Shown here: in pieces, positions 1-40,772 of the stretch
Numbering within the stretch: the stretch's first letter is position 1
Layout: the number at the start of each line of letters is the position of its first letter
Virus genome (UHGV): UHGV-0354473
Source of the DNA: a virus
Length of the DNA stretch: 40,772 bases
Strand: one strand, 5' to 3'
Translations under genes and position numbers: made by a program
Notes under the pieces: generated by a model
Database searches by the model: none
Seen by the model: only the letters and a program-made list of their open reading frames with translations
What the model was told of the DNA's origin: nothing

Positions 1-165
1 CTTGGTAAATATGTTGATTTATCAGGCAACATGATTACTACAGGGGGGACTGGTGCTTCTGGAGACGGTAAGATTTATTTTAACTCATCATCCGGTAACC
101 TGAGTGTCACAAATAGAACGGCAGGTACTATAAACGTTTATTTAATAGCTATCAACGCTAAATAA
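1..165 (+). CDS. 3'-terminal 54 codons of a truncated low-GC ORF (LGKYVDLSGNMITTGGTGASGDGKIYFNSSSGNLSVTNRTAGTINVYLIAINAK*), resembling the C-terminus of a tail fiber or tailspike
   Basis: Frame 1 is open from the window edge to TAA at 163-165. Composition is Gly/Ser/Thr/Asn-rich and beta-like, GC is low, and a terminator follows immediately. Confidence 0.35.
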   Translation, partial: LGKYVDLSGNMITTGGTGASGDGKIYFNSSSGNLSVTNRTAGTINVYLIAINAK

Positions 166-169
166 ACTA

Positions 170-192
170 ACGGCCCGAAAGGGCCGTTTTTC
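170..192. terminator. Bidirectional rho-independent terminator between convergent genes
   Basis: GGCCC-GAAA-GGGCC hairpin at 172-185 followed by TTTTT. The reverse complement also ends in a T-rich tail. Confidence 0.6.
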
Positions 193-199
193 TACATTA

Positions 200-577
200 T
201 CAGAACTGCGGCTTTAATATATTATCCCACGAAATTTCAGGATACTTATCTTTCAACACGGAAACATCATCATTGATATAATTTGTAATAGCGCCATTTC
301 GATCAATAGGCACTAATTGTTCTTGGCAGCCATCTAATTCCTGGAAAAGAGGTTGCACTGCATCTTGCAGAAACATGGAGGACGGATAAATATTTAAAGT
401 GCAACCACCGTTGGCGCTAATGAATTCTAAAATACCACCTGTGCGCGAGGTCCACAATTCAATGGACTCAGCGCCCATCAACCCTAAATGACCATTCTTC
501 ACGAAACTATCTAATCGCGTTTCAGCTAATGCGTTAAAAGCTTGAGATGCCTCACTCATGTGTAATGTAATAGCCAT
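200..577 (-). CDS. Hypothetical 125-aa cytoplasmic protein, low-GC; weak resemblance to SMI1/KNR4 (SUKH) immunity-type proteins (LEFISANGG motif)
   Basis: ATG at 577 with AAGGA RBS 7 nt upstream. The ORF is complete. Motif GGILEFISANGG is reminiscent of the FL..NGG core of SUKH-1, but this was judged by eye only. Confidence 0.5.
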   Translation of the reverse strand: MAITLHMSEASQAFNALAETRLDSFVKNGHLGLMGAESIELWTSRTGGILEFISANGGCTLNIYPSSMFLQDAVQPLFQELDGCQEQLVPIDRNGAITNYINDDVSVLKDKYPEISWDNILKPQF

Positions 578-591
578 TTTCTAATCCTTAT

Positions 592-861
592 TTATAAACC
601 AAGAAAAAGTTTCAGTGCCGGTTCAGCCTCGTCAAGAGGGTTTCCGCTGCCGCTATACAAGAAACTGTGTCTATACGGTGTTGTACCGATAACACCATCT
701 ACAGTTACCTTAAACAACGCCCCGACGGTAGTGCCATCAAAACTGTCAAGCCCTGCCACTTCGAAAATAACGGGTATATCCACTTCAGAATCAGTTATAG
801 TAACCCCAAAGTCAGGATAGCTTACCACTCTGTTAACTTTCATGGTTGATTGTATACTCAT
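592..861 (-). CDS. Hypothetical 89-aa protein, low-GC and beta-rich
   Basis: ATG at 861 with AAGGATAAAG upstream. It lies in the same leftward low-GC cassette. Confidence 0.45.
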   Translation of the reverse strand: MSIQSTMKVNRVVSYPDFGVTITDSEVDIPVIFEVAGLDSFDGTTVGALFKVTVDGVIGTTPYRHSFLYSGSGNPLDEAEPALKLFLGL

Positions 862-866
862 AATCT

Positions 867-1055
867 TTATCCTTTATTCCTGATATTCGATACGGTGGTA
901 TTTATGCCCATTATAGCAATAAACAACACAGCTGTTATCACCCAGTTGTCATCAATAAACCCCGGATAATGTTTTTCTATCAAAGACCCAATATATGCAA
1001 AAACTAATAAATCAAAACGATTCGACCACTTAGCAGAAAGTTTCCAGTTTTTCAC
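867..1055 (-). CDS. Small 62-aa membrane protein with two predicted TM helices (pinholin-like topology), GTG start
   Basis: GTG start overlaps the stop of the upstream lipoprotein gene (GTGA coupling), preceded by GGAGGA. Hydrophobic stretches are FDLLVFAYIGSLI and WVITAVLFIAIMGI. Confidence 0.4.
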   Translation of the reverse strand: MKNWKLSAKWSNRFDLLVFAYIGSLIEKHYPGFIDDNWVITAVLFIAIMGINTTVSNIRNKG

Positions 1056-1372
1056 ATATCCTCCGACAGCCCGTCAATACACCCTTTAAAACCATACGCC
1101 ACAACGTCGGCGCGTCTCAATGACGGATTGCTGTAGATCGTAACAGCGATGCGCGTCATGCCTGATTTAATGGCCGGTGACATATCGCTGCCGTTGATAA
1201 TCTTGGTTACCGACTCCAGCGAGTCGCCGCGGTTCCGGGCGTCGACGATAACGCCGCCCATTTCGGCTAACTCCTGGCACATCTCCACCTCGGTAACGGC
1301 AGCGGCGGACCCGGCATACGAGCAGCCCAGGACGGCGGCCAGCGTGATTGCGATTGCGGTAATACGTTTCAT
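1052..1372 (-). CDS. Lipoprotein, 106 aa; signal peptide MKRITAIAITLAAVLG-C, lipobox VLGC
   Basis: Internal ATG at 1372 is preceded by CAGGAGCAAACACA, a strong SD. The lipobox cysteine sits at +19. The track ORF extends further 5' but has no RBS. Confidence 0.55.
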   Translation of the reverse strand: MKRITAIAITLAAVLGCSYAGSAAAVTEVEMCQELAEMGGVIVDARNRGDSLESVTKIINGSDMSPAIKSGMTRIAVTIYSNPSLRRADVVAYGFKGCIDGLSEDM

Positions 1373-1393
1373 TGTGTTTGCTCCTGAAAGTGG

Positions 1394-1409
1394 CCCCGCG
1401 AGGGGCCTG
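1394..1409 (-). terminator. GC hairpin GGCCCC-GCGA-GGGGCC immediately 3' of gene 1416..1727; weak or leaky terminator, or RNA processing site
   Basis: Perfect 6-bp stem with a GCGA tetraloop. The downstream U-run on the minus strand is poor. Confidence 0.3.
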
Positions 1410-1415
1410 TGTTGG

Positions 1416-1727
1416 TTAAAGAGGTATAGTCTTTCCGTATGTGACACGGTTTTCCCCTACCACAGGCTTGCGGCTAACGTAACCAGCTGTCAGGCGCTCG
1501 GTTGCGGTCATTGGGCGGGAAGAAACAACCCGAGAAGTATGTTTAACTTCCGGCAATGCGTTGCTATTGCTGTCGCCGGTCATAACGTATTGCGCAACGG
1601 AGTGGTTAAGCATATCGCGGAAAGTAATCTCAACTTTTGGTTCGTTGCGTGACGCCTCAGCCTTAGCTTTCATTTTTTCCCAACGTGCTTCGCCGTACTT
1701 TGCAATCATCTTTTCGCTAAAAGTCAT
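1416..1727 (-). CDS. Hypothetical 103-aa protein
   Basis: ATG at 1727 with GAGGATAAG SD at 8-nt spacing. The track's GTG start at 1754 lies inside the promoter element. Confidence 0.5.
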   Translation of the reverse strand: MTFSEKMIAKYGEARWEKMKAKAEASRNEPKVEITFRDMLNHSVAQYVMTGDSNSNALPEVKHTSRVVSSRPMTATERLTAGYVSRKPVVGENRVTYGKTIPL

Positions 1728-1773
1728 CGTCTTATCCTCGTTCGTCTGCGGCACCGCGCCGCCCTATGAACTA

Positions 1774-1802
1774 ACTATAATATGTATCCACTCATATTGC
1801 AA
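1774..1802 (-). promoter_or_regulatory. Leftward sigma70-like promoter TTGCAA-17-TATAGT embedded in the conserved element ATATCTGTAAATGTTGGTTGCAATATGAGTGGATACATATTATAGT
   Basis: -35 TTGCAA at 1797-1802, 17-bp spacer, -10 TATAGT (minus strand) at 1774-1779. About 40 bp are near-identical to the element at 25341-25392. Confidence 0.5.
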
Positions 1803-1809
1803 CCAACAT

Positions 1810-2301
1810 TTACAGATATTTTGCGATATCTGCGATCGAGCACTGGACGATGCACGCACCGTCGGGGTTGGGCCGGCGGCCAAAGATGATGATCTGCGAA
1901 TCGCGGTTATTCTTCGTCGCCGCGCGCTCGCCGGTTCGGGCGTGGATAAACTGGATGCGCTCGGTTAGCTGAATGATGGTATTCGCCTCCCGGCGCGCAA
2001 TATCCATCCACTGCGTAGCAACGGCCAGGTGCAGGAGCAACACCGTTTTACGGTACAGCGCGGCGTGCTGGAACCACGGCAGCGGCTTCGAGTAAGGCGG
2101 GTTACACCATTTCCACGCCGCGGGCCACTCGATGCCAAGGGCGCTGTTCTGTTCGGTGTAGTACCGCGCGCAAAGGGCGTTGTGATCGGCTGCCGCCATG
2201 TCGTAGCGGAAATTAAACCGCTCATTGAGCGGCTCGAATATCTCCGGTGGCGAGCGCCAGCAATCTTTATCCTCCGGCGCCGTGTTTGATTTGTCAGCCA
2301 T
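1810..2301 (-). CDS. DNA N6-adenine methyltransferase, phage Dam family (PF05869-like)
   Basis: Motif IV NPPY (WCNPPYSK) and the characteristic NALCARYYT..GIEWP context. Its start overlaps the helicase stop. Confidence 0.8.
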   Translation of the reverse strand: MADKSNTAPEDKDCWRSPPEIFEPLNERFNFRYDMAAADHNALCARYYTEQNSALGIEWPAAWKWCNPPYSKPLPWFQHAALYRKTVLLLHLAVATQWMDIARREANTIIQLTERIQFIHARTGERAATKNNRDSQIIIFGRRPNPDGACIVQCSIADIAKYL

Positions 2302-3760
2302 GGTTACCTCTGGAGCGTTTCATATATTCCATAAGCACGTCCTGGACTGATTTTTTATCGCTGGTGCGAGAAACAACAGCCTCGTCGAGCGTACCCTTCG
2401 CCTGGATAAGATAGATAAATACCGGGCGCGGGTGGCCGGATTGCATTTGGCGTACTGGTCCTATACGTTCTATAACCTGGGCGTGATGCTCAAAATTCCA
2501 GGTTGGGCTAAAGAAGGCCAAATGGCAGCCGCCGTCCTGCAGGTTAAGGCCGTGACCAGCCGATGCCGGGTGGACCAGTAACACGTCGATTTTGCCGGCG
2601 TTCCAGCGGTCGATCTGCTTATTACCGGCAGCGCCTTTTTTCAGGTCCTCGGCGAACGGGAACCGCTTTTTGATGCGCGCCAGGTCGTGCTTGTACTGGT
2701 AAGCCACCAGGAGCGGGGCGCCGGCCAGCTCGTCGATGATGGAGTCCAGCGCATCCAGTTTCGCATCGTGGATTTTCTCCCACTCGGAGGAGCGCTCGCC
2801 GTCTTCGTTGGTGACGTATACCGCGCCGCTGGCGATCTGCAGGCATTTTGACGTGCGGGCTGCCGCGTTCGCCGCTTCTACCTCGCCGTTTTCCAGCTCG
2901 GCGAATAGCTCCTTTTCCATCTGGTCGTAAATTTTGCGGGCCTTGCACGGCAGGTCGACCAGCACCGGGACCAGCACCGGCTCGTCACAGCCGAAGAACT
3001 CGGCAGCGTCAACCGTCAACGAAATATCCTTCATTGCCCGGTGTATCTCATCGTCTGCGCCTTTGCGCGGCCGGTAGCCTTTCGCTGCGTGGTGGTCGCC
3101 TTTTGACTCGGTGATGAACCAGCGATCGGTAAATGCCGCGTAAGACGTCCCGAGGCGCTCGCCGGCGTCGATAAACCAGTTTTGCCCCCACAGGTCCTTT
3201 AATCCGTTAGGCGACGGCGTACCGGTTAGATTGATGAAGCGCTTAACGCGGCCCCATGCTACCCGGCTTAATGCCTTCGCACGTTTGCTGCCGCCGCTCT
3301 TTGACCTGTACGATTTCAGCTTGGTTGATTCATCGGCAACGATAACGGTAAACGGCCAGTCGTCCGGACCATAAAGCCCGGTCAGCCAATCTATGCACTC
3401 GTAATTAAGGCATATAACATTAAAATCCTCTTCCAGTGTAGCGACGCGGTGCGCGGCCGGGCCGGTGGCGTCACCGACCCGCAGGTTAGCGAATTGCCAT
3501 TTATCCTGTTCGGCCGGCCAGGTACCGGACGCGACGCGCAGCGGCGCCAGGATAAGTACGCGGTCTTCGCCGTCGACGAGATCGCCAGTCTGAAAAAGGC
3601 GGTCCAGGGTCCACATGACCGAGCCCGTCTTCCCCGAGCCCATTGTGGCCCACACATTACAGCGCGGATGGCGCAGCATGTGCCGCGTCATCGACTTCTG
3701 ATAGGGTCGGCGTTTGAACCGGCTCATACGGCTACCCATCCCATAGCATAACCACCCCAT
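2294..3760 (-). CDS. SNF2/RAD54-family ATP-dependent helicase
   Basis: RRPYQ Q-motif near the N-terminus, Walker A MGSGKT, DExx VIVADESTK and C-terminal helicase motifs. Alternative start ATG at 3727 gives ATGA coupling to the upstream ORF. Confidence 0.85.
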   Translation of the reverse strand: MGWLCYGMGSRMSRFKRRPYQKSMTRHMLRHPRCNVWATMGSGKTGSVMWTLDRLFQTGDLVDGEDRVLILAPLRVASGTWPAEQDKWQFANLRVGDATGPAAHRVATLEEDFNVICLNYECIDWLTGLYGPDDWPFTVIVADESTKLKSYRSKSGGSKRAKALSRVAWGRVKRFINLTGTPSPNGLKDLWGQNWFIDAGERLGTSYAAFTDRWFITESKGDHHAAKGYRPRKGADDEIHRAMKDISLTVDAAEFFGCDEPVLVPVLVDLPCKARKIYDQMEKELFAELENGEVEAANAAARTSKCLQIASGAVYVTNEDGERSSEWEKIHDAKLDALDSIIDELAGAPLLVAYQYKHDLARIKKRFPFAEDLKKGAAGNKQIDRWNAGKIDVLLVHPASAGHGLNLQDGGCHLAFFSPTWNFEHHAQVIERIGPVRQMQSGHPRPVFIYLIQAKGTLDEAVVSRTSDKKSVQDVLMEYMKRSRGNHG

Positions 3761-3933
3761 TTATTTCGAGCACCGTACAGGTTAAAGTCGTGCCCGAGAT
3801 GTGTCCAAATGGCGTATTTTTTAACACTGGACGTGATCAAGGTATATGGCTTGAATGTGGTTTTTGTATAAAAACGCGTCCCGTCCGGGCAGTCTATTAA
3901 CCGGCGCAGACGATAGTGAGGCTTAGGAGTCAT
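3724..3933 (-). CDS. Hypothetical 69-aa protein
   Basis: ATG at 3933. Four-nt overlaps with both neighbours suggest a translationally coupled chain. Confidence 0.4.
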   Translation of the reverse strand: MTPKPHYRLRRLIDCPDGTRFYTKTTFKPYTLITSSVKKYAIWTHLGHDFNLYGARNKWGGYAMGWVAV

Positions 3934-4112
3934 TTCAACACCTCCACGATATCAGAATATTCCAGTATCACGACCGTCCCGCTTTCGAACTGGATAACGA
4001 GGATCTCCTGCTTCTGCGCGTCAAGCGACCGGAAGGCGTCGAAAACCGTTTCCGGGACATCGCCGACCTGCAGCACGTCGCCACGTTTGATTGCTCCTGC
4101 TAAAACTCTCAT
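3930..4112 (-). CDS. Hypothetical 60-aa protein
   Basis: ATG at 4112 and ATGA overlaps with both neighbours. Confidence 0.4.
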   Translation of the reverse strand: MRVLAGAIKRGDVLQVGDVPETVFDAFRSLDAQKQEILVIQFESGTVVILEYSDIVEVLK

Positions 4113-4372
4113 TCGGTTTCTTCCTGTACTGGTTTTCTCTTAACCCGCTGGCGCTCGCGTTCGGCTTCCCGGCGGCACTGTTTGCAGACTGCGCGGAAAC
4201 CGTCCACGCTGCGCCCACTGTAGCGATGGAATTCGCTTAACGGCTTACGCTTACGACACGGCCCGCTACAGCGCTTGGTAACGGCGGCGAGCGCCTCATC
4301 AGGGGCCGCCGACAGCGAGCCATATTTTTCTACCAGCTCCCGGCCGGCCTTTCTCAATTTAGGTTTAGGCAT
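4109..4372 (-). CDS. Small basic zinc-ribbon protein (CxxC...CxxC), likely DNA-binding
   Basis: CSGPC...CKQC cysteine pairs and a K/R-rich sequence. ATG at 4372 with AAGGAGG SD. Confidence 0.5.
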   Translation of the reverse strand: MPKPKLRKAGRELVEKYGSLSAAPDEALAAVTKRCSGPCRKRKPLSEFHRYSGRSVDGFRAVCKQCRREAERERQRVKRKPVQEETE

Positions 4373-4399
4373 GGTTTGTCCTCCTTAGCAACCAACATA

Positions 4400-4690
4400 C
4401 TAAACACTATAGCGCAATTCTGCAACCAATTCGTTAACCTGTTCCTTGCTGCCGACGATGCGAACTATGGCGCCGCGCTGGCGCATGCGTTTGTGCTCGC
4501 GGGCCTGGTGCGGGTCGGGGCCGGTGCGCTCGTCTTTCTTCACCTCCACGAACACCACCAGGCCGCCGGGCAGAATGACCAGCAGATCGGGACATCCGTT
4601 GCGCCCCTCGTATCGGATTTTTCTTACCAGGCCGCCGAGTTTTTTAAACTCGGCCATTGCGTAAGCCTGTACTCTTCCCTCCGGCGTCAT
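4400..4690 (-). CDS. VRR-NUC domain nuclease (PD-(D/E)XK fold)
   Basis: GCPDLLVILPGG...VFVEVK matches the VRR-NUC D..E.K catalytic core. Confidence 0.75.
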   Translation of the reverse strand: MTPEGRVQAYAMAEFKKLGGLVRKIRYEGRNGCPDLLVILPGGLVVFVEVKKDERTGPDPHQAREHKRMRQRGAIVRIVGSKEQVNELVAELRYSV

Positions 4691-5289
4691 TGCCGCTCTT
4701 CTCTTATTTTACGAATGGCGGGGCCTATGTGGTTAATCATCTCGGAAACTGTAAACCTGTTATTTCGAGTCAGATTACACAGAGCACATGCGGGCACACA
4801 ATTATCGACGGAATGCGGCAACGTGTTATCTTTTCGATCGGCACCAGACCAACCAATAAAGCCGCAATATGAGCAAGGCTTATGTACAAAATTTGCCAAT
4901 ATATCGTCACATGTCAGCGTTGAAATTAGCCCTTTCTTTGCGTCGTCCCGCATTGCTTGGTACGCGACGGACTTACACCATTGATATACATTACGCTGCT
5001 TATATGCCCGTCTCTCAGCGTTACAACACTCACGGCAATCCTTTCTAATATGGGCGCCGTTTGTAGTGCCTCCGGGGCGAAAATTCTCACGGGTAAGAGG
5101 CTTTCTTTTACCGCATGTGCGGCATTGAACGATTTCGCCAGTGAATTCTCGCCATACTTCCCGCACCGGTTTCCCTCCGCGGGCTTTCTGCCGTCGGTCC
5201 GCGGCGTAAGCTTTTGTACAATCTCTGCACCATGTCATGCCCTTATTGAAATGCTCTTTTTCCTCGCCACATTTAGTACATATTTTCAT
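4687..5289 (-). CDS. HNH homing-type endonuclease with N-terminal Cys-rich zinc finger
   Basis: CSYCG...DRKDN...H...N..PAC..CN HNH signature. The start was moved to ATG 5289 (MKICTKCGEE), which has a GAGGTGG SD. Confidence 0.7.
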   Translation of the reverse strand: MKICTKCGEEKEHFNKGMTWCRDCTKAYAADRRQKARGGKPVREVWREFTGEIVQCRTCGKRKPLTRENFRPGGTTNGAHIRKDCRECCNAERRAYKQRNVYQWCKSVAYQAMRDDAKKGLISTLTCDDILANFVHKPCSYCGFIGWSGADRKDNTLPHSVDNCVPACALCNLTRNNRFTVSEMINHIGPAIRKIREERQ

Positions 5290-5357
5290 TAGTCCACCTC
5301 GTACAAGAAATAATGCGAGCATAATAGCCCGCATTCTCCAAACCTTCAACGTATTCT

Positions 5358-7544
5358 CTACTTCTTGTACCGCCGCCCCTCCCAGCCCTCGGCACTCAAT
5401 GGGAAGTCTTTAGCCCATGCCGGTAGCACGCACATAAGGCGCTCCAGCTCTTTGACGGTGTACTCCGGCGTGTCGGGAACTTCGGTTAAAAGTTCATCAT
5501 GCACAGACAGAATAATCTTATACCCAGCCGCCTCGACGCCGGGCATCGACCAGGCCAGCAGGTCACGACAGAGAGCCTGTACGATGTTTTCCGCCAGTTT
5601 GCCGCCATAGGTGAACTGGTAACCCCACTGGCGCGTCGTCTGGTTCTCCCCCTGGTACTTAATGCGGGTGCGCGTGCGGATCTCGCCGGTGTCCTCGTCT
5701 TCCTCTTTCTCGACCGAAAGGCCGATCCCCGGATATGACAGAATGCGACCCGACGGCAACTCAACTTTTAACCACCAGCCCGGGTTTCCATTCTTCACGG
5801 TGCGGGTGAACTTAACGGCCTTGTCGCCATTCTCGCGCACCCGGGCACCAGCCCAAAACGAACGGCCAGGATTACGAATCGCGCTCAATGCTGCCGCCTC
5901 CAGCTCTGACCAGAAGTTAACGATATTTGGGTTGGCCTCGCGGTACATGCGTTTCAATGCATCGCAGGTCAGCCATACCTTTTTCGGCAGGTCATAGGAT
6001 GGGCGTTCGGCCTTCTTGCCTTTCGGCGCGCGCTTGTTTTTCTCCTGGATGCGGGCGAACTCCCAGCCTCGGCGAGCGGCTTTCCAGATATGGTCCGGGA
6101 ATGTGCCGGCAAGGTCGTGAGCCAGCCGGTCGAGGTCTAAGCCGAGGTTTTTGGCGAAGGTCAGGAATGCCGCAACACCTCCCCCATAGCCTAAGCCGAG
6201 GATCATGGCCTTTGCAATCTGGCGCTGGTCCTTCGATACGTCGTCATACGCCACGCAGAAGACGGTAGACGCGAGCGTTTTATACAGATCAGTGCCGGCG
6301 CGGAAAACGTTAAGCGTCGCCTCTTCGCCGGATATCCACGCCAGGCCGCGGCCTTCGACGTTCGAATAGTCGGCAACAACCAGCTTGCACCCCGGAGCTG
6401 CGATAATGCACCCGCGCACAGTCGTCGCCGTTAGCTTGGCGATATCGAAAGCCTTCGTAATGCGGTTGCGTTTAAGGCAACGGATGCCGTAATCGAGGTC
6501 TTCACCTTCATAATGCCCGCGTGCCAGGTTTTGAGGCTGGAAGCCTTTACCAGCCCAGCGCAGTGTCCGTTTCGCGCCGCCATACTGCAAACAGCCGCGG
6601 CGCCGGCCATCGCGGGATAAGCCGCGCAGCAGCGGGTCGTATTTTGTGGAGGCGGTAGACGCTGCGCCGAGACGCATTTCGATAAGCGCGCGGGCGGCGT
6701 CGGGCAGGTCCTCGTCGTCCAGCAGGTCGCCCAGGGTGGCTTTCTGCGCGTTAGGGATGTCGAATGCCGGTGCCAGATCGCGCAGGATCGGGAGGAAGTC
6801 CTTACCGGTCAGGCTGCCGCCGTATTTCGCCATCGCCTCGCGCTGCAGGTCCAGCTTGTGCTGTTTCACCGCGGCGACCGCGGATTCCGCCAGTACCGTG
6901 TCGACGTAGAATCCGCGGTCATTGATCGCCTGGTCAATGGCGAGTATCTCGTTTTCCTTCTCGGTGTCGCCCCAGGTCGGCAGCGCGTAAAACACCTCTC
7001 GCATCGATGATATGTCACTGCGGGCATATTTCAGAAAGCGGCGCCATTCTTCCGGGTGCGTTTCACGGGTGTAGCGGCGGATCTTGTAATTCTTCGGCGT
7101 AGGCTTACAGAATCGCTGTATCAGCGCTTTACCGGCCTTATCCTTCGCTAAGTCCTCTGATATCTCCAGCACGCGGCACAGCGCGTCCAGGGAGCCAGGA
7201 AGCGATAGCCTATAGGCGCAGATCATCGTATCGATGATATTTTTTACCGGGATCTCAATTCCCCAGCAGTGACGCATAAGTAGGCGGTCGAACAAAAGGC
7301 CGTTTTGCATAACAATCCGGCTCTTCGTATTAGACTTGCATACCTCACGCAGCGCCCGGCGCAATACCCGCGGCATACGGGGATCTGCCGTGGCATCCCA
7401 CTCCATAACCGGCCCGTCGTCGATAGCGAAGGTGGTTATCATAATTTCCGTGGATGGGTGCTCGGCGTAGGCGTATGACCCGCATTTTTTGAGATCGCAG
7501 GCGCTGAATGTTTCGGTGTCAAGAAAAAGGTTATCGAACTTCAT
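5358..7544 (-). CDS. Family A DNA polymerase with N-terminal 3'-5' proofreading exonuclease
   Basis: Exo I LFLDTETFS, pol motif A DYSNVEGR, motif B KAMILGLGYGGG and motif C VHDE. The ATG has a GAGGA SD. Confidence 0.92.
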   Translation of the reverse strand: MKFDNLFLDTETFSACDLKKCGSYAYAEHPSTEIMITTFAIDDGPVMEWDATADPRMPRVLRRALREVCKSNTKSRIVMQNGLLFDRLLMRHCWGIEIPVKNIIDTMICAYRLSLPGSLDALCRVLEISEDLAKDKAGKALIQRFCKPTPKNYKIRRYTRETHPEEWRRFLKYARSDISSMREVFYALPTWGDTEKENEILAIDQAINDRGFYVDTVLAESAVAAVKQHKLDLQREAMAKYGGSLTGKDFLPILRDLAPAFDIPNAQKATLGDLLDDEDLPDAARALIEMRLGAASTASTKYDPLLRGLSRDGRRRGCLQYGGAKRTLRWAGKGFQPQNLARGHYEGEDLDYGIRCLKRNRITKAFDIAKLTATTVRGCIIAAPGCKLVVADYSNVEGRGLAWISGEEATLNVFRAGTDLYKTLASTVFCVAYDDVSKDQRQIAKAMILGLGYGGGVAAFLTFAKNLGLDLDRLAHDLAGTFPDHIWKAARRGWEFARIQEKNKRAPKGKKAERPSYDLPKKVWLTCDALKRMYREANPNIVNFWSELEAAALSAIRNPGRSFWAGARVRENGDKAVKFTRTVKNGNPGWWLKVELPSGRILSYPGIGLSVEKEEDEDTGEIRTRTRIKYQGENQTTRQWGYQFTYGGKLAENIVQALCRDLLAWSMPGVEAAGYKIILSVHDELLTEVPDTPEYTVKELERLMCVLPAWAKDFPLSAEGWEGRRYKK

Positions 7545-7744
7545 TCCAGATCCTCGTCGGTTGCATCCAGCTGATCGATAATGTCCAGCAACTCTCGCCG
7601 CATTTGCTGCAGCTCTTCGGATACCAGTTGAACGGATGACGCAATGCCTTTTTGACGAAGATATTGCCGGAAGCCCTCGACGTCCAGCGGTTCGCCGACG
7701 GGGATCCGCGTCTCATGGGGGCGGTTTCGGTTGTGTTTATACAT
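7541..7744 (-). CDS. Hypothetical 67-aa protein with acidic C-terminus
   Basis: ATG at 7744 and ATGA overlap with the polymerase start. Confidence 0.45.
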   Translation of the reverse strand: MYKHNRNRPHETRIPVGEPLDVEGFRQYLRQKGIASSVQLVSEELQQMRRELLDIIDQLDATDEDLE

Positions 7745-7791
7745 GGTTCACGCTCCGGATATGAAAAAGCCCGCTTTCGCGGGCCTTGATT

Positions 7792-8538
7792 TTAGCGGCG
7801 ACGGCGGCGCGGTCGCTCTTCTTCCTCGTCTTCGTCGTCCTCATCGCGGGGGCGGCGACGGCGGGGTTTTTCCTCATCCTCGTCCTCATCGCGGGACCGG
7901 CGGGACGGTTTCGGTTTGGACTTGCCGCGGCGTGGTGCGTCGTCTTCATCGTCGTCCAGGTCATCGTCATTGGCGCGCTCGCTGGAGCCACCGCCGCCGA
8001 ACGCTTCACCGTCTTCGACGAATTTTACGCCGAGCCAGTTACAGCGCAGACCTTTGCCGTTGTCGTTATTCTGGCCCCACAATTCGATCGACACGTTGGC
8101 GAAGCAGCCGCCGTAAGGGACTTTACCTTCAAGGTCGTTCCCTTCAAGGTCTTCTTCACCGTCTTGGGTTTCTTCGCCCAGGTCAGTTAGGATGCGAGGC
8201 TGTTTATACGACTTGGCACGGATCCAGATTTTATGCTCGTAATTTTCATCTTCCGTGTCGCGCTCGTCGCCGTCTTTGATGGCGCAATCTTTGGAGATAT
8301 TGCCCTCGAGACCGCTTTCACGTTTAAGCCATTTTTCGGCAGCCTTTTCAGATTTAAGCGCTTCCGTCATTACTGCCAACGCCGCTTCGTCCAGCTTGGC
8401 GATATTTTTGTGATCATCCTTGTCAACCAGAATTTCGACGCGATAAGCATCCTTTTCGCCAGCATTCTGTGCTTTCGCTTTCTCGGTGCCGTAGAACCAT
8501 GCGATGCGAACGTTTTTCAGATTTACCTTGATTCCCAT
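7792..8538 (-). CDS. Single-stranded DNA-binding protein, T7 gp2.5-like (DUF2815-like), with an unusual mixed-charge C-terminal tail
   Basis: OB-fold-like N-terminal region followed by an AFGGGG+acidic segment, as in gp2.5 (ATFGGGEDD). The C-terminus alternates DE and R blocks and is encoded by a tandem DNA repeat. Confidence 0.55.
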   Translation of the reverse strand: MGIKVNLKNVRIAWFYGTEKAKAQNAGEKDAYRVEILVDKDDHKNIAKLDEAALAVMTEALKSEKAAEKWLKRESGLEGNISKDCAIKDGDERDTEDENYEHKIWIRAKSYKQPRILTDLGEETQDGEEDLEGNDLEGKVPYGGCFANVSIELWGQNNDNGKGLRCNWLGVKFVEDGEAFGGGGSSERANDDDLDDDEDDAPRRGKSKPKPSRRSRDEDEDEEKPRRRRPRDEDDEDEEEERPRRRRR

Positions 8539-8617
8539 TTTTCGTTTCTCACTTTTTGCGATTCTCCCGGAAACCGCCGGGCCGGTATAAATACGTTAAT
8601 TTAGTTGGTTGCAGATG

Positions 8618-8869
8618 TCAATGATAAATGCCGGTGAATCTTTCCACCCACAAGATCCAAATGTTGGGCCAGTTCCAGTTATTGACCCAGCGCATAAGGC
8701 GACCGGCGCGAGTATCCTGCTCCATGATCTCGTCCGCATTCATCGTCCCTGAGTAGATGAACGCCAGCATGATAAACGGCATAGCTACCACCAGACACGG
8801 CGCGATAAGGGCCCACGATATAGCCATAGATATTACATAGGCTAATGCCTTCAACATGCGATAAATCAT
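8618..8869 (-). CDS. Small hydrophobic, Trp-rich membrane protein, 83 aa
   Basis: Two or three predicted TM segments. ATGA overlap with the upstream nuclease gene. Confidence 0.45.
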   Translation of the reverse strand: MIYRMLKALAYVISMAISWALIAPCLVVAMPFIMLAFIYSGTMNADEIMEQDTRAGRLMRWVNNWNWPNIWILWVERFTGIYH

Positions 8870-10191
8870 GATAAATCCTCATCGGATGCCTGTTTCCACT
8901 CGGCGCGCGGGTCGTCAGCTGCCGCTATTGTTGGCTTTCCCGGGGCGCGCTCGATAAGTTTCTCCAGGCGTCGCCAGATCCGCGGTTTCTCGGTCTTAAA
9001 GACTTTTTCCGCATCGGTTGGCGAGATCAGCGACTCTTTAAACATCATGTCGCGTTTGATGCGCGCGCCTTCCAGCATTTCGGTAACCTTCGCAGCGTCT
9101 GACCATTTACGGTTACCCTCGTTACCGGTCACCAGCTTATATCCCGGAACTGCGACGCCCGACAACAACGCCGCGTGCATCGCCTTTTCGATGGTAGCGA
9201 TGTGCTGGCGCAACTCCGGCAGCTTTTCATAGGCCGCTTTCAGCGCTTCCGGCGTCATTTCGTGGCTGTCGTCGCCCAGGTCGGCATCCGTTGCCGTTGC
9301 CCCACCCGTTTGGATGGCCGCTTTAGACCGGGCGTTGCATTTCTCGTTGAACCGGCACCACTGGCATGCGTCCGCCGACGGTTTGAAATGGCTGGCCTTG
9401 AGATTTTTCTTACCACCGTAGTACACGTCAAGCGCCTCGATCGCGCGCTTGCTGGCGAACTTGCGGAAGATGTCCAGTCCCTCTGGCGTGATGTCCCATT
9501 CTGACGGGCCACCGCAATAAGGCTGGAATATCGCCAGGCGCACCAGCGTAATGTCATACAGCCTGCGCAGCTTCGCCAGGATAGCCAGCGCGTACAGCAT
9601 AAGCTGTTTGTTCTCTTTCGCGTCTACCGCGTGGCGCCCGGTTTTCAGGTCGCCTACCAGCAGCATAAACGACCCGTCTGTGCGCGGGATAACGGCAACC
9701 AGATCCGCCGTGCCGAAAGTTTTTACAGGAGTTACTGCAGTATGCCCGCCGTTAAGTTCGCCAACGCCGACGTAGCCTGGGTGCAGTAACTTAGTAAGCT
9801 CGGCGCGCATCTCGATCTTCACGTACTCAGCGGATGAGATGATCCCGAGCGCATAATCGGTGTAGCGCTCGACCATGGTCACGAATTCATCGTTGATGAG
9901 TACCGCGCCAGCTGGCGGCTTGCCCGCCACCGCCTTAATCGGGCCTTTGCCTTCATTCAGGACGTAGACGCCCTTGTAATGCGCCGCTGTTACGGTTGTC
10001 TCGCCTTTAATATGCCGGTTTAAAAGGTCCTCGGATACCGCGTGCATCGCGGTCCCGTTAATGGCCGCCTGTCCGCTTTCGTTCGGGATGTCCTTCTCGC
10101 ACAGCAGGGACGCGCTACAGCCTAACCATTTTTTAGATCCGGACGGAGACAGCAAGGCGTGTTCGTGATTGCTGCCGCTTGCATTGGTCAT
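8866..10191 (-). CDS. PD-(D/E)XK nuclease, DUF2800 family (Cas4/RecB-like, C-terminal Cys cluster)
   Basis: N-terminal HALLSPSGSKKWLGCSAS is typical of DUF2800, and C-terminal CQWCRFNEKC resembles an Fe-S-type cluster. This family commonly travels with phage PolA. Confidence 0.7.
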   Translation of the reverse strand: MTNASGSNHEHALLSPSGSKKWLGCSASLLCEKDIPNESGQAAINGTAMHAVSEDLLNRHIKGETTVTAAHYKGVYVLNEGKGPIKAVAGKPPAGAVLINDEFVTMVERYTDYALGIISSAEYVKIEMRAELTKLLHPGYVGVGELNGGHTAVTPVKTFGTADLVAVIPRTDGSFMLLVGDLKTGRHAVDAKENKQLMLYALAILAKLRRLYDITLVRLAIFQPYCGGPSEWDITPEGLDIFRKFASKRAIEALDVYYGGKKNLKASHFKPSADACQWCRFNEKCNARSKAAIQTGGATATDADLGDDSHEMTPEALKAAYEKLPELRQHIATIEKAMHAALLSGVAVPGYKLVTGNEGNRKWSDAAKVTEMLEGARIKRDMMFKESLISPTDAEKVFKTEKPRIWRRLEKLIERAPGKPTIAAADDPRAEWKQASDEDLS

Positions 10192-10460
10192 TTTGTGTCC
10201 CCCATTTTAAAAGTGGCGGCCAGAGGTGTGCCGTTTGGTGACACGTAGAAATATAACGGCCACCATTTACCAAAACAGCGTAAAGGAAGGCGAAAGCACA
10301 CGTAACCCCAACGCTTGGTACGAATGTTAACCGCCCAATGCATCGCATTTTCCCCGTAAATGGTTAATGGGCCAAAGCTAATATGGCCGCCCATAAAATT
10401 TTCCCACCACGATAGCGACTTATATTTTTTACGGTTTAGTAGCGCGCGAAAAATCCACAT
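10188..10460 (-). CDS. Hypothetical 90-aa Trp-rich protein
   Basis: ATG at 10460 and coupled overlaps with neighbours. Confidence 0.45.
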   Translation of the reverse strand: MWIFRALLNRKKYKSLSWWENFMGGHISFGPLTIYGENAMHWAVNIRTKRWGYVCFRLPLRCFGKWWPLYFYVSPNGTPLAATFKMGDTK

Positions 10461-10721
10461 TTACACGGTCTCCCAGGTTGCGACCAGTGACGCCGATGCA
10501 TAATCGCAGTGAAGCGCGAACATCGACTGATCCTCGAATACGTAAAAATCAGGCTTAACCATGGTCACCTGCTTAATGCGGGCGGCCTGCGCGCCACGGT
10601 TACCTGGGGGCGGGCATTTGCCGAGGTAGGCGCATTCTTTCGTCTCGCCGTCTGTTCGCAGCAGCCAGAAGGCGATCACATTGTCGCGAGAGTCTCGGCC
10701 TTTCATAAGGGTATATTTCAT
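10461..10721 (-). CDS. Hypothetical 86-aa protein
   Basis: ATG at 10721 with ATGA overlap to the upstream gene. The track's GTG start at 10736 is less likely. Confidence 0.45.
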   Translation of the reverse strand: MKYTLMKGRDSRDNVIAFWLLRTDGETKECAYLGKCPPPGNRGAQAARIKQVTMVKPDFYVFEDQSMFALHCDYASASLVATWETV

Positions 10722-11416
10722 TTTGGCAGCCCACACAAAGCGTTTAAGGTATCCGGGGATAGCGCCACAGCGGCCGTTTGCTTTTTCGTCTCTGGCGGTA
10801 GGAATGGGAAGGCTTCAGGCCATTGTTCCCGTAACTGTTCGGAGGTGTTAACCCTAGCCAGATTAGATCGCATGGTCGCGCGCCATGAAATCACTTCATC
10901 AAACAAGGCGTTATATTCCGCATCAACTTTTGATATGCGCGCCTGTAACTTCTGGTCCGCCGGAAGCAATACGCGCGAGAACGGGACAAAATAACCCTCA
11001 TTTTCTAAAGGGTAGTCCTTACAGATCCACGACCCAAAGAAAGCACTTTCCCACAGGTATGACCCGCCGTGCCCTTGGACCCAGCGGCGATCATGCCCGT
11101 CAATATGCCGGTCGTGTACTTCGCCACCCATTCCGAAGTCTATTTCTATTGCGTGATATTTCTCTTTCGTCACTTCGGTGCATCCGACACGCGCGACAAT
11201 GAATTTATTGCCGAGGGAATTATTAACGCTTTCGATGTTGCCGCGGAACGCGCGGATTGATTCGTCGCTCGTCTTATCGGCGGCAAGGCATCGCTGGCGC
11301 ACAATCTCGACGATGTCGCGGCGCTCTTCCAGGCATGCGATGGCACGCAGGCCGAGTGGCGATTGTTTAAGCAAATTAGTGATCAGCACTTCTTTAATTT
11401 CTTTGGTAAGGCGCAT
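10718..11416 (-). CDS. Hypothetical 232-aa protein
   Basis: ATG at 11416 with AGGAGTAAACCGTT SD. It follows an internal terminator. Confidence 0.5.
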   Translation of the reverse strand: MRLTKEIKEVLITNLLKQSPLGLRAIACLEERRDIVEIVRQRCLAADKTSDESIRAFRGNIESVNNSLGNKFIVARVGCTEVTKEKYHAIEIDFGMGGEVHDRHIDGHDRRWVQGHGGSYLWESAFFGSWICKDYPLENEGYFVPFSRVLLPADQKLQARISKVDAEYNALFDEVISWRATMRSNLARVNTSEQLREQWPEAFPFLPPETKKQTAAVALSPDTLNALCGLPK

Positions 11417-11432
11417 AACGGTTTACTCCTGG

Positions 11433-11456
11433 TTAAAAGCCCCGGCGCGCCGGGGC
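11433..11456 (-). terminator. Intra-operon rho-independent terminator or attenuator (minus strand)
   Basis: GCCCCGGCG-CGCCGGGGC 9-bp-stem palindrome followed by TTTT on the minus strand, immediately after the stop of 11464..11940. Confidence 0.45.
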
Positions 11457-11463
11457 AGATCGG

Positions 11464-11940
11464 TTATTCAGCGTCGTAGAACTCTTCGATCAGCTCTTTC
11501 AGCGCGTCGTGGAATTCGTCCACCTGGTCGTCGTCCAGCTCTTTGACGTTCTTAACTTCGAAGTCTTCCAGCAGGTCGTCGAACTTATCCACCAGCGCGT
11601 CGGCGTCGTCATCGTCCAGACCGACTCCTTCTACGGCAACTTTAGCCATTTCGCCGATCGCTGCGCGCTTGTCGGTGCCTTTCTTGCTGCGGGTGGCCTT
11701 GGCCGGCGCTTCGGTTTTGCCGCCGCGTTTTTTGGTGGTAGTCTTCTCTTCCTGCTCGTCGTCTTCCGGTTCTTCCTTCTTGGCCGGAGCCTTACGGGTG
11801 CGGGTCGGTTTCTCTTCTGCCGGTTTAGCTTTCTCCGCAGAAACCTCGCTGGCGCCGCCTGTGGCCGGTGAAGAGTTAGCGGCGATCAGTTCATGGGCAA
11901 TAACAAAGCGCTCCAGCAGTGCGTAAAATTTCTCGATCAT
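11464..11940 (-). CDS. First leftward early gene: 158-aa protein with a lysine-rich centre and strongly acidic C-terminal helix region
   Basis: ATG at 11940 with AACGAGGA SD. The C-terminal 60 aa are about 45% D/E (DDDDADALVDKFDDLLEDFE...). This is a candidate DNA mimic or host-takeover factor. Confidence 0.55.
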   Translation of the reverse strand: MIEKFYALLERFVIAHELIAANSSPATGGASEVSAEKAKPAEEKPTRTRKAPAKKEEPEDDEQEEKTTTKKRGGKTEAPAKATRSKKGTDKRAAIGEMAKVAVEGVGLDDDDADALVDKFDDLLEDFEVKNVKELDDDQVDEFHDALKELIEEFYDAE

Positions 11941-11984
11941 GGTAAATCCTCGTTTAGTTAAGTTGGTTGCGTTTCGGCGATGTA

Positions 11985-12014
11985 ATAATATGTCCAGATA
12001 AATCAGGATTGCAA
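11985..12014 (-). promoter_or_regulatory. PL-like leftward promoter TTGCAA-18-TATTAT
   Basis: -35 at 12009-12014 and -10 (rc ATAATA) at 11985-11990. It drives 11940 leftward. Confidence 0.5.
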
Positions 12015-12081
12015 GCGCTTTTTCAAATTAAATTGCAGCACCGTTAAAATCAACGACTTAATGATAATCACCAGAGATCGC

Positions 12082-12109
12082 TTGATTATGTGCGGTTAGA
12101 TACTATAGT
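12082..12109 (+). promoter_or_regulatory. PR-like rightward promoter TTGATT-16-TATAGT
   Basis: -35 at 12082-12087 and -10 at 12104-12109, upstream of the Cro-like gene, which has an AAGAGG RBS. Confidence 0.5.
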
Positions 12110-12148
12110 ATTGCAGACGTCAACCTATTTACTAAGAGGATTCCTATA

Positions 12149-12385
12149 ATGGCTACAGCACGCCGTAACCCTTTCCAGCTCCGCGTCAATGCGCGGATGA
12201 AACACCTTGGCCTGCGGCAGCAGGATGTTGTAATGCGCGGGGGACTTTCGCAATCGGCTTTATCTTTCGTGCAGAACGGGCGAACCAGAAGCCTGAGTAT
12301 GGAGAACATCTTTCGCCTTGCGGACGCGCTGGAATGCGATCCGCGCTGGCTTGCGCTTGGGGAAGGCTCCCCGGATAAAAAATAA
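12149..12385 (+). CDS. HTH XRE/Cro-family transcriptional regulator, 78 aa
   Basis: LRQQDVVMRGGLSQSALSFVQNG is a helix-turn-helix of HTH_3 type. It is the first rightward gene in the divergent control region. Confidence 0.8.
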   Translation: MATARRNPFQLRVNARMKHLGLRQQDVVMRGGLSQSALSFVQNGRTRSLSMENIFRLADALECDPRWLALGEGSPDKK

Positions 12386-12450
12386 GCCTCATCCAAAACG
12401 GAGAGGCTTTACCAGAAGCGCGTTATAAATACCAGGAGTAAATATAAACA

Positions 12451-14751
12451 ATGCCACGGTTAAAATCAAAAATATCCTATTCGCTCGGCCGGCATAAAAC
12501 CGACAATCGACCCAAAGCCTTCCTATCCTCCTGGGATGAATTTCTCGCGGACCTTCTGGAGATTGGCTCCGATCCGGTCCTGGGCGTATCTATCAGCGGC
12601 AGCGAATCAGAAGAACGTTACGAAGAGCTGAAAGGGCGGTTGCCGTATGTCGCGGCGGAGTTTGCGAACAACCGGCGCAATAACCCTAACGTCGCGTCCC
12701 GCTCCCTGCTGTTTATCGACATCGACAAAGTATCCAGCAAAGAGATCCGCCGGGTGCGTCGCGCGCTGGAGGATGGCGGCTTTACTTTCTTCGCGTACTC
12801 TACCTGCGGCGACCGGCACGACCTGAAAGGCGGCATAAAGTCGCGGTCCTGGCGATTCATTATCCCCACGGATCGGCCGATGCTGGCGGACGAGATCTGG
12901 CCGTGCCAGCATAAATTCATCGATATGCTCGGGCTGACCGGCGCAAAAGGGATGGACGAAACTGCTTTCCAGCGCGCCCGCCTTATGTTCGCCCCGCACA
13001 TTGAGGCCGAGACCATCGACCACCGCGGCGCGCCCGCCAGCATCCGCCGGATCCTGCGCCACCGGTTCGACGTGCCGGACGAATCGGGCTCGACCAACTG
13101 GACCGACGAAGCGCTGGAGAACGCCAGCGAGAACAGCCAGGCTATCGCTGCGTGGTGCTGGGAGATGGGCCTTGAACCCCTATCCTCTGGCCGCGGCTTC
13201 GCCATACAGTGCCCGAACCACTATCAGCACAGCGACAACGACGGGACCGACGGCAGCACGGCGATCATGATGCCGGATGCGCTTCACCCCGAGGTTCGTT
13301 TCGCGTGCCAGCATGACCACTGCAAAAAGCACAACACCCACCAGCACATGATGCTGCGCCTTTGTGGCGTGCCGGACCAGTATTTGCCGGAAGCCCACAA
13401 TATCAGCAAAAAGCAGATCGCCGAACTGCTGCCGGATTTGCCCGAAGAAGAGGTGACATACGTCTACGAGGCCGAAGTAATGGCGGCGCTGGACGGTCCG
13501 TCCGCCGGTCAGTGTACCGACGAGGACCTGGACGACGACCCGGTTACCCTGTTCACCAAGCGCGATCCCATTATCGAGGGACTGATCAATTTCAAGTCCA
13601 CGTGGTACGCCGCCGGCGAGTCAAATATCGGTAAGTCGTTTTTCGTCCTCGGTCAGATGGCGGCTATTTCCGCCGGGATCCCGTTCGGCGGACGGCGTGT
13701 CGTGCGCGCGCACAACTTTTACTTCGATGCGGAAGGTGGAGAGACCAGCCAGCACCGTAAGCAGGCGCTGCAGAAGATGTATCAGGACGACCTGGACTGG
13801 CTGCATGTCATCGACCTGCAGGATAAAGGCATCGACATTACCGACGCGCGGGGCGTGAAAGAGGTATGCAAGATTATCCGTGACGCGGCCGGAGACGCCC
13901 CCGTTGGCTTGGTGGCCTTCGACTCGCTTAACCAGACCGTAGCCATGCGCAGCTCGGCTAAAAAGCCGTTCGATGAGAACTCCCCGACAGATATGGGGGA
14001 AATTGTCCGCGCGCTGAAACAGATCTCCGAGACCACCGGCGGCAGCGCGGGCGTTATCCACCACCCGGCGAAGTCGTCCTCGGGCCAGCGTACCGCCCGC
14101 GGCTCCGGCGCGCTGCATGGCGCCGTCGACTATGCCTACTTCATCGAGCAGCCGGACGAGACCAAACCGCACCAGATCAACCTGTATCACGAAAAAGCGC
14201 GTAACGGCGTCAAGCAGTCCCCCCGCGGCTTTGTCCTGCTGAAATGTAAAATCGACGTCCCCCAGGCGCACGCCGACCGGGTAGATGCGTACCTGTCCAC
14301 CGCCGCCGGCCCGGACTTTTCCGATCAGCTGTCCGGCTGGACGCCGAAACCGCTGGAGATGTCGCCGCGTGACGAAACGCTTTATCTGGTGCCGGTCGCC
14401 ATGGCGCCATTCGAATCGCCCGCTGCCGAAGTCGCCCGGGAAGCTGTTAAGTCTGCAGGCGGTGCCGGGCCAAAGAATAAAGCCGAGGAGGTGATGGTCG
14501 CCCAGCTTGAACTGCTGGAGGACAAGCCAGAGGGTTATTCGCCCTACGCCATCGGCACCGCAGGCGGAAACAAGTTCACCAGCGGCAACTATAAAAAAGT
14601 GCTGGAAGAACTGGTGCGACGACGGGTTTTAGTGCATGGCCGAAACCCGAATACAGGCGAAGTTTACAACCAACAATACAGGCTGCCGACTGGCTTGAAC
14701 GATTTCGACCCACCGGAATTGGTTGCAAGTGATGAAGACTTAAACTCGTAA
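12451..14751 (+). CDS. Primase-polymerase (AEP-type)/helicase (RecA-like AAA_25) fusion replication protein with zinc motif and C-terminal extension
   Basis: N-terminal LLFIDID (DxD) and FAYSTCG..H motifs, a central Cys/His cluster (CPNHYQH...CQHDHC), Walker A GESNIGKS and Walker B LVAFDSL. Confidence 0.85.
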   Translation: MPRLKSKISYSLGRHKTDNRPKAFLSSWDEFLADLLEIGSDPVLGVSISGSESEERYEELKGRLPYVAAEFANNRRNNPNVASRSLLFIDIDKVSSKEIRRVRRALEDGGFTFFAYSTCGDRHDLKGGIKSRSWRFIIPTDRPMLADEIWPCQHKFIDMLGLTGAKGMDETAFQRARLMFAPHIEAETIDHRGAPASIRRILRHRFDVPDESGSTNWTDEALENASENSQAIAAWCWEMGLEPLSSGRGFAIQCPNHYQHSDNDGTDGSTAIMMPDALHPEVRFACQHDHCKKHNTHQHMMLRLCGVPDQYLPEAHNISKKQIAELLPDLPEEEVTYVYEAEVMAALDGPSAGQCTDEDLDDDPVTLFTKRDPIIEGLINFKSTWYAAGESNIGKSFFVLGQMAAISAGIPFGGRRVVRAHNFYFDAEGGETSQHRKQALQKMYQDDLDWLHVIDLQDKGIDITDARGVKEVCKIIRDAAGDAPVGLVAFDSLNQTVAMRSSAKKPFDENSPTDMGEIVRALKQISETTGGSAGVIHHPAKSSSGQRTARGSGALHGAVDYAYFIEQPDETKPHQINLYHEKARNGVKQSPRGFVLLKCKIDVPQAHADRVDAYLSTAAGPDFSDQLSGWTPKPLEMSPRDETLYLVPVAMAPFESPAAEVAREAVKSAGGAGPKNKAEEVMVAQLELLEDKPEGYSPYAIGTAGGNKFTSGNYKKVLEELVRRRVLVHGRNPNTGEVYNQQYRLPTGLNDFDPPELVASDEDLNS

Positions 14752-15055
14752 AATAATACGTGTTGCGAGTCTTGCGAATCGACTCGCAAGACTCGCAAAA
14801 TTTTGCGAATGAAATTGCGAGTAATGTTTTCAATAACTTAGGTGCTTTTTGTTGGTTTTCGCAAAAATGGATTGCGAGTCGGTAGGTAAGTGATTGATTT
14901 GGTGGGGGATTTTGTCTCGCAAAGTGAGTCGATCACGTTATTGCGTCTCAGGCGAGCTGCCCTTTGGCGGGCGTCGCCAAGAGAACGCAGTGATCGTATC
15001 ATATTTTTTGCGAGTTTGCAATAGCTGGAATGTAAATATCACGGCAGCAAGTACC
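14745..15055. repeat. Non-coding regulatory module copy 1: ACTCGCAA iterons (six or more), a GATC-flanked GC hairpin and a conserved TGATCGTATCAT-TTTTTGCGAG...TGTAAA core. Homologous to 24240-24530.
   Basis: Similarity to copy 2 starts at the last codons of the upstream gene (AACTCGTAA). The 42-bp iteron block 14781-14822 differs by 2 bp from 24267-24308. Confidence 0.7.
14763..14798. repeat. 36-bp near-perfect palindrome TTGCGAGTCTTGCGAATC|GACTCGCAAGACTCGCAA, made of four ACTCGCAA/TTGCGAGT half-sites
   Basis: 15-bp perfect inverted arms with a single mismatch in the full 18+18 alignment. Confidence 0.8.
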
Positions 15056-15304
15056 TGATACGGGGTGGCGGGATAATTTTTCTGGTTGGTTGCGGTGATT
15101 CTGGCAGCGGGTTACGTTGGATTTAGTGTCGGTAATGGGTGGTAACCTATATGGCTAATAGGCTCTCGTATAGCAGGTCTGGCGGGCATTGGGGATGGCG
15201 GGCTCTATTAAGATTAGTCCTAGCGAAATCCGCACTCCACGCGCACAAGTAGGCTAGTAGACTACCATACCAGTTACCGCGGCCCTTATTTTTGCTATCC
15301 GGTA

Positions 15305-15334
15305 TTGCAACCAACATTGATTTAGACATATACT
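15305..15334 (+). promoter_or_regulatory. Rightward promoter TTGCAA-18-TATACT for the early small-gene operon
   Basis: -35 is the first hexamer of the TTGCAACCAACA element (15305-15316). -10 is at 15329-15334, and the first gene has a GAGGAG RBS. Confidence 0.5.
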
Positions 15335-15364
15335 CAGAGGACCGAAACGAGAGGAGCAAATATC

Positions 15365-15607
15365 ATGTTTAAGAAAGGCCAGGTGTGGCGGGCAAACGCA
15401 AGCGGGAACACCTATCTTGTATTGAGCGTACCGAATATCCACAGAGCCACCGTAGTGCGTATGACAGGTCCGGCAGAAGGGCAAAAAGGGTGGATTGGCG
15501 TAAACGCAGCCCAACGTCGCTACACGTTAATCGGCAACAACTACCAGGAGCGCCCGACACGCAAAGCTCTACCCGAGCAACGCGGTTGCCGCAAAGAGGA
15601 TTGTTAA
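15365..15607 (+). CDS. Hypothetical 80-aa protein
   Basis: ATG with GAGGAG SD. It is the first gene after the long non-coding region. Confidence 0.5.
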   Translation: MFKKGQVWRANASGNTYLVLSVPNIHRATVVRMTGPAEGQKGWIGVNAAQRRYTLIGNNYQERPTRKALPEQRGCRKEDC

Positions 15608-15609
15608 CA

Positions 15610-15873
15610 ATGAATGAGGAACTTATCAGAACCTACTATGACGCGTTATTCGAAGCGCAGATCACCGGCCTGGCGTTTATCCGGGTCAACGCTAACGGCC
15701 ACGTGCAGGCACTGCCGGCTGACCGCGTCCGCATCTCGGTTATTCAGGCTGTCGAAGAACGCACAGCGGCAGCTGCGCACCAGGAATGCGATCACCTCTG
15801 GCAACAACACCTGGGCGAGCCGGAGTTTCGGGAGTGCATCCGCTGCGGCCGAGTGGAGGACGTTTACGAATGA
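15610..15873 (+). CDS. Hypothetical 87-aa protein with a C-terminal CxxC pair
   Basis: ATG at 15610 with AAGAGGA SD. The track's longer frame starts upstream without an RBS. Confidence 0.5.
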   Translation: MNEELIRTYYDALFEAQITGLAFIRVNANGHVQALPADRVRISVIQAVEERTAAAAHQECDHLWQQHLGEPEFRECIRCGRVEDVYE

Positions 15874-16067
15874 CATCGGTCCTGTTCATATGGGTGCTGG
15901 CGCAGGGTGTCCTTGCGCCGCCCACTACCGAGACGTTCTATACGCTGGAGGCATGCCAGGCGGCTGCCCGTAAAGCTGAAAACTCGCTGGTGCTGTTCGA
16001 AGGCCAGCGCCCGGACGCGCAGATCCGCGCGTACTGTTCACCGAAACGAATTAGTAAGGATAAGTGA
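15870..16067 (+). CDS. Small secreted or membrane-anchored 65-aa protein with two Cys
   Basis: ATGA coupling with a GGAGGA SD. The N-terminal hydrophobic segment is MTSVLFIWVLAQGVLA. Confidence 0.45.
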   Translation: MTSVLFIWVLAQGVLAPPTTETFYTLEACQAAARKAENSLVLFEGQRPDAQIRAYCSPKRISKDK

Positions 16068-16069
16068 TT

Positions 16070-16300
16070 ATGAAAATCGGAAATCTGTCTGCGGCGTACG
16101 CCAAATACCAGCGTGTTGCCGAGCTACGCCATCAAAGCACGCTGGTGCGCGGTACCGGGTTAGGGATCACTATCTCTGGTACATACCAGGACGCCGCGAT
16201 GATTGAGGCCGTTCGCTCCGCTGTTCTGGACGAACTTAACCGCCGCATCGATGAGATTATGGAAGAACTGGAAATCTTGGGGCTGGAGGTCGACTTATGA
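16070..16300 (+). CDS. Hypothetical 76-aa protein
   Basis: ATG at 16070 with AAGGATAAG SD. Confidence 0.45.
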   Translation: MKIGNLSAAYAKYQRVAELRHQSTLVRGTGLGITISGTYQDAAMIEAVRSAVLDELNRRIDEIMEELEILGLEVDL

Positions 16301-16653
16301 CCGACAACGTAAACCACCCGTCGCACTACACCCAGGGCGGTGTCGAGTGCATCGACGCGATAACGGCAGCAACCGTAAACAAGACCGGGATCGAAGCGGT
16401 ATGCACGGCCAACGTCATTAAGTACCTCTGGCGCTACGAGGGCAAGAACGGCCTGGAGGACGTGAAGAAGGCGCAATGGTACTTAAACCGGCTGATCGCC
16501 GAGATGGAGGGTAAGCCGGTGGCACCGGAAGTAGAATGTCCGCATGAGTGGGTCGCATATGGGATGTCTAAGGATAAAGGGACCGGCGTACTCGCCACTC
16601 TTAGCCGCTGCCGTCTATGCGGACGCCGTGAGCGTTCGGGGGTTGAAGTATGA
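16297..16653 (+). CDS. DUF3310-like phage protein (HPSHY motif)
   Basis: The N-terminal NHPSHYTQGGVECIDAI matches the DUF3310 signature. ATGA overlap with the upstream gene. Confidence 0.55.
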   Translation: MTDNVNHPSHYTQGGVECIDAITAATVNKTGIEAVCTANVIKYLWRYEGKNGLEDVKKAQWYLNRLIAEMEGKPVAPEVECPHEWVAYGMSKDKGTGVLATLSRCRLCGRRERSGVEV

Positions 16654-17093
16654 GCCTTGCAACCGACATTCTGAAACGCCTGAATAAGGCCGCGCCGCCG
16701 AAATCGGCAGAACCTGAGGTGCAACAAGTGGTACCAGTGCCACTATCGAAAAAGCCTGATACGATAGCGGCAGGGCCAACACGGTCATATAACCGGGATG
16801 AAATGTCTATTGCTAATGCCAAACTTAGAGCGGCGGGTAAGCCACGTCGTGTAGTGTACAGCAAGCCAACTGATAAGTTATTTGGCGTCCGCCTAATGCG
16901 TAGGAGCGGATTATATAGCGCGCGCCCGCGGATAGATGGCGTGGAAACCTGTCTCGGTGAATTTGCTAAGCCTGAGAGAGCTGGAATAGCCGCAAGGCTG
17001 TATTATTTATGGCACAGCAGAGGGTTTACGGACATTCCGAGGGGGATAGCTTGCGGGTACATTGACTTTGCGCGCTTCGACCCATTCCCATAA
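16650..17093 (+). CDS. AP2-domain DNA-binding protein
   Basis: GVRLMRRSGLYSARPRIDGVETCLGEFAKPERAGIAARLYY resembles an AP2/ERF-type domain as found in phage HNH-associated proteins. Confidence 0.55.
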   Translation: MSLATDILKRLNKAAPPKSAEPEVQQVVPVPLSKKPDTIAAGPTRSYNRDEMSIANAKLRAAGKPRRVVYSKPTDKLFGVRLMRRSGLYSARPRIDGVETCLGEFAKPERAGIAARLYYLWHSRGFTDIPRGIACGYIDFARFDPFP

Positions 17094-17125
17094 TTTGCAG
17101 ATTAATCCTAAATCGCCCTATACTG

Positions 17126-17158
17126 CCCCCGAATACTATTCATTCGGGGGTCCTTTTT
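17126..17158 (+). terminator. Rho-independent terminator ending the early operon
   Basis: CCCCCGAAT-ACTATTC-ATTCGGGGG hairpin followed by TCCTTTTT. Confidence 0.6.
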
Positions 17159-17159
17159 G

Positions 17160-17438
17160 ATGGACAGATATTTCTGGCTTGTCGTCGCTGCCGTATGTGG
17201 CGGCATCGTGGCCCAGGTGAAGAAAGCAGAGCAGCTACCGTTATGGAAGCGCTGCGCTCACCTGGCCGCCGGTGCCGCTTGTGCCGTTTACTTCTCACCG
17301 TTTGGGATCCGCTATTTCGAGCTGGCGGACACCGACGGGCAATACCTGGTGCCTTTCGTGATCGGCGCCTTCTGGTGGAAATTCTTCGAGGCCCTGGAAG
17401 TGGCGGCGAGCAGCTTTAAACTACCGTGGGGTAAATAG
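17160..17438 (+). CDS. Holin-like protein, 92 aa, three predicted TM helices
   Basis: ATG at 17160 with GGGGG SD. It sits immediately upstream of a second TM protein and the endolysin. Confidence 0.55.
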   Translation: MDRYFWLVVAAVCGGIVAQVKKAEQLPLWKRCAHLAAGAACAVYFSPFGIRYFELADTDGQYLVPFVIGAFWWKFFEALEVAASSFKLPWGK

Positions 17439-17440
17439 CC

Positions 17441-17725
17441 ATGCTTAGTGCCTTCTGCCTTTCCGTTATCGCCGCAACCGCGCTGTTTAATATTTATGCC
17501 CACTGGATTGACGACGGCCTGCTGGGCCGGCTGGTGTTCATGGGCCTGTTTCTCACCTGCGGCGCCGGGCTGATCCACATCTACAAAGACGGCAGCGCGC
17601 CGCTATTCATCTGGTCAACACTCCTTGTGCTGGTCACCCTTTCATTTCTGCGCAGCGTCTGCGTTAAGTCGGTGCGCTATATCAAATATCGGAGATTAAT
17701 CCATGCGAAGAACAGTCAGCGATAA
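17441..17725 (+). CDS. Second holin/antiholin-like membrane protein, 94 aa, three TM helices, basic C-terminus
   Basis: GTGGGG SD. Its hydrophobic profile and position make it a lysis-cassette member. Confidence 0.5.
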   Translation: MLSAFCLSVIAATALFNIYAHWIDDGLLGRLVFMGLFLTCGAGLIHIYKDGSAPLFIWSTLLVLVTLSFLRSVCVKSVRYIKYRRLIHAKNSQR

Positions 17726-18197
17726 CGCCGTTGAATTTGCCCGGCGCTGGGAGACGTTTAAGCCTGTGCCATATTACGCAACTGCCAAAGAGAAAGAGCT
17801 GGGGATCCTGACCTGGGGTTACGGCCATACTGGTACGCGAGCCCAGGCGCCGGCAAGTATCACGGAGCCGGACGCACGGGCCTTACTGCGCCAGGATATG
17901 ACGCACGCTTGTGTTATCGTCGATGCCGCCGCGCATCCGCTGGTCACCGGGCCATATTTCGACGCTATGGTGGACCTGGTATTCAACGCCGGGCCGAAAG
18001 TTATCGGCGCCGATACGGGTACCGGCCAGGCGCTGCGCCGTGGTGATATTGCGACGCTGCGCACCAAGCTGCCGCAGTTCATCTATCAGGGTGGTAAACC
18101 ATTGCTGGGGCTGCGCCGGCGTGCAACCGGGCGACTCGCGCTGTTCGACGGCAAATCGGCAGCTGAGGCCGAGGCTATTGGCAGAGCTGTGAAGTAG
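17703..18197 (+). CDS. Putative endolysin, lysozyme-like (GH24-like GYGHTG motif)
   Basis: The WGYGHTG motif and its position directly after the holin genes. The catalytic-residue spacing is atypical, so the call is only moderately confident. Confidence 0.55.
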   Translation: MRRTVSDNAVEFARRWETFKPVPYYATAKEKELGILTWGYGHTGTRAQAPASITEPDARALLRQDMTHACVIVDAAAHPLVTGPYFDAMVDLVFNAGPKVIGADTGTGQALRRGDIATLRTKLPQFIYQGGKPLLGLRRRATGRLALFDGKSAAEAEAIGRAVK

Positions 18198-18242
18198 TGC
18201 TATAGTCTCATGGCACACGAATGATTTGCTCCTGACGGTCCG

Positions 18243-18276
18243 AAAGCCCTGGCTTAACAGCTGGGGCTTTTTCTTT
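18243..18276 (+). terminator. Rho-independent terminator after the lysis genes
   Basis: AAGCCC...GGGCTT stem followed by TTTTTCTTT. Confidence 0.55.
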
Positions 18277-18345
18277 GACCGCCACTTGTAATGTTGGTTG
18301 CAATATGGTTATACTCATATCGTCAATCACACAGGAGCAAACGAA

Positions 18346-18615
18346 ATGAGCAAGGCATACATCGTAATTATCCGGCGCGCATGGTGTAACGAAGGTGGGC
18401 ACGGTATCGAATATTCATCCGACCTCATCCACTATGAGACCCGCAATGGAGCCATATCGCACGGTTTTCGGGCTGTGGATAGCGACGACTTCAACATCGG
18501 CGTAATCGAGGGCGGCAAGTTGATTTCATTTGACTGGATGGGCAAGCCGGTTGGAGAAAGCGGAGACACGCTGGCGCAGATTGCCGAGCTAATCGGTCTG
18601 GAGCGTGCAGAATGA
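18346..18615 (+). CDS. Hypothetical 89-aa protein
   Basis: ACAGGAGCAAACGAA-ATG strong SD. The upstream promoter-like region contains the TGTTGGTTGCAA element. Confidence 0.5.
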   Translation: MSKAYIVIIRRAWCNEGGHGIEYSSDLIHYETRNGAISHGFRAVDSDDFNIGVIEGGKLISFDWMGKPVGESGDTLAQIAELIGLERAE

Positions 18616-19016
18616 AACTAATTTGCACCGCGTCAAAAGTATCCTGGTTCACCGTCGGCCGCGAGTACGAAATGGACATGTTTAACCGTGTTCAGGACGA
18701 TAACAAAGACCGAGAGGCGCCTTGGTTTTGGCCGCTTGAGCCACATAACGGCGGTTACCGGACCGAGTTTCTGGAAGACGCGGAATTTTCCGTCGTGCAG
18801 GGCTACGAGCCAGTAACTACGGCAGCCGATGCTGCGTTGTTCAACGAAGCGCTACTCGCTGCCGTTGTGCAGATGGCCGATGAGGAAGGGATCCGCGATT
18901 CATTTGATCGGCACCTGGCATCAATCCGCCACCGCTTCGGCCTGCTAAAGAATCCGCAGTCCCAGCGCGCCTTTCTTCTGGCGCTGGCCTATTTCGCAGA
19001 GGAAAAATCACAATGA
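18612..19016 (+). CDS. Hypothetical 134-aa protein
   Basis: ATGA coupling to the upstream gene. Confidence 0.5.
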   Translation: MKLICTASKVSWFTVGREYEMDMFNRVQDDNKDREAPWFWPLEPHNGGYRTEFLEDAEFSVVQGYEPVTTAADAALFNEALLAAVVQMADEEGIRDSFDRHLASIRHRFGLLKNPQSQRAFLLALAYFAEEKSQ

Positions 19017-19183
19017 CAATCGACGAGCAAATCAAGAAGGCCGACGCCAAGATCGCAGAACTGGAGGCGGCGTTACGTGTAGCCCAGGAGCACCGCCGCG
19101 AGCTGGTGAACCGGGGCAATCTGAATAAAGGCGGTAAATTATCAGGCGAAGCACATTACGTAGTCGGGGAGAGTCAATTATGA
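19013..19183 (+). CDS. Small 56-aa coiled-coil protein (not in the ORF track)
   Basis: ATGA overlaps at both ends with flanking genes. The sequence MTIDEQIKKADAKIAELEAALRVAQEHRRELV has heptad character. Confidence 0.4.
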   Translation: MTIDEQIKKADAKIAELEAALRVAQEHRRELVNRGNLNKGGKLSGEAHYVVGESQL

Positions 19184-19599
19184 CAACTGCCGTTACTAAA
19201 GAATCGCTCGCCGCCCGTATCGCAGAGCTGGAATCGGGCACGCGGTCGCTGAAAGAGGATTACACCCTCGCCGCGTATAAGATGCTCCTGGCGACGATGG
19301 AGGCCGAGCCGGTGGCTGATGTAGCCGCCTGGTCACATCCAAACGAAGAGCGTAAGTGCGACGTTCGCTGGCGTCGACATGATGTAGAGCCTGGGCCACT
19401 CTATCGCCACGCGCAGCCCGCGTCGGTAGTGCCTGATGAAGTATTGAAGTCTTTGGATTTACTGCTTCACCGAAGCTATTTCAGGCGGTGGATAAAAGAT
19501 CCGCAAGGGTATGTGGTGGGGCCAATACCGGTTCGTGATCTGGTCAATGTGGTTCTTTTCGCTGATGCCTGCCGCGCCGCCATGCTTAACCAGAAATAG
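19180..19599 (+). CDS. Hypothetical 139-aa protein
   Basis: ATGA coupling upstream. A terminator follows. Confidence 0.5.
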   Translation: MTTAVTKESLAARIAELESGTRSLKEDYTLAAYKMLLATMEAEPVADVAAWSHPNEERKCDVRWRRHDVEPGPLYRHAQPASVVPDEVLKSLDLLLHRSYFRRWIKDPQGYVVGPIPVRDLVNVVLFADACRAAMLNQK

Positions 19600-19606
19600 C
19601 CAACCT

Positions 19607-19632
19607 GCCCGCCCCCGTGCGGGCTTCTTTTG
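19607..19632 (+). terminator. Rho-independent terminator
   Basis: GCCCGC-CCCCGT-GCGGGC hairpin followed by TTCTTTTG. Confidence 0.6.
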
Positions 19633-19658
19633 CCTAATCCTCACCACCGCTATATAAT
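19630..19658 (+). promoter_or_regulatory. Late/packaging operon promoter TTGCCT-17-TATAAT
   Basis: -35 at 19630-19635 and consensus -10 TATAAT at 19653-19658, immediately after the terminator. Confidence 0.5.
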
Positions 19659-19722
19659 CCCCTTAACGCGGCCCTGGGGGCCGCTGGTGCGCGCGTATGG
19701 TACGCAGCATAATGGGGGTTAT

Positions 19723-20226
19723 ATGAATCTGAAGCCGAAGCCGAAACATCTAAGGGGTGTCCCGCCGAAACGGAAGAAAGGCGAGCGCTTTCCGCACGAC
19801 ATCGGCAGCAACGACAAACCGACCGACTACCGCCCGGAATACTGCGGCGCATTGCTGCGCTATTTCTCCGAGCCGGCGTCCTGGATTATCCACTACACGG
19901 ATAAGGGCACCGCGCAGGTGATCCCACAGAGCAAGCTGCCGACGTTCGAGCGCTTCGCCGCGTCGATCGGCGTTAACCGTGACACGCTGCGCAACTGGCG
20001 CGAGCACTGGCCGGAATGGGACCGCGCATACGCCGACGCCGAATCGCTGCAAAAAGCATTTCTCATGGAGCTGTCCGCTGCCGGTGTAGGCGGTAACGGT
20101 GCGTCCTTCATCCTGAAATGCAACCACGGTATGCGCGAGCCGGTGGCCGAAGAGCCGGAAAAAGACCAGCCCATCCAGAAAGTAGTCGTGGAGGTCGTCG
20201 GTGCAAATCAGCATAAAGGCGACTGA
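19723..20226 (+). CDS. Terminase small subunit
   Basis: Start moved to ATG 19723, preceded by GGGGG. The protein has a basic N-terminus and sits immediately upstream of TerL, which overlaps it. Confidence 0.65.
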   Translation: MNLKPKPKHLRGVPPKRKKGERFPHDIGSNDKPTDYRPEYCGALLRYFSEPASWIIHYTDKGTAQVIPQSKLPTFERFAASIGVNRDTLRNWREHWPEWDRAYADAESLQKAFLMELSAAGVGGNGASFILKCNHGMREPVAEEPEKDQPIQKVVVEVVGANQHKGD

Positions 20227-21472
20227 GCCACAGGCGGCATTCCTCAACATGCACTGTAAATTCCCGGCTTTCGTGGCGGGATTCGGCACGGGTAAATCCG
20301 AGGTGATGTGTAACTCTGCCTTACTGGATAGCCTGGAGGGCGGCGCATCATCCATGATCGCCATGTACGAGCCTACCTATGACCTGGTGCGCCTTATCCT
20401 GGCCCCGCGCATGGAAGAGAAACTCCAGGAATGGGGCGTCCGGTACAAGTACAACAAATCGGACAACATCATCTACACCAGCAACCGGCAGCTGGGGGAT
20501 TTCGTCCTGCGTACTCTCGATAACCCGGCGCGTATCGTCGGTTATGAGTCATTCCGTGCCAAAGTGGATGAGCTGGACACGCTGAAACAGCAACATGCGG
20601 CGGAGGCATGGAATAAAATCATCGCCCGTAACCGCCAGCACCCCGATACGTACATTGCGACGTCGCCTAAGCCGATCAACACCGTGTCCATTTTCACCAC
20701 GCCAGAAGGATTTCGTTTCGTGCACGATCGCTGGGTGGTGAACAAGAGGCCGGGTTATGAAATGATTCAGGCGTCCACGCTGTCCAACCCGTATTTGCCG
20801 GATGATTATGTCGACTCCCTGCGCGCGACATACCCGGAGCAGCTGATCGAGGCGTATATTAACGGTGAATTCGTCAACCTGACGTCCGGCACCGTGTATT
20901 ATGCGTACAAGCGCCACCAGAACAGCAGCCGGGAGACTATCCAGCCGGGCGAGACGCTGTACATCGGGCAGGATTTTAACGTGGGGCATATGGCGTCCAC
21001 GGTCTACGTGCAGCGCGGCTATGTCTGGCACGCGGTTGCGGAGCTGATCGACCTGTTCGACACCCCGGACGTGGTGCGCACGATTAAAGACAGCTGGCAG
21101 CGCGAAGGGCATCATATCGTGGTCTACCCCGACGCCAGCGGCAAAAACAGGAAGTCACAGGACGCGTCGCGGTCCGATATTGCCCAGCTTGAGCAGGCTG
21201 GCTTCGAGGTACGGGCTAACCCGTCTAACCCGGCGGTGAAAGACCGTGTGGCTGCCGTTAACAAAGCGCTGGAGTCTGGCCGTATGCGGGTGAATGAACA
21301 GGCGTGCCCGGTTACGGCACGCTGTCTGGAGCAGCAGGCATACGACGCGAACGGCAAGCCAGACAAGGAAGGCGGCCACGACCACCAGAACGACGCCACC
21401 GGCTACCCTATCGCTTACGAAATGCCGCTGGTAAAACCGGTTATCAATATCCCGGTATATTTCCCGCTTTAA
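20201..21472 (+). CDS. Terminase large subunit (ATPase/nuclease)
   Basis: Walker A GFGTGKSEV near the N-terminus, with the size and fold pattern of a TerL. GTG start at 20201 or ATG at 20249. Confidence 0.85.
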   Translation: MQISIKATEPQAAFLNMHCKFPAFVAGFGTGKSEVMCNSALLDSLEGGASSMIAMYEPTYDLVRLILAPRMEEKLQEWGVRYKYNKSDNIIYTSNRQLGDFVLRTLDNPARIVGYESFRAKVDELDTLKQQHAAEAWNKIIARNRQHPDTYIATSPKPINTVSIFTTPEGFRFVHDRWVVNKRPGYEMIQASTLSNPYLPDDYVDSLRATYPEQLIEAYINGEFVNLTSGTVYYAYKRHQNSSRETIQPGETLYIGQDFNVGHMASTVYVQRGYVWHAVAELIDLFDTPDVVRTIKDSWQREGHHIVVYPDASGKNRKSQDASRSDIAQLEQAGFEVRANPSNPAVKDRVAAVNKALESGRMRVNEQACPVTARCLEQQAYDANGKPDKEGGHDHQNDATGYPIAYEMPLVKPVINIPVYFPL

Positions 21473-21485
21473 GACGAGGTTTAAC

Positions 21486-21638
21486 ATGACTAAATTAACG
21501 ATGGATATCCGCGTAGTGGGCCTGGAGCCGGTCAAGAATCTTATAGAACTGCTGGCGGCTCACTTCGACGATCTGCCTGCGGAACTGCAAACCGCAATCA
21601 AAGATTTAGTGGACAGCGAGGACCGCAACGATGGCTAA
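21486..21638 (+). CDS. Small 50-aa acidic ORF between TerL and portal (not in the track)
   Basis: GAGGT SD. Its stop overlaps the portal ATG region. Confidence 0.35.
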   Translation: MTKLTMDIRVVGLEPVKNLIELLAAHFDDLPAELQTAIKDLVDSEDRNDG

Positions 21639-23121
21639 CGCAAATATTAATGCCGGGTCAGGCCAGAACGTTAAAACCCTGCATTGCGATTACAAGAAGT
21701 ACGCCCCGAAGTGGCAGAAGGTGCGCCACGCCATCGAGGGCGAGTTACGTCAGTACCTGCGCAACGTCGGCAAGAACGAAGGCGACACGGAGTACGGTAA
21801 ACAGCGGCAGCGCGAATATGAAGATGGGGCAATCTGCTACAACTTCACTAAGCGCACGCTGTCAGGCATGGTTGGGTCGGTTATGCGCAAGGACCCGGAA
21901 CAGACGATCCCGCCGCAGCTGGAATACCTGCTGACCAACTGCGACGGCTCCGGTGTTGGGCTGTGGCAGCACGCCCAGGACACGTTGATGGAGATCGACT
22001 CTATCGGACGCGGCGGCCTGCTGGTCGATGCGCCGGTGACGTCTGCCGCGACGATGGCGGAGCAGAACGAGGGATTATTAAACCCGGTCATCGTATTCTA
22101 TACCGCGGAGAACATCATCAACTGGCGGCTGACCCGCATCGGCTCGGTTAACCGCGTATCGCTTATCGTGCTGCGCGAGACCTACGAATATAACGATGGA
22201 CAGGACGAGTTCGCCACTTATTACGGCGAGCAGTACCGCGTGCTCGACGTCGTTGAGGGTAAATACCGGCAGCGCATCTATCAGTTCAACGCGAAGGGCG
22301 AACTGCGCGGCGACGTACTGGAAATTTTCCCGGACCTGGCCAGCGTGCCTGCGGGAATCATCCCGTTTACGTTCATCGGCGCCACCAATAACGACCACAC
22401 CCCCGACGACCCGCCGATCCTGCCGCTGGCGGAACTGAATATCGGCCACTTCCGTAACAGCGCCGATAACGAGGAATCCAGCTTCGTAGTAGGCCAACCT
22501 ACATTGTTTATCTCCCCGGGCGAGGATTTTAGTCTGGAGCGATTCAAGGAGGCTAACCCGAACGGCGTCAAAATGGGGTCGCGTACCGGCCACAACATCG
22601 GCGCGGGCGGCACGGCGCAGCTTATCCAGGCTGCCGAGAATAACCTCGCTAAACAGAACATGTTGGACAAAGAGCAGCAGGCTATCCAGATTGGCGCGCA
22701 GCTCATCACACCGACCCAGCAGATCACCGCAGAGTCGGCACGCCTCCAGCGCGGCGCAGATACGTCTGTTATGGCGACTATCGCCCGCAACGTGAGCCAG
22801 GCTTACACAGACGCACTTAAATGGGTTGCCGGTATGCTGAACGCCGACAGCGCAGAGATCGAGTTCCGGTTAAACATGGAGTTCTTCCTAAAAGCGATGA
22901 CTGCGCAGGACCGCGCAGCGTGGGTCGCGGATATCAACGCGGGATACCTGCCAGCCACAGCGTACTATGAGGCGCTGCGCGAGGCAGGGGTTACCAACTG
23001 GACTAACGAACAGATCCAGGACGCTATCGCGGACCAGCCGATCGCAGCGCGCGGGACAGCGACGACGGTTACCGGCGACATTCCCTCGGCAGCTAATACG
23101 CAACAAGGGGTGGCACAATGA
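21631..23121 (+). CDS. Portal protein
   Basis: 496-aa protein directly after TerL, with the conserved order terminase-portal-MuF. Confidence 0.75.
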   Translation: MANANINAGSGQNVKTLHCDYKKYAPKWQKVRHAIEGELRQYLRNVGKNEGDTEYGKQRQREYEDGAICYNFTKRTLSGMVGSVMRKDPEQTIPPQLEYLLTNCDGSGVGLWQHAQDTLMEIDSIGRGGLLVDAPVTSAATMAEQNEGLLNPVIVFYTAENIINWRLTRIGSVNRVSLIVLRETYEYNDGQDEFATYYGEQYRVLDVVEGKYRQRIYQFNAKGELRGDVLEIFPDLASVPAGIIPFTFIGATNNDHTPDDPPILPLAELNIGHFRNSADNEESSFVVGQPTLFISPGEDFSLERFKEANPNGVKMGSRTGHNIGAGGTAQLIQAAENNLAKQNMLDKEQQAIQIGAQLITPTQQITAESARLQRGADTSVMATIARNVSQAYTDALKWVAGMLNADSAEIEFRLNMEFFLKAMTAQDRAAWVADINAGYLPATAYYEALREAGVTNWTNEQIQDAIADQPIAARGTATTVTGDIPSAANTQQGVAQ

Positions 23122-23201
23122 CCCATTTAATTAACATAGTGATCGGCGTTCCTGCCGTCATAACCATTATTCTTTTGGCGATAGTGTTGGTGGGCGCATG
23201 A
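23118..23201 (+). CDS. Tiny 27-aa hydrophobic peptide (MTHLINIVIGVPAVITIILLAIVLVGA)
   Basis: ATGA overlaps with the portal stop and with the next gene's start. It is entirely a single TM helix. Confidence 0.3.
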   Translation: MTHLINIVIGVPAVITIILLAIVLVGA

Positions 23202-24247
23202 GTATCTTAACCGCTTTTATCAGCCACCAGATCTGGCTCCAGCGTAACGCCTCGCATGAGGTGAACGAGCTGGAGCCGTTCATCCAGCAGATGCGCGACG
23301 AGGTTAAATCGCAGGTACTGGCTTTCGGGGACGAGAGCCGCACCCGTGGGCGCCTGCAGGCGATGCTAAAGGACCTGGAGGATATCCTTTACGCCATTTC
23401 CGCGGGATGGGAGGACCGCTTACAGCAGGACCTGCAAAAGCTGGCCGAGTACGAGACCGACTGGACGACTGACACGCTGTCCGGGAACGTTAACGCCAGT
23501 TTCACCGCGCCATCACCCGAGCAGGTCTGGTCAGCTATTAAATTCAATCCACTGCAGCTGGAAGGTAAACCGGTAGACTTCCAGGATATGCTAACCAGCT
23601 GGCAGGATACCGAGATTAACCGCCTGGTGACCGGCGTTAAGTCCGGTTTCGTGCAGGGCATGACAACACGCGACATCGTCCGCCAGGTAGTCGGCCCAGG
23701 CGGCCTGGCGGACGTGTCAAACCGTAATGCGGCAACGGTGGTGCGTACGGCAATAAACCACGTATCGACCGAGGCTAAAAACCTCGTCTATCAGAAAAAC
23801 GACGATATCGTGGAAGGCTACGAGCTGGTGGTTACCCTGGACAAGCGCACCTCTTCGATCTGCCGTAACCTGCCGCATGGCAAAGTCTACGACATCGGCA
23901 AGGGGCCGCTGCCACCGTTGCACCCGAACTGCCGGACGACCACGGCGCCGGTGATCAGCAGCGAGTTCGATTTCCTGGACGTCGGGGCAAAACGGGCGGC
24001 GCGTGGGGCCGATGGCGGTACGCAGGTAGACGCGGACACGTCATACTATGAATTCCTGCAGATGCAGCCGGCGTGGTTCCAGGATGAAGCACTCGGCCCG
24101 GTACGGGGTAATATTTTCCGTAACAGCGGTATGACTGCGGAGGAATTCAGGGCTGCGTCGGTCGACGGTTTCGGACGTCCGCTGACCCTGCGCGAGATGG
24201 CGGAGAACGATAAACGCGTTGCAAAATTCCTGTCCGGGAACTCGTAA
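23198..24247 (+). CDS. Head morphogenesis protein, Phage Mu F-like (SPP1 gp7-like)
   Basis: TLDKRTSSICRNLPHGKVYDIGKGPLPPLHPNCRTTTAP matches the Mu_F signature (D.RT..C...G.....PP.H.NCRC). Confidence 0.8.
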   Translation: MSILTAFISHQIWLQRNASHEVNELEPFIQQMRDEVKSQVLAFGDESRTRGRLQAMLKDLEDILYAISAGWEDRLQQDLQKLAEYETDWTTDTLSGNVNASFTAPSPEQVWSAIKFNPLQLEGKPVDFQDMLTSWQDTEINRLVTGVKSGFVQGMTTRDIVRQVVGPGGLADVSNRNAATVVRTAINHVSTEAKNLVYQKNDDIVEGYELVVTLDKRTSSICRNLPHGKVYDIGKGPLPPLHPNCRTTTAPVISSEFDFLDVGAKRAARGADGGTQVDADTSYYEFLQMQPAWFQDEALGPVRGNIFRNSGMTAEEFRAASVDGFGRPLTLREMAENDKRVAKFLSGNS

Positions 24248-24530
24248 TAAATTACGCGTAACGGTGACTCGCAAGACTCGCAAAATTTTGCGAGTCGAAT
24301 TGCGAGTATAAATATCAAGGACTTACGCTCATTTCGTTGGTTGCTGCCGTTTTAGTTTGCGAGTGGTGAAATTAGGTGAGTAAAATCAAGGAGTTACAAC
24401 GTGGAAGGCTGAATCGATCACTTCAATTGCTTGTTGCGCGCCCGCCCTAGCGGGGCGTCGCTCAAAAGCGAAGCTGATCGTATCATTTATTTTGCGAGAA
24501 ATCAACGGCAGCAATTGTAAAGGTGGCGAT
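24240..24530. repeat. Non-coding regulatory module copy 2, homologous to 14745-15055: four ACTCGCAA half-sites in palindrome, a GATC-flanked GC hairpin and the TTTTGCGAG...TTGTAAAGG core running into the Rz RBS
   Basis: Iteron block 24266-24308, TCGATCAC at 24414-24421, CTGATCGTATCAT at 24474-24486 and TTGCGAG at 24492-24498. Confidence 0.7.
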
Positions 24531-24920
24531 ATGGGCTTAAGACTTTATTTTATAACGGTGGGTTTAATGGCACTTCTTGCGTGGGGCGCCGGTGAGTGGT
24601 CTTTTCGTGCGGGGTGGCATGAGGGCCGCGCGAAGCTGGCAGCCCAGCAGGAAGAGAAGGCCCGGGCGACTCTGGCGAAGCAGGTAGCCGGACAGCAGGT
24701 GAACGATACGAAGGCCGCCGAAGCCGAACAGGCCGGCTCCGCGAAAACCGTAGTAATAACCCGAGAGGTGGTTAAATATGTGCAAAATCATGATCGTGTG
24801 CGCTGTACTTTTGACGATGACCGGGTGCGGATCAAGCAGCGGTCCGTCGATAATGCCAACACCATCCCAGGCTATGATGGTGAAGCCGTGCCAGTTTCAG
24901 CCGGCGGAAAAGGACAGTGA
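24531..24920 (+). CDS. i-spanin (Rz-like): N-terminal TM anchor plus periplasmic coiled-coil
   Basis: ATG at 24531 with AAGGTGG SD. The TM segment is LYFITVGLMALLAWGA, the domain is helical and Ala/Gln/Glu-rich, and the o-spanin gene is embedded in the +1 frame. Confidence 0.6.
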   Translation: MGLRLYFITVGLMALLAWGAGEWSFRAGWHEGRAKLAAQQEEKARATLAKQVAGQQVNDTKAAEAEQAGSAKTVVITREVVKYVQNHDRVRCTFDDDRVRIKQRSVDNANTIPGYDGEAVPVSAGGKGQ

Positions 24921-25026
24921 CGAAGATTTGAATGCGGACGTGCAGAACATGGATTGTGGGAGAAAGTTAAGGCTGCAGGTGTACCAGCTGCAGGACTGGA
25001 TCCGGAATGTGACAACGCCCCTATAA
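24778..25026 (+). CDS. o-spanin (Rz1-like) outer-membrane lipoprotein, overlapped with Rz
   Basis: Signal MCKIMIVCAVLLTMTG-C lipobox followed by a Pro-rich mature region (SSSGPSIMPTPS). GAGGTGG SD. It starts inside Rz in another frame. Confidence 0.6.
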   Translation: MCKIMIVCAVLLTMTGCGSSSGPSIMPTPSQAMMVKPCQFQPAEKDSDEDLNADVQNMDCGRKLRLQVYQLQDWIRNVTTPL

Positions 25027-25040
25027 CGGGGCGTTTTTTA
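25017..25040. terminator. Bidirectional rho-independent terminator shared by Rz1 (+) and the antisense mini-operon (-)
   Basis: GCCCC-TATAA-CGGGGC hairpin followed by GTTTTTTA. The minus-strand ORF stop lies in the hairpin. Confidence 0.6.
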
Positions 25041-25161
25041 TCAACCAGGCCAGGCCCCAGCAGACGAAGGCGATGGTTAGCCACGCTGCCGGGAGATAGA
25101 CCAGAAACACCCGGCGCCGTTGCTGGTACTTCGTCGGGTTACGCTTTGCCATTGGTTTCAT
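25021..25161 (-). CDS. Small 46-aa membrane peptide (MKPMAKRNPTKYQQRRRVFLVYLPAAWLTIAFVCWGLAWLIKNAPL)
   Basis: Not in the ORF track (<60 aa). ATGA coupling to the upstream basic ORF, a basic N-terminus followed by one TM helix, and a terminator immediately after. Confidence 0.45.
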   Translation of the reverse strand: MKPMAKRNPTKYQQRRRVFLVYLPAAWLTIAFVCWGLAWLIKNAPL

Positions 25162-25310
25162 CGGCCGAATCTCCTTGCGGCTTTATGAATCCATTTTGGT
25201 GTTTTCCCAAGACTCAAAATGGTGTACGCAGTAGCGAGACGACGCGCACAACGACGGAGGCGGCGTAAGTCGACCTTTCCGGATTTACGGTATTTAGTTG
25301 ATACAGGCAT
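25158..25310 (-). CDS. Small 50-aa highly basic protein (MPVSTKYRKSGKVDLRRLRRCARRLATAYTILSLGKTPKWIHKAARRFGR)
   Basis: Not in the ORF track. Strong SD AAAGGAG 8 nt upstream of ATG 25310. It is transcribed from the conserved leftward promoter 25341-25369. Confidence 0.45.
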   Translation of the reverse strand: MPVSTKYRKSGKVDLRRLRRCARRLATAYTILSLGKTPKWIHKAARRFGR

Positions 25311-25340
25311 AGCTATTGCTCCTTTGTTGTTGGTTTCTTA

Positions 25341-25369
25341 AATATAATATGTCTCCACTCATATTGCAA
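25341..25369 (-). promoter_or_regulatory. Leftward promoter TTGCAA-17-TATATT; about 40 bp near-identical to the promoter element at 1774-1808
   Basis: -35 at 25364-25369 (part of TTGCAACCAACA at 25364-25375) and -10 (rc AATATA) at 25341-25346. Confidence 0.55.
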
Positions 25370-25471
25370 CCAACATTTGCAGATATATTGTTAATACTTG
25401 CGCTGCCCTGTATATTTAGCGTATGTAAATCCGGGTGGCCCGGATTCATAAAGACCAGGGGTCTACGTACT

Positions 25472-26167
25472 ATGAATCGTTTTTTACAGTCTTTCCTTTT
25501 CGCGTATCAAGAAGAACATGACGACGGATCCCAGGGCGGTGGCGGCGGTGCAGAAGCGCCGAAGACCTACACTCAGGAAGAAGTCGACGAGCTGGTTAAT
25601 GGCCTTAAAAACCAGAATACCGCGCTTCTCGATGAGAAGAAGAAAGCCGCACAACGTGCGAGGGAAGCCGAAGCCGAACGTGTTCGCGCGCAGCAGGAAG
25701 CGGCGAAGCAGTCCGGTCAGATGGAAGAGTTCGAAAAGTCGATTCGTGGTCAGTATGACCCTGTGATCGCCGAGAAAGACGGTAAGATCACCAAGCTGGC
25801 CGAGCGCATCCTCGGCAGCGAGCGCAAAGCCGTTATGGGTGCCGTGATTGCTAAAGGCAAATTCATTGATGCCGAAGCCGCCGACCTTATCGCACCATTT
25901 ATCAAAGTCGAGTTCGACGGTGATGACCTGGTGACGAAATTCGTCGGCCCAGACGGCGCAGTTATTACGACGGACGTCGATAAATTCATCGACTTCTGTA
26001 AAAAGCATAAGGTGATCTCTCATCTCATGCAGGCAGACACAGCGAACGGTGGCGGGGCCGCCGGGAACAAAAATCCTACTGGCGGGGCCGGTGGCGAGCA
26101 CTTGACAGGCATCGAAAAAACTCGGGCCGATCTCCGTAAGCGTCTTGACGCAGAAAATAAGGGTTAA
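25472..26167 (+). CDS. Scaffolding protein, 231 aa
   Basis: Alpha-helical, charged, coiled-coil-rich protein directly upstream of the major capsid gene. Start moved to ATG 25472; the track ORF begins inside the promoter region. Confidence 0.6.
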   Translation: MNRFLQSFLFAYQEEHDDGSQGGGGGAEAPKTYTQEEVDELVNGLKNQNTALLDEKKKAAQRAREAEAERVRAQQEAAKQSGQMEEFEKSIRGQYDPVIAEKDGKITKLAERILGSERKAVMGAVIAKGKFIDAEAADLIAPFIKVEFDGDDLVTKFVGPDGAVITTDVDKFIDFCKKHKVISHLMQADTANGGGAAGNKNPTGGAGGEHLTGIEKTRADLRKRLDAENKG

Positions 26168-26170
26168 AAT

Positions 26171-27139
26171 ATGTCTCTCTCGAACATGAAGGTTTACGAC
26201 CGCCAGATTTACGGCGCTACCATCGAACTGCTCGGCCAGAAAACCGACCAGTTTAACGCCAACTCTGGTGGCGCTATCGTGCTGTCCTCGCAGGCGTGGG
26301 AAGGTGATTTCACCAAAGAATCTTTCTACAACCAGATCGCGTCCGCGCAGCGCCGCGTTGACCGCTACGCCGCTATCGCTACCCAGGCGGGCACCAACTT
26401 AACCCAGGGTGAAAACGTTGGTGTTAAAGTCGCCGGCGGCTTTGGCCCGATCGTATTCGAGCCGTCCCAGCTTACCTGGCTGCAGCGTAACCCGACCGAA
26501 GCGGTTATGGCGATCTCCGAAGGTTTCGCCGACGCCCTGCTGGCGGACCAGCTTAACACCGCATTAGCGGCAGCGGTTGCCGCGGTATCGGGCCAGACTG
26601 CGCTGGTTAACGATGTCTCTGCTAGTGCCGGTATCAGCCTCGGTGCACTGAATAACAGCCACGCTAAATTCGGCGATCAGTCTCAACTGCTGGTGACCGA
26701 TGTTATGACCGGCGCGGTATATCACAAGCTGATCGGTCAGGCGATCACCAACGCTAACCAGCTGTTTGTCTCCAGTAACGTGCTGGTTGTCGATATCCTC
26801 GGCAAGCGTTACGTGGTTACCGACTCCCCGGCCCTGTATGAAGCAGGCACGCCGAATAAGTCGAAAGTGCTGTCTGTCGTGGCGCAGGGTATCGTCGTAG
26901 ACAATACCAGCGACATCATCACCAACATGGAAACGTCGAACGGTAAAACCCGTATCGAAACCACCTGGCAGGCGGATTACTCTTTCGGTCTGAAACTGAA
27001 AGGTTACGCCTGGGACGTCACCAACGGCGGCAAATCTCCGACCGATGCCGAACTGGCTACCTCGTCCAACTGGGACAAAGCCGTTACCGAGAACAAGCAT
27101 ACCCTGGGTACGCTGGCCATCGTCGACGCAGACCTGTAA
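26171..27139 (+). CDS. Major capsid protein
   Basis: 322-aa protein after the scaffold, followed by a strong terminator, in the conserved late-gene order. Confidence 0.75.
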   Translation: MSLSNMKVYDRQIYGATIELLGQKTDQFNANSGGAIVLSSQAWEGDFTKESFYNQIASAQRRVDRYAAIATQAGTNLTQGENVGVKVAGGFGPIVFEPSQLTWLQRNPTEAVMAISEGFADALLADQLNTALAAAVAAVSGQTALVNDVSASAGISLGALNNSHAKFGDQSQLLVTDVMTGAVYHKLIGQAITNANQLFVSSNVLVVDILGKRYVVTDSPALYEAGTPNKSKVLSVVAQGIVVDNTSDIITNMETSNGKTRIETTWQADYSFGLKLKGYAWDVTNGGKSPTDAELATSSNWDKAVTENKHTLGTLAIVDADL

Positions 27140-27140
27140 T

Positions 27141-27166
27141 AAGTGGGGGCTTCGGCCCCCTTATTA
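27141..27166 (+). terminator. Strong rho-independent terminator after the major capsid gene
   Basis: GGGGGC-TTCG-GCCCCC hairpin followed by TTATT. Confidence 0.65.
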
Positions 27167-27178
27167 ACTGGAGCCGTT

Positions 27179-27400
27179 ATGTTAAAAGTCAAATACGTCG
27201 TAATGCCGATCACGGTCGAGCAGAAGAAAGAATATCATCGCCAGGGCTTTCGCGTTGTCGATGCGCGGTTCGCGCCGGCCGATGCGGTTATCGAAACCCA
27301 TGCCGACGGCCTGGAGCGCACTGTTACCATCCAGGGCGACACCGACAAACCAGCACGTAAAGCGCGCCGCAGTAAATCCGCCGAACAGCCGGAGGAATAA
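27179..27400 (+). CDS. Hypothetical 73-aa head-associated protein
   Basis: ATG at 27179 with GGAG SD. The track's longer frame spans the terminator. Confidence 0.5.
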   Translation: MLKVKYVVMPITVEQKKEYHRQGFRVVDARFAPADAVIETHADGLERTVTIQGDTDKPARKARRSKSAEQPEE

Positions 27401-27403
27401 CCG

Positions 27404-27913
27404 ATGTCGCTGATCGTCGAGGATGGCAGCATTGTAGCAGGGGCGGATAGCTATGTTAGCTTGTCGGACGCCCGCGCACTCGCGGCTAAATATGGCTGGG
27501 AGTTGCCCGCCGACGATACGGAAGCGGAGCAGGCGTTACGCAATGGCACTGGATATGTTGGCCTGCAGGAACCCGCGATGTGCGGACGCAGAGTCTCTGC
27601 GGCGCAAGAACTGGCTTACCCACGGCAGGGAGTTACGCTGTACGGCTTTGACATCGCCAGCAACACGATCCCCGCAGCTGTGATCCGCGCACAGGTGGCC
27701 GCTGCCGTTGAGTACGGAGCCGGAACAGACGTTCGGGCCACCAACGACGGCCGGGCTACTTCACTGGAGCGTGTAGAAGGCGCGGTGACGGTACAGTATT
27801 TCAATAACGGCAACAATGGCACCAGTGTCGTTATTACCGCCGCTATGGACGCGCTGGGCCCTTTGCTTTGCGGCATGAATAACGGTTCATCGTTTAACGT
27901 GTATCGGGGCTGA
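27404..27913 (+). CDS. Head-tail connector protein (gp6-like)
   Basis: N-terminal ...VSLSDARALAAKYGWELPADD resembles the gp6 connector N-terminus. Position supports the call. Confidence 0.55.
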   Translation: MSLIVEDGSIVAGADSYVSLSDARALAAKYGWELPADDTEAEQALRNGTGYVGLQEPAMCGRRVSAAQELAYPRQGVTLYGFDIASNTIPAAVIRAQVAAAVEYGAGTDVRATNDGRATSLERVEGAVTVQYFNNGNNGTSVVITAAMDALGPLLCGMNNGSSFNVYRG

Positions 27914-27914
27914 T

Positions 27915-28529
27915 ATGGCGCTTACCAAAACAGAAATGTTCACCAAAATAGCAACGGATCTGGCGGATAACACGTCCGGAGCTATCACGCCGGAGGTTTT
28001 GCGCGGTGTTTTAACACAACTGGCGGATTCCCCCATCTATGCGGCCGCCGGCGTGAAAGAGGTTGAGGTGTTGCGTGCGACATCTACCGTTACGCAGGCG
28101 CCTACTGCCGTTGATACCCCGCTGCAGGTTGCTTTCGGTGCTGCGCAAGGCTCCCCAACGGACCCGGTTTCTATCTCGGCAGCAGGACTGGTGACGTTCA
28201 ACGTCGCGGGTAATTATGCGGTCCGTATCAAGCTGCAGGCAGGACGCACCGGAGCCAGCGGCACGTCGATTCTGTTATCTCGCCTCCTTCTTGCCGGTGC
28301 ACAATATGGTTCTCCCGCTGCGACTAAACTGGTAAGCGCCGACGTGACAATCCCGATCGAGTCTCGCGTGGTTATCAACGCCACCGCCGGGCAGACTTTC
28401 GCAGTGCAGATCATGCGAGACAGCGCCGGGACTAACTTCGGCGGTATTTATCCGCAGGCGGCGACGGTCACGGCCTGGGGAACTGCGCCTTCCGGCCTTC
28501 TCGTTATATCTCATCTGGAGCCGGTATAA
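27915..28529 (+). CDS. Structural (neck or head-decoration-like) protein, 204 aa
   Basis: Tightly packed ORF in the head-tail joining block. Confidence 0.5.
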   Translation: MALTKTEMFTKIATDLADNTSGAITPEVLRGVLTQLADSPIYAAAGVKEVEVLRATSTVTQAPTAVDTPLQVAFGAAQGSPTDPVSISAAGLVTFNVAGNYAVRIKLQAGRTGASGTSILLSRLLLAGAQYGSPAATKLVSADVTIPIESRVVINATAGQTFAVQIMRDSAGTNFGGIYPQAATVTAWGTAPSGLLVISHLEPV

Positions 28530-28888
28530 TGTCCAGTGCATTCAGCAAGCGCATGCAGAAAACAGCGACGCGCCTTTTAGGCAAGTACGGCAGCACTGTT
28601 AATTTGATTCGCGCCGGGGCTAAAGTGTGGGATCCGGATGAAGGCGAATATGTTGAATCGCCGCCGACCACGATTCCGTTAACATCGGTCCCTGTACCTG
28701 TTAACGTGGCGCTGGTGAACGGAACTACCATACAAGCTGGCGATATGGTAGTGAAGGCCGATCATAGCGTGCTGCCGAAGATGGAAGATAAGGTGTCGTT
28801 TAACGGTGCCGAATGGTCAATCGTCGCTATCGAAACGAAGATGGTAAACGGCGACGTGATCGCGTGGTTTATTCAGGTGCGAAAATAA
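28529..28888 (+). CDS. Head closure / neck protein, 119 aa
   Basis: Position and size. ATGA overlap with neighbours. Confidence 0.5.
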   Translation: MSSAFSKRMQKTATRLLGKYGSTVNLIRAGAKVWDPDEGEYVESPPTTIPLTSVPVPVNVALVNGTTIQAGDMVVKADHSVLPKMEDKVSFNGAEWSIVAIETKMVNGDVIAWFIQVRK

Positions 28889-29325
28889 TGGGCTCTTTTT
28901 CGCTTGATGTCCGGGCATTCGTCGAGAAGACGAAGAAAAATAACGAAACCGTTATGCGCCAGGTATCGCTAAAGCTGTTCTCGGCCATTATTAAAGCCAG
29001 CCCAGTAGACACAGGACGTTTCCGCATGAATTGGCAAGCCGCGTCCGGTGCCGCTCCCGCCGTTGGGGTAAAAAACGGTGTTGACCCCTCCGGGTCCAAA
29101 GCCATTGCTCAGATGGCCAGTGTTGTGTCCCGAGACCCGAGCTGGTACGAGTTCACGCTAGTGAATAACCTCCCATATGCGCCAGTGATTGAATACGGGG
29201 GCTACCCGGGAGACGGACCGAATACGGTTGGCGGATTCTCAAAGCAAGCGCCGCAAGGCGTTGTGCGCGTTAATGTGCTACGATTCCAGCAACTGATAGA
29301 TGAAGAAGCCGCGAAGGTGCGATAA
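28888..29325 (+). CDS. Tail-completion/neck protein, HK97 gp10-like
   Basis: FRMNWQ motif and position. ATG at 28888 overlaps the upstream stop. Confidence 0.55.
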   Translation: MGSFSLDVRAFVEKTKKNNETVMRQVSLKLFSAIIKASPVDTGRFRMNWQAASGAAPAVGVKNGVDPSGSKAIAQMASVVSRDPSWYEFTLVNNLPYAPVIEYGGYPGDGPNTVGGFSKQAPQGVVRVNVLRFQQLIDEEAAKVR

Positions 29326-29738
29326 TGGGTTACTTTGAGGATTTAACGAAAGCGTTCGACATCGCATTGAAAGCCTTCGGCACGACCAATAATATCGCCG
29401 TTGCGCTGGAGAATATCGATGCGCCGACGTCCACCGATACGCCGTATCTGGCGAGCTATATGCTGCTGGCCGATACCGAGCAGGCTGACCTGTTCTGGAC
29501 GGAACAGCGCGCTGGCGTGTACCAGGTGGACATTAACTATGCACAGGCGAAAGGTAGCGCGCCGATCAATAAAATGGCAGACTTATTGAATGCGGCGTTT
29601 AAAGCGGGATCTGCAGTGTCGCGCAACGCAATTTGCGCCGAAGTGCAATCGGTGAGCCTGGGGCCTCTGATAGTGCAAAACGGATGGGCCACTCGCCCTT
29701 TATCCATTAATTTCATAGCATTTACTGCGAGGTTATAA
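29325..29738 (+). CDS. Tail terminator-like protein, 137 aa
   Basis: Position immediately upstream of the major tail protein. Confidence 0.45.
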   Translation: MGYFEDLTKAFDIALKAFGTTNNIAVALENIDAPTSTDTPYLASYMLLADTEQADLFWTEQRAGVYQVDINYAQAKGSAPINKMADLLNAAFKAGSAVSRNAICAEVQSVSLGPLIVQNGWATRPLSINFIAFTARL

Positions 29739-29740
29739 AA

Positions 29741-30907
29741 ATGGTACAGCCATATAAGGGCGCGCTTACCGCACAGTTTTACGTTGCGGAGACAACGCCA
29801 GGAACTACACCGACCAGCCCGGTATGGTCGCCGCTGCGCAACACTGGTGGCGTGCCGGCGGTTACCCGCGACGCGCTTACATCCAACGAGCTTGACGGCA
29901 GCCGGGAAACATCTTTCATCCGCACCGGGAATAAACAGGTCTCCGGAGAGTATGCGATCGAGCTGAGTTCCCGCAGCCAGGATGATTTTCTTGCTGGCGC
30001 GATGACGTCTTCCTGGGTGTCCGGCGTAACTGGCGCCGCCGTAGACGTCGCCGTTGACGCAGGGGCGAAAACGTTCACACGTTCGGCGGGCAACTTCCTT
30101 ACGGATGGCGTCGAAGTAGGTGACCTCATCCGCTTCGCTGATCTGCCTGGCAATAACGGGCTGCCGTTTATCGTCACCAGCGTTAACGACACCGTAGTGG
30201 CCGGAGCCGCCATTCAGTACCCATTAACTACTGCAGCCGCCGCGGAGACGGACTACGCTACGGGCGACAAGCTGGAAACAGGTAACTTGTGTAAGACCTT
30301 CTCGATCCTTACCTGGTTCAAAGGCCAGTGCGGTAACCCGGACAGCTACGTTATTACCCGTGGTGTTGAGATCTCCGGCTTCACCATTGAGCAGGCGGTG
30401 AACGCCATGGTTACCGGTTCTTTCCCGTTCATCGGCATGACACAGGAGATCCTTACCGCGCCGCCTGCCGGTTCGGACTTCTCACAGATCACCTTTGACG
30501 CGGAGCCTTTCTCGTCGGTTGATGTATCAGTGTTCGACGGTATCCAGCCGCTTAAGTGCGATACGCTGACCTTTACCAACGACAACGGCGCATCGGCGCA
30601 ATTCGAGCTGGGGAATAACAGCGTGGCGTTTGTCGAGCGCGGCCGGGCGGTCAACACCTTCTCTATCGCCGGTAAACTTTACGATATGGCGATGATCCAG
30701 AAGTTCATTAACGAGACACAGGTCGAAATTAACTCGATTCTGTCCGGTGTGAAGGGCGCAATGTCTATTTCGATGAAACGCGCCGAGCTAACGGCAGTAA
30801 CGCCGGAGATCGGCGGCGCCGAGTCGGTTACGCAAAGCATCGAAGGCCAGGCGACGGGTAATAGCCAGCAGTCGTCTATCGTCATTCAGCGACTTGTGTA
30901 CGCGTAA
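29741..30907 (+). CDS. Major tail (tube) protein, 388 aa
   Basis: Position before the chaperone pair and TMP. A bidirectional terminator follows. Confidence 0.6.
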   Translation: MVQPYKGALTAQFYVAETTPGTTPTSPVWSPLRNTGGVPAVTRDALTSNELDGSRETSFIRTGNKQVSGEYAIELSSRSQDDFLAGAMTSSWVSGVTGAAVDVAVDAGAKTFTRSAGNFLTDGVEVGDLIRFADLPGNNGLPFIVTSVNDTVVAGAAIQYPLTTAAAAETDYATGDKLETGNLCKTFSILTWFKGQCGNPDSYVITRGVEISGFTIEQAVNAMVTGSFPFIGMTQEILTAPPAGSDFSQITFDAEPFSSVDVSVFDGIQPLKCDTLTFTNDNGASAQFELGNNSVAFVERGRAVNTFSIAGKLYDMAMIQKFINETQVEINSILSGVKGAMSISMKRAELTAVTPEIGGAESVTQSIEGQATGNSQQSSIVIQRLVYA

Positions 30908-30908
30908 A

Positions 30909-30935
30909 AGAAAGGGGCCGTTAGGCCCCTTCCCT
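30909..30935. terminator. Bidirectional terminator between the major tail gene (+) and the antisense cassette (-)
   Basis: AGGGGCC-GTTA-GGCCCCT hairpin. The minus strand is followed by TTCTTTT. Confidence 0.6.
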
Positions 30936-31106
30936 TAGCGCTTTAAGCATTTTCAACGCCATAGGCACGGAGGAAGTTCCAAGTATTTCAACATCGCCGC
31001 CGCGGTCAAGTACATGAAAACGGCAGTGGGTTAAGGTAATATACACCTCAGAAAATCGGTGATTCTTCATTTCTTCCAGTAAATCAGCCATAAGACTAAT
31101 AGCCAC
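30921..31106 (-). CDS. Small 56-61-aa protein (MADLLEEMKNHRFSEVYITLTHCRFHVLDRGGDVEILGTSSVPMALKMLKALREGA), second gene of the antisense cassette
   Basis: GTG at 31106 or ATG at 31091. Its stop lies in the terminator hairpin. Confidence 0.45.
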   Translation of the reverse strand: MAISLMADLLEEMKNHRFSEVYITLTHCRFHVLDRGGDVEILGTSSVPMALKMLKALREGA

Positions 31107-31284
31107 GTTTCGCCCTCTCTTCTGTCAGTTTAACAATTTCGCTTTTTACTTCCGGTTTCGCATTCGCCAGAATCTGGCGCAGCAATTCAACCTGTTCGCT
31201 TGACCGCGTAGCGTAGCGCACCACGAAGAACAGCACGGCCAGGTTTAGGCCCATCGCCAGAATTGCTATAATGAATTGCGTCAT
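31096..31284 (-). CDS. Small 62-aa membrane protein (N-terminal TM plus charged helical tail), first gene of the antisense cassette
   Basis: ATG at 31284 with AAGAGGA SD. The TM segment is FIIAILAMGLNLAVLFFVV. A divergent promoter region lies upstream. Confidence 0.5.
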   Translation of the reverse strand: MTQFIIAILAMGLNLAVLFFVVRYATRSSEQVELLRQILANAKPEVKSEIVKLTEERAKRGY

Positions 31285-31359
31285 GGTATATTCCTCTTTG
31301 AAAGTTCTATATGTATATAATCATATCGCAACCAACAAATCAACCATAGCGGGTTAAAA

Positions 31360-31776
31360 ATGAAGCTGAAAGATTTCTACTTTGCCGACAAACACGAAGC
31401 CGGATCGCGTATGCCAATCTTGCTGCCGAATGGTGAGGATTCCGGAGAATGGCTGCAGGTGCGCGGGCCGGACTGCGACGCATCGATCGAGGCCGGGCGG
31501 GCGTATACTGCAGCTGTACGGGCCGTCGACGCTTCGCTGGAAGAGCTGGAAGCGGCCTGTAAGGCGAAAGACAACTACACCGAATGGAACGAGAAGCGAA
31601 ATATCCAGGTAGAGAGCCTTAACCGCGACCTCGCGGTAGAGCTGGTCACCGGTTGGTCGTTTGACGAAGAGTTTAGCCGCGAGGGCTTCGCGGAATTGCT
31701 GCGCCAGTATCGCGGGCTTGCGCCGCAGGTGGCCGCTTTCCATACCAAGATCCGGGAAGAACTGAACGCAAAGTGA
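31360..31776 (+). CDS. Tail assembly chaperone (G-like)
   Basis: Position immediately before the TMP. An acidic 138-aa protein followed by an overlapping -1 frame ORF. Confidence 0.55.
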   Translation: MKLKDFYFADKHEAGSRMPILLPNGEDSGEWLQVRGPDCDASIEAGRAYTAAVRAVDASLEELEAACKAKDNYTEWNEKRNIQVESLNRDLAVELVTGWSFDEEFSREGFAELLRQYRGLAPQVAAFHTKIREELNAK

Positions 31777-32138
31777 GAGCGCTGTGTGAGTTTGCGACCT
31801 GGCAATTCGTAACACGGCAGCGCCGGCAGGAGTTCGACCAGATATCGGCAGGGCATGAGGCCGCGCTGATCTCGATGGGGGTCATATCCGGCGCGCAGCG
31901 CGAAGAATTAAAGGGGCCGGAGTGCCCCTTAATTTTTGCTGGTGTGTTCGAGAAATACAGGGAACTAAAATTCATACAGCGCGAAACTAATGATACTATG
32001 ATGATATACCCGCGAGAAATGCTTAAGTGGTCCGATATCGTCGATTACAAGGCGGTAACCGGGCAGCGGATCAGCATTATGGAAGCGGATTTGATTATGC
32101 GTATTGACGCCATTTTCGAGGGTAGACACGATGGCTGA
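31773..32138 (+). CDS. Tail assembly chaperone T-like extension (overlapping -1 frame ORF; likely expressed as a G-T fusion)
   Basis: The -1 frame is open from 31677 and overlaps the G 3' end. No canonical XXXYYYZ heptamer was identified by eye. Confidence 0.4.
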   Translation: MRALCEFATWQFVTRQRRQEFDQISAGHEAALISMGVISGAQREELKGPECPLIFAGVFEKYRELKFIQRETNDTMMIYPREMLKWSDIVDYKAVTGQRISIMEADLIMRIDAIFEGRHDG

Positions 32139-34674
32139 CACAGCGTCACTAGTTGCAAGGGTGAAGACCGAAGGCGCTACTGCGGCGGCTAAAGACCTTG
32201 ACTCGTTCCAAGAATCGGCAACTGCAGCGGAACAGGCATCAGAAAAGCTTACTCCGGCAGTTGTCAAGGTTGACAAAGCCATAGTTAACGCAGGCAAGGG
32301 CGCTAAAGATTCCGCCGTTAAAATTGTTGAATTAGGTACTAGCCAGAAAGGAACCACAACAGCAACGGATAATCTAACGGTTGCTATTGATAAGACTACT
32401 AAAAAAACAGAAGATTTAGGGTCAAAGGCTAAAACAACTTCAACGGCGCTTGATGGCCTGGTTACTACCTCAGGGAAAGTGTCTAATGGGGTTTCCACTC
32501 TAACGGACACCACCCAAAAAGCCGCTAACGATGGCTTTGCCAAGTTCCGCAACGCCGCGGGTCAAGTCGGCTTCCAGGTCCAGGATATGGTCGTACAGCT
32601 GCAGAGCGGTACGTCGGCTTTCGTTGCCATCGGCCAGCAGGGTAGCCAGCTTGCCGGCGCGTTCGGCCCGGGTGGCGCGGTGCTGGGTGCCGTTATCGCA
32701 CTGGCCTCTGCCGTCGGCGGCGTATTGTACAAGGCTTTCACGGACACCGGCGCCAGCGCTAAAGACCTGGAGAAAGGCGCGAGCGAGCTTTCCAAGTCGT
32801 TCCAGACGGCCAAAGACGGCACGATCGAGTTTTCCGACGCGCTGGTGCAACTTAGCCAGAACGGAGACGCCGCATACGGCAGCATGGTTAAGCTGATCGG
32901 CCTGCAGGCGGCCCAGCAAATCGAGAACGTCACCACAGCGATCCGCGAACAGGGTAAAGAGTTGCTCGGTAACAGCGTATCCGCGCAGACCAACATCGCC
33001 ACCCTCGACGATATGATCGCCCGTAACATGGATGTTGGCGATACACTGTCCAATATCAACGTGCTCGCCGATGCGAACAGCGCGAAATATGGTAACCTCG
33101 CCGCGGCGGTGAATGAGCTGGCCGCGACTTATGGCGTAGGCACAAAAGAAATTTCCGACATGCTGGTGGCCCAGCGCCAGTTTAACGCCGAGCCGTCGGC
33201 CGAAAACGCGCAGAAGGTCGCCGATGCCACGGCAGCTGCAGCCGTAGCAGCCACGGAAAACAAGAAAGAACTGCTGGACCAGGCCACCGCCGCGCAGCAG
33301 AACGCGAACGCGCTGGCGACCGCGCAGAAACAGCAGGATCTGGTAACAGAATCACAGAATCGCATGGGTAAGGCGGTGAACTCCACCACCCAGCGGATCC
33401 GCGAGCAAAATGACGCCATTGTTAAAAATGCGCAGATCGCCACGTTAAGCGAGCGTGACCGCGTCAACGCTATGGCCGCTGCCGATAAAGAGGCTTTCGC
33501 GAAACGCGAAGGCGTCACGCAGGAACAGATCGCCGCCTACAACGCCGCCCGCGATAAGGAAGCACAGCAGGACATCGCGCGCATTGATAAAACAGAGAAA
33601 GAGAAAAACGACCGCATAAATAAAGCTGCTGCTAACCGCGCTGCAGCGGCCGCGAAGCGTGAAGCAAATGAGGCCGCGCGCCAGCAAAAGGCGGCGGATG
33701 ACTTTCTCGCGCAGGTAGACCGTACCTCCGGAGACGAGATCGCCCGCATCAACGCCACGGAACAGCAGAAGCTGGCAAAGCTTGACGAGTTCCAGAAGCA
33801 GGGAACAATCAGCGCGCAGGAATACGAGCAGGCGAAAACTGACATCCAGCTGGCCGCCGAGGACGCCCGCCAGAAAGAGCTGGACAAGCGGCAACAGGAA
33901 GCCGCCAGGAAACAGGGCCAGCACGACCAGTATATCGCCGATATCCAGGCCCTGAACGCGACAGAGCTGGAGCTTATCGACGTACAGCAGCAGGCAAAAG
34001 AGGATAAAGCCAAAGAGTTTTATGATCGAGGGATCATTAGTGAGCAGGAGTACCAAAACGCGCTAGCCGCTATAGCTGAACAAGCAGATAAAAAAAGATT
34101 AGAATCCTATTCTGCAACATTAAGTGATACAACCGCTGCACTTAAGTCATCCCTCGGCGAAGGCAATGCGTTATACAAAGCGGCGGCTATTACCGAAACC
34201 ATCATCAATACCTATAAATCGGCGACTGCTGCTTTCTCCGCGCTTGCGCCAATTCCTTTTGTAGGGCCGGTGTTAGGTGGTATTGCCGCAGCGGCTGCCG
34301 TCGCCGCAGGTATGGCTAACGTTTCCAAAATAAGATCAGCGCGCGAACAGGGTGGCGCACTGACAGCCGGGCAGGCGTCGACTATCGCCGAGCGCGGCAA
34401 GCCGGAAGTGATTATGCCGGCCTCGGCGTCTCGCGTGCGTACCGCGCAGCAGATGCGCCAGATTATGGGTGAGAACGGCAGCAAGCAGAACAGTAGCGAT
34501 AGTGTGGTGATCGTCAACCAGACTACCGGGCGTATTGACCAGGCCAGCACAGAACGCGATGATGAAGGGCGTTTGCGGGTGATAATCCGCGAAACGGTAT
34601 CCGGGGACCTGCAGGACAGCAACTCGCAGATCTCGCTATCCCGCCGTAACACGCGCAACCAGCCAGGATTCTAA
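32131..34674 (+). CDS. Tape measure protein
   Basis: About 850 aa, Ala/Gln/Lys-rich and helical, with central coiled-coil repeats and a C-terminal glycine-rich hydrophobic stretch. ATG at 32131 has a GAGGG SD; the track start at 32104 is TTG. Confidence 0.85.
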   Translation: MADTASLVARVKTEGATAAAKDLDSFQESATAAEQASEKLTPAVVKVDKAIVNAGKGAKDSAVKIVELGTSQKGTTTATDNLTVAIDKTTKKTEDLGSKAKTTSTALDGLVTTSGKVSNGVSTLTDTTQKAANDGFAKFRNAAGQVGFQVQDMVVQLQSGTSAFVAIGQQGSQLAGAFGPGGAVLGAVIALASAVGGVLYKAFTDTGASAKDLEKGASELSKSFQTAKDGTIEFSDALVQLSQNGDAAYGSMVKLIGLQAAQQIENVTTAIREQGKELLGNSVSAQTNIATLDDMIARNMDVGDTLSNINVLADANSAKYGNLAAAVNELAATYGVGTKEISDMLVAQRQFNAEPSAENAQKVADATAAAAVAATENKKELLDQATAAQQNANALATAQKQQDLVTESQNRMGKAVNSTTQRIREQNDAIVKNAQIATLSERDRVNAMAAADKEAFAKREGVTQEQIAAYNAARDKEAQQDIARIDKTEKEKNDRINKAAANRAAAAAKREANEAARQQKAADDFLAQVDRTSGDEIARINATEQQKLAKLDEFQKQGTISAQEYEQAKTDIQLAAEDARQKELDKRQQEAARKQGQHDQYIADIQALNATELELIDVQQQAKEDKAKEFYDRGIISEQEYQNALAAIAEQADKKRLESYSATLSDTTAALKSSLGEGNALYKAAAITETIINTYKSATAAFSALAPIPFVGPVLGGIAAAAAVAAGMANVSKIRSAREQGGALTAGQASTIAERGKPEVIMPASASRVRTAQQMRQIMGENGSKQNSSDSVVIVNQTTGRIDQASTERDDEGRLRVIIRETVSGDLQDSNSQISLSRRNTRNQPGF

Positions 34675-34676
34675 CG

Positions 34677-35171
34677 ATGAGTGATTTACGTTTTCCAGCC
34701 TCTCTGCGGCCGATAGTGAACCAGGGTTACTCGTTGACCCGCGGCAACAACATTTACCGTAACGATGTGCAAGGCGGCGCACCGCGCCAGGGACGTGACA
34801 CGTTTTACGATGCTGTGCCGTTTAGCGTCGTGCTGGTTGTTTCGTCCCTCGGGCGGCAGGCGTTCTACGCATTCCTTAACCAGATAGCCGGTGGCGCCAA
34901 TTCGTTCGTTATGACGCTGGACAGTGGCCTGGGTCTGCAGGATCACCAGGTCTGGATCACCAGCACAATCAGCGACACCACGCAGGACGGAAAGAATTGG
35001 GTGATCTCGTTCACGTTGACCGCCGAGCGCACGCCTAATCAGGATAGCGATTGTCTCACCGCCAATTTGCCGGACCTCTTCGGCTGCTATGGTGACAGCC
35101 TTAACCGCTTCCTGGCGCAGTACGCCTACGACCAGACCCACTTTCCGCGGATATGGGACCCGATGCAATGA
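34677..35171 (+). CDS. Distal/minor tail protein (lambda M-like position)
   Basis: First gene after the TMP. Confidence 0.5.
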   Translation: MSDLRFPASLRPIVNQGYSLTRGNNIYRNDVQGGAPRQGRDTFYDAVPFSVVLVVSSLGRQAFYAFLNQIAGGANSFVMTLDSGLGLQDHQVWITSTISDTTQDGKNWVISFTLTAERTPNQDSDCLTANLPDLFGCYGDSLNRFLAQYAYDQTHFPRIWDPMQ

Positions 35172-35683
35172 GCGAAGAATCAGTAATTGAAGCCTACAAG
35201 CGCAAGCTGGCGTCTAATCCGGAAGGCCAAATCGACTATGAAACGGTGGAGATAACGCACCCACTGCTTTCAAAGCGCTATCTGATCGTCAAAGGGACTT
35301 CACCATTAACGGCAACGCTGGAAACGGGCGAGACGGTGACGTTTGAGCCTTCGCCGATGAACGCCAGCAACGCGGCCAATAGCAACAACCTGGACCAGCA
35401 AGCGGGGTTTACGCTGCCGGATGTTGGCAATCAGCTGGACGATGAGATGCAGAATATTCCGCTGGACAATCAGGAATGGCCTGTTTTCACCTATCGCCGG
35501 TTTATAAGTACAGATTTATCCTATCCCTGCGACGGGCCAGTTACTTACGACTTGCAGTCGTTATCACAGGAGAAGGGTGTTTTTACCGCCGACGTCGGCG
35601 TGCCACGGCTTAATGAGCGCGGCACCGGGCTTTTAGCGACGCCGACAGAGATCCCATTATTACGCGGGGTACTCGCATCGTGA
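35153..35683 (+). CDS. Minor tail protein (lambda L-like position)
   Basis: Second gene after the TMP, overlapping its neighbours. Confidence 0.5.
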   Translation: MGPDAMSEESVIEAYKRKLASNPEGQIDYETVEITHPLLSKRYLIVKGTSPLTATLETGETVTFEPSPMNASNAANSNNLDQQAGFTLPDVGNQLDDEMQNIPLDNQEWPVFTYRRFISTDLSYPCDGPVTYDLQSLSQEKGVFTADVGVPRLNERGTGLLATPTEIPLLRGVLAS

Positions 35684-36045
35684 ACATAAACGACTACACC
35701 GGCACACCATACAATTTCAGGACGTATCATTGCTGGCATCACGTCCGCCGCGTGCGCGCGGCGGCAGGGCTCGATACGCCGGTTTTCGACGTGATTTCCC
35801 CGACAAAGATAGATGCGGCTTTTGACGCCGGCCACCATGATCCGTCCGGGCTTTCCCGGGTAGACGCCCCGCAGAACTTCGATGCGGTGTTAATGGGCTG
35901 CCGTGTGGGATCGCGCATTGTGTGGCACGCTGGGGTATACTTCGACGGTATGGTTAGCCATTGCGAACTTGCGGCCCGCCAGGTGCGTTTAGAAGCGCTG
36001 GCGGATATTAGGGACCGTTACCAGGAAATTGAGTTTTGGCGATGA
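35680..36045 (+). CDS. Tail tip assembly protein (lambda K-like, possible NlpC/P60-type Cys-His motif), GTG start
   Basis: GTGA overlap with the upstream gene. HCWHH and downstream His residues are present. Confidence 0.45.
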   Translation: MNINDYTGTPYNFRTYHCWHHVRRVRAAAGLDTPVFDVISPTKIDAAFDAGHHDPSGLSRVDAPQNFDAVLMGCRVGSRIVWHAGVYFDGMVSHCELAARQVRLEALADIRDRYQEIEFWR

Positions 36046-38627
36046 AAACACACTTAATCACGCGCGATGAAAACGGCGAATTTCAGACGAAAAGTTTTTG
36101 GGACTCGCCAATGCAGATCGTGCTACAGCATATCCCCGACGGCGTCCCGTTCCGGGTATACCTCGGCAGCATAGGCGAAGATAACGACGTCACCGAGGAT
36201 TTCGACCGCCTCGAACTTAATGCCGAGTATTATGTTATCGAATCGCCGGGTGGCGGTGCGGTGGGGGCAGTTTTCAGTTTCGTTGGGAAAATTCTTAACC
36301 CGATCCTAAAACTGTTAATGCCGTCACAAAAAACGTCGGTGTCGGCGGGACTGTCTAACCAGCAGGCGGAAAGCCCGAATAACAGCCTAACGGACCGCAC
36401 GAACAAGGCCCGCCCTTACGAGCGCACTTACGATATTTGCGGCACGGTGCAGAGCATTCCGGCGATCCTCATGACCAGCTACCAACTTTATAACAGCGCC
36501 GGCCAGGTTATAGAGTTCGGCTACTACGATGTCGGCCGCGGGCCAATGTCGACGCCGGCCAGCGGCATCACCGACGGCGACACACTGCTTTCAGAGATCA
36601 CCGGGTCATCAGCTGCCGTATACGCGCCATATACTTCACCAAACAGCGGAGACGCTCCACAAACGCTGGTAGGCGACCCTATTACTGAACCGCTGTTCAT
36701 CACCTACGCGTCGAATGAGATCGACGGACAGACACTAAGAGCGCCTAACGACCTTAACGCAAGCATTACCGGCGACGGCGGCACGATAGCGTCGCTTTCT
36801 GGCACCACGGGGACTATCACCGACGCTTCGGGTAACGCAGCCTTTAACGCGTATCTGGAGGCCGGAGACACGGCGAGACTGGCTAACGTCACGCTGAATG
36901 ACCCGGGCGGCCCGGATCCGTATCTGGACGGCTATTATCCGGTTATTTCGGTTAGCGAAGTCGACATCGTTCTGGACGTCTCCAGTAACCTGTCAGCCTG
37001 GCAGGTGATCAGCCCAACAGTTAATCAGGTGAATGCCGCGGACCCCGCCGGAAACGCCGCCGAGATCGGCCCTATAAACACCGTGGAGAAAAGTTTAACC
37101 GATTGGGTGTCTATCACCAGTCTGGAATGCGAACGCGTCCTGGTGAATATCAGCGCCGATAATGGCATGTATAAGGACAACGGCAGCAGTAGCAAAAAGC
37201 CCGTCAGCGTAACGGCCGAGGTACAGTATCAGCTGCTTGATCAAAACAACAACCCCTATGGCGATGTTTACGCGGTCCAGGGCACCGTGTCGGGCAGGTC
37301 TTCCAACTCGACCGGCGTTAGTATCATCGCGGACCTGCCGTTTGCTTCGCGCGTGCGCGTCCGGGCGCGCCGGGTGACGGATGTCGATTTCGATTTCGAG
37401 GGGCAGGTCGTCGATGAGATAAAATACGATGCGCTTTACGGCCAGGTGCAAGACCGATCGCATGATTACGGCAACCGTACAACCGTACACACCGCCCGCA
37501 AACAGACGCCGCGAGCCACCTCGGTAAAGTCCCCAAAACTGGCGCTCATCGTCACCGAGAAACTCTATAAATACCTGGGCGGTGGTGTGTTCGATACTGT
37601 GCTGACCGAAAATACACAGGCGGTGCAATCTCTGATCCGGTTGATGCGCGATCCGGTAGTGGGTAACCTGAATCTCACCGCGGCGAACATGGATAAGCTG
37701 ATCGCCACCCAGGCCGAGGTCGAGGCATATTTCGGTACGCCGCTTGCCGGGCAATTCTGCTACACGTTCGACTCCTACGAGACGACGGCGCAGGACATTA
37801 TCACGACGATAGCCGAGGCCATCTTTTGCTCGGCGTCGCGCCGGGGGCATAGCATTTATCTTGACCTGGAACGCCCTCGGGCCGGGCCGGAAATGGTATT
37901 CACACACCGCAGTAAAGCACCATCCGGGGAAAAATGGACGCGGCAGTTTAACGACCGCACGGCCTATGATTCGCTTAAATTCAGCTATATCGACCCGGAC
38001 ACCAACATCAAAGAGACCATCCAGATCCCGGAGACTGGCGGCGTTAAAACCGACACCTATGACTCGAAGGGCATCCGCAACTATCAGCAAGCCTACTGGC
38101 ACGCCTGGCGCCGATATCAGCGGAATAGCCTTAACCGTGTTGCCGTTGAGTTTACGGCGCTGGAGGAAGGCGCTCTCGCCATACCAGGGCGGCCGATCAG
38201 CGTGGTAAAAGGGTCGCGCGTCTCGCCTTTCGACGGGTATGTTATCGCGGTCAATGGGCTTACTCTCACGCTTTCGCAACCGGTGGAATTTACCCCGGGC
38301 GAGGACCATTCGATCATACTCAAAAAGCGCGACGGGTCGGTGCAGAGTGTTGGCGTTACGCCCGGTGCTAATGCACAGCAGGTGGTTATGCTTTCCGCGC
38401 CCACGGAATCCATTTATACTGGTAACGACGCATTAAAGACCGAGTTCTCCTTCGGCAGCGATGCGCGGCACTCCGCGCAAATGATGTTGGTTAGTACCGT
38501 GACGCCAGGTAATAATCGCACCGTGGTGATTACCGGATACAATTATTCCGACGGGTACTACGAAAAAGATGGCGTGTCGCCGTTCGGGCGGGCGTTTAGC
38601 ACCGGTTTTGATACTGGTTTTTCATAA
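36042..38627 (+). CDS. Central tail fiber / tail tip host-specificity protein (lambda J-like)
   Basis: 862-aa protein after the M/L/K-like genes. ATG at 36042. Confidence 0.7.
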   Translation: MKTHLITRDENGEFQTKSFWDSPMQIVLQHIPDGVPFRVYLGSIGEDNDVTEDFDRLELNAEYYVIESPGGGAVGAVFSFVGKILNPILKLLMPSQKTSVSAGLSNQQAESPNNSLTDRTNKARPYERTYDICGTVQSIPAILMTSYQLYNSAGQVIEFGYYDVGRGPMSTPASGITDGDTLLSEITGSSAAVYAPYTSPNSGDAPQTLVGDPITEPLFITYASNEIDGQTLRAPNDLNASITGDGGTIASLSGTTGTITDASGNAAFNAYLEAGDTARLANVTLNDPGGPDPYLDGYYPVISVSEVDIVLDVSSNLSAWQVISPTVNQVNAADPAGNAAEIGPINTVEKSLTDWVSITSLECERVLVNISADNGMYKDNGSSSKKPVSVTAEVQYQLLDQNNNPYGDVYAVQGTVSGRSSNSTGVSIIADLPFASRVRVRARRVTDVDFDFEGQVVDEIKYDALYGQVQDRSHDYGNRTTVHTARKQTPRATSVKSPKLALIVTEKLYKYLGGGVFDTVLTENTQAVQSLIRLMRDPVVGNLNLTAANMDKLIATQAEVEAYFGTPLAGQFCYTFDSYETTAQDIITTIAEAIFCSASRRGHSIYLDLERPRAGPEMVFTHRSKAPSGEKWTRQFNDRTAYDSLKFSYIDPDTNIKETIQIPETGGVKTDTYDSKGIRNYQQAYWHAWRRYQRNSLNRVAVEFTALEEGALAIPGRPISVVKGSRVSPFDGYVIAVNGLTLTLSQPVEFTPGEDHSIILKKRDGSVQSVGVTPGANAQQVVMLSAPTESIYTGNDALKTEFSFGSDARHSAQMMLVSTVTPGNNRTVVITGYNYSDGYYEKDGVSPFGRAFSTGFDTGFS

Positions 38628-38640
38628 GAGGATTCTGATA

Positions 38641-40772
38641 TGTCAAGCGGATGCGGCGACGTCTTATCGCTGGAAGATCTGAAAACAGCCAAGAAGCACC
38701 AGACCTTCGAGGCCGAAGTTATCACAGGTAAAGCTGGAGGCACGCCCTCCGGCAGTAGCATTGACAACGCAACCAATAGCGTTACAGGACAAGTACAAAA
38801 AACCATGCCGGCAATTATGCGGGATGCCGGTATAGCGTTTAATGACCAATTAAGCGACCAGGAAAGTAGATTTCAGCAATTTCTTTTGGATTCTGGTTAT
38901 CAGTTTTTAGGTGATTATGAAAACGGGCCTTACGCTATAACGGCTCGTAACCAGGTCATCAGGTATCAAAATGAACTATGGAGGCTAAATGCTGCAACAA
39001 ATCCAACATATGTAACAACGGGGACTAGCAGCACTTCATGGGCAGTAGATGTCACCCATTTGGTGAGTGTTGGTGATGGCGCATTGCGGCAAGAACTGGC
39101 AAGTAAATTAACGCCGGGCGCTAAAATGATTGCAACTGCTTTTGGCACTGTTAATGACGCAATAATTTCTGTTCCAATTGACGGTTTTGCGGGGGCGGAT
39201 CCTACTGGCGTATCAGATTCATCATCTGCATATGACCTGGCGGTAATGACCATCAATAACGTAACAGATAGTCGTATGGATGGGTCTATTAATACCCGTT
39301 ACGCTGCGATAAAATTTGGGCGTGGAAGATACATAATTGGCGACAAAGTAATAAAATCAGGATTTATTATTGAAGGTGATGGGGCATTTGTAACATGCAT
39401 TATGCCAAAAGCTGGGGCTGAATGGATTTTCAAATCAGAAGGAACCGAACCTTATGAAACACATGGGTCATCATATCGATTATTTAGACCAATAATAAGA
39501 AACTTACATATCGGTTGTGGTTTTCAAAACGTATTTACTGATTACCCTATCCCCTCTGGTGTAGGCGGGATATATATTGCTCATGCCTCATATATCACAA
39601 TGGAGAATGTCTACATGAGGCATCTACATGGTGCTGGTTTGAGATTAGAATCCGCATGGGATAGTGAATTCTATAATGTGAGAATGATGTATGTTGGTCT
39701 TGGTACCACTGCCGCTAACCCCAAATGGGCGCTGTATATCGGCCCTGGTAACGCGCCTACTGATGGATCAAATGCTAACCGCTTTTATGGTATTCATATC
39801 GAGGGATGTCCAGCACCTGTTTGTGTTGACTTACGTAGCCGTCATAATTTTTTCATGGGAGGAAAAATAGAAAACGTAAGATATAACGACCCCAATGCGT
39901 ATGTTTCCAGTCTTATCAGGGGTGTTGACGGACTAGTTTTCGCTAACATGGAGTTATCCCATAGTGGCATAAGTAAGTTTATGTTTGAGGGGGTAGGTAC
40001 AACAACAATTATTGACACAAGCGCAGATGATGTGTCAGACCCTAACTGTGATCATTCACGCGGGGTTGTTTTCCTTAACCCCAGCATTATTGATAGTAAC
40101 GCGCTGTCTGGTGACTATTTCAAATATAAGTCAGAACGTGGCGTTTTGCGCGTTGTAGGTGGGTACGCCAGACATTCACGCTACCTGTTTAGCGGTTCTG
40201 ACATACGCATATCTAATTTTCAAATGGTTCAGTGTGGTCCTACTTTGGGGCTACTACAAGGAAATGTTATTTTAGATGGTGTTGATGTTAGCAGAAGTAG
40301 AGTTTTAGCTAGTGGTTCTTTCTCTGCGTTCACCGCTACAGGTAATGATAATATCGTACGAAATAGTAATTTCAGCACACCGTATGGTAACATGGCGGAT
40401 GGTAACTCATGGTTCACCCAAAACTCGGCAACAGATATTTACTATAGCGATATTAAATTCGGCGGTTCTTTGCAAAACGGTATCAGTGGTTCCACCGCCG
40501 CGCAGCAAAGGAAAATGCGTAATATTAAATTTATGTCAGGGGCCTCGTATGGTGCTTTGATTAATGGTGGCTACGCTTTTGAGGGATTCCCCGCGCAGGT
40601 AAGGGCCAATACCGGTTACGCCATAACGACAATGATTACCATAGCTGCGGATGCCACAAGTGTTGTTTCTGATTTTGTGGGCGGCGGCTGCGATATTGAT
40701 GTTTCTGTAGAAACATCAGTTTCAGTATATGTTGCCGGTGGTAAACTGTTCGGTGATGCGAGGATATCTTTA
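38641..40772 (+). CDS. Tailspike protein, partial (710 aa, runs off the window): conserved N-terminal anchor domain plus low-GC right-handed beta-helix, probably a glycanase
   Basis: ATG at 38641 with AGAGGA SD. Frame 1 is open to the window end. Repetitive beta-helix-like motifs are present (NVRMMYVGLG..., IHIEGCPAPV..., FANMELSHSG...). GC drops from about 38850. Confidence 0.75.

Follow-up and report, generated by a model that had tools for sequence, protein, structure and literature searches.

An asymmetric box repeated at the predicted promoters and origin-like region of a virulent Guernseyvirinae phage: a possible docking site for a phage-encoded protein

What role could be played by a 12-bp element that recurs throughout the short intergenic gaps of a small virus genome? 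The window analyzed here (the whole stretch of DNA, 40,772 nucleotides, from the virus genome UHGV-0354473) comes from a virulent Guernseyvirinae siphophage that is close to the Klebsiella phages VLCpiS11a and 37P2. A first-pass annotation had placed the element, TTGCAACCAACA, at essentially every operon boundary and had read its palindromic first hexamer, TTGCAA, as a -35 usable in either direction and its CCAACA extension as an extra factor-binding or UP-like determinant, such as a phage-specific promoter class or a host-factor site.

Conserved part and distribution of the box

Exact copies of the 12-mer are found at positions 1797(+), 15305(+), 18292(-), and 25364(+) (strands of the 12-mer), i.e., 4 copies versus 0.00 in 100 shuffles; allowing up to 2 mismatches raises the count to 10, versus 3.06 expected. 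The conserved part is (T)GTTGGTTGC, since sub-word counts give 10 copies of the 9-base box GTTGGTTGC versus 0.41 expected and 13 copies of the 8-base core TTGGTTGC versus 1.3 to 1.45 expected, whereas TTGCAA by itself is barely enriched (14 copies versus 8 expected) and motif positions 11 and 12 vary (AA, AG, GT, TA, GG, and TG). The palindrome is therefore not the conserved portion that it had been taken for. The G+C content of the box is 50%.

Each of the positions listed earlier does hold a copy, including four (11961, 15084, 24335, and 4420) that match at only 9 of the 12 positions and retain the 8-base core exactly. Absent from that list were a core copy, TATTGGTTGCGT, inside the tail-fiber gene (38767 to 38778, minus strand), which possibly is a chance match; half copies TGTTGGTT at 14850 and 25328; and a copy that matches at 11 of 12 positions but has its core disrupted (16657 to 16668). 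As proposed at the outset, the element is nonrandom, intergenic, and promoter associated: 10 of the 13 core copies are wholly noncoding, against a noncoding share of 6.8% in the window as a whole (binomial P = 4.7e-10). The core copies within coding DNA are those at 4422, 14719, and 38769, two of them in the final 30 to 35 bp of a gene. Nine copies are oriented with transcription and four against it. The word GCTGCCG is also overrepresented in the window (67 copies), an excess that shows no strand bias and that we attribute to composition. Rfam and tRNA scans of the window returned no matches.

Position relative to predicted promoters

The promoters discussed below are consensus predictions, and strands are those of the box. 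At three copies, TTGCAA is spaced 17 to 18 bp from TATAGT, TATATT, or TATACT and could serve as a -35 in both directions, as had been suggested. The copy at 1797 to 1808 (TGTTGGTTGCAA, minus strand; center at about -36) provides the -35 of a predicted leftward promoter, TTGCAA-17-TATAGT (1802 to 1774), and that at 25364 to 25375 (minus strand) provides the -35 of a predicted TTGCAA-17-TATATT (25369 to 25341) for a small leftward gene (25158 to 25310), whose 5' untranslated region carries an inverted half copy (25328 to 25335). At 15305 to 15316 (minus strand), the hexamer is the -35 of a predicted rightward TTGCAA-18-TATACT (15305 to 15334), and the remainder of the box lies in the spacer. With a sigma-70 -10 at 16 to 18 bp as the criterion, the -35 reading holds for these 3 of the 13 core copies and for none of the others in either direction.

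Elsewhere, the box is found in a promoter spacer, beside a -10, or within the first 3 to 18 transcribed bases. The copy at 18292 to 18303 (plus strand) lies in the spacer of a predicted TTGTAA-18-TATACT (18286 to 18315) and that at 31326 to 31337 (TGTTGGTTGCGA, minus strand) in the spacer of a predicted TTGATT-18-TATATA (31343 to 31314) for the small leftward YebO-like gene (31096 to 31284). Two copies run against transcription, one (AGTTGGTTGCAG, 8603 to 8614, plus strand) in the spacer of the predicted leftward SSB-gene promoter, where it abuts the -10 TAAATT (8603 to 8598), and another (AGTTGGTTGCGT, 11961 to 11972, plus strand) at about +7 to +18 of the predicted early leftward promoter, TTGCAA-18-TATTAT (12014 to 11985). 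The copy at 4386 to 4397 (TGTTGGTTGCTA, minus strand) is at about +3 to +14 from TATAGT at 4411 to 4406 and directly borders the ribosome-binding site that serves the Lar-like Zn-ribbon gene (4109 to 4372, minus strand); its neighbor at 4420 to 4431 (AATTGGTTGCAG, minus strand) occupies the final codons of the endonuclease gene, with the TATAGT 8 bp downstream. Some of the copies in 5' untranslated regions (AACCAACA before the ribosome-binding site) could merely be unstructured leader. The copy at 24335 to 24346 (CGTTGGTTGCTG, plus strand) is located ∼11 bp upstream of TTGCGA-18-TAAAAT. Measured from the best -10, box centers are at about -36, -36, -30, -27, -24, -24, -18, +8, and +12; all copies fall within approximately -54 to +34 of predicted promoters, mostly -36 to +12, with no fixed register. 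Among 39 tool-predicted promoter-like sites, 8 overlap a box or are within ∼35 bp of one, and the predicted rightward promoter of the HTH and primase-helicase genes (12082 to 12109) has no box.

The box in related phages

Across VLCpiS11a, 37P2, and six IMG/VR relatives, orthologous copies do not vary, in contrast to the flanking spacers. In the promoter type found at 1797 and 25364, the -35 block is kept across relatives, the 10-bp spacer is variable, and the -10 block is kept; at 18292, the promoter and leader are kept up to the ATG, which begins an unrelated gene in each of the window, VLCpiS11a, 37P2, and an IMG/VR relative. The same box is present in Dhillonvirus SO-1 (21 core copies, 16 of them intergenic) and Eiauvirus eiAU-183 (23 and 17, respectively), where it is at least 10-fold overrepresented. 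In these two phages, it is usually 1 to 6 bp from a -10 or over +1 and is also seen in direct pairs 12 to 35 bp apart, in one palindrome, in promoterless arrays, and in an 8-copy array with both orientations; orientation relative to transcription is mixed in SO-1. Several layouts are kept across genera: the SSB promoter GCAACCAA(c/g)TAAATT, whose arrangement is identical in SO-1; the boundary between the endonuclease gene and the next gene, with two copies in the window and in eiAU-183, the second of which is degenerate in SO-1; and the early divergent region, with one. Phage Tsm2 has a different element at the position of the SSB promoter (window 8603), and its orthologue of the 15305 promoter lacks CCAACA. 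The spacer element that Tsm2 carries at orthologous promoters is a different one, AATAGAATACTATT, so that this position behaves as an exchangeable specificity module.

Each genome uses a single variant of the box, namely TTGGTTGC in the window, Tsm2, SO-1, and eiAU and TGTTGGCTG in phiEap-2 (7 copies) and VSiP (4 copies). phiEap-2 has no GTTGGTTGC, and the window, in reverse, uses GTTGGTTGC rather than TGTTGGCTG. Such consistency argues for a coevolving phage-encoded binder and not a host factor. The box is found in phages of Klebsiella, Serratia, Sodalis, and Edwardsiella; Jerseyvirus and Kagunavirus genomes have almost no copies. An IMG/VR scan for AATGTTGGTTGCAA gave mainly chance single matches and recovered five relatives, and a paired-box scan of the same database returned mostly unrelated tandem repeats.

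Primase-helicase 3' end and iteron regions

In all six box-carrying lineages, boxes are located at the 3' end of the primase-helicase gene or shortly beyond it. The product of this gene in the window (12451 to 14751, plus strand) combines an AEP PrimPol domain and a RepA-type helicase with a C-terminal winged-helix topology. An inverted pair, TTACAACCAACA ... AATTGGTTGCAA, lies within the final 90 bp of this gene (14664 to 14728), and the long noncoding region 3' of it contains one full copy (GGTTGGTTGCGG, 15084 to 15095, plus strand) and the half copy at 14850 to 14857. In eiAU, the same gene end carries the 8-copy array with no other iteron present. The origin-like iteron region B1 (14755 to 15020), which consists of TTGCGAGT units in both orientations and a long hairpin, is paralogous to a second, separate iteron region (24260 to 24500) that contains the box at 24335. 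Boxes also adjoin the iteron regions flagged as repeat regions A and B in the SO-1 GenBank record; this record and the iteron arrays point to the putative location of the origin. At homologous tail codons of the primase-helicase gene, the window has TTGGTTGCA (ELVA) and phiEap-2 has CAGCCAACA (AQPT), with the box in opposite orientations, which indicates selection on the DNA rather than on the protein.

Candidate binding proteins

No phage RNA polymerase or sigma factor is found in the annotations of VLCpiS11a, 37P2, Tsm2, and Otaku or among the Pfam matches of the 34 window proteins scanned; the annotations of the four relatives also list no integrase. Phyletic profiles, which are confounded by phylogeny, leave two candidate binders, the primase-helicase and the Lar-like Zn-ribbon protein. 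The former is encoded beside the arrays, and its residues ∼677 to 746 are predicted to adopt a winged-helix topology. A fold search with the full primase-helicase model matched the helicase and PrimPol domains only, so the winged-helix assignment comes from secondary-structure topology alone, and a homologue search with the C-terminal fragment by itself gave no matches. A survey of 32 primase-helicase 3' regions suggested that the winged helix tracks other, clade-specific iterons and not the box, and its covariation with the box was rejected. The Lar-like protein, which has a basic tail, is encoded in all box-carrying genomes tested and is missing from the two without the box. Covariation of its gene with the upstream box was uninformative, as the VSiP-type gene lacks an upstream box. 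Zn-ribbons of this type are a widespread N-terminal module of HNH endonucleases. The sole recognizable transcription regulator, a 78-aa Cro/CI-type HTH_3 protein (12149 to 12385, plus strand), was rejected as the only binder: SO-1 has the box without this protein, and the box-free Jerseyvirus and Kagunavirus have the protein. The palindromic TTGCGAGT iterons or ATTGCRAG sites are likelier targets for it than the box is.

Proposed role of the box and its alternatives

Mixed orientation and variable register fit an operator and not an element contacted by the polymerase. Judged from sequence comparisons, the chances are about even that the box serves a DNA-binding protein of the phage as an asymmetric operator or iteron, a role that we consider more likely than that of a promoter part. 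The 9- to 12-bp box, (T)GTTGGTTGC(AA), would then be a docking site at the DNA level for a protein from the replication module, presumably bound as a monomer to the 9-bp site. Because its copies overlie the cores of host-type (sigma-70) promoters, covering the -35, lying in the spacer, abutting the -10, or falling within the first 3 to 18 transcribed bases, binding would occlude RNA polymerase or modulate it at most of the phage's promoters, the likeliest effect being repression or timing; the same protein would also mark the origin region, and at three promoters the adjoining TTGCAA would double as the -35. The factor-binding component of the original proposal would thus be its main point. 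Against such a scheme, a box used only for repression leaves it unexplained how the late genes beyond the 18292 promoter are expressed.

If the box were purely a promoter element, an extended -35 or upstream determinant for the plain or phage-modified host RNA polymerase that defines a phage promoter class, the three TTGCAA-17/18-TATAnT copies, the conservation of -35 and -10 blocks around a variable spacer, and the 8 of 39 predicted promoter-like sites at or near a box would be accounted for. Such a role is rather unlikely, given that TTGCAA is not the conserved part, that the register runs from -36 to +12 from the -10 in mixed orientation, that SO-1 and eiAU boxes usually sit 1 to 6 bp from the -10 or over +1 and also form promoterless arrays, and that some copies are inside the primase-helicase gene. 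The UP-like form of the idea fails because the box is not A/T rich and is not at -40 to -60, and a promoter for a phage RNA polymerase is countered by the lack of any such annotated enzyme in the relatives. Nor is the box specific to this phage, three phage genera having it in common. At odds with the genome-by-genome switching of variants is recruitment of a host protein (a nucleoid or global regulator or a replication factor) to the promoters and the origin, even though the box is kept across phages of four host genera and a phage binder is not assignable. The host of phiEap-2, Enterobacter (now Klebsiella) aerogenes, is a near relative of Klebsiella pneumoniae, and Jerseyvirus and Kagunavirus members that infect the same hosts do without the box. 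To our knowledge, the box fits no consensus for DnaA, IHF, Fis, CRP, marbox, TyrR, PhoP, CpxR, sigma-54, or Tus/Ter, and a host-protein site appears distinctly unlikely.

It is quite improbable that the box has no binding role and is a module boundary or linker, maintained because it helps accessory genes to be exchanged by recombination or simply a passenger of duplicated promoter cassettes. The cassettes at 18292, 1797, and 25364, whose conservation reaches the ATG and beyond which different relatives carry unrelated genes, could be read in this way, as could the paralogy of the 1797 and 25364 regions over ∼50 bp; however, the core is seen without the cassette in varied settings, with either orientation and also within the primase-helicase gene, genera with unalignable flanks have it in common, and 9 bp is too short for homologous recombination. 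A mainly replicative function, as a genome-wide initiator or helicase-loading site that gives rise to several transcription-assisted origins and barely affects transcription itself, would explain the arrays that every box-carrying genome has at or beyond the 3' end of the primase-helicase gene, among them the 8 copies that are the only iterons at this place in eiAU, and the adjacency to the repeat regions of SO-1. We regard it as very improbable, since the window's copies are mostly single and lie precisely over core promoter elements.

An extension of the operator/iteron reading, which we hold to be unlikely as a whole, makes a replication-module protein (the PrimPol-helicase or the Zn-ribbon protein) the phage counterpart of DnaA: it would bind the 9-bp box at the origin and at nearly all promoters, and replication, by multiplying the sites, would titrate it and bring about an early-to-late switch without a dedicated late activator, a device common to Dhillonvirus, Eiauvirus, and part of Guernseyvirinae.

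No description of the 12-mer or 9-mer was found in the literature on Guernseyvirinae, Jerseyvirinae, or Dhillonvirus promoters, and the eiAU genome paper makes no mention of repeats or promoters. Members of Guernseyvirinae, Dhillonvirus, and Eiauvirus are small virulent siphophages that are often isolated for therapy and used as probes of defense systems. A box across most promoters and an origin-like region predicts a promoter map, nominates a few candidate regulators, and provides a site that can be mutated in engineering gene expression. If it couples replication to transcription, it would constitute a simple timing device, of which we found no report for these phages; if it is merely a promoter-associated repeat, it would still be useful in annotation, as the regions that it marks are now annotated as featureless gaps.

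Comparison with known systems

Like the box, the T4 MotA boxes and the lambda CII sites (TTGC-N6-TTGC) are short TTGC-containing elements in the -35 region of some promoters. These are activator sites whose placement and orientation with respect to the -10 are fixed, the MotA box at about -30 and the CII sites straddling the -35, whereas the register of the box is variable and the TTGC-N6-TTGC arrangement was not found at its copies. In the temperate phage L5, stoperators face one direction with respect to transcription and are the binding sites of gp71, the lysogenic repressor; they share with the box the many copies in short intergenic gaps, one of them over an early promoter. Stoperators of L5 and cluster A phages (Brown et al. 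1997, cited in PMC11447400) are asymmetric, 12 to 13 bp long, and contain a -35-like hexamer. The box agrees with them in being an asymmetric, multicopy element of short intergenic regions and differs in its mixed orientation, in its occurrence in a virulent phage with no gp71-like repressor recognized, and in its copies at the origin-like array. Other short lineage-specific repeats at most operon boundaries of virulent enterobacterial siphophages that use the host RNA polymerase are the 21-nt repeat of TLS and T1, aaATAGCACnnnTTGnTAAAA, all copies of which are oriented with transcription ∼76 nt upstream of start codons (PMC11447400), and the palindromic Kagunavirus PHIRE element TAATAGGGTACTATTCA, which overlaps the -10 (PMC7203180, Table S4; PMC9825357). 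Compared with these, the box has a different sequence, is asymmetric, occurs in both orientations and in variable register, and is found also at the primase-helicase 3' end.

By analogy, the window resembles P4 in having a primase-helicase with a putative C-terminal DNA-binding domain and two separated iteron regions. The alpha primase-helicase of P4 binds the type I iterons of ori and crr through its C-terminal domain. Its helicase is of another class than the RepA/RecA-type helicase of the window, and the analogy would fit the TTGCGAGT iterons better than the box. Also comparable in layout are the DnaA boxes and plasmid Rep iterons. The box is an asymmetric 9-mer in both orientations, its copies cluster next to a putative, origin-like region and are scattered across predicted promoters in variable positions, and the replication protein encoded alongside has a predicted winged-helix domain (by topology only). 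The DnaA box TTATCCACA has no sequence similarity to the box, and the origin in the window is a putative one; plasmid iterons are ∼19 to 22 bp long and regulate the rep gene only, whereas the box is found at most promoters of the genome. DnaA boxes and Rep iterons serve both an origin and promoters and thereby provide a model for a box that could do both.

Distribution of the box in the genome

The window represents almost the whole genome of a virulent siphophage in the subfamily Guernseyvirinae, with 85-91% identity to Klebsiella phages VLCpiS11a and 37P2 and ~70% identity to Serratia phages Tsm2 and Otaku. Its leftward replication operon runs on the minus strand from ~11940 down to 200. The rightward arm starts with the gene for a Cro-like HTH protein (12149-12385, plus strand), followed by the primase-helicase gene (12451-14751, plus strand), small early genes, and the lysis, packaging, and structural genes.

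The dispersed asymmetric repeat considered here, referred to as the box, is found in its exact 12-mer form, TTGCAACCAACA, in 4 copies, as opposed to none in 100 shuffles, and with up to 2 mismatches in 10 copies versus 3.06 expected. The 9-base form GTTGGTTGC was observed 10 times (0.41 expected), the 8-base core TTGGTTGC 13 times (~1.3 expected), and TTGCAA by itself 14 times (8 expected). Ten of the 13 core copies lie entirely in non-coding DNA, which comprises 6.8% of the window (P = 4.7e-10), and two of the three coding copies fall within the final 30-35 bp of a gene (4422 and 14719). Every position listed in the first-pass annotation does carry a copy, including four that match only 9 of 12 positions yet retain the exact core; additional copies were detected at 38767 and 16657, along with two half copies.

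Position of the box relative to predicted promoters

Promoter anatomy was analyzed by combining a consensus scan with a table of the register of the box versus the -10 element. The box serves as the -35 element of the predicted promoters TTGCAA-17-TATAGT (1802-1774, minus strand) and TTGCAA-17-TATATT (25369-25341, minus strand) and, in the reverse reading, of TTGCAA-18-TATACT (15305-15334, plus strand). At 18292 and 31326, it occupies the spacers of TTGTAA-18-TATACT and TTGATT-18-TATATA, respectively; these -10 assignments are supported by the distance of 29-30 nt from the -10 element to the ATG, as at 25364. Elsewhere, the box is opposed to transcription and directly abuts the -10 element TAAATT of the SSB promoter (8603), precedes a TATAGT by 8 bp (4420), or falls within the first 3-18 transcribed bases, beside the ribosome-binding site (4386 and 11961). 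These per-site positions therefore place the box centers at about -36, -36, -30, -27, -24, -24, -18, +8, and +12, with 9 copies directed with transcription and 4 against it.

In promoters of the 1797/25364 type, comparison of eight relatives revealed a conserved -35 block, AAATGTTGGTTGCAATAT, and -10 block, ATATTATAGTTAGTTCA, separated by a variable 10-bp spacer, which, as judged from the alignment, is the signature of a genuine promoter. Thus, the earlier view of TTGCAA as a palindromic -35 element used in both directions is borne out at three sites but does not account for the other ten. That interpretation is partly right, and the feature itself is real and conserved.

Conservation in related phages

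VLCpiS11a, 37P2, and IMG/VR relatives retain copies of the box at orthologous positions. Tsm2 and Otaku carry 12 core copies each, mainly at the 3' end of the primase-helicase gene (four copies), in the early divergent region, and ahead of the gene that follows the endonuclease gene; at their remaining promoters, the place taken by the box in the window is filled by another element, AATAGAATACTATT. It corresponds to a repeat described as a "phage promoter" in Kagunavirus (PMC7203180 Table S4; PMC9825357). The variant TGTTGGCTG is present in 7 copies in phiEap-2 and 4 copies in VSiP, and GTTGGTTGC is absent from both.

Beyond Guernseyvirinae, 21 copies of TTGGTTGC (16 of them intergenic) are found in Dhillonvirus SO-1, often as direct pairs separated by 12-35 bp and in one case as the palindrome TGCAACCAAtaggTTGGTTGCA, typically located over +1 or 1 bp from TATAnT. 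Eiauvirus eiAU-183 has 23 copies, 17 of them intergenic; among them are tandem 12-bp box units that precede a TATAGT and eight copies arrayed in both orientations across the primase-helicase stop codon and beyond it. Jerseyvirus Ijeoma and Kagunavirus KMB36 each have a single copy, no more than expected by chance. Different genera share the arrangement at three places: the SSB promoter GCAACCAA(c/g)TAAATT, two box copies at the boundary between the endonuclease gene and the next gene, and the box at the first leftward gene.

A promoter-associated element distinct from the box, AATAG-N4-CTATT, overlaps the -10 element in Tsm2/Otaku, Kagunavirus (33650-33780), and Jerseyvirus. In Tsm2 (225, 4171, 10097, 13722, 21072, and 36835), it takes positions held by the GTTGGTTGC box in the window.

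Orthologous box sites flip direction between genomes, and orientation is mixed overall. In the acidic tail of the window primase-helicase, ELVA is encoded with TTGGTTGCA; the homologous codons of phiEap-2 encode AQPT with CAGCCAACA, an oppositely oriented box. Here, the protein sequence has evidently yielded to the DNA motif, and the box, on this comparison, acts at the DNA level.

Candidate box-binding proteins

Just two features follow the distribution of the box among the 11 genomes compared: a primase-helicase of the closely related type (46-59% identity) and a Lar-like Zn-ribbon protein that has a basic tail (4109-4372, minus strand). The structure model of the primase-helicase comprises an AEP PrimPol domain and a RepA-type helicase core; the modeled H-strand-H-H-strand-strand topology of its C-terminal residues 677-744 (means of 64 to 85 pLDDT in 10-residue blocks) is typical of a winged helix. 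In 32 IMG/VR relatives, the sequence of this predicted winged helix changes in step with a second iteron specific to each clade (TTGCGAGT, GCGGGACA, GGGGGAGA, GCGGACAA, TGTCGGAA, or AGGGATAA), the box meanwhile being TTGGTTG, TTGGCTG, or none. The predicted winged helix is a better match for the second iteron than for the box.

The sole recognizable regulator, the Cro-like HTH_3 protein, was rejected as the sole candidate for box binding, as SO-1 has the box without the HTH protein and the box-free Jerseyvirus and Kagunavirus carry it.

Between its PrimPol and helicase domains, the primase-helicase has a C-x5-H ... C-x-H-x-H-C motif (residues 254-291; window 13210-13325), invariant in 38 homologues, that probably binds zinc. 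At 1810-2301 (minus strand), the window encodes an N6-adenine methyltransferase of the Dam family (PF05869). It is found in all seven TTGGTTGC users (the window, VLCpiS11a, 37P2, Tsm2, Otaku, SO-1, and eiAU) and is absent from both TGTTGGCTG-using and both box-free genomes, a match that may be a phylogenetic coincidence.

Iteron regions and accessory genes

The non-coding regions 14755-15020 and 24260-24500 are paralogous (74% identical over ~300 bp) and dense with TTGCGAGT(C), which occurs in either orientation and also as the perfect palindrome GACTCGCAAAATTTTGCGAGTC. This second iteron, which is TGTGCGGAA in Tsm2, GCGGACAA in phiEap-2, GGGGGAGA in VSiP, and GCGGGACA in SO-1, co-varies with the primase-helicase winged helix; in the GenBank record of SO-1, the corresponding segments are labeled repeat "region A" and "region B." By analogy with P4 ori and crr, the two regions resemble an origin accompanied by a second cis region. 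Both are closed by long imperfect hairpins (14920-15010, -40.6 kcal/mol; 24405-24495, -33.5 kcal/mol) with the outer stem CGATCAC...GTGATCG followed by a T-run and with inner stems that differ between the paralogues while keeping their pairing. Equivalent hairpins are found in Tsm2, and a search of Rfam gave no match; the hairpin could act as a terminator, represent a small RNA, or belong to an origin. The early divergent region 12000-12120 contains three ATTGCA(A/G) words similar to the TTGCGAGT iteron (gATTGCAAGC, aATTGCAGCA, and tATTGCAGAC), of which one overlaps the leftward promoter's -35 element and another directly adjoins the rightward promoter's -10 element. These may be operators for the Cro-like HTH protein.

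At 18286-18378 (also at 1730-1810 and 25310-25375), conservation covers the promoter, the leader, and the ribosome-binding site and stops at the ATG, past which the window, VLCpiS11a, 37P2, and one IMG/VR relative each have an unrelated gene; accessory genes appear to be exchanged precisely at the start codon. Two small leftward genes inside the rightward structural operon (25158-25310 and 31096-31284, both minus strand), each with a predicted box-bearing promoter, look like morons. One product is 50 aa long, and the second resembles YebO (PF13974), with a match (E = 1.2e-5) that falls narrowly short of the Pfam cut-off; 37P2 has a "superinfection immunity protein" at the position of the latter.

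Possible functions of the box

The box is established as non-random, intergenic, overlapping predicted promoters, adjacent to an origin-like region, conserved across genera, and under DNA-level selection. There is about an even chance that it is an operator or iteron for a protein of the phage replication module. Such a protein would bind the box and most likely occlude RNA polymerase, resulting in repression or timing; activation could occur at the sites centered at -36, and the box might also be coupled to replication.

A direct promoter element would fit the three sites where the box supplies the -35 hexamer, but the variable register of the copies makes this reading unlikely. A site for a host factor is a still weaker candidate: the consistent use of one box variant by each genome argues for a phage-encoded partner. 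The phage phiEap-2, whose host Enterobacter (now Klebsiella) aerogenes is close to K. pneumoniae, uses the C variant throughout. A recombination linker or cassette remnant is very unlikely, and a purely replicative site, compatible with the copies beside the origin-like region, is highly improbable for an element that overlaps so many predicted promoters.

Comparison with known systems

In the T1-like phage TLS, a 21-nt dispersed repeat is present in 21 copies, with stoperator, enhancer, or UP roles suggested (PMC11447400), and Kagunavirus has its own PHIRE element, an intergenic repeat (PMC7203180 Table S4; PMC9825357). Dispersed intergenic repeats of unknown function are already described in neighboring phage groups, and this kind of element is therefore known. 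In the searchable literature, the motif family, its three-genus spread, and the link to the 3' end of the primase-helicase gene appear undescribed, and the box, a real and conserved feature, is of moderate interest.

The box is not UP-like and, unlike MotA boxes and CII sites, has no fixed register. It also differs from stoperators in lacking a single orientation, and no lysogenic repressor of the kind that belongs to stoperator systems was recognized here. By analogy, the box would work most like DnaA boxes or Rep iterons, which are likewise asymmetric sites serving as operators, and like the L5 stoperators, asymmetric operator sites that also contain a -35-like hexamer.

Follow-up and report, generated by a model that had tools for sequence, protein, structure and literature searches.

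Predicted sigma-70-type promoters ahead of accessory cassettes share a conserved 9-bp box in a Guernseyvirinae phage genome

Introduction

The early promoters of phages T4 and T5 are host-polymerase promoters with a phage-specific extended consensus. In lambdoid and other tailed phages, morons are accessory genes, each equipped with a promoter and a terminator, that are inserted between conserved genes; they are said to have been described by Juhala and colleagues in 2000 and by Hendrix. DnaA boxes are asymmetric 9-bp sites that cluster at origins and are also found in promoters, the initiator doubling as a transcription factor, and in phage P4 it is a winged-helix domain at the C-terminus of the alpha primase-helicase that binds the ori and crr iterons. 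Mycobacteriophage L5 reportedly carries 13-bp asymmetric repressor sites, the stoperators, scattered in intergenic DNA, a finding attributed to Brown and colleagues in 1997.

For VB_EcoS-Golestan, a member of the Guernseyvirinae, seven repeated regulatory elements of the PHIRE type have been reported per genome (PMC7203180), and a repeated element of phage fBC-Eco01 with the consensus tgAATAGTa-ccTATTat-T was assigned by its authors to a phage RNA polymerase (PMC9825357). The promoters given in papers on Guernseyvirinae are software predictions only. Here we analyse a viral DNA sequence of 40,772 nucleotides (UHGV-0354473), referred to throughout, at its full length, as the window, with emphasis on a repeat that an initial annotation had singled out as a pair of promoters.

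Results

The window and its relatives

In a megablast search with the first 12 kb, the window was closest to the Klebsiella phages VLCpiS11a (ON602745) and 37P2 (ON107243), with ~90% identity, and more distantly matched the Serratia phages Tsm2, Otaku and Smarc3. VLCpiS11a, 37P2 and the Serratia relatives are siphophages of ~40 kb that belong to the subfamily Guernseyvirinae, and the gene order of the window is the same as in these relatives. The replication genes, between ~11.9 kb and 1.8 kb, are read leftward; the divergent early region encodes a 78-residue XRE-type HTH protein (HTH_3; 12149-12385, plus strand); the primase-helicase gene (12451-14751) is read rightward, and is followed on the plus strand by small genes, lysis genes, and the terminase, head and tail genes. 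A tail fibre gene that starts near the right end has its 3' end in bases 1-165, so that the window represents a whole, circularly permuted genome; it is the complete Guernseyvirinae genome of a virulent Klebsiella siphophage. Positions 1-1144 are unmatched in VLCpiS11a and 37P2, two close relatives whose annotations contain no lysogeny genes. The largest non-structural ORFs encode a DNA polymerase and the primase-helicase (AAA_25 and BT4734-like N-terminal domains). We ruled against a promoter for a phage-encoded RNA polymerase because no such gene is annotated in VLCpiS11a, 37P2, K1G, Tsm2 or Smarc3, a difference from fBC-Eco01, where the repeated elements are assigned to a polymerase of this kind.

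Orthologs were collected from IMG/VR with a gapped 26-base pattern, which returned true relatives only (seven genomes of ~40 kb, all from one metagenome); a 14-mer scan of the same database gave mostly chance matches, with 6 of ~120 loci homologous to the window. Together with VLCpiS11a and 37P2, the seven genomes provided nine copies of the first element (A) and eight of the second (B), 17 in total. When the B region was compared with GenBank phages by distant blastn, VLCpiS11a and 37P2 were the only matches. Rfam and tRNA scans gave no match, and GC skew did not separate the transcription switch at ~12 kb from a putative origin at ~15 kb.

Two near-identical elements with the anatomy of promoters

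The initial annotation had described two near-identical elements, at 1774-1820 and 25341-25387, that differ at three positions, and a reading of the sequence agrees with this description. On the minus strand, copy A (1820 to 1774) is ATATCTGTAAATGTTGGTTGCAATATGAGTGGATACATATTATAGT and copy B (25387 to 25341) is ATATCTGCAAATGTTGGTTGCAATATGAGTGGAGACATATTATATT. Pairwise comparison extended the repeat to 52 nt with 92% identity (1772-1823 vs. 25339-25390), and a degenerate 43-nt pattern matched A and B only, with no match in any of 100 dinucleotide-preserving shuffles. The claimed minus-strand signature TTGCAA-17-TATA(G/T)T was recovered by a promoter scan in both copies: TTGCAA at 1797-1802 and TATAGT at 1774-1779 in A, and TTGCAA at 25364-25369 and TATATT at 25341-25346 in B. 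Each copy scored 9 of 12 matches to the sigma-70 consensus (4/6 in the -35 hexamer and 5/6 in the -10 hexamer) at the optimal spacing of 17 bp, in a scan that overall yielded modestly more sites than shuffled sequences (22 vs. 12.9, and 17 vs. 13.4).

Behind each of the corresponding promoters, P_A and P_B, a minus-strand ATG preceded by a Shine-Dalgarno sequence follows at 26-41 nt. For P_A, this is the ATG at 1727, counted as ~46 nt past the -10 hexamer, with GAGGA in front; for P_B, it is the ATG at 25310, 30 nt past the -10 hexamer, with AAGGAG in front. Back to back with P_B, and ahead of the scaffold gene, is a rightward promoter-like site, TTGTTA-17-TATATT (25388-25416, plus strand). 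The prediction that A and B are sigma-70-type promoters, at which transcription would be initiated, is supported by their orientation and ribosome-binding context, which are those of the genes behind them.

Conservation and descent of the pair

Both loci are present in 8-9 related genomes, including VLCpiS11a and 37P2. Positions -44 to -29 (AAATGTTGGTTGCAAT), and with them the -35 hexamer, are invariant in 17 of 17 copies, and positions -16 to -3 (ATATTATAGTTAG) are nearly so; the -10 hexamer is TATAGT in 14 of the 17 and TACAGT in one A ortholog. Positions -26 to -17 are free to vary, but the spacer is 17 bp long in all 17 copies. Fixed hexamers combined with a drifting spacer of fixed length form the pattern expected of a real sigma-70 promoter.

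These comparisons bear on the initial suggestion that the identity of the two copies implies either recent duplication or selection on more than the hexamers. Selection is borne out by the invariance of -44 to -29, and a recent, private duplication is not, because both loci occur throughout the clade and the duplication must hence be old. The same annotation had placed the constraint in the upstream half of the repeat, ATATCTGTAAATG, and this did not hold. In copy A, ATATCTGTAA comprises the last codons and the stop of a methyltransferase ORF (1810-2301, minus strand), which ends ...AAA TAT CTG TAA with its stop codon (1810-1812) inside the repeat, and the A orthologs change between CTG, CTA and TTA at the Leu codon; this is synonymous drift rather than the constraint of an operator. 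In copy B, the same letters are non-coding, which suggests that B was derived from A together with the stop-codon region of the methyltransferase gene.

The spacers of A and B agree at an unusually high 11 of 12 positions in the window, at 9 of 12 in VLCpiS11a and at 3-8 of 12 in the other genomes, and in some genomes the similarity between A and B runs past the -10 hexamer instead. Patchiness of this kind points to A and B having repeatedly recombined or undergone gene conversion, and the identity of A and B outside the box described below and the hexamers reflects common descent.

A family of at least five predicted promoters

The pair stands as initially described, but it is not isolated: a 16-nt core of the repeat, TGTTGGTTGCRATATG, is found five times in the window, at A and B and at three further predicted promoters, C (core at 31322-31337, minus strand), D (18292-18307, plus strand) and E (15301-15316, minus strand, with two mismatches). 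In A and B, the -35 hexamer is part of the core. In promoter C (TTGATT-18-TATATA, 31314-31343, minus strand; core TGTTGGTTGCGATATG) and in promoter D (TTGTAA-18-TATACT, 18286-18315, plus strand, preceded by a terminator-like hairpin), it lies inside the spacer; the hexamer 17 bp past the TTGCAA of the core is poor there, and the upstream TTGATT or TTGTAA fits at 18 bp. In promoter E (TTGCAA-18-TATACT, 15305-15334, plus strand), the core is inverted and its palindromic TTGCAA forms the -35 hexamer. Small ORFs that have ribosome-binding sites and the same orientation follow immediately behind all five promoters. The PHIRE-type families are alike in that several copies precede operons, identity extends beyond the hexamers and each clade has its own version; the present family differs from them in its new sequence and in the three geometries of its core (as -35 hexamer, in the spacer, and inverted).

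A 9-bp box confined to non-coding DNA

Within the core, the 9-bp box GTTGGTTGC (1799-1807 in A and 25366-25374 in B) has 10 copies in the window compared to 0.41 expected, a number reached in none of 100 shuffles. All 10 are non-coding, and the orthologous sites of VLCpiS11a all fall in the 7.9% of that genome without annotated CDS; the recurrence looked for in a dispersed regulator site was thus far above chance and confined to non-coding DNA. The asymmetric box occurs in either orientation, seven times in the sense and three times in the antisense direction relative to local transcription. Among the orthologs, 0 of 90 box columns are variable, compared to 21% of flanking columns (17% within 12 nt), a comparison that is generous because the genomes are close (84-92%) and related by descent, so that independence is overstated; moreover, the flanks of some boxes are conserved too, and part of the invariance could reflect promoter constraint.

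Relative to the promoters, the box occupies -40 to -32 in A and B, -29 to -21 in C and D, and -34 to -26 in E, and it lies inside the polymerase footprint wherever an adjoining promoter is recognisable. The other five copies have only the box in common with the A-E family. The copy at 4388-4396 (minus strand) is wedged between a stop codon (4400-4402) and the ribosome-binding site, which it abuts, of the ATG at 4372 in the leftward replication operon, and that at 8604-8612 (plus strand) occupies the gap between the minus-strand ORFs 8618-8869 and 7792-8538, antisense to transcription. The leader of the leftward early operon contains the copy at 11962-11970 (plus strand), ~14 nt past the -10 hexamer of the leftward early promoter TTGCAA-18-TATTAT (12014 to 11985, minus strand) and ~22 nt before the ATG at 11940. 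The remaining two are on the plus strand, at 15085-15093 in the long non-coding region after the primase-helicase gene, far from any -10 hexamer, and at 24336-24344 in the other non-coding region with iterons, where TTGCGA-18-TAAAAT (24357-24386) follows 13 nt downstream. No box accompanies TTGCCT-17-TATAAT (at 19630), a promoter-like site that precedes the terminase genes. An imperfect inverted box, GTTGGTTTC (25329-25337, plus strand), reads GAAACCAAC in the leader of P_B, and its AACCAAC part is kept in 8 of 8 B orthologs compared, even where the leaders are otherwise different.

A literature search did not find the 9-mer in a phage context; the matches were unrelated primer sequences. The L5 stoperators are alike in being asymmetric, in numbering about 10 or more, and in occupying short intergenic gaps, some of them within operons (as at 4388 and 8604), but they all point in the direction of transcription and serve the immunity repressor of a prophage, whereas the orientation of the box is mixed and the close relatives VLCpiS11a and 37P2 have no annotated lysogeny genes. 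By its conservation and recurrence, the box is the constrained core of the repeat and probably the site of one phage DNA-binding protein.

The box in distant relatives

No copy of the 9-mer was found in phages Jersey and K1G, and the Serratia phages Tsm2 and Smarc3 have 8-9. In Tsm2, four copies (three exact and one with a single mismatch) lie close together within the final ~100 bp of the primase-helicase gene; they fall in two different reading frames and specify different residues, which indicates selection on the DNA rather than on the protein. At the places orthologous to the promoters, Tsm2 has TTGCA.-N12-AGAATACGATTA. Seven close relatives, whose loci were fetched via the XRE protein, have 4-7 copies per ~20 kb. 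The 9-mer is absent from the intermediate relatives L141-L143 (XRE proteins ~50% identical): in L141 and L143, GTTGGCTG(Y) is found instead, 5-6 times and in either orientation, where the primase-helicase gene has its 3' end and shortly past it, and L142 has three copies of the variant GTTGGCTG. With its clusters beside the primase-helicase gene and its clade-specific variants, the box resembles, in its behaviour, the iterons of a putative origin and evolves together with the phage, and in the Klebsiella clade it is, judging by the mapped copies, additionally spread to promoters.

The relatives also help to weigh the possibility that A and B are plain duplicated promoters without a shared regulator, similar through common descent and gene conversion only, in which the conserved block would be no more than a favoured -35 hexamer plus an upstream contact of RNA polymerase. 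TTGCAA is indeed the preferred -35 hexamer in this phage, used also by the leftward early promoter at 12014, and both the genome-dependent, patchy similarity of A and B (11/12 spacer positions in the window, 3-9/12 elsewhere) and the restriction of the spacer inverted repeat AATAT-N10-ATATT to A, B and D, which have a homologous core, agree with duplication. We nevertheless consider this explanation unlikely, because the exact 9-mer recurs at five sites that are not homologous to A-E (e.g., 4388, 11962 and 15085), because the Tsm2 copies are clustered in a coding region in different frames, and because the -35 hexamer uses just the TTGC of the nine bases of the box.

Candidate binders

That the box is instead bound by a host protein of the Enterobacterales, which would tie the promoters to host physiology, is improbable in our view. 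The same 9-mer does occur in phages of two host genera, Klebsiella and Serratia. In a comparison by eye, however, the box is not known to match the consensus sequences of DnaA, IHF, CRP, LexA, PhoP, CpxR, sigma-54, TyrR or Tus/Ter, and the use of GTTGGCTG in the metagenomic contigs L141-L143, phages of intermediate relatedness, would fit a co-evolving phage protein better than a fixed host factor.

The initial annotation had named the HTH regulator as a possible binder, and it proved a poor candidate. An operator of the XRE/Cro-type protein (12149-12385, plus strand) might be expected from the location of its gene at the divergent early region and from the short inverted repeat AATAT-N10-ATATT in the spacers of A, B and D. 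We rejected this inverted repeat as an operator: its three matches compare to 1.0 expected, a non-significant number that 8 of 100 shuffles reached, all three are in related promoters, and the early region, the expected target of a Cro-like protein that regulates its own gene, does not contain it. The asymmetry of the box also argues against such a protein, as do the recognition helices, which differ between the window (SQSALSFVQNG) and Tsm2 (SQGMLNHLRGG) despite the same box, and the distribution of XRE homologues, which occur across the Guernseyvirinae, including genera without the box (phages Jersey and K1G have no copy). The XRE operator is thus quite improbable.

A further candidate is the primase-helicase. 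Its C-terminal ~80 residues were modelled as helix-strand-helix-helix-hairpin with a pLDDT of ~70-80, in a model that is usable for residues ~131-212 of a 223-residue fragment and whose homologue search comprised five sequences; single-sequence AlphaFold gave a pLDDT of 38.6. The top fold matches in the PDB were all winged-helix proteins (MarR, linker histone, Fur, ArsR and Orc1), none of them significant (best E = 0.03), and a sequence search of the primase-helicase against the PDB gave no match. The putative wing sequence LVHGRN..GEV is common to both clades with GTTGGTTGC, and gives way to ..FGKD.KGRLLNG.. in L141-L144, a group in which three have GTTGGCTG; the wing sequence may track the box variant, which is suggestive only, with three clades compared. 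Each phage also has a private octamer repeat (TTGCGAGT in the window) that needs a binder, and a second homologous iteron region lies 9.5 kb from the one after the primase-helicase gene.

P4 is alike in that a primase-helicase gene is followed by iteron-rich non-coding DNA, with a second homologous region at a distance (9.5 kb here), and in the winged-helix-like C-terminus predicted for the primase-helicase of the window. It differs in that the present protein is without similarity to solved structures, its fold matches being non-significant, and in that two repeat types are present here. DnaA boxes resemble GTTGGTTGC in that they are 9 bp long and non-palindromic, occur in both orientations, cluster at the origin (the box does so beside the replication gene in the relatives) and are also placed in promoters (over which it is dispersed in the window), but their sequence is different.

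Accessory cassettes behind the promoters

Cassette A (169-1727, minus strand) consists of the ORFs 1416-1727, 1052-1372, 867-1055, 592-861 and 200-577 and a terminator at 169-188; ORF 1052-1372 has a signal peptide and a lipobox-like LGC. P_A does stand ahead of this leftward cassette, as initially proposed, but the low GC content attributed to it applies to the distal three genes only (GC of 0.36-0.46 for 200-1100, compared to 0.53-0.62 for 1100-1600). The antisense mini-operon described behind the other copy was found in its place: cassette B (25014-25310, minus strand) comprises two overlapping ORFs, 25158-25310 (50 residues, basic) and 25021-25161 (46 residues, hydrophobic), joined by an ATGA overlap, and has at its far end a hairpin (25014-25035) with the T-run on the other strand. 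Cassette C (30908-31284, minus strand) contains ORFs 31096-31284 and 30921-31106 and ends in a bidirectional terminator, GGGGCC-GTTA-GGCCCC, at ~30908-30935; ORF 31096-31284 has a weak YebO-like match of 25.8 bits, just under the Pfam cut-off of 27 bits. Cassette D (plus strand) extends from promoter D over four small genes to a terminator at 19607-19624. The proteins of cassettes A and B obtained no function from Pfam or PHROGs.

The first gene behind A, B and D differs in nearly all nine genomes, and the promoter is kept; the promoters hence mark fixed slots for accessory genes. This arrangement is moron-like in that B and C are antisense within the structural block, with a predicted promoter of their own and a hairpin at the far end, in its variable content (A and C end in terminators, and A likewise has its own predicted promoter), and in the low GC content of distal cassette A. 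It differs from morons in that the phage is virulent rather than temperate, in that fixed slots keep the same promoter with changing genes, and, for cassette B, in that the hairpin has no T-run on the minus strand. The downstream genes are exchanged in almost all relatives at breakpoints that directly follow the -10 hexamer, and this might suggest that the repeats are recombination boundaries for cassette swapping, or else structured RNA, and not promoters, which is very improbable given the full promoter anatomy, the lack of a matching repeat at the far ends of the cassettes, the compatibility of a boundary role with promoter function (to which it is no alternative), the lack of an Rfam match, and RNA folding that is unremarkable for copy A (z = -0.8) and for copy B (z = -2.9) stems from pairing of the box with its inverted partial copy in the leader.

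Discussion

With a probability of roughly 0.6, the paralogous elements A and B would be promoters of the sigma-70 type that serve accessory cassettes and belong to a family of at least five, with the box as the site for one phage protein. Host RNA polymerase would start at A and B, which would act as good promoters of the constitutive type, and would transcribe leftward into small accessory genes. A phage protein that recognises GTTGGTTGC would occupy the box and compete with sigma region 4 or with polymerase, and, once accumulated, it would repress A-E and the boxed leaders together, for example as a shut-off of early or accessory genes. The location of the box within the polymerase footprint, along with the near-consensus hexamers and optimal spacing of A and B, makes repression the most likely effect; with respect to the -10 hexamer, the box is neither placed nor oriented consistently, which rules out a single activator geometry. 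Observed here are the repeat and its family, the anatomy of the promoters, the pattern of conservation, the box counts and the variable genes behind the promoters, whereas we infer the initiation of transcription, protein binding, the direction of regulation and the identity of the binder. The co-regulation of the two cassettes by a shared regulator, as first proposed, is plausible in principle if it acts through the box, and not if it acts through the upstream half that had been named for this role.

A more specific and rather doubtful version of this reading is that GTTGGTTGC serves as an initiator box: the primase-helicase, through its winged-helix C-terminus, or another origin protein would bind the origin cluster next to its own gene as well as at least eight promoters and leaders, and with its accumulation would shut off accessory and early promoters. 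If so, replication and transcription would be coupled in a virulent siphophage in a manner resembling DnaA boxes, and A and B, where the box is fused to the -35 hexamer, would be the clearest case.

Repeated phage promoters and moron-like cassettes are of known kinds, to which the box adds a specific and testable hypothesis. Phages of the Guernseyvirinae are widely isolated with a view to therapy of infections by Klebsiella, Salmonella, E. coli and Serratia, and their gene regulation is essentially unstudied; the present analysis yields a predicted promoter set together with exchange slots. The fixed slots are where host-takeover or anti-defence genes may be sought, and the arrangement of promoter plus slot offers natural insertion points for phage engineering. 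The box further provides a testable link to the putative replication origin, and mutation of this one 9-bp site should affect many transcription units at once.

Paired non-coding regions after the primase-helicase and head-morphogenesis genes

Two homologous non-coding regions of ~250 bp each lie 9.5 kb apart in the window, one directly after the primase-helicase gene (14760-15040) and the other after the head-morphogenesis gene (24255-24520). All 11 genome copies of the octamer TTGCGAGT, for which 1.5 would be expected genome-wide, fall inside these two regions, in both direct and inverted orientation, and each region also carries a GC-rich hairpin, GATCGTATCAT, ACGGCAGCA and one copy of the 9-bp box GTTGGTTGC. 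The layout is the same in Serratia phage Tsm2, with a different octamer (TTCCGCAC), and the counterpart of the window octamer in L141, a relative of intermediate distance, is CGGACAA. Judged by this organization, the arrangement looks like a putative origin plus a second cis-replication region, in which it resembles ori/crr of phage P4.

At the C-terminus of the primase-helicase (window 14308-14748, in ORF 12451-14751), a winged-helix-like fold is predicted for the final ~80 residues with pLDDT of about 70-80; neither a Pfam family nor a PDB sequence matched them. The C-terminal part diverges faster between clades than the remainder of the protein (34-51% vs. 50-63% identity).

Box copies within coding sequence

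In Tsm2, the 3' end of the primase-helicase gene contains a cluster of four GTTGGTTGC copies, one of them with a single mismatch, within ~100 bp at 9370-9490. The copies are read in frames 0, 1, 1 and 0, encoding ATN, NQ, NQ and ATK, respectively, and the cluster is a DNA-level signal inside coding sequence. Separately, the 3' end of ORF 4400-4690(-) in the window contains a TATAGT together with a box that has one mismatch, ATTGGTTGC at 4422-4430 (both within 4403-4430), just upstream of the exact box at 4388-4396; this segment may be an internal promoter within coding sequence.

A dispersed octamer and the genome ends

The octamer ACGGCAGC is present in 26 copies genome-wide in the window (e.g., at 13250, 15041, 24505 and 33229), compared to 2.3 expected. 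The copies are spread over both strands; most lie within coding regions, and the replication gene block from 2.1 to 13.2 kb has none. In Tsm2 and in Serratia phage Smarc3, 9-mers related to ACGGCAGC top the list of over-represented words, and K1G, a phage without the box, contains 11 copies of AACGGCAAC.

The window starts within the tail fibre/spike gene, the 3' end of which occupies bases 1-165; the sequence is therefore that of a whole genome, with its opening point inside a gene. Neither the distal tail fibre region (38.6-40.77 kb) nor bases 1-1144 had a match in the two closest GenBank phages.

Leader and promoter extensions

Behind P_A, the predicted promoter of small-gene cassette A, the 5' leader contains a GC-rich hairpin, GCGGC-GCGGT-GCCGC (1728-1766), that is kept in 8 of the 9 A orthologs despite different genes behind it; it may stabilise the 5' end or act as a regulatory stem. 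The Tsm2 promoters at positions orthologous to P_A (36784-36866) and to the predicted promoters D (13700-13769) and E (10080-10144) carry a different shared extension, TTGCA.-N12-AGAATAC(G/T)ATTA, and the promoter 'dialect' is thus specific to each clade.

Follow-up and report, generated by a model that had tools for sequence, protein, structure and literature searches.

A duplicated iteron module beside a phage primase-helicase gene is a candidate replication origin

The window, that is, the whole 40,772-nucleotide stretch of viral DNA that was analyzed, carries two paralogous non-coding modules, and we conclude that module A is probably the replication origin of this phage and module B a duplicated copy of it. 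Module A is best read as an iteron-type origin recognized by the C-terminal domain of the presumed initiator, because its iterons adjoin the gene for that protein and co-vary with its winged helix. Direct support exists for the repeats, the paralogy of the modules, compensatory changes in the hairpins, a winged-helix fold, and a C-terminal domain that co-varies with iteron type. The features are as follows.

12451-14751, + strand: replicative primase-helicase gene (766 aa), proposed initiator
14413-14748, + strand: C-terminal region of the primase-helicase (residues 655-766), containing the winged helix, proposed iteron reader
14744-15060: module A, non-coding, 3' of the primase-helicase gene, proposed primary origin (iterons, hairpin, AT tract, constant core)
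14744-14751, + strand: variant iteron ACTCGTAA, overlapping the primase-helicase stop codon
14763-14779, - strand: two inverted iterons, TTGCGAGT and TTGCGAAT
14782-14822: four-site block A, ACTCGCAA twice direct, centre AAAATTTT, then TTGCGAAT and TTGCGAGT inverted
14872-14879, - strand: iteron TTGCGAGT, aligning with the module B site at 24357-24364
14915-14922, + strand: one-mismatch iteron TCTCGCAA
14925-15001: 77-nt compound hairpin A, basal stem TGA..TCGATCAC / GTGATCG..TCA with a GC-rich tip
14997-15015: AT-rich tract A, TATCATATTTTTT, plus iteron
15008-15015: iteron TTGCGAGT, just after the AT-rich tract of A
15039-15050, + strand: constant core A, CACGGCAGCAAG
24240-24530: module B, non-coding, 3' of the MuF head gene, paralogous second copy (proposed second origin or crr-like enhancer)
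24240-24247, + strand: variant iteron ACTCGTAA, overlapping the MuF stop codon
24267-24307: four-site block B, ACTCGCAA twice direct, centre AAAATTTT, TTGCGAGT twice inverted
24357-24364, - strand: iteron TTGCGAGT
24410-24485: 76-nt compound hairpin B, from folding and covariation
24481-24499: AT-rich tract B, TATCATTTATTTT, plus iteron
24492-24499: one-mismatch iteron TTGCGAGA, just after the AT-rich tract of B
24503-24514, + strand: constant core B, CAACGGCAGCAA

Pairwise alignment of the two modules (a MAFFT alignment was also made) gave 73% identity across 281 aligned nt, with a score of 77 versus 3.1 ± 2.2 (maximum, 21) when module B was shuffled; in the non-iteron columns, identity was 68%, far above a near-random level. 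A sequence-only reading of this DNA had described a non-coding module of about 300 bp at two loci, roughly 70% identical, with similarity starting at the last codons of the upstream genes, and all of this was borne out, mostly with the boundaries it had assigned. The similarity starts at the 9-mer AACTCGTAA, a one-mismatch iteron in its own right, which ends both the primase-helicase and the MuF genes and overlaps their stop codons at 14749-14751 and 24245-24247. The modules are 9.5 kb apart and agree in the order and orientation of their parts; the 3' end of B is the ribosome-binding site of an Rz-like spanin gene. The MuF C terminus reads SGNS-stop with module B and KGL-stop, KEE-stop, or KGD-stop in phages without the module. 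Far from being absent in close relatives, both modules are kept in 10 of the 10 genomes of the Klebsiella phage clade. Judging from this comparison, module B is under constraint: it is 92-94% identical across the 10 genomes, the three inner sites of its four-site block are invariant while the outer-left site varies, and its differences preserve the hairpin stem; the gene downstream is mosaic. Small ORFs overlap both modules, and a coding role was rejected because the indels between the copies are non-triplet.

All 11 exact ACTCGCAA sites of the window fall within the modules, six in A (14763-15015) and five in B (24267-24364), whereas dinucleotide shuffles gave an expectation of 1.3 ± 1.25. 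With one mismatch allowed, A holds 10 iterons and B holds 7, and the 10 sites of A (6 exact) lie at most 270 bp past the primase-helicase stop codon. Each four-site block has two direct and two inverted sites flanking AAAATTTT, an AT-rich centre of 8 bp, as had been proposed, except that the two blocks differ at three positions and not two. Block A is almost invariant among relatives, its outer-left site being GCTCGCAA in Klebsiella phage VLCpiS11a, and a larger AT-rich stretch (GC, 30%) directly follows the four-site block. Matches to the 18-nt palindrome in two IMG/VR loci (L004 and L006) were discarded as single chance matches in unrelated contigs.

Hairpin A has predicted folding energies of -38.8 kcal/mol as RNA (z, -4.9) and -22.1 kcal/mol as DNA (z, -5.6); the corresponding values for hairpin B are -33.3 kcal/mol (z, -3.2) and -20.5 kcal/mol (z, -3.7). 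Compensatory double changes were found at six hairpin pairs across the A and B variants. The long hairpin of the earlier description is therefore real, but the weight it placed on the flanking GATC sites is unsupported. GATC is incidental, since there are 184 in the window and VLCpiS11a-type relatives have lost both sites through compensatory changes that keep the stem, and a Dam-related idea was dropped. Within the string said to be conserved in both copies, CGGCAGCAA and TGTAAA stand in opposite order in A and B. GC content is 35% across 14980-15039, and the AT-rich tract with the core CACGGCAGCAA also lies 3' of the hairpin in lineages whose iterons are quite dissimilar.

The primase-helicase belongs to PHROG 3228, "replicative helicase-primase" (E, 4e-262), matches the Pfam families BT4734-like_N (residues 61-122) and AAA_25 (residues 364-543), and is 95% identical to the protein of VLCpiS11a; a PDB sequence search with it gave no match. 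Its last ~85-110 residues are modeled as a winged helix. This C-terminal part is the most divergent stretch of the protein, and a homologue search with the fragment alone returned none, whereas the full-length query did find homologues. On the combined evidence of Pfam, PHROG, and the structure model, primase, helicase, and winged helix are fused in one protein.

We surveyed 42 IMG/VR loci, plus isolates, encoding this primase-helicase. In nearly every lineage, five to eight short repeats cluster within ~400 bp downstream of the primase-helicase gene. The iterons are lineage specific and 7-9 bp long (ACTCGCAA, TTCCGCACA, CGGACAA, TCCGACA, AGGGATA, GGGGATG, GGGGAGA, and GCGGGACA), while the order is shared: iterons, hairpin, and then a constant core consisting of an AT-rich tract and CACGGCAGCAA. 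A simple k-mer screen of the 42 loci found no clear iteron in L063, L066, L072, and L076; it was also blank for the Cornell-type loci L061 and L094, where GGGGAGA had been removed by the low-complexity filter, and direct search located GGGGAGA in L094 (FSL SP-031 contig). Pattern scans for a second copy in other lineages, with their own iterons as the pattern, gave overwhelmingly unrelated matches. Kagunavirus and Jerseyvirus, whose primase-helicases are only 29-32% identical to this one, have no such clusters, and genes follow directly.

Comparison of these proteins indicates that iteron type co-varies with the winged-helix C-terminal domain. L094 (GGGGAGA) and L065 (CGGACAA) are 95% identical in the body of the primase-helicase versus 41% in the C-terminal domain, and L093 (TCCGACA) and L094 are 90% versus 49% identical; L093 and L070, which both have TCCGACA, are 78% identical in the body and 80% in the C-terminal domain. 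Likewise, the window and L025, both with a TCGCAA-type iteron, are each other's best match in the C-terminal domain (52% identity). These comparisons suggest that the C-terminal domain determines iteron specificity. The replication reading among those offered earlier thereby gains support, the repeats co-varying with the adjacent winged helix and lying always just 3' of the primase-helicase gene. The Cro-like HTH protein (12149-12385) behaves differently: it is 99-100% identical in L094, L065, and L093 despite three iteron types and 100% identical in L068 and L095 despite different iterons, but just 37-54% identical among phages with the common TCCGACA. It was rejected as the iteron binder, having no co-variation with the repeats. 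Neither Pfam nor PHROGs bore out the "AP2" label once given to 16650-17093.

This contrast bears on the view that the modules are transcription-control cassettes, in which the hairpin and T-run form a terminator and the repeats act as operators, e.g., of the Cro-like HTH, gating a promoter. We consider this unlikely. T-rich tracts do follow both hairpins, so that in this clade the hairpin could also terminate transcription; there are weak sigma-70-like sites (TCGCCA-17-TATCAT in A and TTGCGA-18-TAAAAT in B); module B stops at the spanin ribosome-binding site; and T1-like phages are thought to have "transcripton" modules bounded by terminators (PMC11447400). However, it is the primase-helicase domain and not the HTH that co-varies with the repeats, and the promoter region of the HTH gene itself (11940-12149) has no iteron; on these two grounds a phage-repressor operator module was rejected. 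The promoter-like sites of A and B are not homologously placed, and a good promoter for the genes after A sits outside the module, at 15305-15334. A terminator scan found none at either hairpin, its sole region A match (15105-15119) being downstream of the module. Nor is the T-run conserved: related lineages keep the hairpin but have A-rich or mixed sequence in its place (AATAAAAT in mckay, TTAAAAAAATG in L026, and ATCCCTCACG in a Cornellvirus). Finally, two lineages have a second copy, and the genes that follow it are not related between them. The operator/promoter interpretation of the sequence-only reading is accordingly not favored, given an HTH that is nearly unchanged across three iterons and weak promoters that differ between the copies; its packaging alternative found no support.

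The second of these lineages is the dhillonviruses, whose own cognate module is duplicated between the tail chaperone and tape-measure genes. In phage mckay, the two copies are 87% identical, and dhillonvirus copies lie ~16.6 kb apart. This duplication, at a different place, is independent of that which gave A and B. Cornellviruses have one copy; the mechanism therefore does not depend on having two. The architecture of the dhillonviruses, a sister group, can also be seen in the GenBank record of Sodalis phage SO-1 (GQ502199), where two similar repeat regions annotated "region A" and "region B" both consist of GCGGGACA iterons and a hairpin, one at 40178-40657, directly 3' of the homologous helicase-primase gene, and the other at 11214-11597. 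SO-1 differs in its iteron and in having the second copy before the tape-measure gene rather than after MuF. Our literature search found no paper describing the SO-1 repeat regions and no description of the present modules.

We infer that the primase-helicase binds, unwinds, and primes at the modules and that module B may fire independently. The winged helix would read the 8-bp iterons ACTCGCAA, which lie in both orientations directly past the end of the primase-helicase gene and, in the four-site block, form two opposed pairs across AAAATTTT. Several protomers bound there would load a RepA/DnaB-like helicase ring, the adjoining long hairpin and AT-rich tract would provide a readily opened or extruded structure, and priming would begin in the constant core CACGGCAGCAA. 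Variable iterons and a hairpin that varies in sequence but is conserved in structure, followed by a constant AT-rich tract and core, fit variable recognition combined with a constant initiation site. Since module B repeats the layout of A, we propose that it acts either as another origin or as a further binding region for the initiator, one that stimulates initiation as crr does in phage P4. A fuller picture, in which a bipartite origin arose from a duplicable cassette (specificity iterons, hairpin, and constant start core) read by a primase-helicase of non-P4 type with a swappable winged helix, is put forward tentatively, as possible rather than probable.

Recognition by the primase-helicase might instead serve autoregulation, titration (a "handcuffing" sink), or replisome anchoring, with the origin elsewhere, e.g., a transcription-primed one near the divergent promoters at 12.0 kb. 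Co-variation shows recognition and not function, and plasmid iteron clusters can set copy number by titration (P1 incA and F incC). The cumulative GC-skew minimum near 12-14 kb would also suit such an origin; it is uninformative because it coincides with the switch of transcription direction, and GC skew was dropped as origin evidence on account of this confounding. We regard a role of this kind as improbable: the sites are downstream of the gene and not at its promoter, a pure sink would have no use for a conserved hairpin, AT tract, and constant core, and the genome has no other iteron cluster to be the "real" origin.

It is very improbable that each module encodes a small structured RNA of ~100 nt that starts at a promoter 5' of the hairpin and ends at the T-run. 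The TTGCGA-18-TAAAAT site of B does lie ~25 nt upstream of its hairpin, but the -10 element at the homologous site in A (TGATTT) is poor, conservation within the modules is lowest between the putative start and the hairpin, and the hairpins of other lineages have no terminator tail. The compensatory changes in the hairpin, which would suit an RNA, are equally compatible with a DNA hairpin or cruciform. Rfam 15 gave no gathering-threshold match in the window and none at E ≤ 0.1 in either region (chance-level E, 0.45-0.9), and ARAGORN found no tRNA or tmRNA. It is hardly credible, lastly, that the modules serve packaging or partition or are "boundary" sequences of a mobile or recombinogenic kind, spreading between intergenic positions: close relatives are mosaic to the right of both modules and the MuF stop codon is supplied by the module, but mosaic junctions are expected beside any conserved cis element, there are only two fixed positions per clade, terminal inverted repeats, target duplications, and a transposase are lacking, no ParAB genes were identified in this virulent phage, and the position suggests no link to terminase.

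The iteron-type origin proposed here has parallels in several known systems. In staphylococcal SaPI elements, a C-terminal winged helix of Rep binds 6-12 iterons directly downstream of rep, at least two per side of an AT-rich centre and in opposite orientation, with a specificity that varies between elements (PMC9371898). The SaPI/PICI Rep-ori pairs thus share with the present system a winged-helix reader, iterons that lie 3' of the reader's gene and face both ways, around what may be a counterpart of the AT-rich centre, and element-specific recognition, seen here as iteron type tracking the C-terminal domain. They differ in that the helicase here is RecA-fold and RepA/DnaB-like (AAA_25) whereas SaPI Rep is AAA+/SF3-like, in that the AT-rich centre here is 8 bp and not tens of bp, in the long conserved hairpin and constant CACGGCAGCAA core that follow the iterons, in the duplication of the whole module, and in the host element, a virulent siphophage with its own DNA polymerase. 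In our reading, the primase-helicase works like the SaPI Rep family and is not a homologous member of it.

In phage P4, the iteron is the octamer TGTTCACC, crr is an iteron-bearing region several kb from ori that is needed in cis, and the alpha protein combines a Toprim primase with an SF3 helicase. P4 alpha carries primase, helicase, and an origin-repeat-binding C-terminal winged helix in one polypeptide (PMC4234260). The fusion is shared, and so is the recurrence of each system's own octamer in a second region several kb off (here module B, with seven sites). Unlike the present system, P4 alpha has no sequence relationship to this primase-helicase, crr is a tandem 120-bp repeat and not, like module B, a full paralogue of ori, and no long hairpin is described. 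In pRN1, a ~100-nt stem-loop directly 3' of the ORF904 primase/helicase/winged-helix gene is needed for replication and its pairing matters, and a stem-loop origin has also been proposed for Bordetella phages BIP-1 and BPP-1 (PMC4234260). The 76- to 77-nt hairpin with compensatory changes occupies the same relative place here; pRN1, however, has an SF3 helicase and no iterons, whereas here iterons precede the hairpin. RSF1010 oriV has initiator iterons beside the ssiA/ssiB hairpins, which serve a dedicated primase once unwinding has exposed them (PMC4234260). Its RepA helicase belongs to the same AAA_25-type Pfam family and its iterons likewise adjoin hairpins, but RepC, RepA, and RepB' are separate proteins there and one fused protein here, and the single origin there has a facing pair of ssi hairpins where each module here has one hairpin.

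The element is of a familiar kind, in an undescribed and duplicated form that involves no new principle; it extends the logic of SaPI, P4, and pRN1 to another class of helicase. No replication origin has been mapped in the Guernseyvirinae-like and Dhillonvirus phages, which include many Klebsiella, Salmonella, and E. coli phages under study as candidate antibacterial agents, and the result offers a concrete candidate origin with a candidate protein-DNA recognition pair. Origin specificity appears to have been swapped repeatedly, a domain of ~85 residues being exchanged along with its iterons, which provides natural matched sets for how a winged helix reads 7- to 9-bp sites and may explain incompatibility or interference between co-infecting relatives. 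The entire cassette was duplicated independently in two lineages, and such copying in at least two lineages would, if true, imply selection for two initiator-loading sites.

The constant core contains the 7-mer CGGCAGC, which is over-represented genome-wide, evenly spread over both strands of the whole genome at ~4 times the codon-aware expectation. We flag it as a possible primase signal; it may be the start signal of the primase at the origin and for Okazaki priming.

The phage in the window has a ~40-kb genome and is a virulent siphophage. Among isolates, VLCpiS11a and 37P2, two Klebsiella phages (Guernseyvirinae), are nearest to it, at 81-94% DNA identity over both repeated regions. Genes for DNA polymerase, helicase and exonuclease lie on the leftward arm. 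Beyond the primase-helicase gene, the rightward arm carries small genes, lysis genes, terminase, portal, MuF, and head and tail genes. The relevant features are as follows.

12149-12385: Cro-like HTH, first gene of the rightward arm
12451-14751: replicative primase-helicase (766 aa), rightward arm; PHROG 3228; Pfam AAA_25 and BT4734-like_N
14744-15060: module A, after the primase-helicase gene; four-site block at 14782-14822
17195-18197: holin and endolysin genes
23198-24247: MuF gene, rightward arm
24240-24530: module B, after the MuF gene; four-site block at 24267-24307
24531-24920: Rz-like spanin gene, lying within the head gene group at a distance of 6 kb from holin and endolysin

The N-terminus of the Rz-like spanin is mosaic in close relatives, and the gene is followed by small opposite-strand ORFs (24920-25480, - strand) with a TTGGTTGC-type promoter-like site at 25366. 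DNA bases may be modified in this phage, as hinted by the gene at 10718-11416 (- strand), which encodes an Nmad5 domain (nucleotide-modification-associated domain 5; E = 1e-26). Pfam and PHROG searches gave no confirmation of the label "AP2" previously attached to 16650-17093.

All 11 exact copies of the iteron octamer ACTCGCAA in the window fall within 14763-15015 and 24267-24364, compared to a chance expectation of 1.3; sites at ≤1 mismatch number 10 in module A and 7 in module B. Each module contains a block of two direct and two inverted sites flanking AAAATTTT as well as isolated further sites; it also has a compound hairpin of 76-77 nt, an AT-rich tract and a CGGCAGCAA element. The parts of module B, 9.5 kb away, are identical to those of module A in kind, order and orientation. 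Aligned over 281 nt, the modules are 73% identical, or 68% when iteron columns are left out, and the alignment score is 77 versus 3.1 ± 2.2 in shuffles. These results bear out the sequence-only reading in its claims of a module duplicated at ~70% identity, of a four-site block in each copy, and of similarity starting at the last codons of the upstream genes, since a one-mismatch iteron, ACTCGTAA, overlaps the stop codons of both the primase-helicase and MuF genes. Some details required correction: the four-site blocks differ at 3 positions rather than by 2 bp, and the supposed common order of conserved strings does not hold, as CGGCAGCAA and TGTAAA are swapped between copies.

The same reading had pointed to close relatives as a check on the module, and both copies are kept in 10 of 10 genomes of this clade (the window, VLCpiS11a, 37P2 and seven IMG/VR contigs). 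Module B retains 92-94% identity, and at least four unrelated N-termini occur in the gene on its right. The MuF C-terminus reads ...SGNS* in this clade versus ...KGL*, ...KEE* or ...KGD* in phages without module B; because these ends differ, the first iteron and the stop codon must have come with module B. When variants of A and B were compared, hairpin pairing was preserved by double substitutions at six pairs. Four of these double changes in VLCpiS11a-type A copies also abolish both GATC sites while stem pairing is kept, and GATC occurs 184 times in the window, which speaks against the importance earlier given to it. As judged from these variants, the hairpin is selected as a structure, and the GATC sites are incidental. 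Past module A, non-coding DNA continues for 300 bp (15060-15364): 15060-15200 is variable, and in 37P2-like relatives its place is taken by an insert that includes a small annotated ORF; ~15205-15300 is almost invariant in relatives; and a good sigma-70-like promoter, TTGCAA-18-TATACT (15305-15334), precedes the gene at 15365.

Homologues of the primase-helicase, 45-60% identical, are encoded by Cornellviruses, Dhillonviruses and many uncultured phages. In nearly all carriers, a short repeat is found 5-8 times, in both orientations, in the first ~400 bp 3' of the gene. Its sequence is lineage specific: TCGCAA-type in the surveyed locus L025, as in the window; TTCCGCACA in locus L026; GGGGAGA in Cornellvirus; CGGACAA, TCCGACA, AGGGATA and GGGGATG in Cornell-like lineages; and GCGGGACA in Dhillonvirus. 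A hairpin follows the repeats in every lineage checked, seven in all, as determined by folding for this clade, Dhillonvirus, Cornellvirus, L025, L026 and locus L027, and by eye for locus L065 and related lineages. Folding z scores ranged from -2.3 to -5.6, except for L027 (only -1.3). Located 3' of the hairpin is a constant segment composed of an AT-rich tract and (C)ACGGCA(G/A)CAA. Cornell-like lineages also have a conserved direct-repeat pair, (G)TGAATAGTTATGC ... GTGAATAGTTAT, between the stop codon and their iterons (L024, 13775-13815; L065, 12317-12360; L068, 12312-12345; L071, 12302-12335; L095, 8472-8505), with no counterpart in the window's modules.

The most divergent part of the primase-helicase is its C-terminal ~110 residues (~655-766). 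Natural variation amounts to a domain-swap test, for which the identity of the protein body was compared with that of the last 85 residues, pair by pair.

Primase-helicase identity and iteron type in pairs of surveyed phage loci (L094, FSL SP-031 contig)
L094 vs L065: GGGGAGA vs CGGACAA; body 95%; last 85 residues 41%
L093 vs L094: TCCGACA vs GGGGAGA; body 90%; last 85 residues 49%
L093 vs L070: both TCCGACA; body 78%; last 85 residues 80%
L068 vs L093 / L070: all TCCGACA; body 79% / 77%; last 85 residues 61% / 64%

The window and L025, both with TCGCAA-type iterons, show their highest C-terminal identity with each other (52%). As a control, the Cro-like HTH just upstream is 99-100% identical among L094, L065 and L093 despite three iteron types, and 100% identical in L068 and L095, whose iterons differ; across the three phages with TCCGACA its identity is only 37-54%. 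Since the C-terminal domain covaries with the iterons and the HTH does not, the iterons are the predicted sites for the primase-helicase C-terminal domain. Iterons as HTH operators were rejected, as the HTH fails this comparison and no iteron was found in its own promoter region (11940-12149).

Four features co-occur: a bidirectional cluster of initiator sites directly after the initiator gene, an adjoining hairpin and AT tract, and an invariant segment beyond. This is how an iteron-type origin is built. Because of this anatomy and the match to SaPI, P4 and pRN1, module A is read as the phage's replication origin, at which binding, melting and priming would occur. In SaPI, a C-terminal winged helix is paired with 6-12 iterons immediately downstream of rep, with sites facing each other across an AT-rich centre (PMC9371898); the window's iterons likewise lie downstream of the initiator gene and track the C-terminal domain, and the centre of their four-site block is only 8 bp. 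The winged helix of P4 alpha binds origin repeats, as proposed for the window primase-helicase, and in pRN1 the origin is a stem-loop of ~100 nt that closely follows the gene for a prim-pol/helicase/winged-helix protein, a position that the window hairpin shares (PMC4234260). The principle is already known. Four things are new in this variant: its RecA-fold helicase, the joining of iterons with a hairpin and constant core, the repeated exchange of reader domain and iterons, and the independent duplication of the cassette. No publication describing these modules was found in the literature searched.

An additional role as a terminator/operator/promoter cassette is possible in this clade, where T-runs follow the hairpins and module B adjoins the Rz gene. 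However, this reading fails the covariation comparison, promoter-like sites are not at homologous positions in A and B, and the role fails to extend to related lineages: the post-hairpin run is T-rich in this clade and L025 only and A-rich or mixed elsewhere, which disfavours a canonical terminator as the conserved function. Initiator binding may serve titration or regulation instead of initiation, but this is judged unlikely. An encoded sRNA has no Rfam match, and the stretch that would form its 5' part is the least conserved. A mobile-element, packaging or partition role found no support. Among the readings first offered, replication gained from covariation with the C-terminal domain, the operator reading is not favoured, and packaging has no support.

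In Dhillonviruses (mckay and Sodalis phage SO-1) the GCGGGACA module likewise occurs twice, the additional copy lying between the genes for tail chaperone and tape measure; the two copies are 87% identical in mckay. The SO-1 GenBank record (GQ502199) already annotates two similar repeat regions, "region A" and "region B" (11214-11597 and 40178-40657), and gives them a possible function; no paper on them was found in the literature searched. Cornellviruses (FSL SP-031 and SE1) have a single copy, after the primase-helicase gene. Because the second copy occupies different places in this clade and in Dhillonviruses, the cassette was duplicated at least twice independently and then retained, which suggests that having two sites for loading the initiator is of benefit. 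Module B would then be either a second origin or an enhancer like crr of phage P4. Phage P4 needs crr, an iteron-bearing region located several kb from its ori, in cis.

Two words stand out genome-wide. CGGCAGC (8-mer ACGGCAGC) is the most over-represented, with 67 copies in the window; both strands and every reading frame carry it, at a fairly even density of ~1 per 0.6 kb (for example, 15042-15048, 24344-24350 on the - strand, and 24506-24512). Inside genes, 62 were observed versus 15.3 ± 3.8 after synonymous-codon shuffling, and the word also lies within the constant core after the origin hairpin. Phages with this primase-helicase subtype have 45-70 copies per complete genome (31-48 in the shorter partial loci L025-L027), while Kagunavirus and Jerseyvirus have 18-22, two- to four-fold fewer. 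CGGCAGC could be a primase start signal or another replication signal. The second word, TTGGTTGC, occurs 13 times versus 1.6 expected, nearly always between genes (1799-1806, 4388-4395, 4422-4429, 8605-8612, 11963-11970, 14719-14726, 15086-15093, 15307-15314, 18294-18301, 24337-24344, 25366-25373, 31328-31335 and 38769-38776), with one copy within module B. Several copies are part of the longer sequence TTGGTTGC(A/G)ATATGAGTGGATACATA and precede genes, in either orientation; related lineages carry versions of their own: GTTGGCCGC in L025, GTTGGCAGC in L027, GTTGGCTGC in Cornellvirus and TATTGGTTGCC in mckay. TTGGTTGC is probably a promoter-associated or regulator site.

Follow-up and report, generated by a model that had tools for sequence, protein, structure and literature searches.

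A probable moron-like accessory-gene cassette with a variable cargo slot in a virulent Klebsiella siphophage

Two very small reading frames on the minus strand of a phage genome raise the question of whether they are genes at all and, if so, what they do amid genes for lysis and capsid assembly. We examined this locus in the virus genome UHGV-0354473, whose full 40,772 nucleotides constitute the window. The phage is a virulent Klebsiella siphophage of the Guernseyvirinae, with 37P2 and VLCpiS11a as its nearest relatives, and the cassette in question lies between the Rz/Rz1 spanin genes and the scaffold gene (Table 1). The sequence confirms the predicted layout of a 50-aa ORF (ORF1) and a 46-aa ORF (ORF2) joined by an ATGA stop/start overlap, and our analysis upholds their interpretation as real, translationally coupled small protein genes that form a minus-strand mini-operon with its own predicted promoter. 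As argued below, the feature is probably a diversity hotspot of this phage that houses a moron-like cassette of accessory genes.

Table 1. Features of the cassette and its flanks, in window coordinates
Feature	Position	Strand	Basis or remark
Rz	24492..24920	+	Spanin in the annotation of relatives
Rz1	24778..25026	+	Spanin in the annotation of relatives
Intrinsic terminator behind Rz1, ending the upstream operon	25014..25041 (hairpin 25014-25035)	+	Stem plus TTTTTTAT
ORF2, 46-aa membrane peptide, constant gene of the cassette	25021..25161	-	pN/pS, relatives; UOX38048.1 in 37P2
ORF1, 50-aa Arg/Lys-rich protein, optional slot cargo	25158..25310	-	pN/pS, homologs
Shine-Dalgarno sequence AAGGAG for ORF2	25171..25176	-	Inside ORF1; 9-nt spacing to the ATG in the ATGA overlap
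5' leader with Shine-Dalgarno sequence AAAGGAG (25319-25325)	25311..25340	-	Upstream edge of the cargo slot, after ...CCAACAAC
Predicted sigma-70-type promoter TTGCAA-17-TATATT	25341..25369	-	Scan, 9/12 match; conserved across relatives
18-nt promoter module AATGTTGGTTGCAATATG	25360..25377	-	Present in five genomic copies
Predicted promoter TTGTTA-17-TATATT of the scaffold and capsid genes	25388..25416	+	Motif scan; divergent from the cassette promoter
Hairpin AAATCCGGGTGGCCCGGATTC at the predicted 5' end of the scaffold mRNA	25427..25447	+	Invariant in relatives
Scaffold gene	ATG at 25469	+	Head scaffolding protein in the annotation of relatives

Examined in relatives, the region evolves as protein-coding rather than non-coding DNA. 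The pN/pS ratio of ORF1 is 0.33 in frame versus 0.99 and 1.71 in the shifted frames, and its variable columns fall on the three codon positions in the proportion 24/17/41. The corresponding ratio for ORF2 is 0.17 in close relatives and 0.39 over all. For the two ORFs together, shifted frames give ratios of 0.99-1.86, and variation is concentrated at third codon positions. This third-position pattern of the minus-strand frames rules out a 104-aa ORF on the + strand (24954..25268) that we had considered as a candidate. Standard gene callers were expected to overlook such short ORFs; ORF2 is nevertheless annotated in 37P2, a homolog of ORF1 is annotated in CX1 (CX1_20), and both genes have been called in metagenome assemblies. 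The coding GC content of the cassette (0.53-0.60) is like that of its flanks, and only the promoter region is AT-rich.

ORF1 is as basic as foreseen, with Lys or Arg at 16 of its 50 residues (32%, against an initial figure of ~30%), and its AAAGGAG Shine-Dalgarno (SD) sequence is situated 8 nt before the ATG. An AF2 model of moderate confidence (pLDDT 67) contains helices at residues 15-31 and 39-49. The protein probably binds nucleic acid or an acidic partner. Homologs share 60-90% identity with ORF1 in relatives and ~62% in Drulisvirus podophages, an unrelated phage family in which this amino acid identity is retained despite diverged DNA. There, the gene sits directly upstream of the DNA polymerase gene, after a 52-aa gene, and ORF2 is absent. 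In fHe-Kpn01, also a Drulisvirus, ORF1 is replaced by a 118-aa gene at the same position, and we therefore discarded a toxicity screen of that phage (PMC7291057) as evidence on ORF1. The SD sequence of ORF2 is formed around the conserved Arg-Arg codons of an RRF motif at the C-terminus of ORF1. In phage CX1, the same AGGAGATTCGG with the same 9-nt spacing precedes the GTGA start of the DNA polymerase gene. The coupling SD sequence travels with ORF1 and, in Drulisvirus, serves the polymerase.

ORF2 consists of a basic 17-residue N-terminus, one transmembrane (TM) helix, and a terminal KNAPL. The predicted basic N-terminus and single TM helix are borne out by the charge of the N-terminal 17-mer (+7) and by a Kyte-Doolittle maximum of 1.91 over 19 residues. 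The prediction for ORF2 is a tail-anchored peptide of the inner membrane with its N-terminus inside; in this predicted topology, the conserved part faces the cytoplasm and the periplasmic part measures only 5 residues. Copies in relatives are 85-98% identical. Met1 and Met4 are both present and invariant, and the N-terminus carries a charge of +7 with either start. Purifying selection on the N-terminal 17 residues is strict, whereas the TM helix is replaceable and constitutes the least conserved part of the peptide. Between the window and the related locus L006, the N-terminus shows five synonymous and two nonsynonymous codon changes, and the TM segment shows no synonymous changes, 17 nonsynonymous changes, and an in-frame deletion of four codons after which the helix is still hydrophobic. 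The TM helix is replaced in a 42-aa variant of ORF2. Because the N-terminus is conserved, we regard it as functional; because the TM helix is replaceable while the N-terminus is conserved, a pore or holin mechanism is argued against. Conservation of the C-terminal IKNAPL is partly forced by the overlapping terminator. Representative genomes covering 185,579 bacterial and archaeal species contain no homolog of ORF2.

The cassette fills the spanin-scaffold junction in the Klebsiella lineage. Relatives in Kagunavirus lack it entirely, and in the Kagunavirus Schulenburg the o-spanin stop codon is 83 nt from the scaffold ATG. Among the related Klebsiella siphophages, the gap between the promoter and ORF2 is either empty, occupied by ORF1, or occupied by one of at least seven unrelated genes. 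It is empty in L006-8 and L013, and at the L006 and L013 loci the leader continues directly into ORF2's own SD sequence. ORF1 is the only slot gene in ~10 distinct genomes, and in about half of the distinct genomes the slot before ORF2 is empty or carries other cargo. The other cargo genes encode proteins of 83 aa (L019), 75 aa (L021, and together with ORF1 in L018), 88 aa (L020), 56 aa (L024), 71 aa (L031), and 65 aa (L035), and a 283-aa PAPS-reductase-like protein (L022). An apparent kinship of ORF1 with the 88-aa cargo, suggested by a common "GK(R)VDL" string, was rejected when BLASTP gave no alignment. Some cargo families are common to unrelated phages: phrog_11449 is found in T1-like phages, and phrog_1585 is also found in Pseudomonas phages and in phages with genomes of ~108-118 kb. 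PHROGs places another, phrog_424, in its category "moron, auxiliary metabolic gene and host takeover". None of the slot cargo matches a known defense or anti-defense family. The slot variation starts ~20-30 nt downstream of the -10 element at the 25360 copy of the promoter module.

The original prediction described the cassette promoter as strong and near-consensus. Its hexamers and 17-nt spacing are present where predicted, but "near-consensus" overstates a match of nine positions in 12. Matches of this type are not enriched over shuffled sequences (3 found versus 2.1 expected; 14 versus 10.8), and the promoter is taken as real because of its comparative conservation rather than its match score. 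Across 17 distinct related sequences, the -35 element and positions T1, A2, and T6 of the -10 element are kept almost throughout (TTGCAG, TTGCGT, and TACAGT each occur in one sequence), and the core of the spacer varies. Conservation is higher in the neighboring promoter region than in the coding sequence of the cassette. We dropped an inverted repeat in the spacer (ATATG-N8-CATAT) as a candidate operator, as it is not conserved in relatives. Comparison of the promoter module by eye with DnaA, IHF, TyrR, and LexA-like boxes gave no fit, nor is any such box conserved.

The 18-nt module matches five sites in the window (1793-, 15301-, 18290+, 25360-, and 31322-) versus 0.00 expected, and all five are syntenic in VLCpiS11a, a relative of 81% identity. 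The copies at 1793 and 25360 have ~50 nt in common, the -10 element included. Four of the five copies precede clusters of small genes. One of them heads a second minus-strand pair of small genes (30921..31284), which includes a membrane protein. The fifth copy faces a long intergenic stretch and is a better fit to a + strand promoter. Because the register or orientation of the module relative to the best -10 element differs at two of the five sites, the module may be an operator for some regulator rather than a core promoter element.

The 3' end of the cassette lies within a hairpin that had been read as a shared, bidirectional terminator. Its 8-bp stem contains six G-C pairs and is invariant in all relatives, with a single change in the loop, and the ORF2 stop codon (25021-25023) falls inside that loop. 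The hairpin is canonical only for the + strand: the T-run is on that strand only, and we therefore assign it to the spanin operon. The minus-strand sequence that follows the hairpin is GTCACATTCC, with no U-tract, which leaves the unit without a clean boundary formed by a terminator of its own; no other minus-strand terminator was found down to 22919. The cassette had also been described as antisense to the late operon. No continuous late transcript runs opposite to it, however, since the + strand terminator lies on one side and the + strand promoter of the scaffold and capsid genes on the other. The -35 element of the latter promoter is 18 bp from that of the cassette promoter; in the 17 relatives its hexamers are invariant and its spacer is variable. 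The hairpin at the predicted start of the scaffold mRNA is also found in Schulenburg, a phage without the cassette.

Searches for function with both ORFs against Pfam, PHROGs, NCBIfam, and PADLOC returned no significant family, including toxin/antitoxin and exclusion families. The best matches in these searches, all below significance, were phrog_5252 (E = 0.018), DUF6284 (E = 0.072), and SepX/GlpR, which scored 15.6 bits against a cut-off of 160. Profile searches of PDB sequences yielded only noise. A Foldseek comparison starting from the AF2 model of ORF1 gave no BFVD match below E = 1 and no PDB match. When 1.84 billion representative proteins were searched exhaustively with HMMER, the ORF1 profile retrieved only its own family. 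A match of this profile to Arg-rich repeats (E = 3e-4) covers only positions 6-23, in five stretches, and was taken as compositional. Only 12 relatives of ORF1 and nine of ORF2 emerged from a word-indexed search across 5.8 billion proteins. Rfam detected no RNA family over the cassette region, and the literature yielded neither transcriptome nor functional data for Klebsiella Guernseyvirinae. Because no homology, fold, or family match supplies a function, a host-directed role is argued from context and analogy.

Morons, in the concept of Hendrix and Juhala, are extra transcription units lying between conserved phage genes. The cassette resembles them in that it occurs in one lineage between two late genes and is missing at that junction in Kagunavirus, has its own predicted sigma-70-type promoter, ends in a hairpin, and lies on the opposite strand in the structural region, where it encodes small, probably host-directed proteins. 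It differs in several respects: this phage is virulent and would not be expressed as a prophage, the hairpin forms a canonical terminator on the opposite strand only, the GC content is not atypical, and the unit has an internal variable slot. The moron part of the originally suggested "superinfection-exclusion moron" fits a minus-strand unit inserted in the late region.

A second parallel is offered by PeSLs (promoter-early stem-loops), the mobile regulatory cassettes of T4-type phages (PMC2839356, PMC4122927). As in PeSLs, a conserved sigma-70-like module recurs at several genomic sites, in most cases upstream of small non-essential ORFs, and insertion, deletion, and replacement between close relatives occur exactly at such a module, here the 25360 copy. 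The stretch common to copies 1793 and 25360 could support recombination, and copy 18290 has a strong terminator hairpin (z -4.1) directly upstream. Unlike PeSLs, the present module belongs to a siphophage of ~40 kb and has only five copies, its register to the -10 element is not constant, and a stem-loop adjoins it at no more than two of the five sites: the stem-loop upstream of 1793 is weak, 15301 and 31322 have none, and that of 25360 lies at the far end of the cassette. Conserved flanks around alternative, unrelated cargo in otherwise syntenic genomes also characterize the hyper-variability hotspots and accessory islands of phages surveyed with iLund4u (bioRxiv 10.1101/2024.10.15.618418). 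Architecturally, the short unit with a conserved promoter, variable genes, and a conserved last gene is analogous to acr-aca-type operons. In contrast to both of these systems, no cargo here belongs to a known defense or anti-defense family, and the last gene encodes a membrane peptide instead of the HTH regulator of acr-aca operons. Finally, ORF2 is similar to Hok/TisB type I toxins and to holins/antiholins in its 46-aa size, single TM helix, and charged end. It shares no sequence similarity with them, however, has a variable TM helix with a conserved basic cytoplasmic peptide, lies outside the lysis cassette, and lacks homologs in bacterial genomes.

Taken together, these comparisons favor a moron-like cassette whose products are, by analogy, most likely host-directed and serve take-over, exclusion, or counter-defense. 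In this lineage, the block between the end of Rz1 and the ancestral scaffold promoter comprises the spanin-operon terminator, ORF2, and the predicted minus-strand sigma-70-type promoter. The stretch from promoter to ORF2 would act as a plug-in slot, with ORF1 as the cargo in this window. ORF1 would move independently, the Arg-Arg codons of its RRF motif forming an SD sequence that couples translation of whichever gene comes next. Host RNA polymerase would transcribe the cassette independently of the structural operons, with promoter activity, timing, and transcript 3' end as deduced from these sequence elements. The TM helix of ORF2 would be a replaceable anchor for a functional 17-residue basic N-terminus, which the peptide would show at the cytoplasmic face of the membrane while forming no pore.

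Other explanations account for parts of these data. ORF2 could be a superinfection-exclusion or membrane-protection peptide, made early from a host-type promoter and lodged in the inner membrane to block DNA entry by later phages or a membrane-acting host defense, with ORF1 as unrelated cargo. The known exclusion proteins of virulent phages (T4 Imm, for example) are small and reside in the membrane, and ORF2 is likewise a small inner-membrane peptide, served by a predicted sigma-70-type promoter that does not depend on the structural operons; it is confined to its lineage and missing from bacterial genomes, and the second minus-strand cassette with a membrane protein has the same promoter module. 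However, ORF2 resembles no known exclusion protein in sequence or by family, and its conserved part is cytoplasmic, with just five residues in the periplasm, leaving this proposal possible but unlikely. Exclusion would be a specific version of the accessory-cassette explanation. More doubtful still is a role in lysis timing, in which ORF2 would act within the inner membrane to regulate the holin or Rz/Rz1 in an antiholin-like or spanin-linked manner, or in which RNA reading through the hairpin, weak on the minus strand, would act as antisense against Rz1/Rz. ORF2 is convergent with Rz/Rz1 and has its stop codon in their terminator loop, its M1-K-P-M4 start resembles holin dual-start motifs, and the lack of a minus-strand terminator could permit read-through into the spanin genes. 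Yet two holin genes and an endolysin gene, which match VLCpiS11a genes 5-7, are located ~7 kb away (17157..18197) and already provide a holin pair; only the spanin genes adjoin the cassette. Kagunavirus has the same spanin position without ORF2, ORF2 is least conserved in its TM helix, the element that does the work in holins and antiholins, and the second Met changes little at an unchanged N-terminal charge.

The proposal that ORF1 and ORF2 are a cognate toxin/antitoxin-like or toxin/immunity pair, with a toxic membrane peptide controlled by the basic protein or the reverse, draws on their translational coupling through the ATGA overlap and on the small, hydrophobic character that ORF2 shares with type I toxins. 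On the sequence comparison, it is already largely refuted by missing co-occurrence, and we consider it very unlikely: ORF2 is found without ORF1 in the genomes with empty slots or other cargo, ORF1 is found without ORF2 in Drulisvirus podophages, the coupling SD sequence goes with ORF1 to serve a polymerase gene there, and Pfam, NCBIfam, and PADLOC give no match. The initial suggestion of a toxin/antitoxin or antiholin-like lysis pair thus fails on co-occurrence; the distance of the holin genes and the poor conservation of the ORF2 TM helix do not support it either. It is scarcely conceivable that the ORFs are chance frames in regulatory intergenic DNA, conserved on account of promoters, terminator, or an RNA element. 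The promoter region is indeed better conserved than the coding sequence, and the 3' end of ORF2 overlaps the terminator, but frame-specific purifying selection, in-frame indels, the persistence of ORF1 in an unrelated phage family, and the negative Rfam search all speak against it.

The accessory-cassette explanation can be extended, speculatively, to a form that we hold only tentatively. The promoter module and ORF2, as an "anchor" gene, might constitute a dedicated dock that captures and expresses small genes of enterobacterial phages. ORF1 might then be a self-contained mobile gene with its own translational coupler, and ORF2 might represent a new class of membrane-tethered effector that directs a 17-residue basic peptide, on an interchangeable anchor, against a host factor or defense.

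Two very small and easily dismissed ORFs are thus real genes under selection in Klebsiella phages of the therapeutic type, and they mark a compact hotspot located where close relatives differ. Accessory genes of this kind often decide host range, exclusion, and counter-defense, which matters for choosing and engineering phages against Klebsiella. With its conserved promoter, coupling SD sequence, and tolerated insertion point, the slot is a natural place for payload insertion. ORF1 is an orphan gene that links two unrelated families of Klebsiella phages, and the promoter module, with its five copies, provides an entry point to the transcription program of the Guernseyvirinae. The locus does not overturn current concepts; it provides a clear example of morons, hotspots, and PeSL-like shuffling.

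The cassette, a minus-strand promoter followed by ORF1 and ORF2, lies between the spanin genes Rz/Rz1 and the scaffold gene in a region 81-85% identical to the Klebsiella siphophages 37P2 (ON107243) and VLCpiS11a (ON602745) of the subfamily Guernseyvirinae. Their annotated gene order (terminase, portal, head morphogenesis, Rz-like spanin, gap, head scaffolding protein, major head protein) has counterparts in the window. The embedded antisense mini-operon of the original prediction was read correctly, apart from details of its terminator and promoter strength. The ATGA-joined genes for a basic protein and a transmembrane (TM) peptide are evident in the sequence, as is the AAAGGAG Shine-Dalgarno sequence (SD) 8 nt upstream of the ORF1 ATG. 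A second SD (AAGGAG), inside ORF1 and 9 nt upstream of the ORF2 ATG, serves ORF2, whose first 17 residues (net charge +7) precede a hydrophobic stretch (Kyte-Doolittle 19-residue maximum 1.91) and a terminal KNAPL. The predicted shared bidirectional terminator was overstated. The hairpin has a T-run on the plus strand only, with GTCACATTCC coming next on the minus strand, and is thus the terminator of the terminase-to-spanin operon. Its loop contains the ORF2 stop codon, and the final ORF2 codons (IKNAPL) form its T-run and stem.

Features of the cassette and its surroundings in the window
Feature	Position	Strand	Remarks
163-aa ORF	1810..2301		
Small-gene cluster	200..1754	-	headed by module copy 1793
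62-aa hydrophobic protein	867..1055	-	probably membrane
Lipobox-like protein	within 1052..1447	-	MKRITAIAITLAAVLGC...
Holin, holin, endolysin	17157..18197		away from cassette
Rz	24492..24920	+	
Rz1	24778..25026	+	embedded lipoprotein gene
Terminator hairpin	25014-25035	+	
ORF2	25021..25161	-	46 aa; ATG overlaps ORF1 TGA
ORF1	25158..25310	-	50 aa, 16/50 K or R
Cassette promoter	25369..25341	-	TTGCAA-17-TATATT
Divergent promoter	25388-25416	+	TTGTTA-17-TATATT
Hairpin AAATCCGGGTGGCCCGGATTC	25427-25447	+	
Scaffold gene	ATG at 25469	+	
Capsid gene	26171..27139	+	
Second pair	30921..31284	-	11-nt overlap
61-aa protein	30921..31106	-	
62-aa protein	31096..31284	-	N-terminal TM helix
Module copy	1793-1810	-	
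Module copy	15301-15318	-	
Module copy	18290-18307	+	
Module copy	25360-25377	-	cassette promoter
Module copy	31322-31339	-	3 mismatches

Whether the region evolves as non-coding was checked by frame-wise pN/pS across 11 related cassettes (two GenBank phages and contigs recovered via protein homologues), and the outcome favours coding. For ORF1, pN/pS is 0.33 in the called frame and 0.99 and 1.71 in the shifted frames, with variable columns by codon position of 24/17/41. ORF2 gives 0.17 (1.11 and 1.86 shifted; 8/7/20) among close relatives and 0.39 (1.22 and 1.00 shifted; 17/16/31) among all. A divergent 42-aa ORF2 variant (P0016) keeps its reading frame across a 12-nt deletion and retains hydrophobicity, and the 37P2 annotation includes ORF2 as UOX38048.1. 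Judged by these substitution patterns, ORF1 and ORF2 are two protein genes under purifying selection; frame-specific selection contradicts a non-coding reading and leaves it a negligible probability.

To compare cassette organization, we surveyed every retrievable ORF2-encoding locus (GenBank, Logan and ENA contigs, IMG/VR, and JGI metagenomes), measuring the slot between promoter and ORF2 from the -35 hexamer to the ORF2 ATG. This distance varies widely, and the slot takes at least nine states.

Contents of the slot between the cassette promoter and ORF2 (L numbers denote related loci)
Cargo	-35 to ORF2 ATG	Loci
None (ORF2 with own SD, TAAGGAGG or GAGGGG)	60 nt	L006-8, L013
ORF1 alone	208-213 nt	window, 37P2, VLCpiS11a, L009-12, L014, L023
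56-aa acidic protein	208 nt	L024
71-aa protein	about 279 nt (estimated)	L031
65-aa protein		L035
88-aa protein	302 nt	L020
75-aa protein	323 nt	L021/L033
83-aa protein	357 nt	L019
75-aa protein plus ORF1	456 nt	L018
283-aa PAPS-reductase-like protein	912 nt	L022

The 83-aa cargo is phrog_11449, known from T1-like phages; the 75-aa cargo is phrog_1585, known from enterobacterial phages (genomes of ~108-118 kb) and Pseudomonas phages; and the PAPS-reductase-like cargo is phrog_424, in the PHROGs category "moron, auxiliary metabolic gene and host takeover". In Kagunavirus relatives the whole cassette is missing, with only 83 nt from the o-spanin stop to the scaffold ATG. Together, these comparisons indicate a lineage-specific insertion in which ORF2 is the constant gene, the slot behind its promoter holds hypervariable cargo, and the alternative cargo genes number at least eight, ORF1 among them. 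The proposal that the two products work as a functional pair was wrong, as ORF2 occurs with an empty slot or with other cargo. Their independent distribution means that they are not a cognate pair, and a toxin/antitoxin-like pairing, contradicted by this absent co-occurrence, is very improbable.

ORF1 has a distribution of its own. Searches with tblastn found full-length matches (~62% identity) in Drulisvirus podophages of Klebsiella (KpV74, CX1, JKP2, P6a, and others), where the homologue, annotated as CX1_20 in CX1, lies between a 51-52-aa gene and the DNA polymerase gene and overlaps both; metagenomic contigs show the same arrangement. The DNA is well diverged between siphophage and Drulisvirus copies, so ORF1 represents a real protein family common to two unrelated phage groups. 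A search of 5.8 billion proteins yielded 12 clusters, a small family to which an exhaustive profile search added no distant relatives; family and fold searches returned no match. In the AF2 model (pLDDT 67), the N-terminus is extended and two helices follow (15-31 and 39-49). The invariant core, Y-x-x-SG-x-x-DLRR-x-RR-x-ARRL, is followed by a C-terminal RRF whose Arg-Arg codons (AGGAGA) supply the SD of the following gene, 9 nt before its start: ORF2 in the window and DNA polymerase (GTGA overlap) in CX1. In Drulisvirus fHe-Kpn01, an unrelated 118-aa gene takes the ORF1 position, which makes ORF1 accessory in that genus too. ORF1 is thus an orphan gene common to siphophages and podophages that brings its own coupling SD; its composition suggests that it binds nucleic acid or an acidic partner.

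The cassette promoter, predicted to be strong and near-consensus, matches consensus at 9/12 positions, and matches of this quality are no commoner than in shuffled sequence (3 versus 2.1 expected; 14 versus 10.8 in another scan). Among 17 distinct sequences, the -35 TTGCAA is kept (once TTGCAG, once TTGCGT), as are T1, A2, and T6 of the -10 (TATATT, TATAGT, or TATGAT; once TACAGT), while the middle of the spacer is free to vary. A functional sigma-70 promoter would be expected to show this pattern. The divergent plus-strand promoter shows the same conservation. It is closely followed by a hairpin, ~20 nt ahead of the scaffold ATG, that is invariant in all relatives and kept in Kagunavirus Schulenburg; this hairpin probably stabilises the scaffold/capsid mRNA as a 5'-terminal stem-loop.

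The 18-nt module AATGTTGGTTGCAATATG around the cassette -35 occurs five times in the window, three times exactly (0.00 expected), and VLCpiS11a carries it at all five syntenic positions. Copy 1793 shares ~50 nt with the cassette promoter, -10 included; a strong terminator hairpin downstream of the endolysin gene precedes copy 18290. Relative to the module, the best -10 of copies 15301 and 18290 has another register or orientation, so the module may be bound by a regulator instead of, or in addition to, serving as a -35 element. The five copies may mark promoters under common control or be operators for a putative regulator.

Other small genes lie behind module copies. The cluster headed by copy 1793 follows a 163-aa ORF whose slot holds a DNA methyltransferase in VLCpiS11a; with its signal-peptide/lipobox-like and hydrophobic proteins, it is a candidate for another accessory or exclusion region. 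Copy 31322 heads a second minus-strand pair in the tail region, between a 388-aa gene (minor tail protein in the VLCpiS11a annotation) and the tail assembly chaperone gene, where VLCpiS11a has an annotated opposite-strand hypothetical gene, S11a_00044. Escherichia phage Schulenburg (L015, Kagunavirus) has a different insert, also on the opposite strand, in roughly the same area as the cassette, upstream of the spanins. It is a gene with the annotation DNA polymerase III sliding clamp (1075..1596, minus strand), set between annotated terminators for both strands. This part of the late region seems to accept insertions repeatedly. Just downstream of the capsid gene, one relative (L008 444..710, minus strand) has a Tad2-like gene (PF11195, a family associated with anti-Thoris counter-defence), which suggests a further accessory slot. 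In another (L010 1130..2992, minus strand), the Mu-F-like head morphogenesis gene encodes 620 aa versus 349 and contains an intein-splicing domain (PF14890).

Selection within ORF2 bears on its role. Between the window and L006, the most divergent variant, the N-terminal 17 codons differ by 5 synonymous and 2 nonsynonymous changes, the TM region by 0 and 17 plus a 4-codon deletion, and the last six codons, where the overlapping terminator is also a constraint, by 2 and 0. The TM helix behaves like a generic anchor, the specific part being the basic cytoplasmic peptide MKPMAKRNPTKY..RRR. A 54-aa variant (P0009; L035 1495..1659) with an in-frame tandem duplication of 8 TM-helix residues (AFVCWGLAFVCWGLAWL) again points to an anchor tolerant of change. 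This pattern is the reverse of what holins, antiholins, or type I toxins that form pores would be expected to show. Lysis timing or antisense control of the spanins, with which the cassette's position beside them and weak minus-strand termination are consistent, is unlikely given that the holin cassette is distant, the TM helix varies, and Kagunavirus phages lack ORF2. An exclusion peptide, our preferred specific guess for ORF2, is compatible with the evidence, though at a fairly low probability. ORF2 had no relatives in the bacterial genomes searched and no match in family and profile searches.

The original prediction was right to list a moron among its options. Host RNA polymerase would transcribe the cassette, from a conserved promoter that by its sequence belongs to the five-copy module family, independently of the flanking structural operons. 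ORF2, tail-anchored and N-in by the positive-inside rule, would act via its tethered N-terminal peptide. By analogy with morons and hotspot cargo (bioRxiv 10.1101/2024.10.15.618418), and given the PHROG category assigned to one of the cargo genes, the cassette may have a host-directed role in take-over, exclusion, or counter-defence. Cargo could be exchanged by recombination via the repeated module, for which the ~50 nt common to copies 1793 and 25360 would offer a route, as described for the PeSL cassettes of T4-type phages (PMC2839356, PMC4122927), which the window's repeated promoter modules resemble. The cassette exemplifies known kinds (moron, diversity hotspot, and PeSL-like promoter modules); its specifics are a constant membrane-tethered peptide, a many-state slot, the shared orphan ORF1, and the five-copy promoter module.
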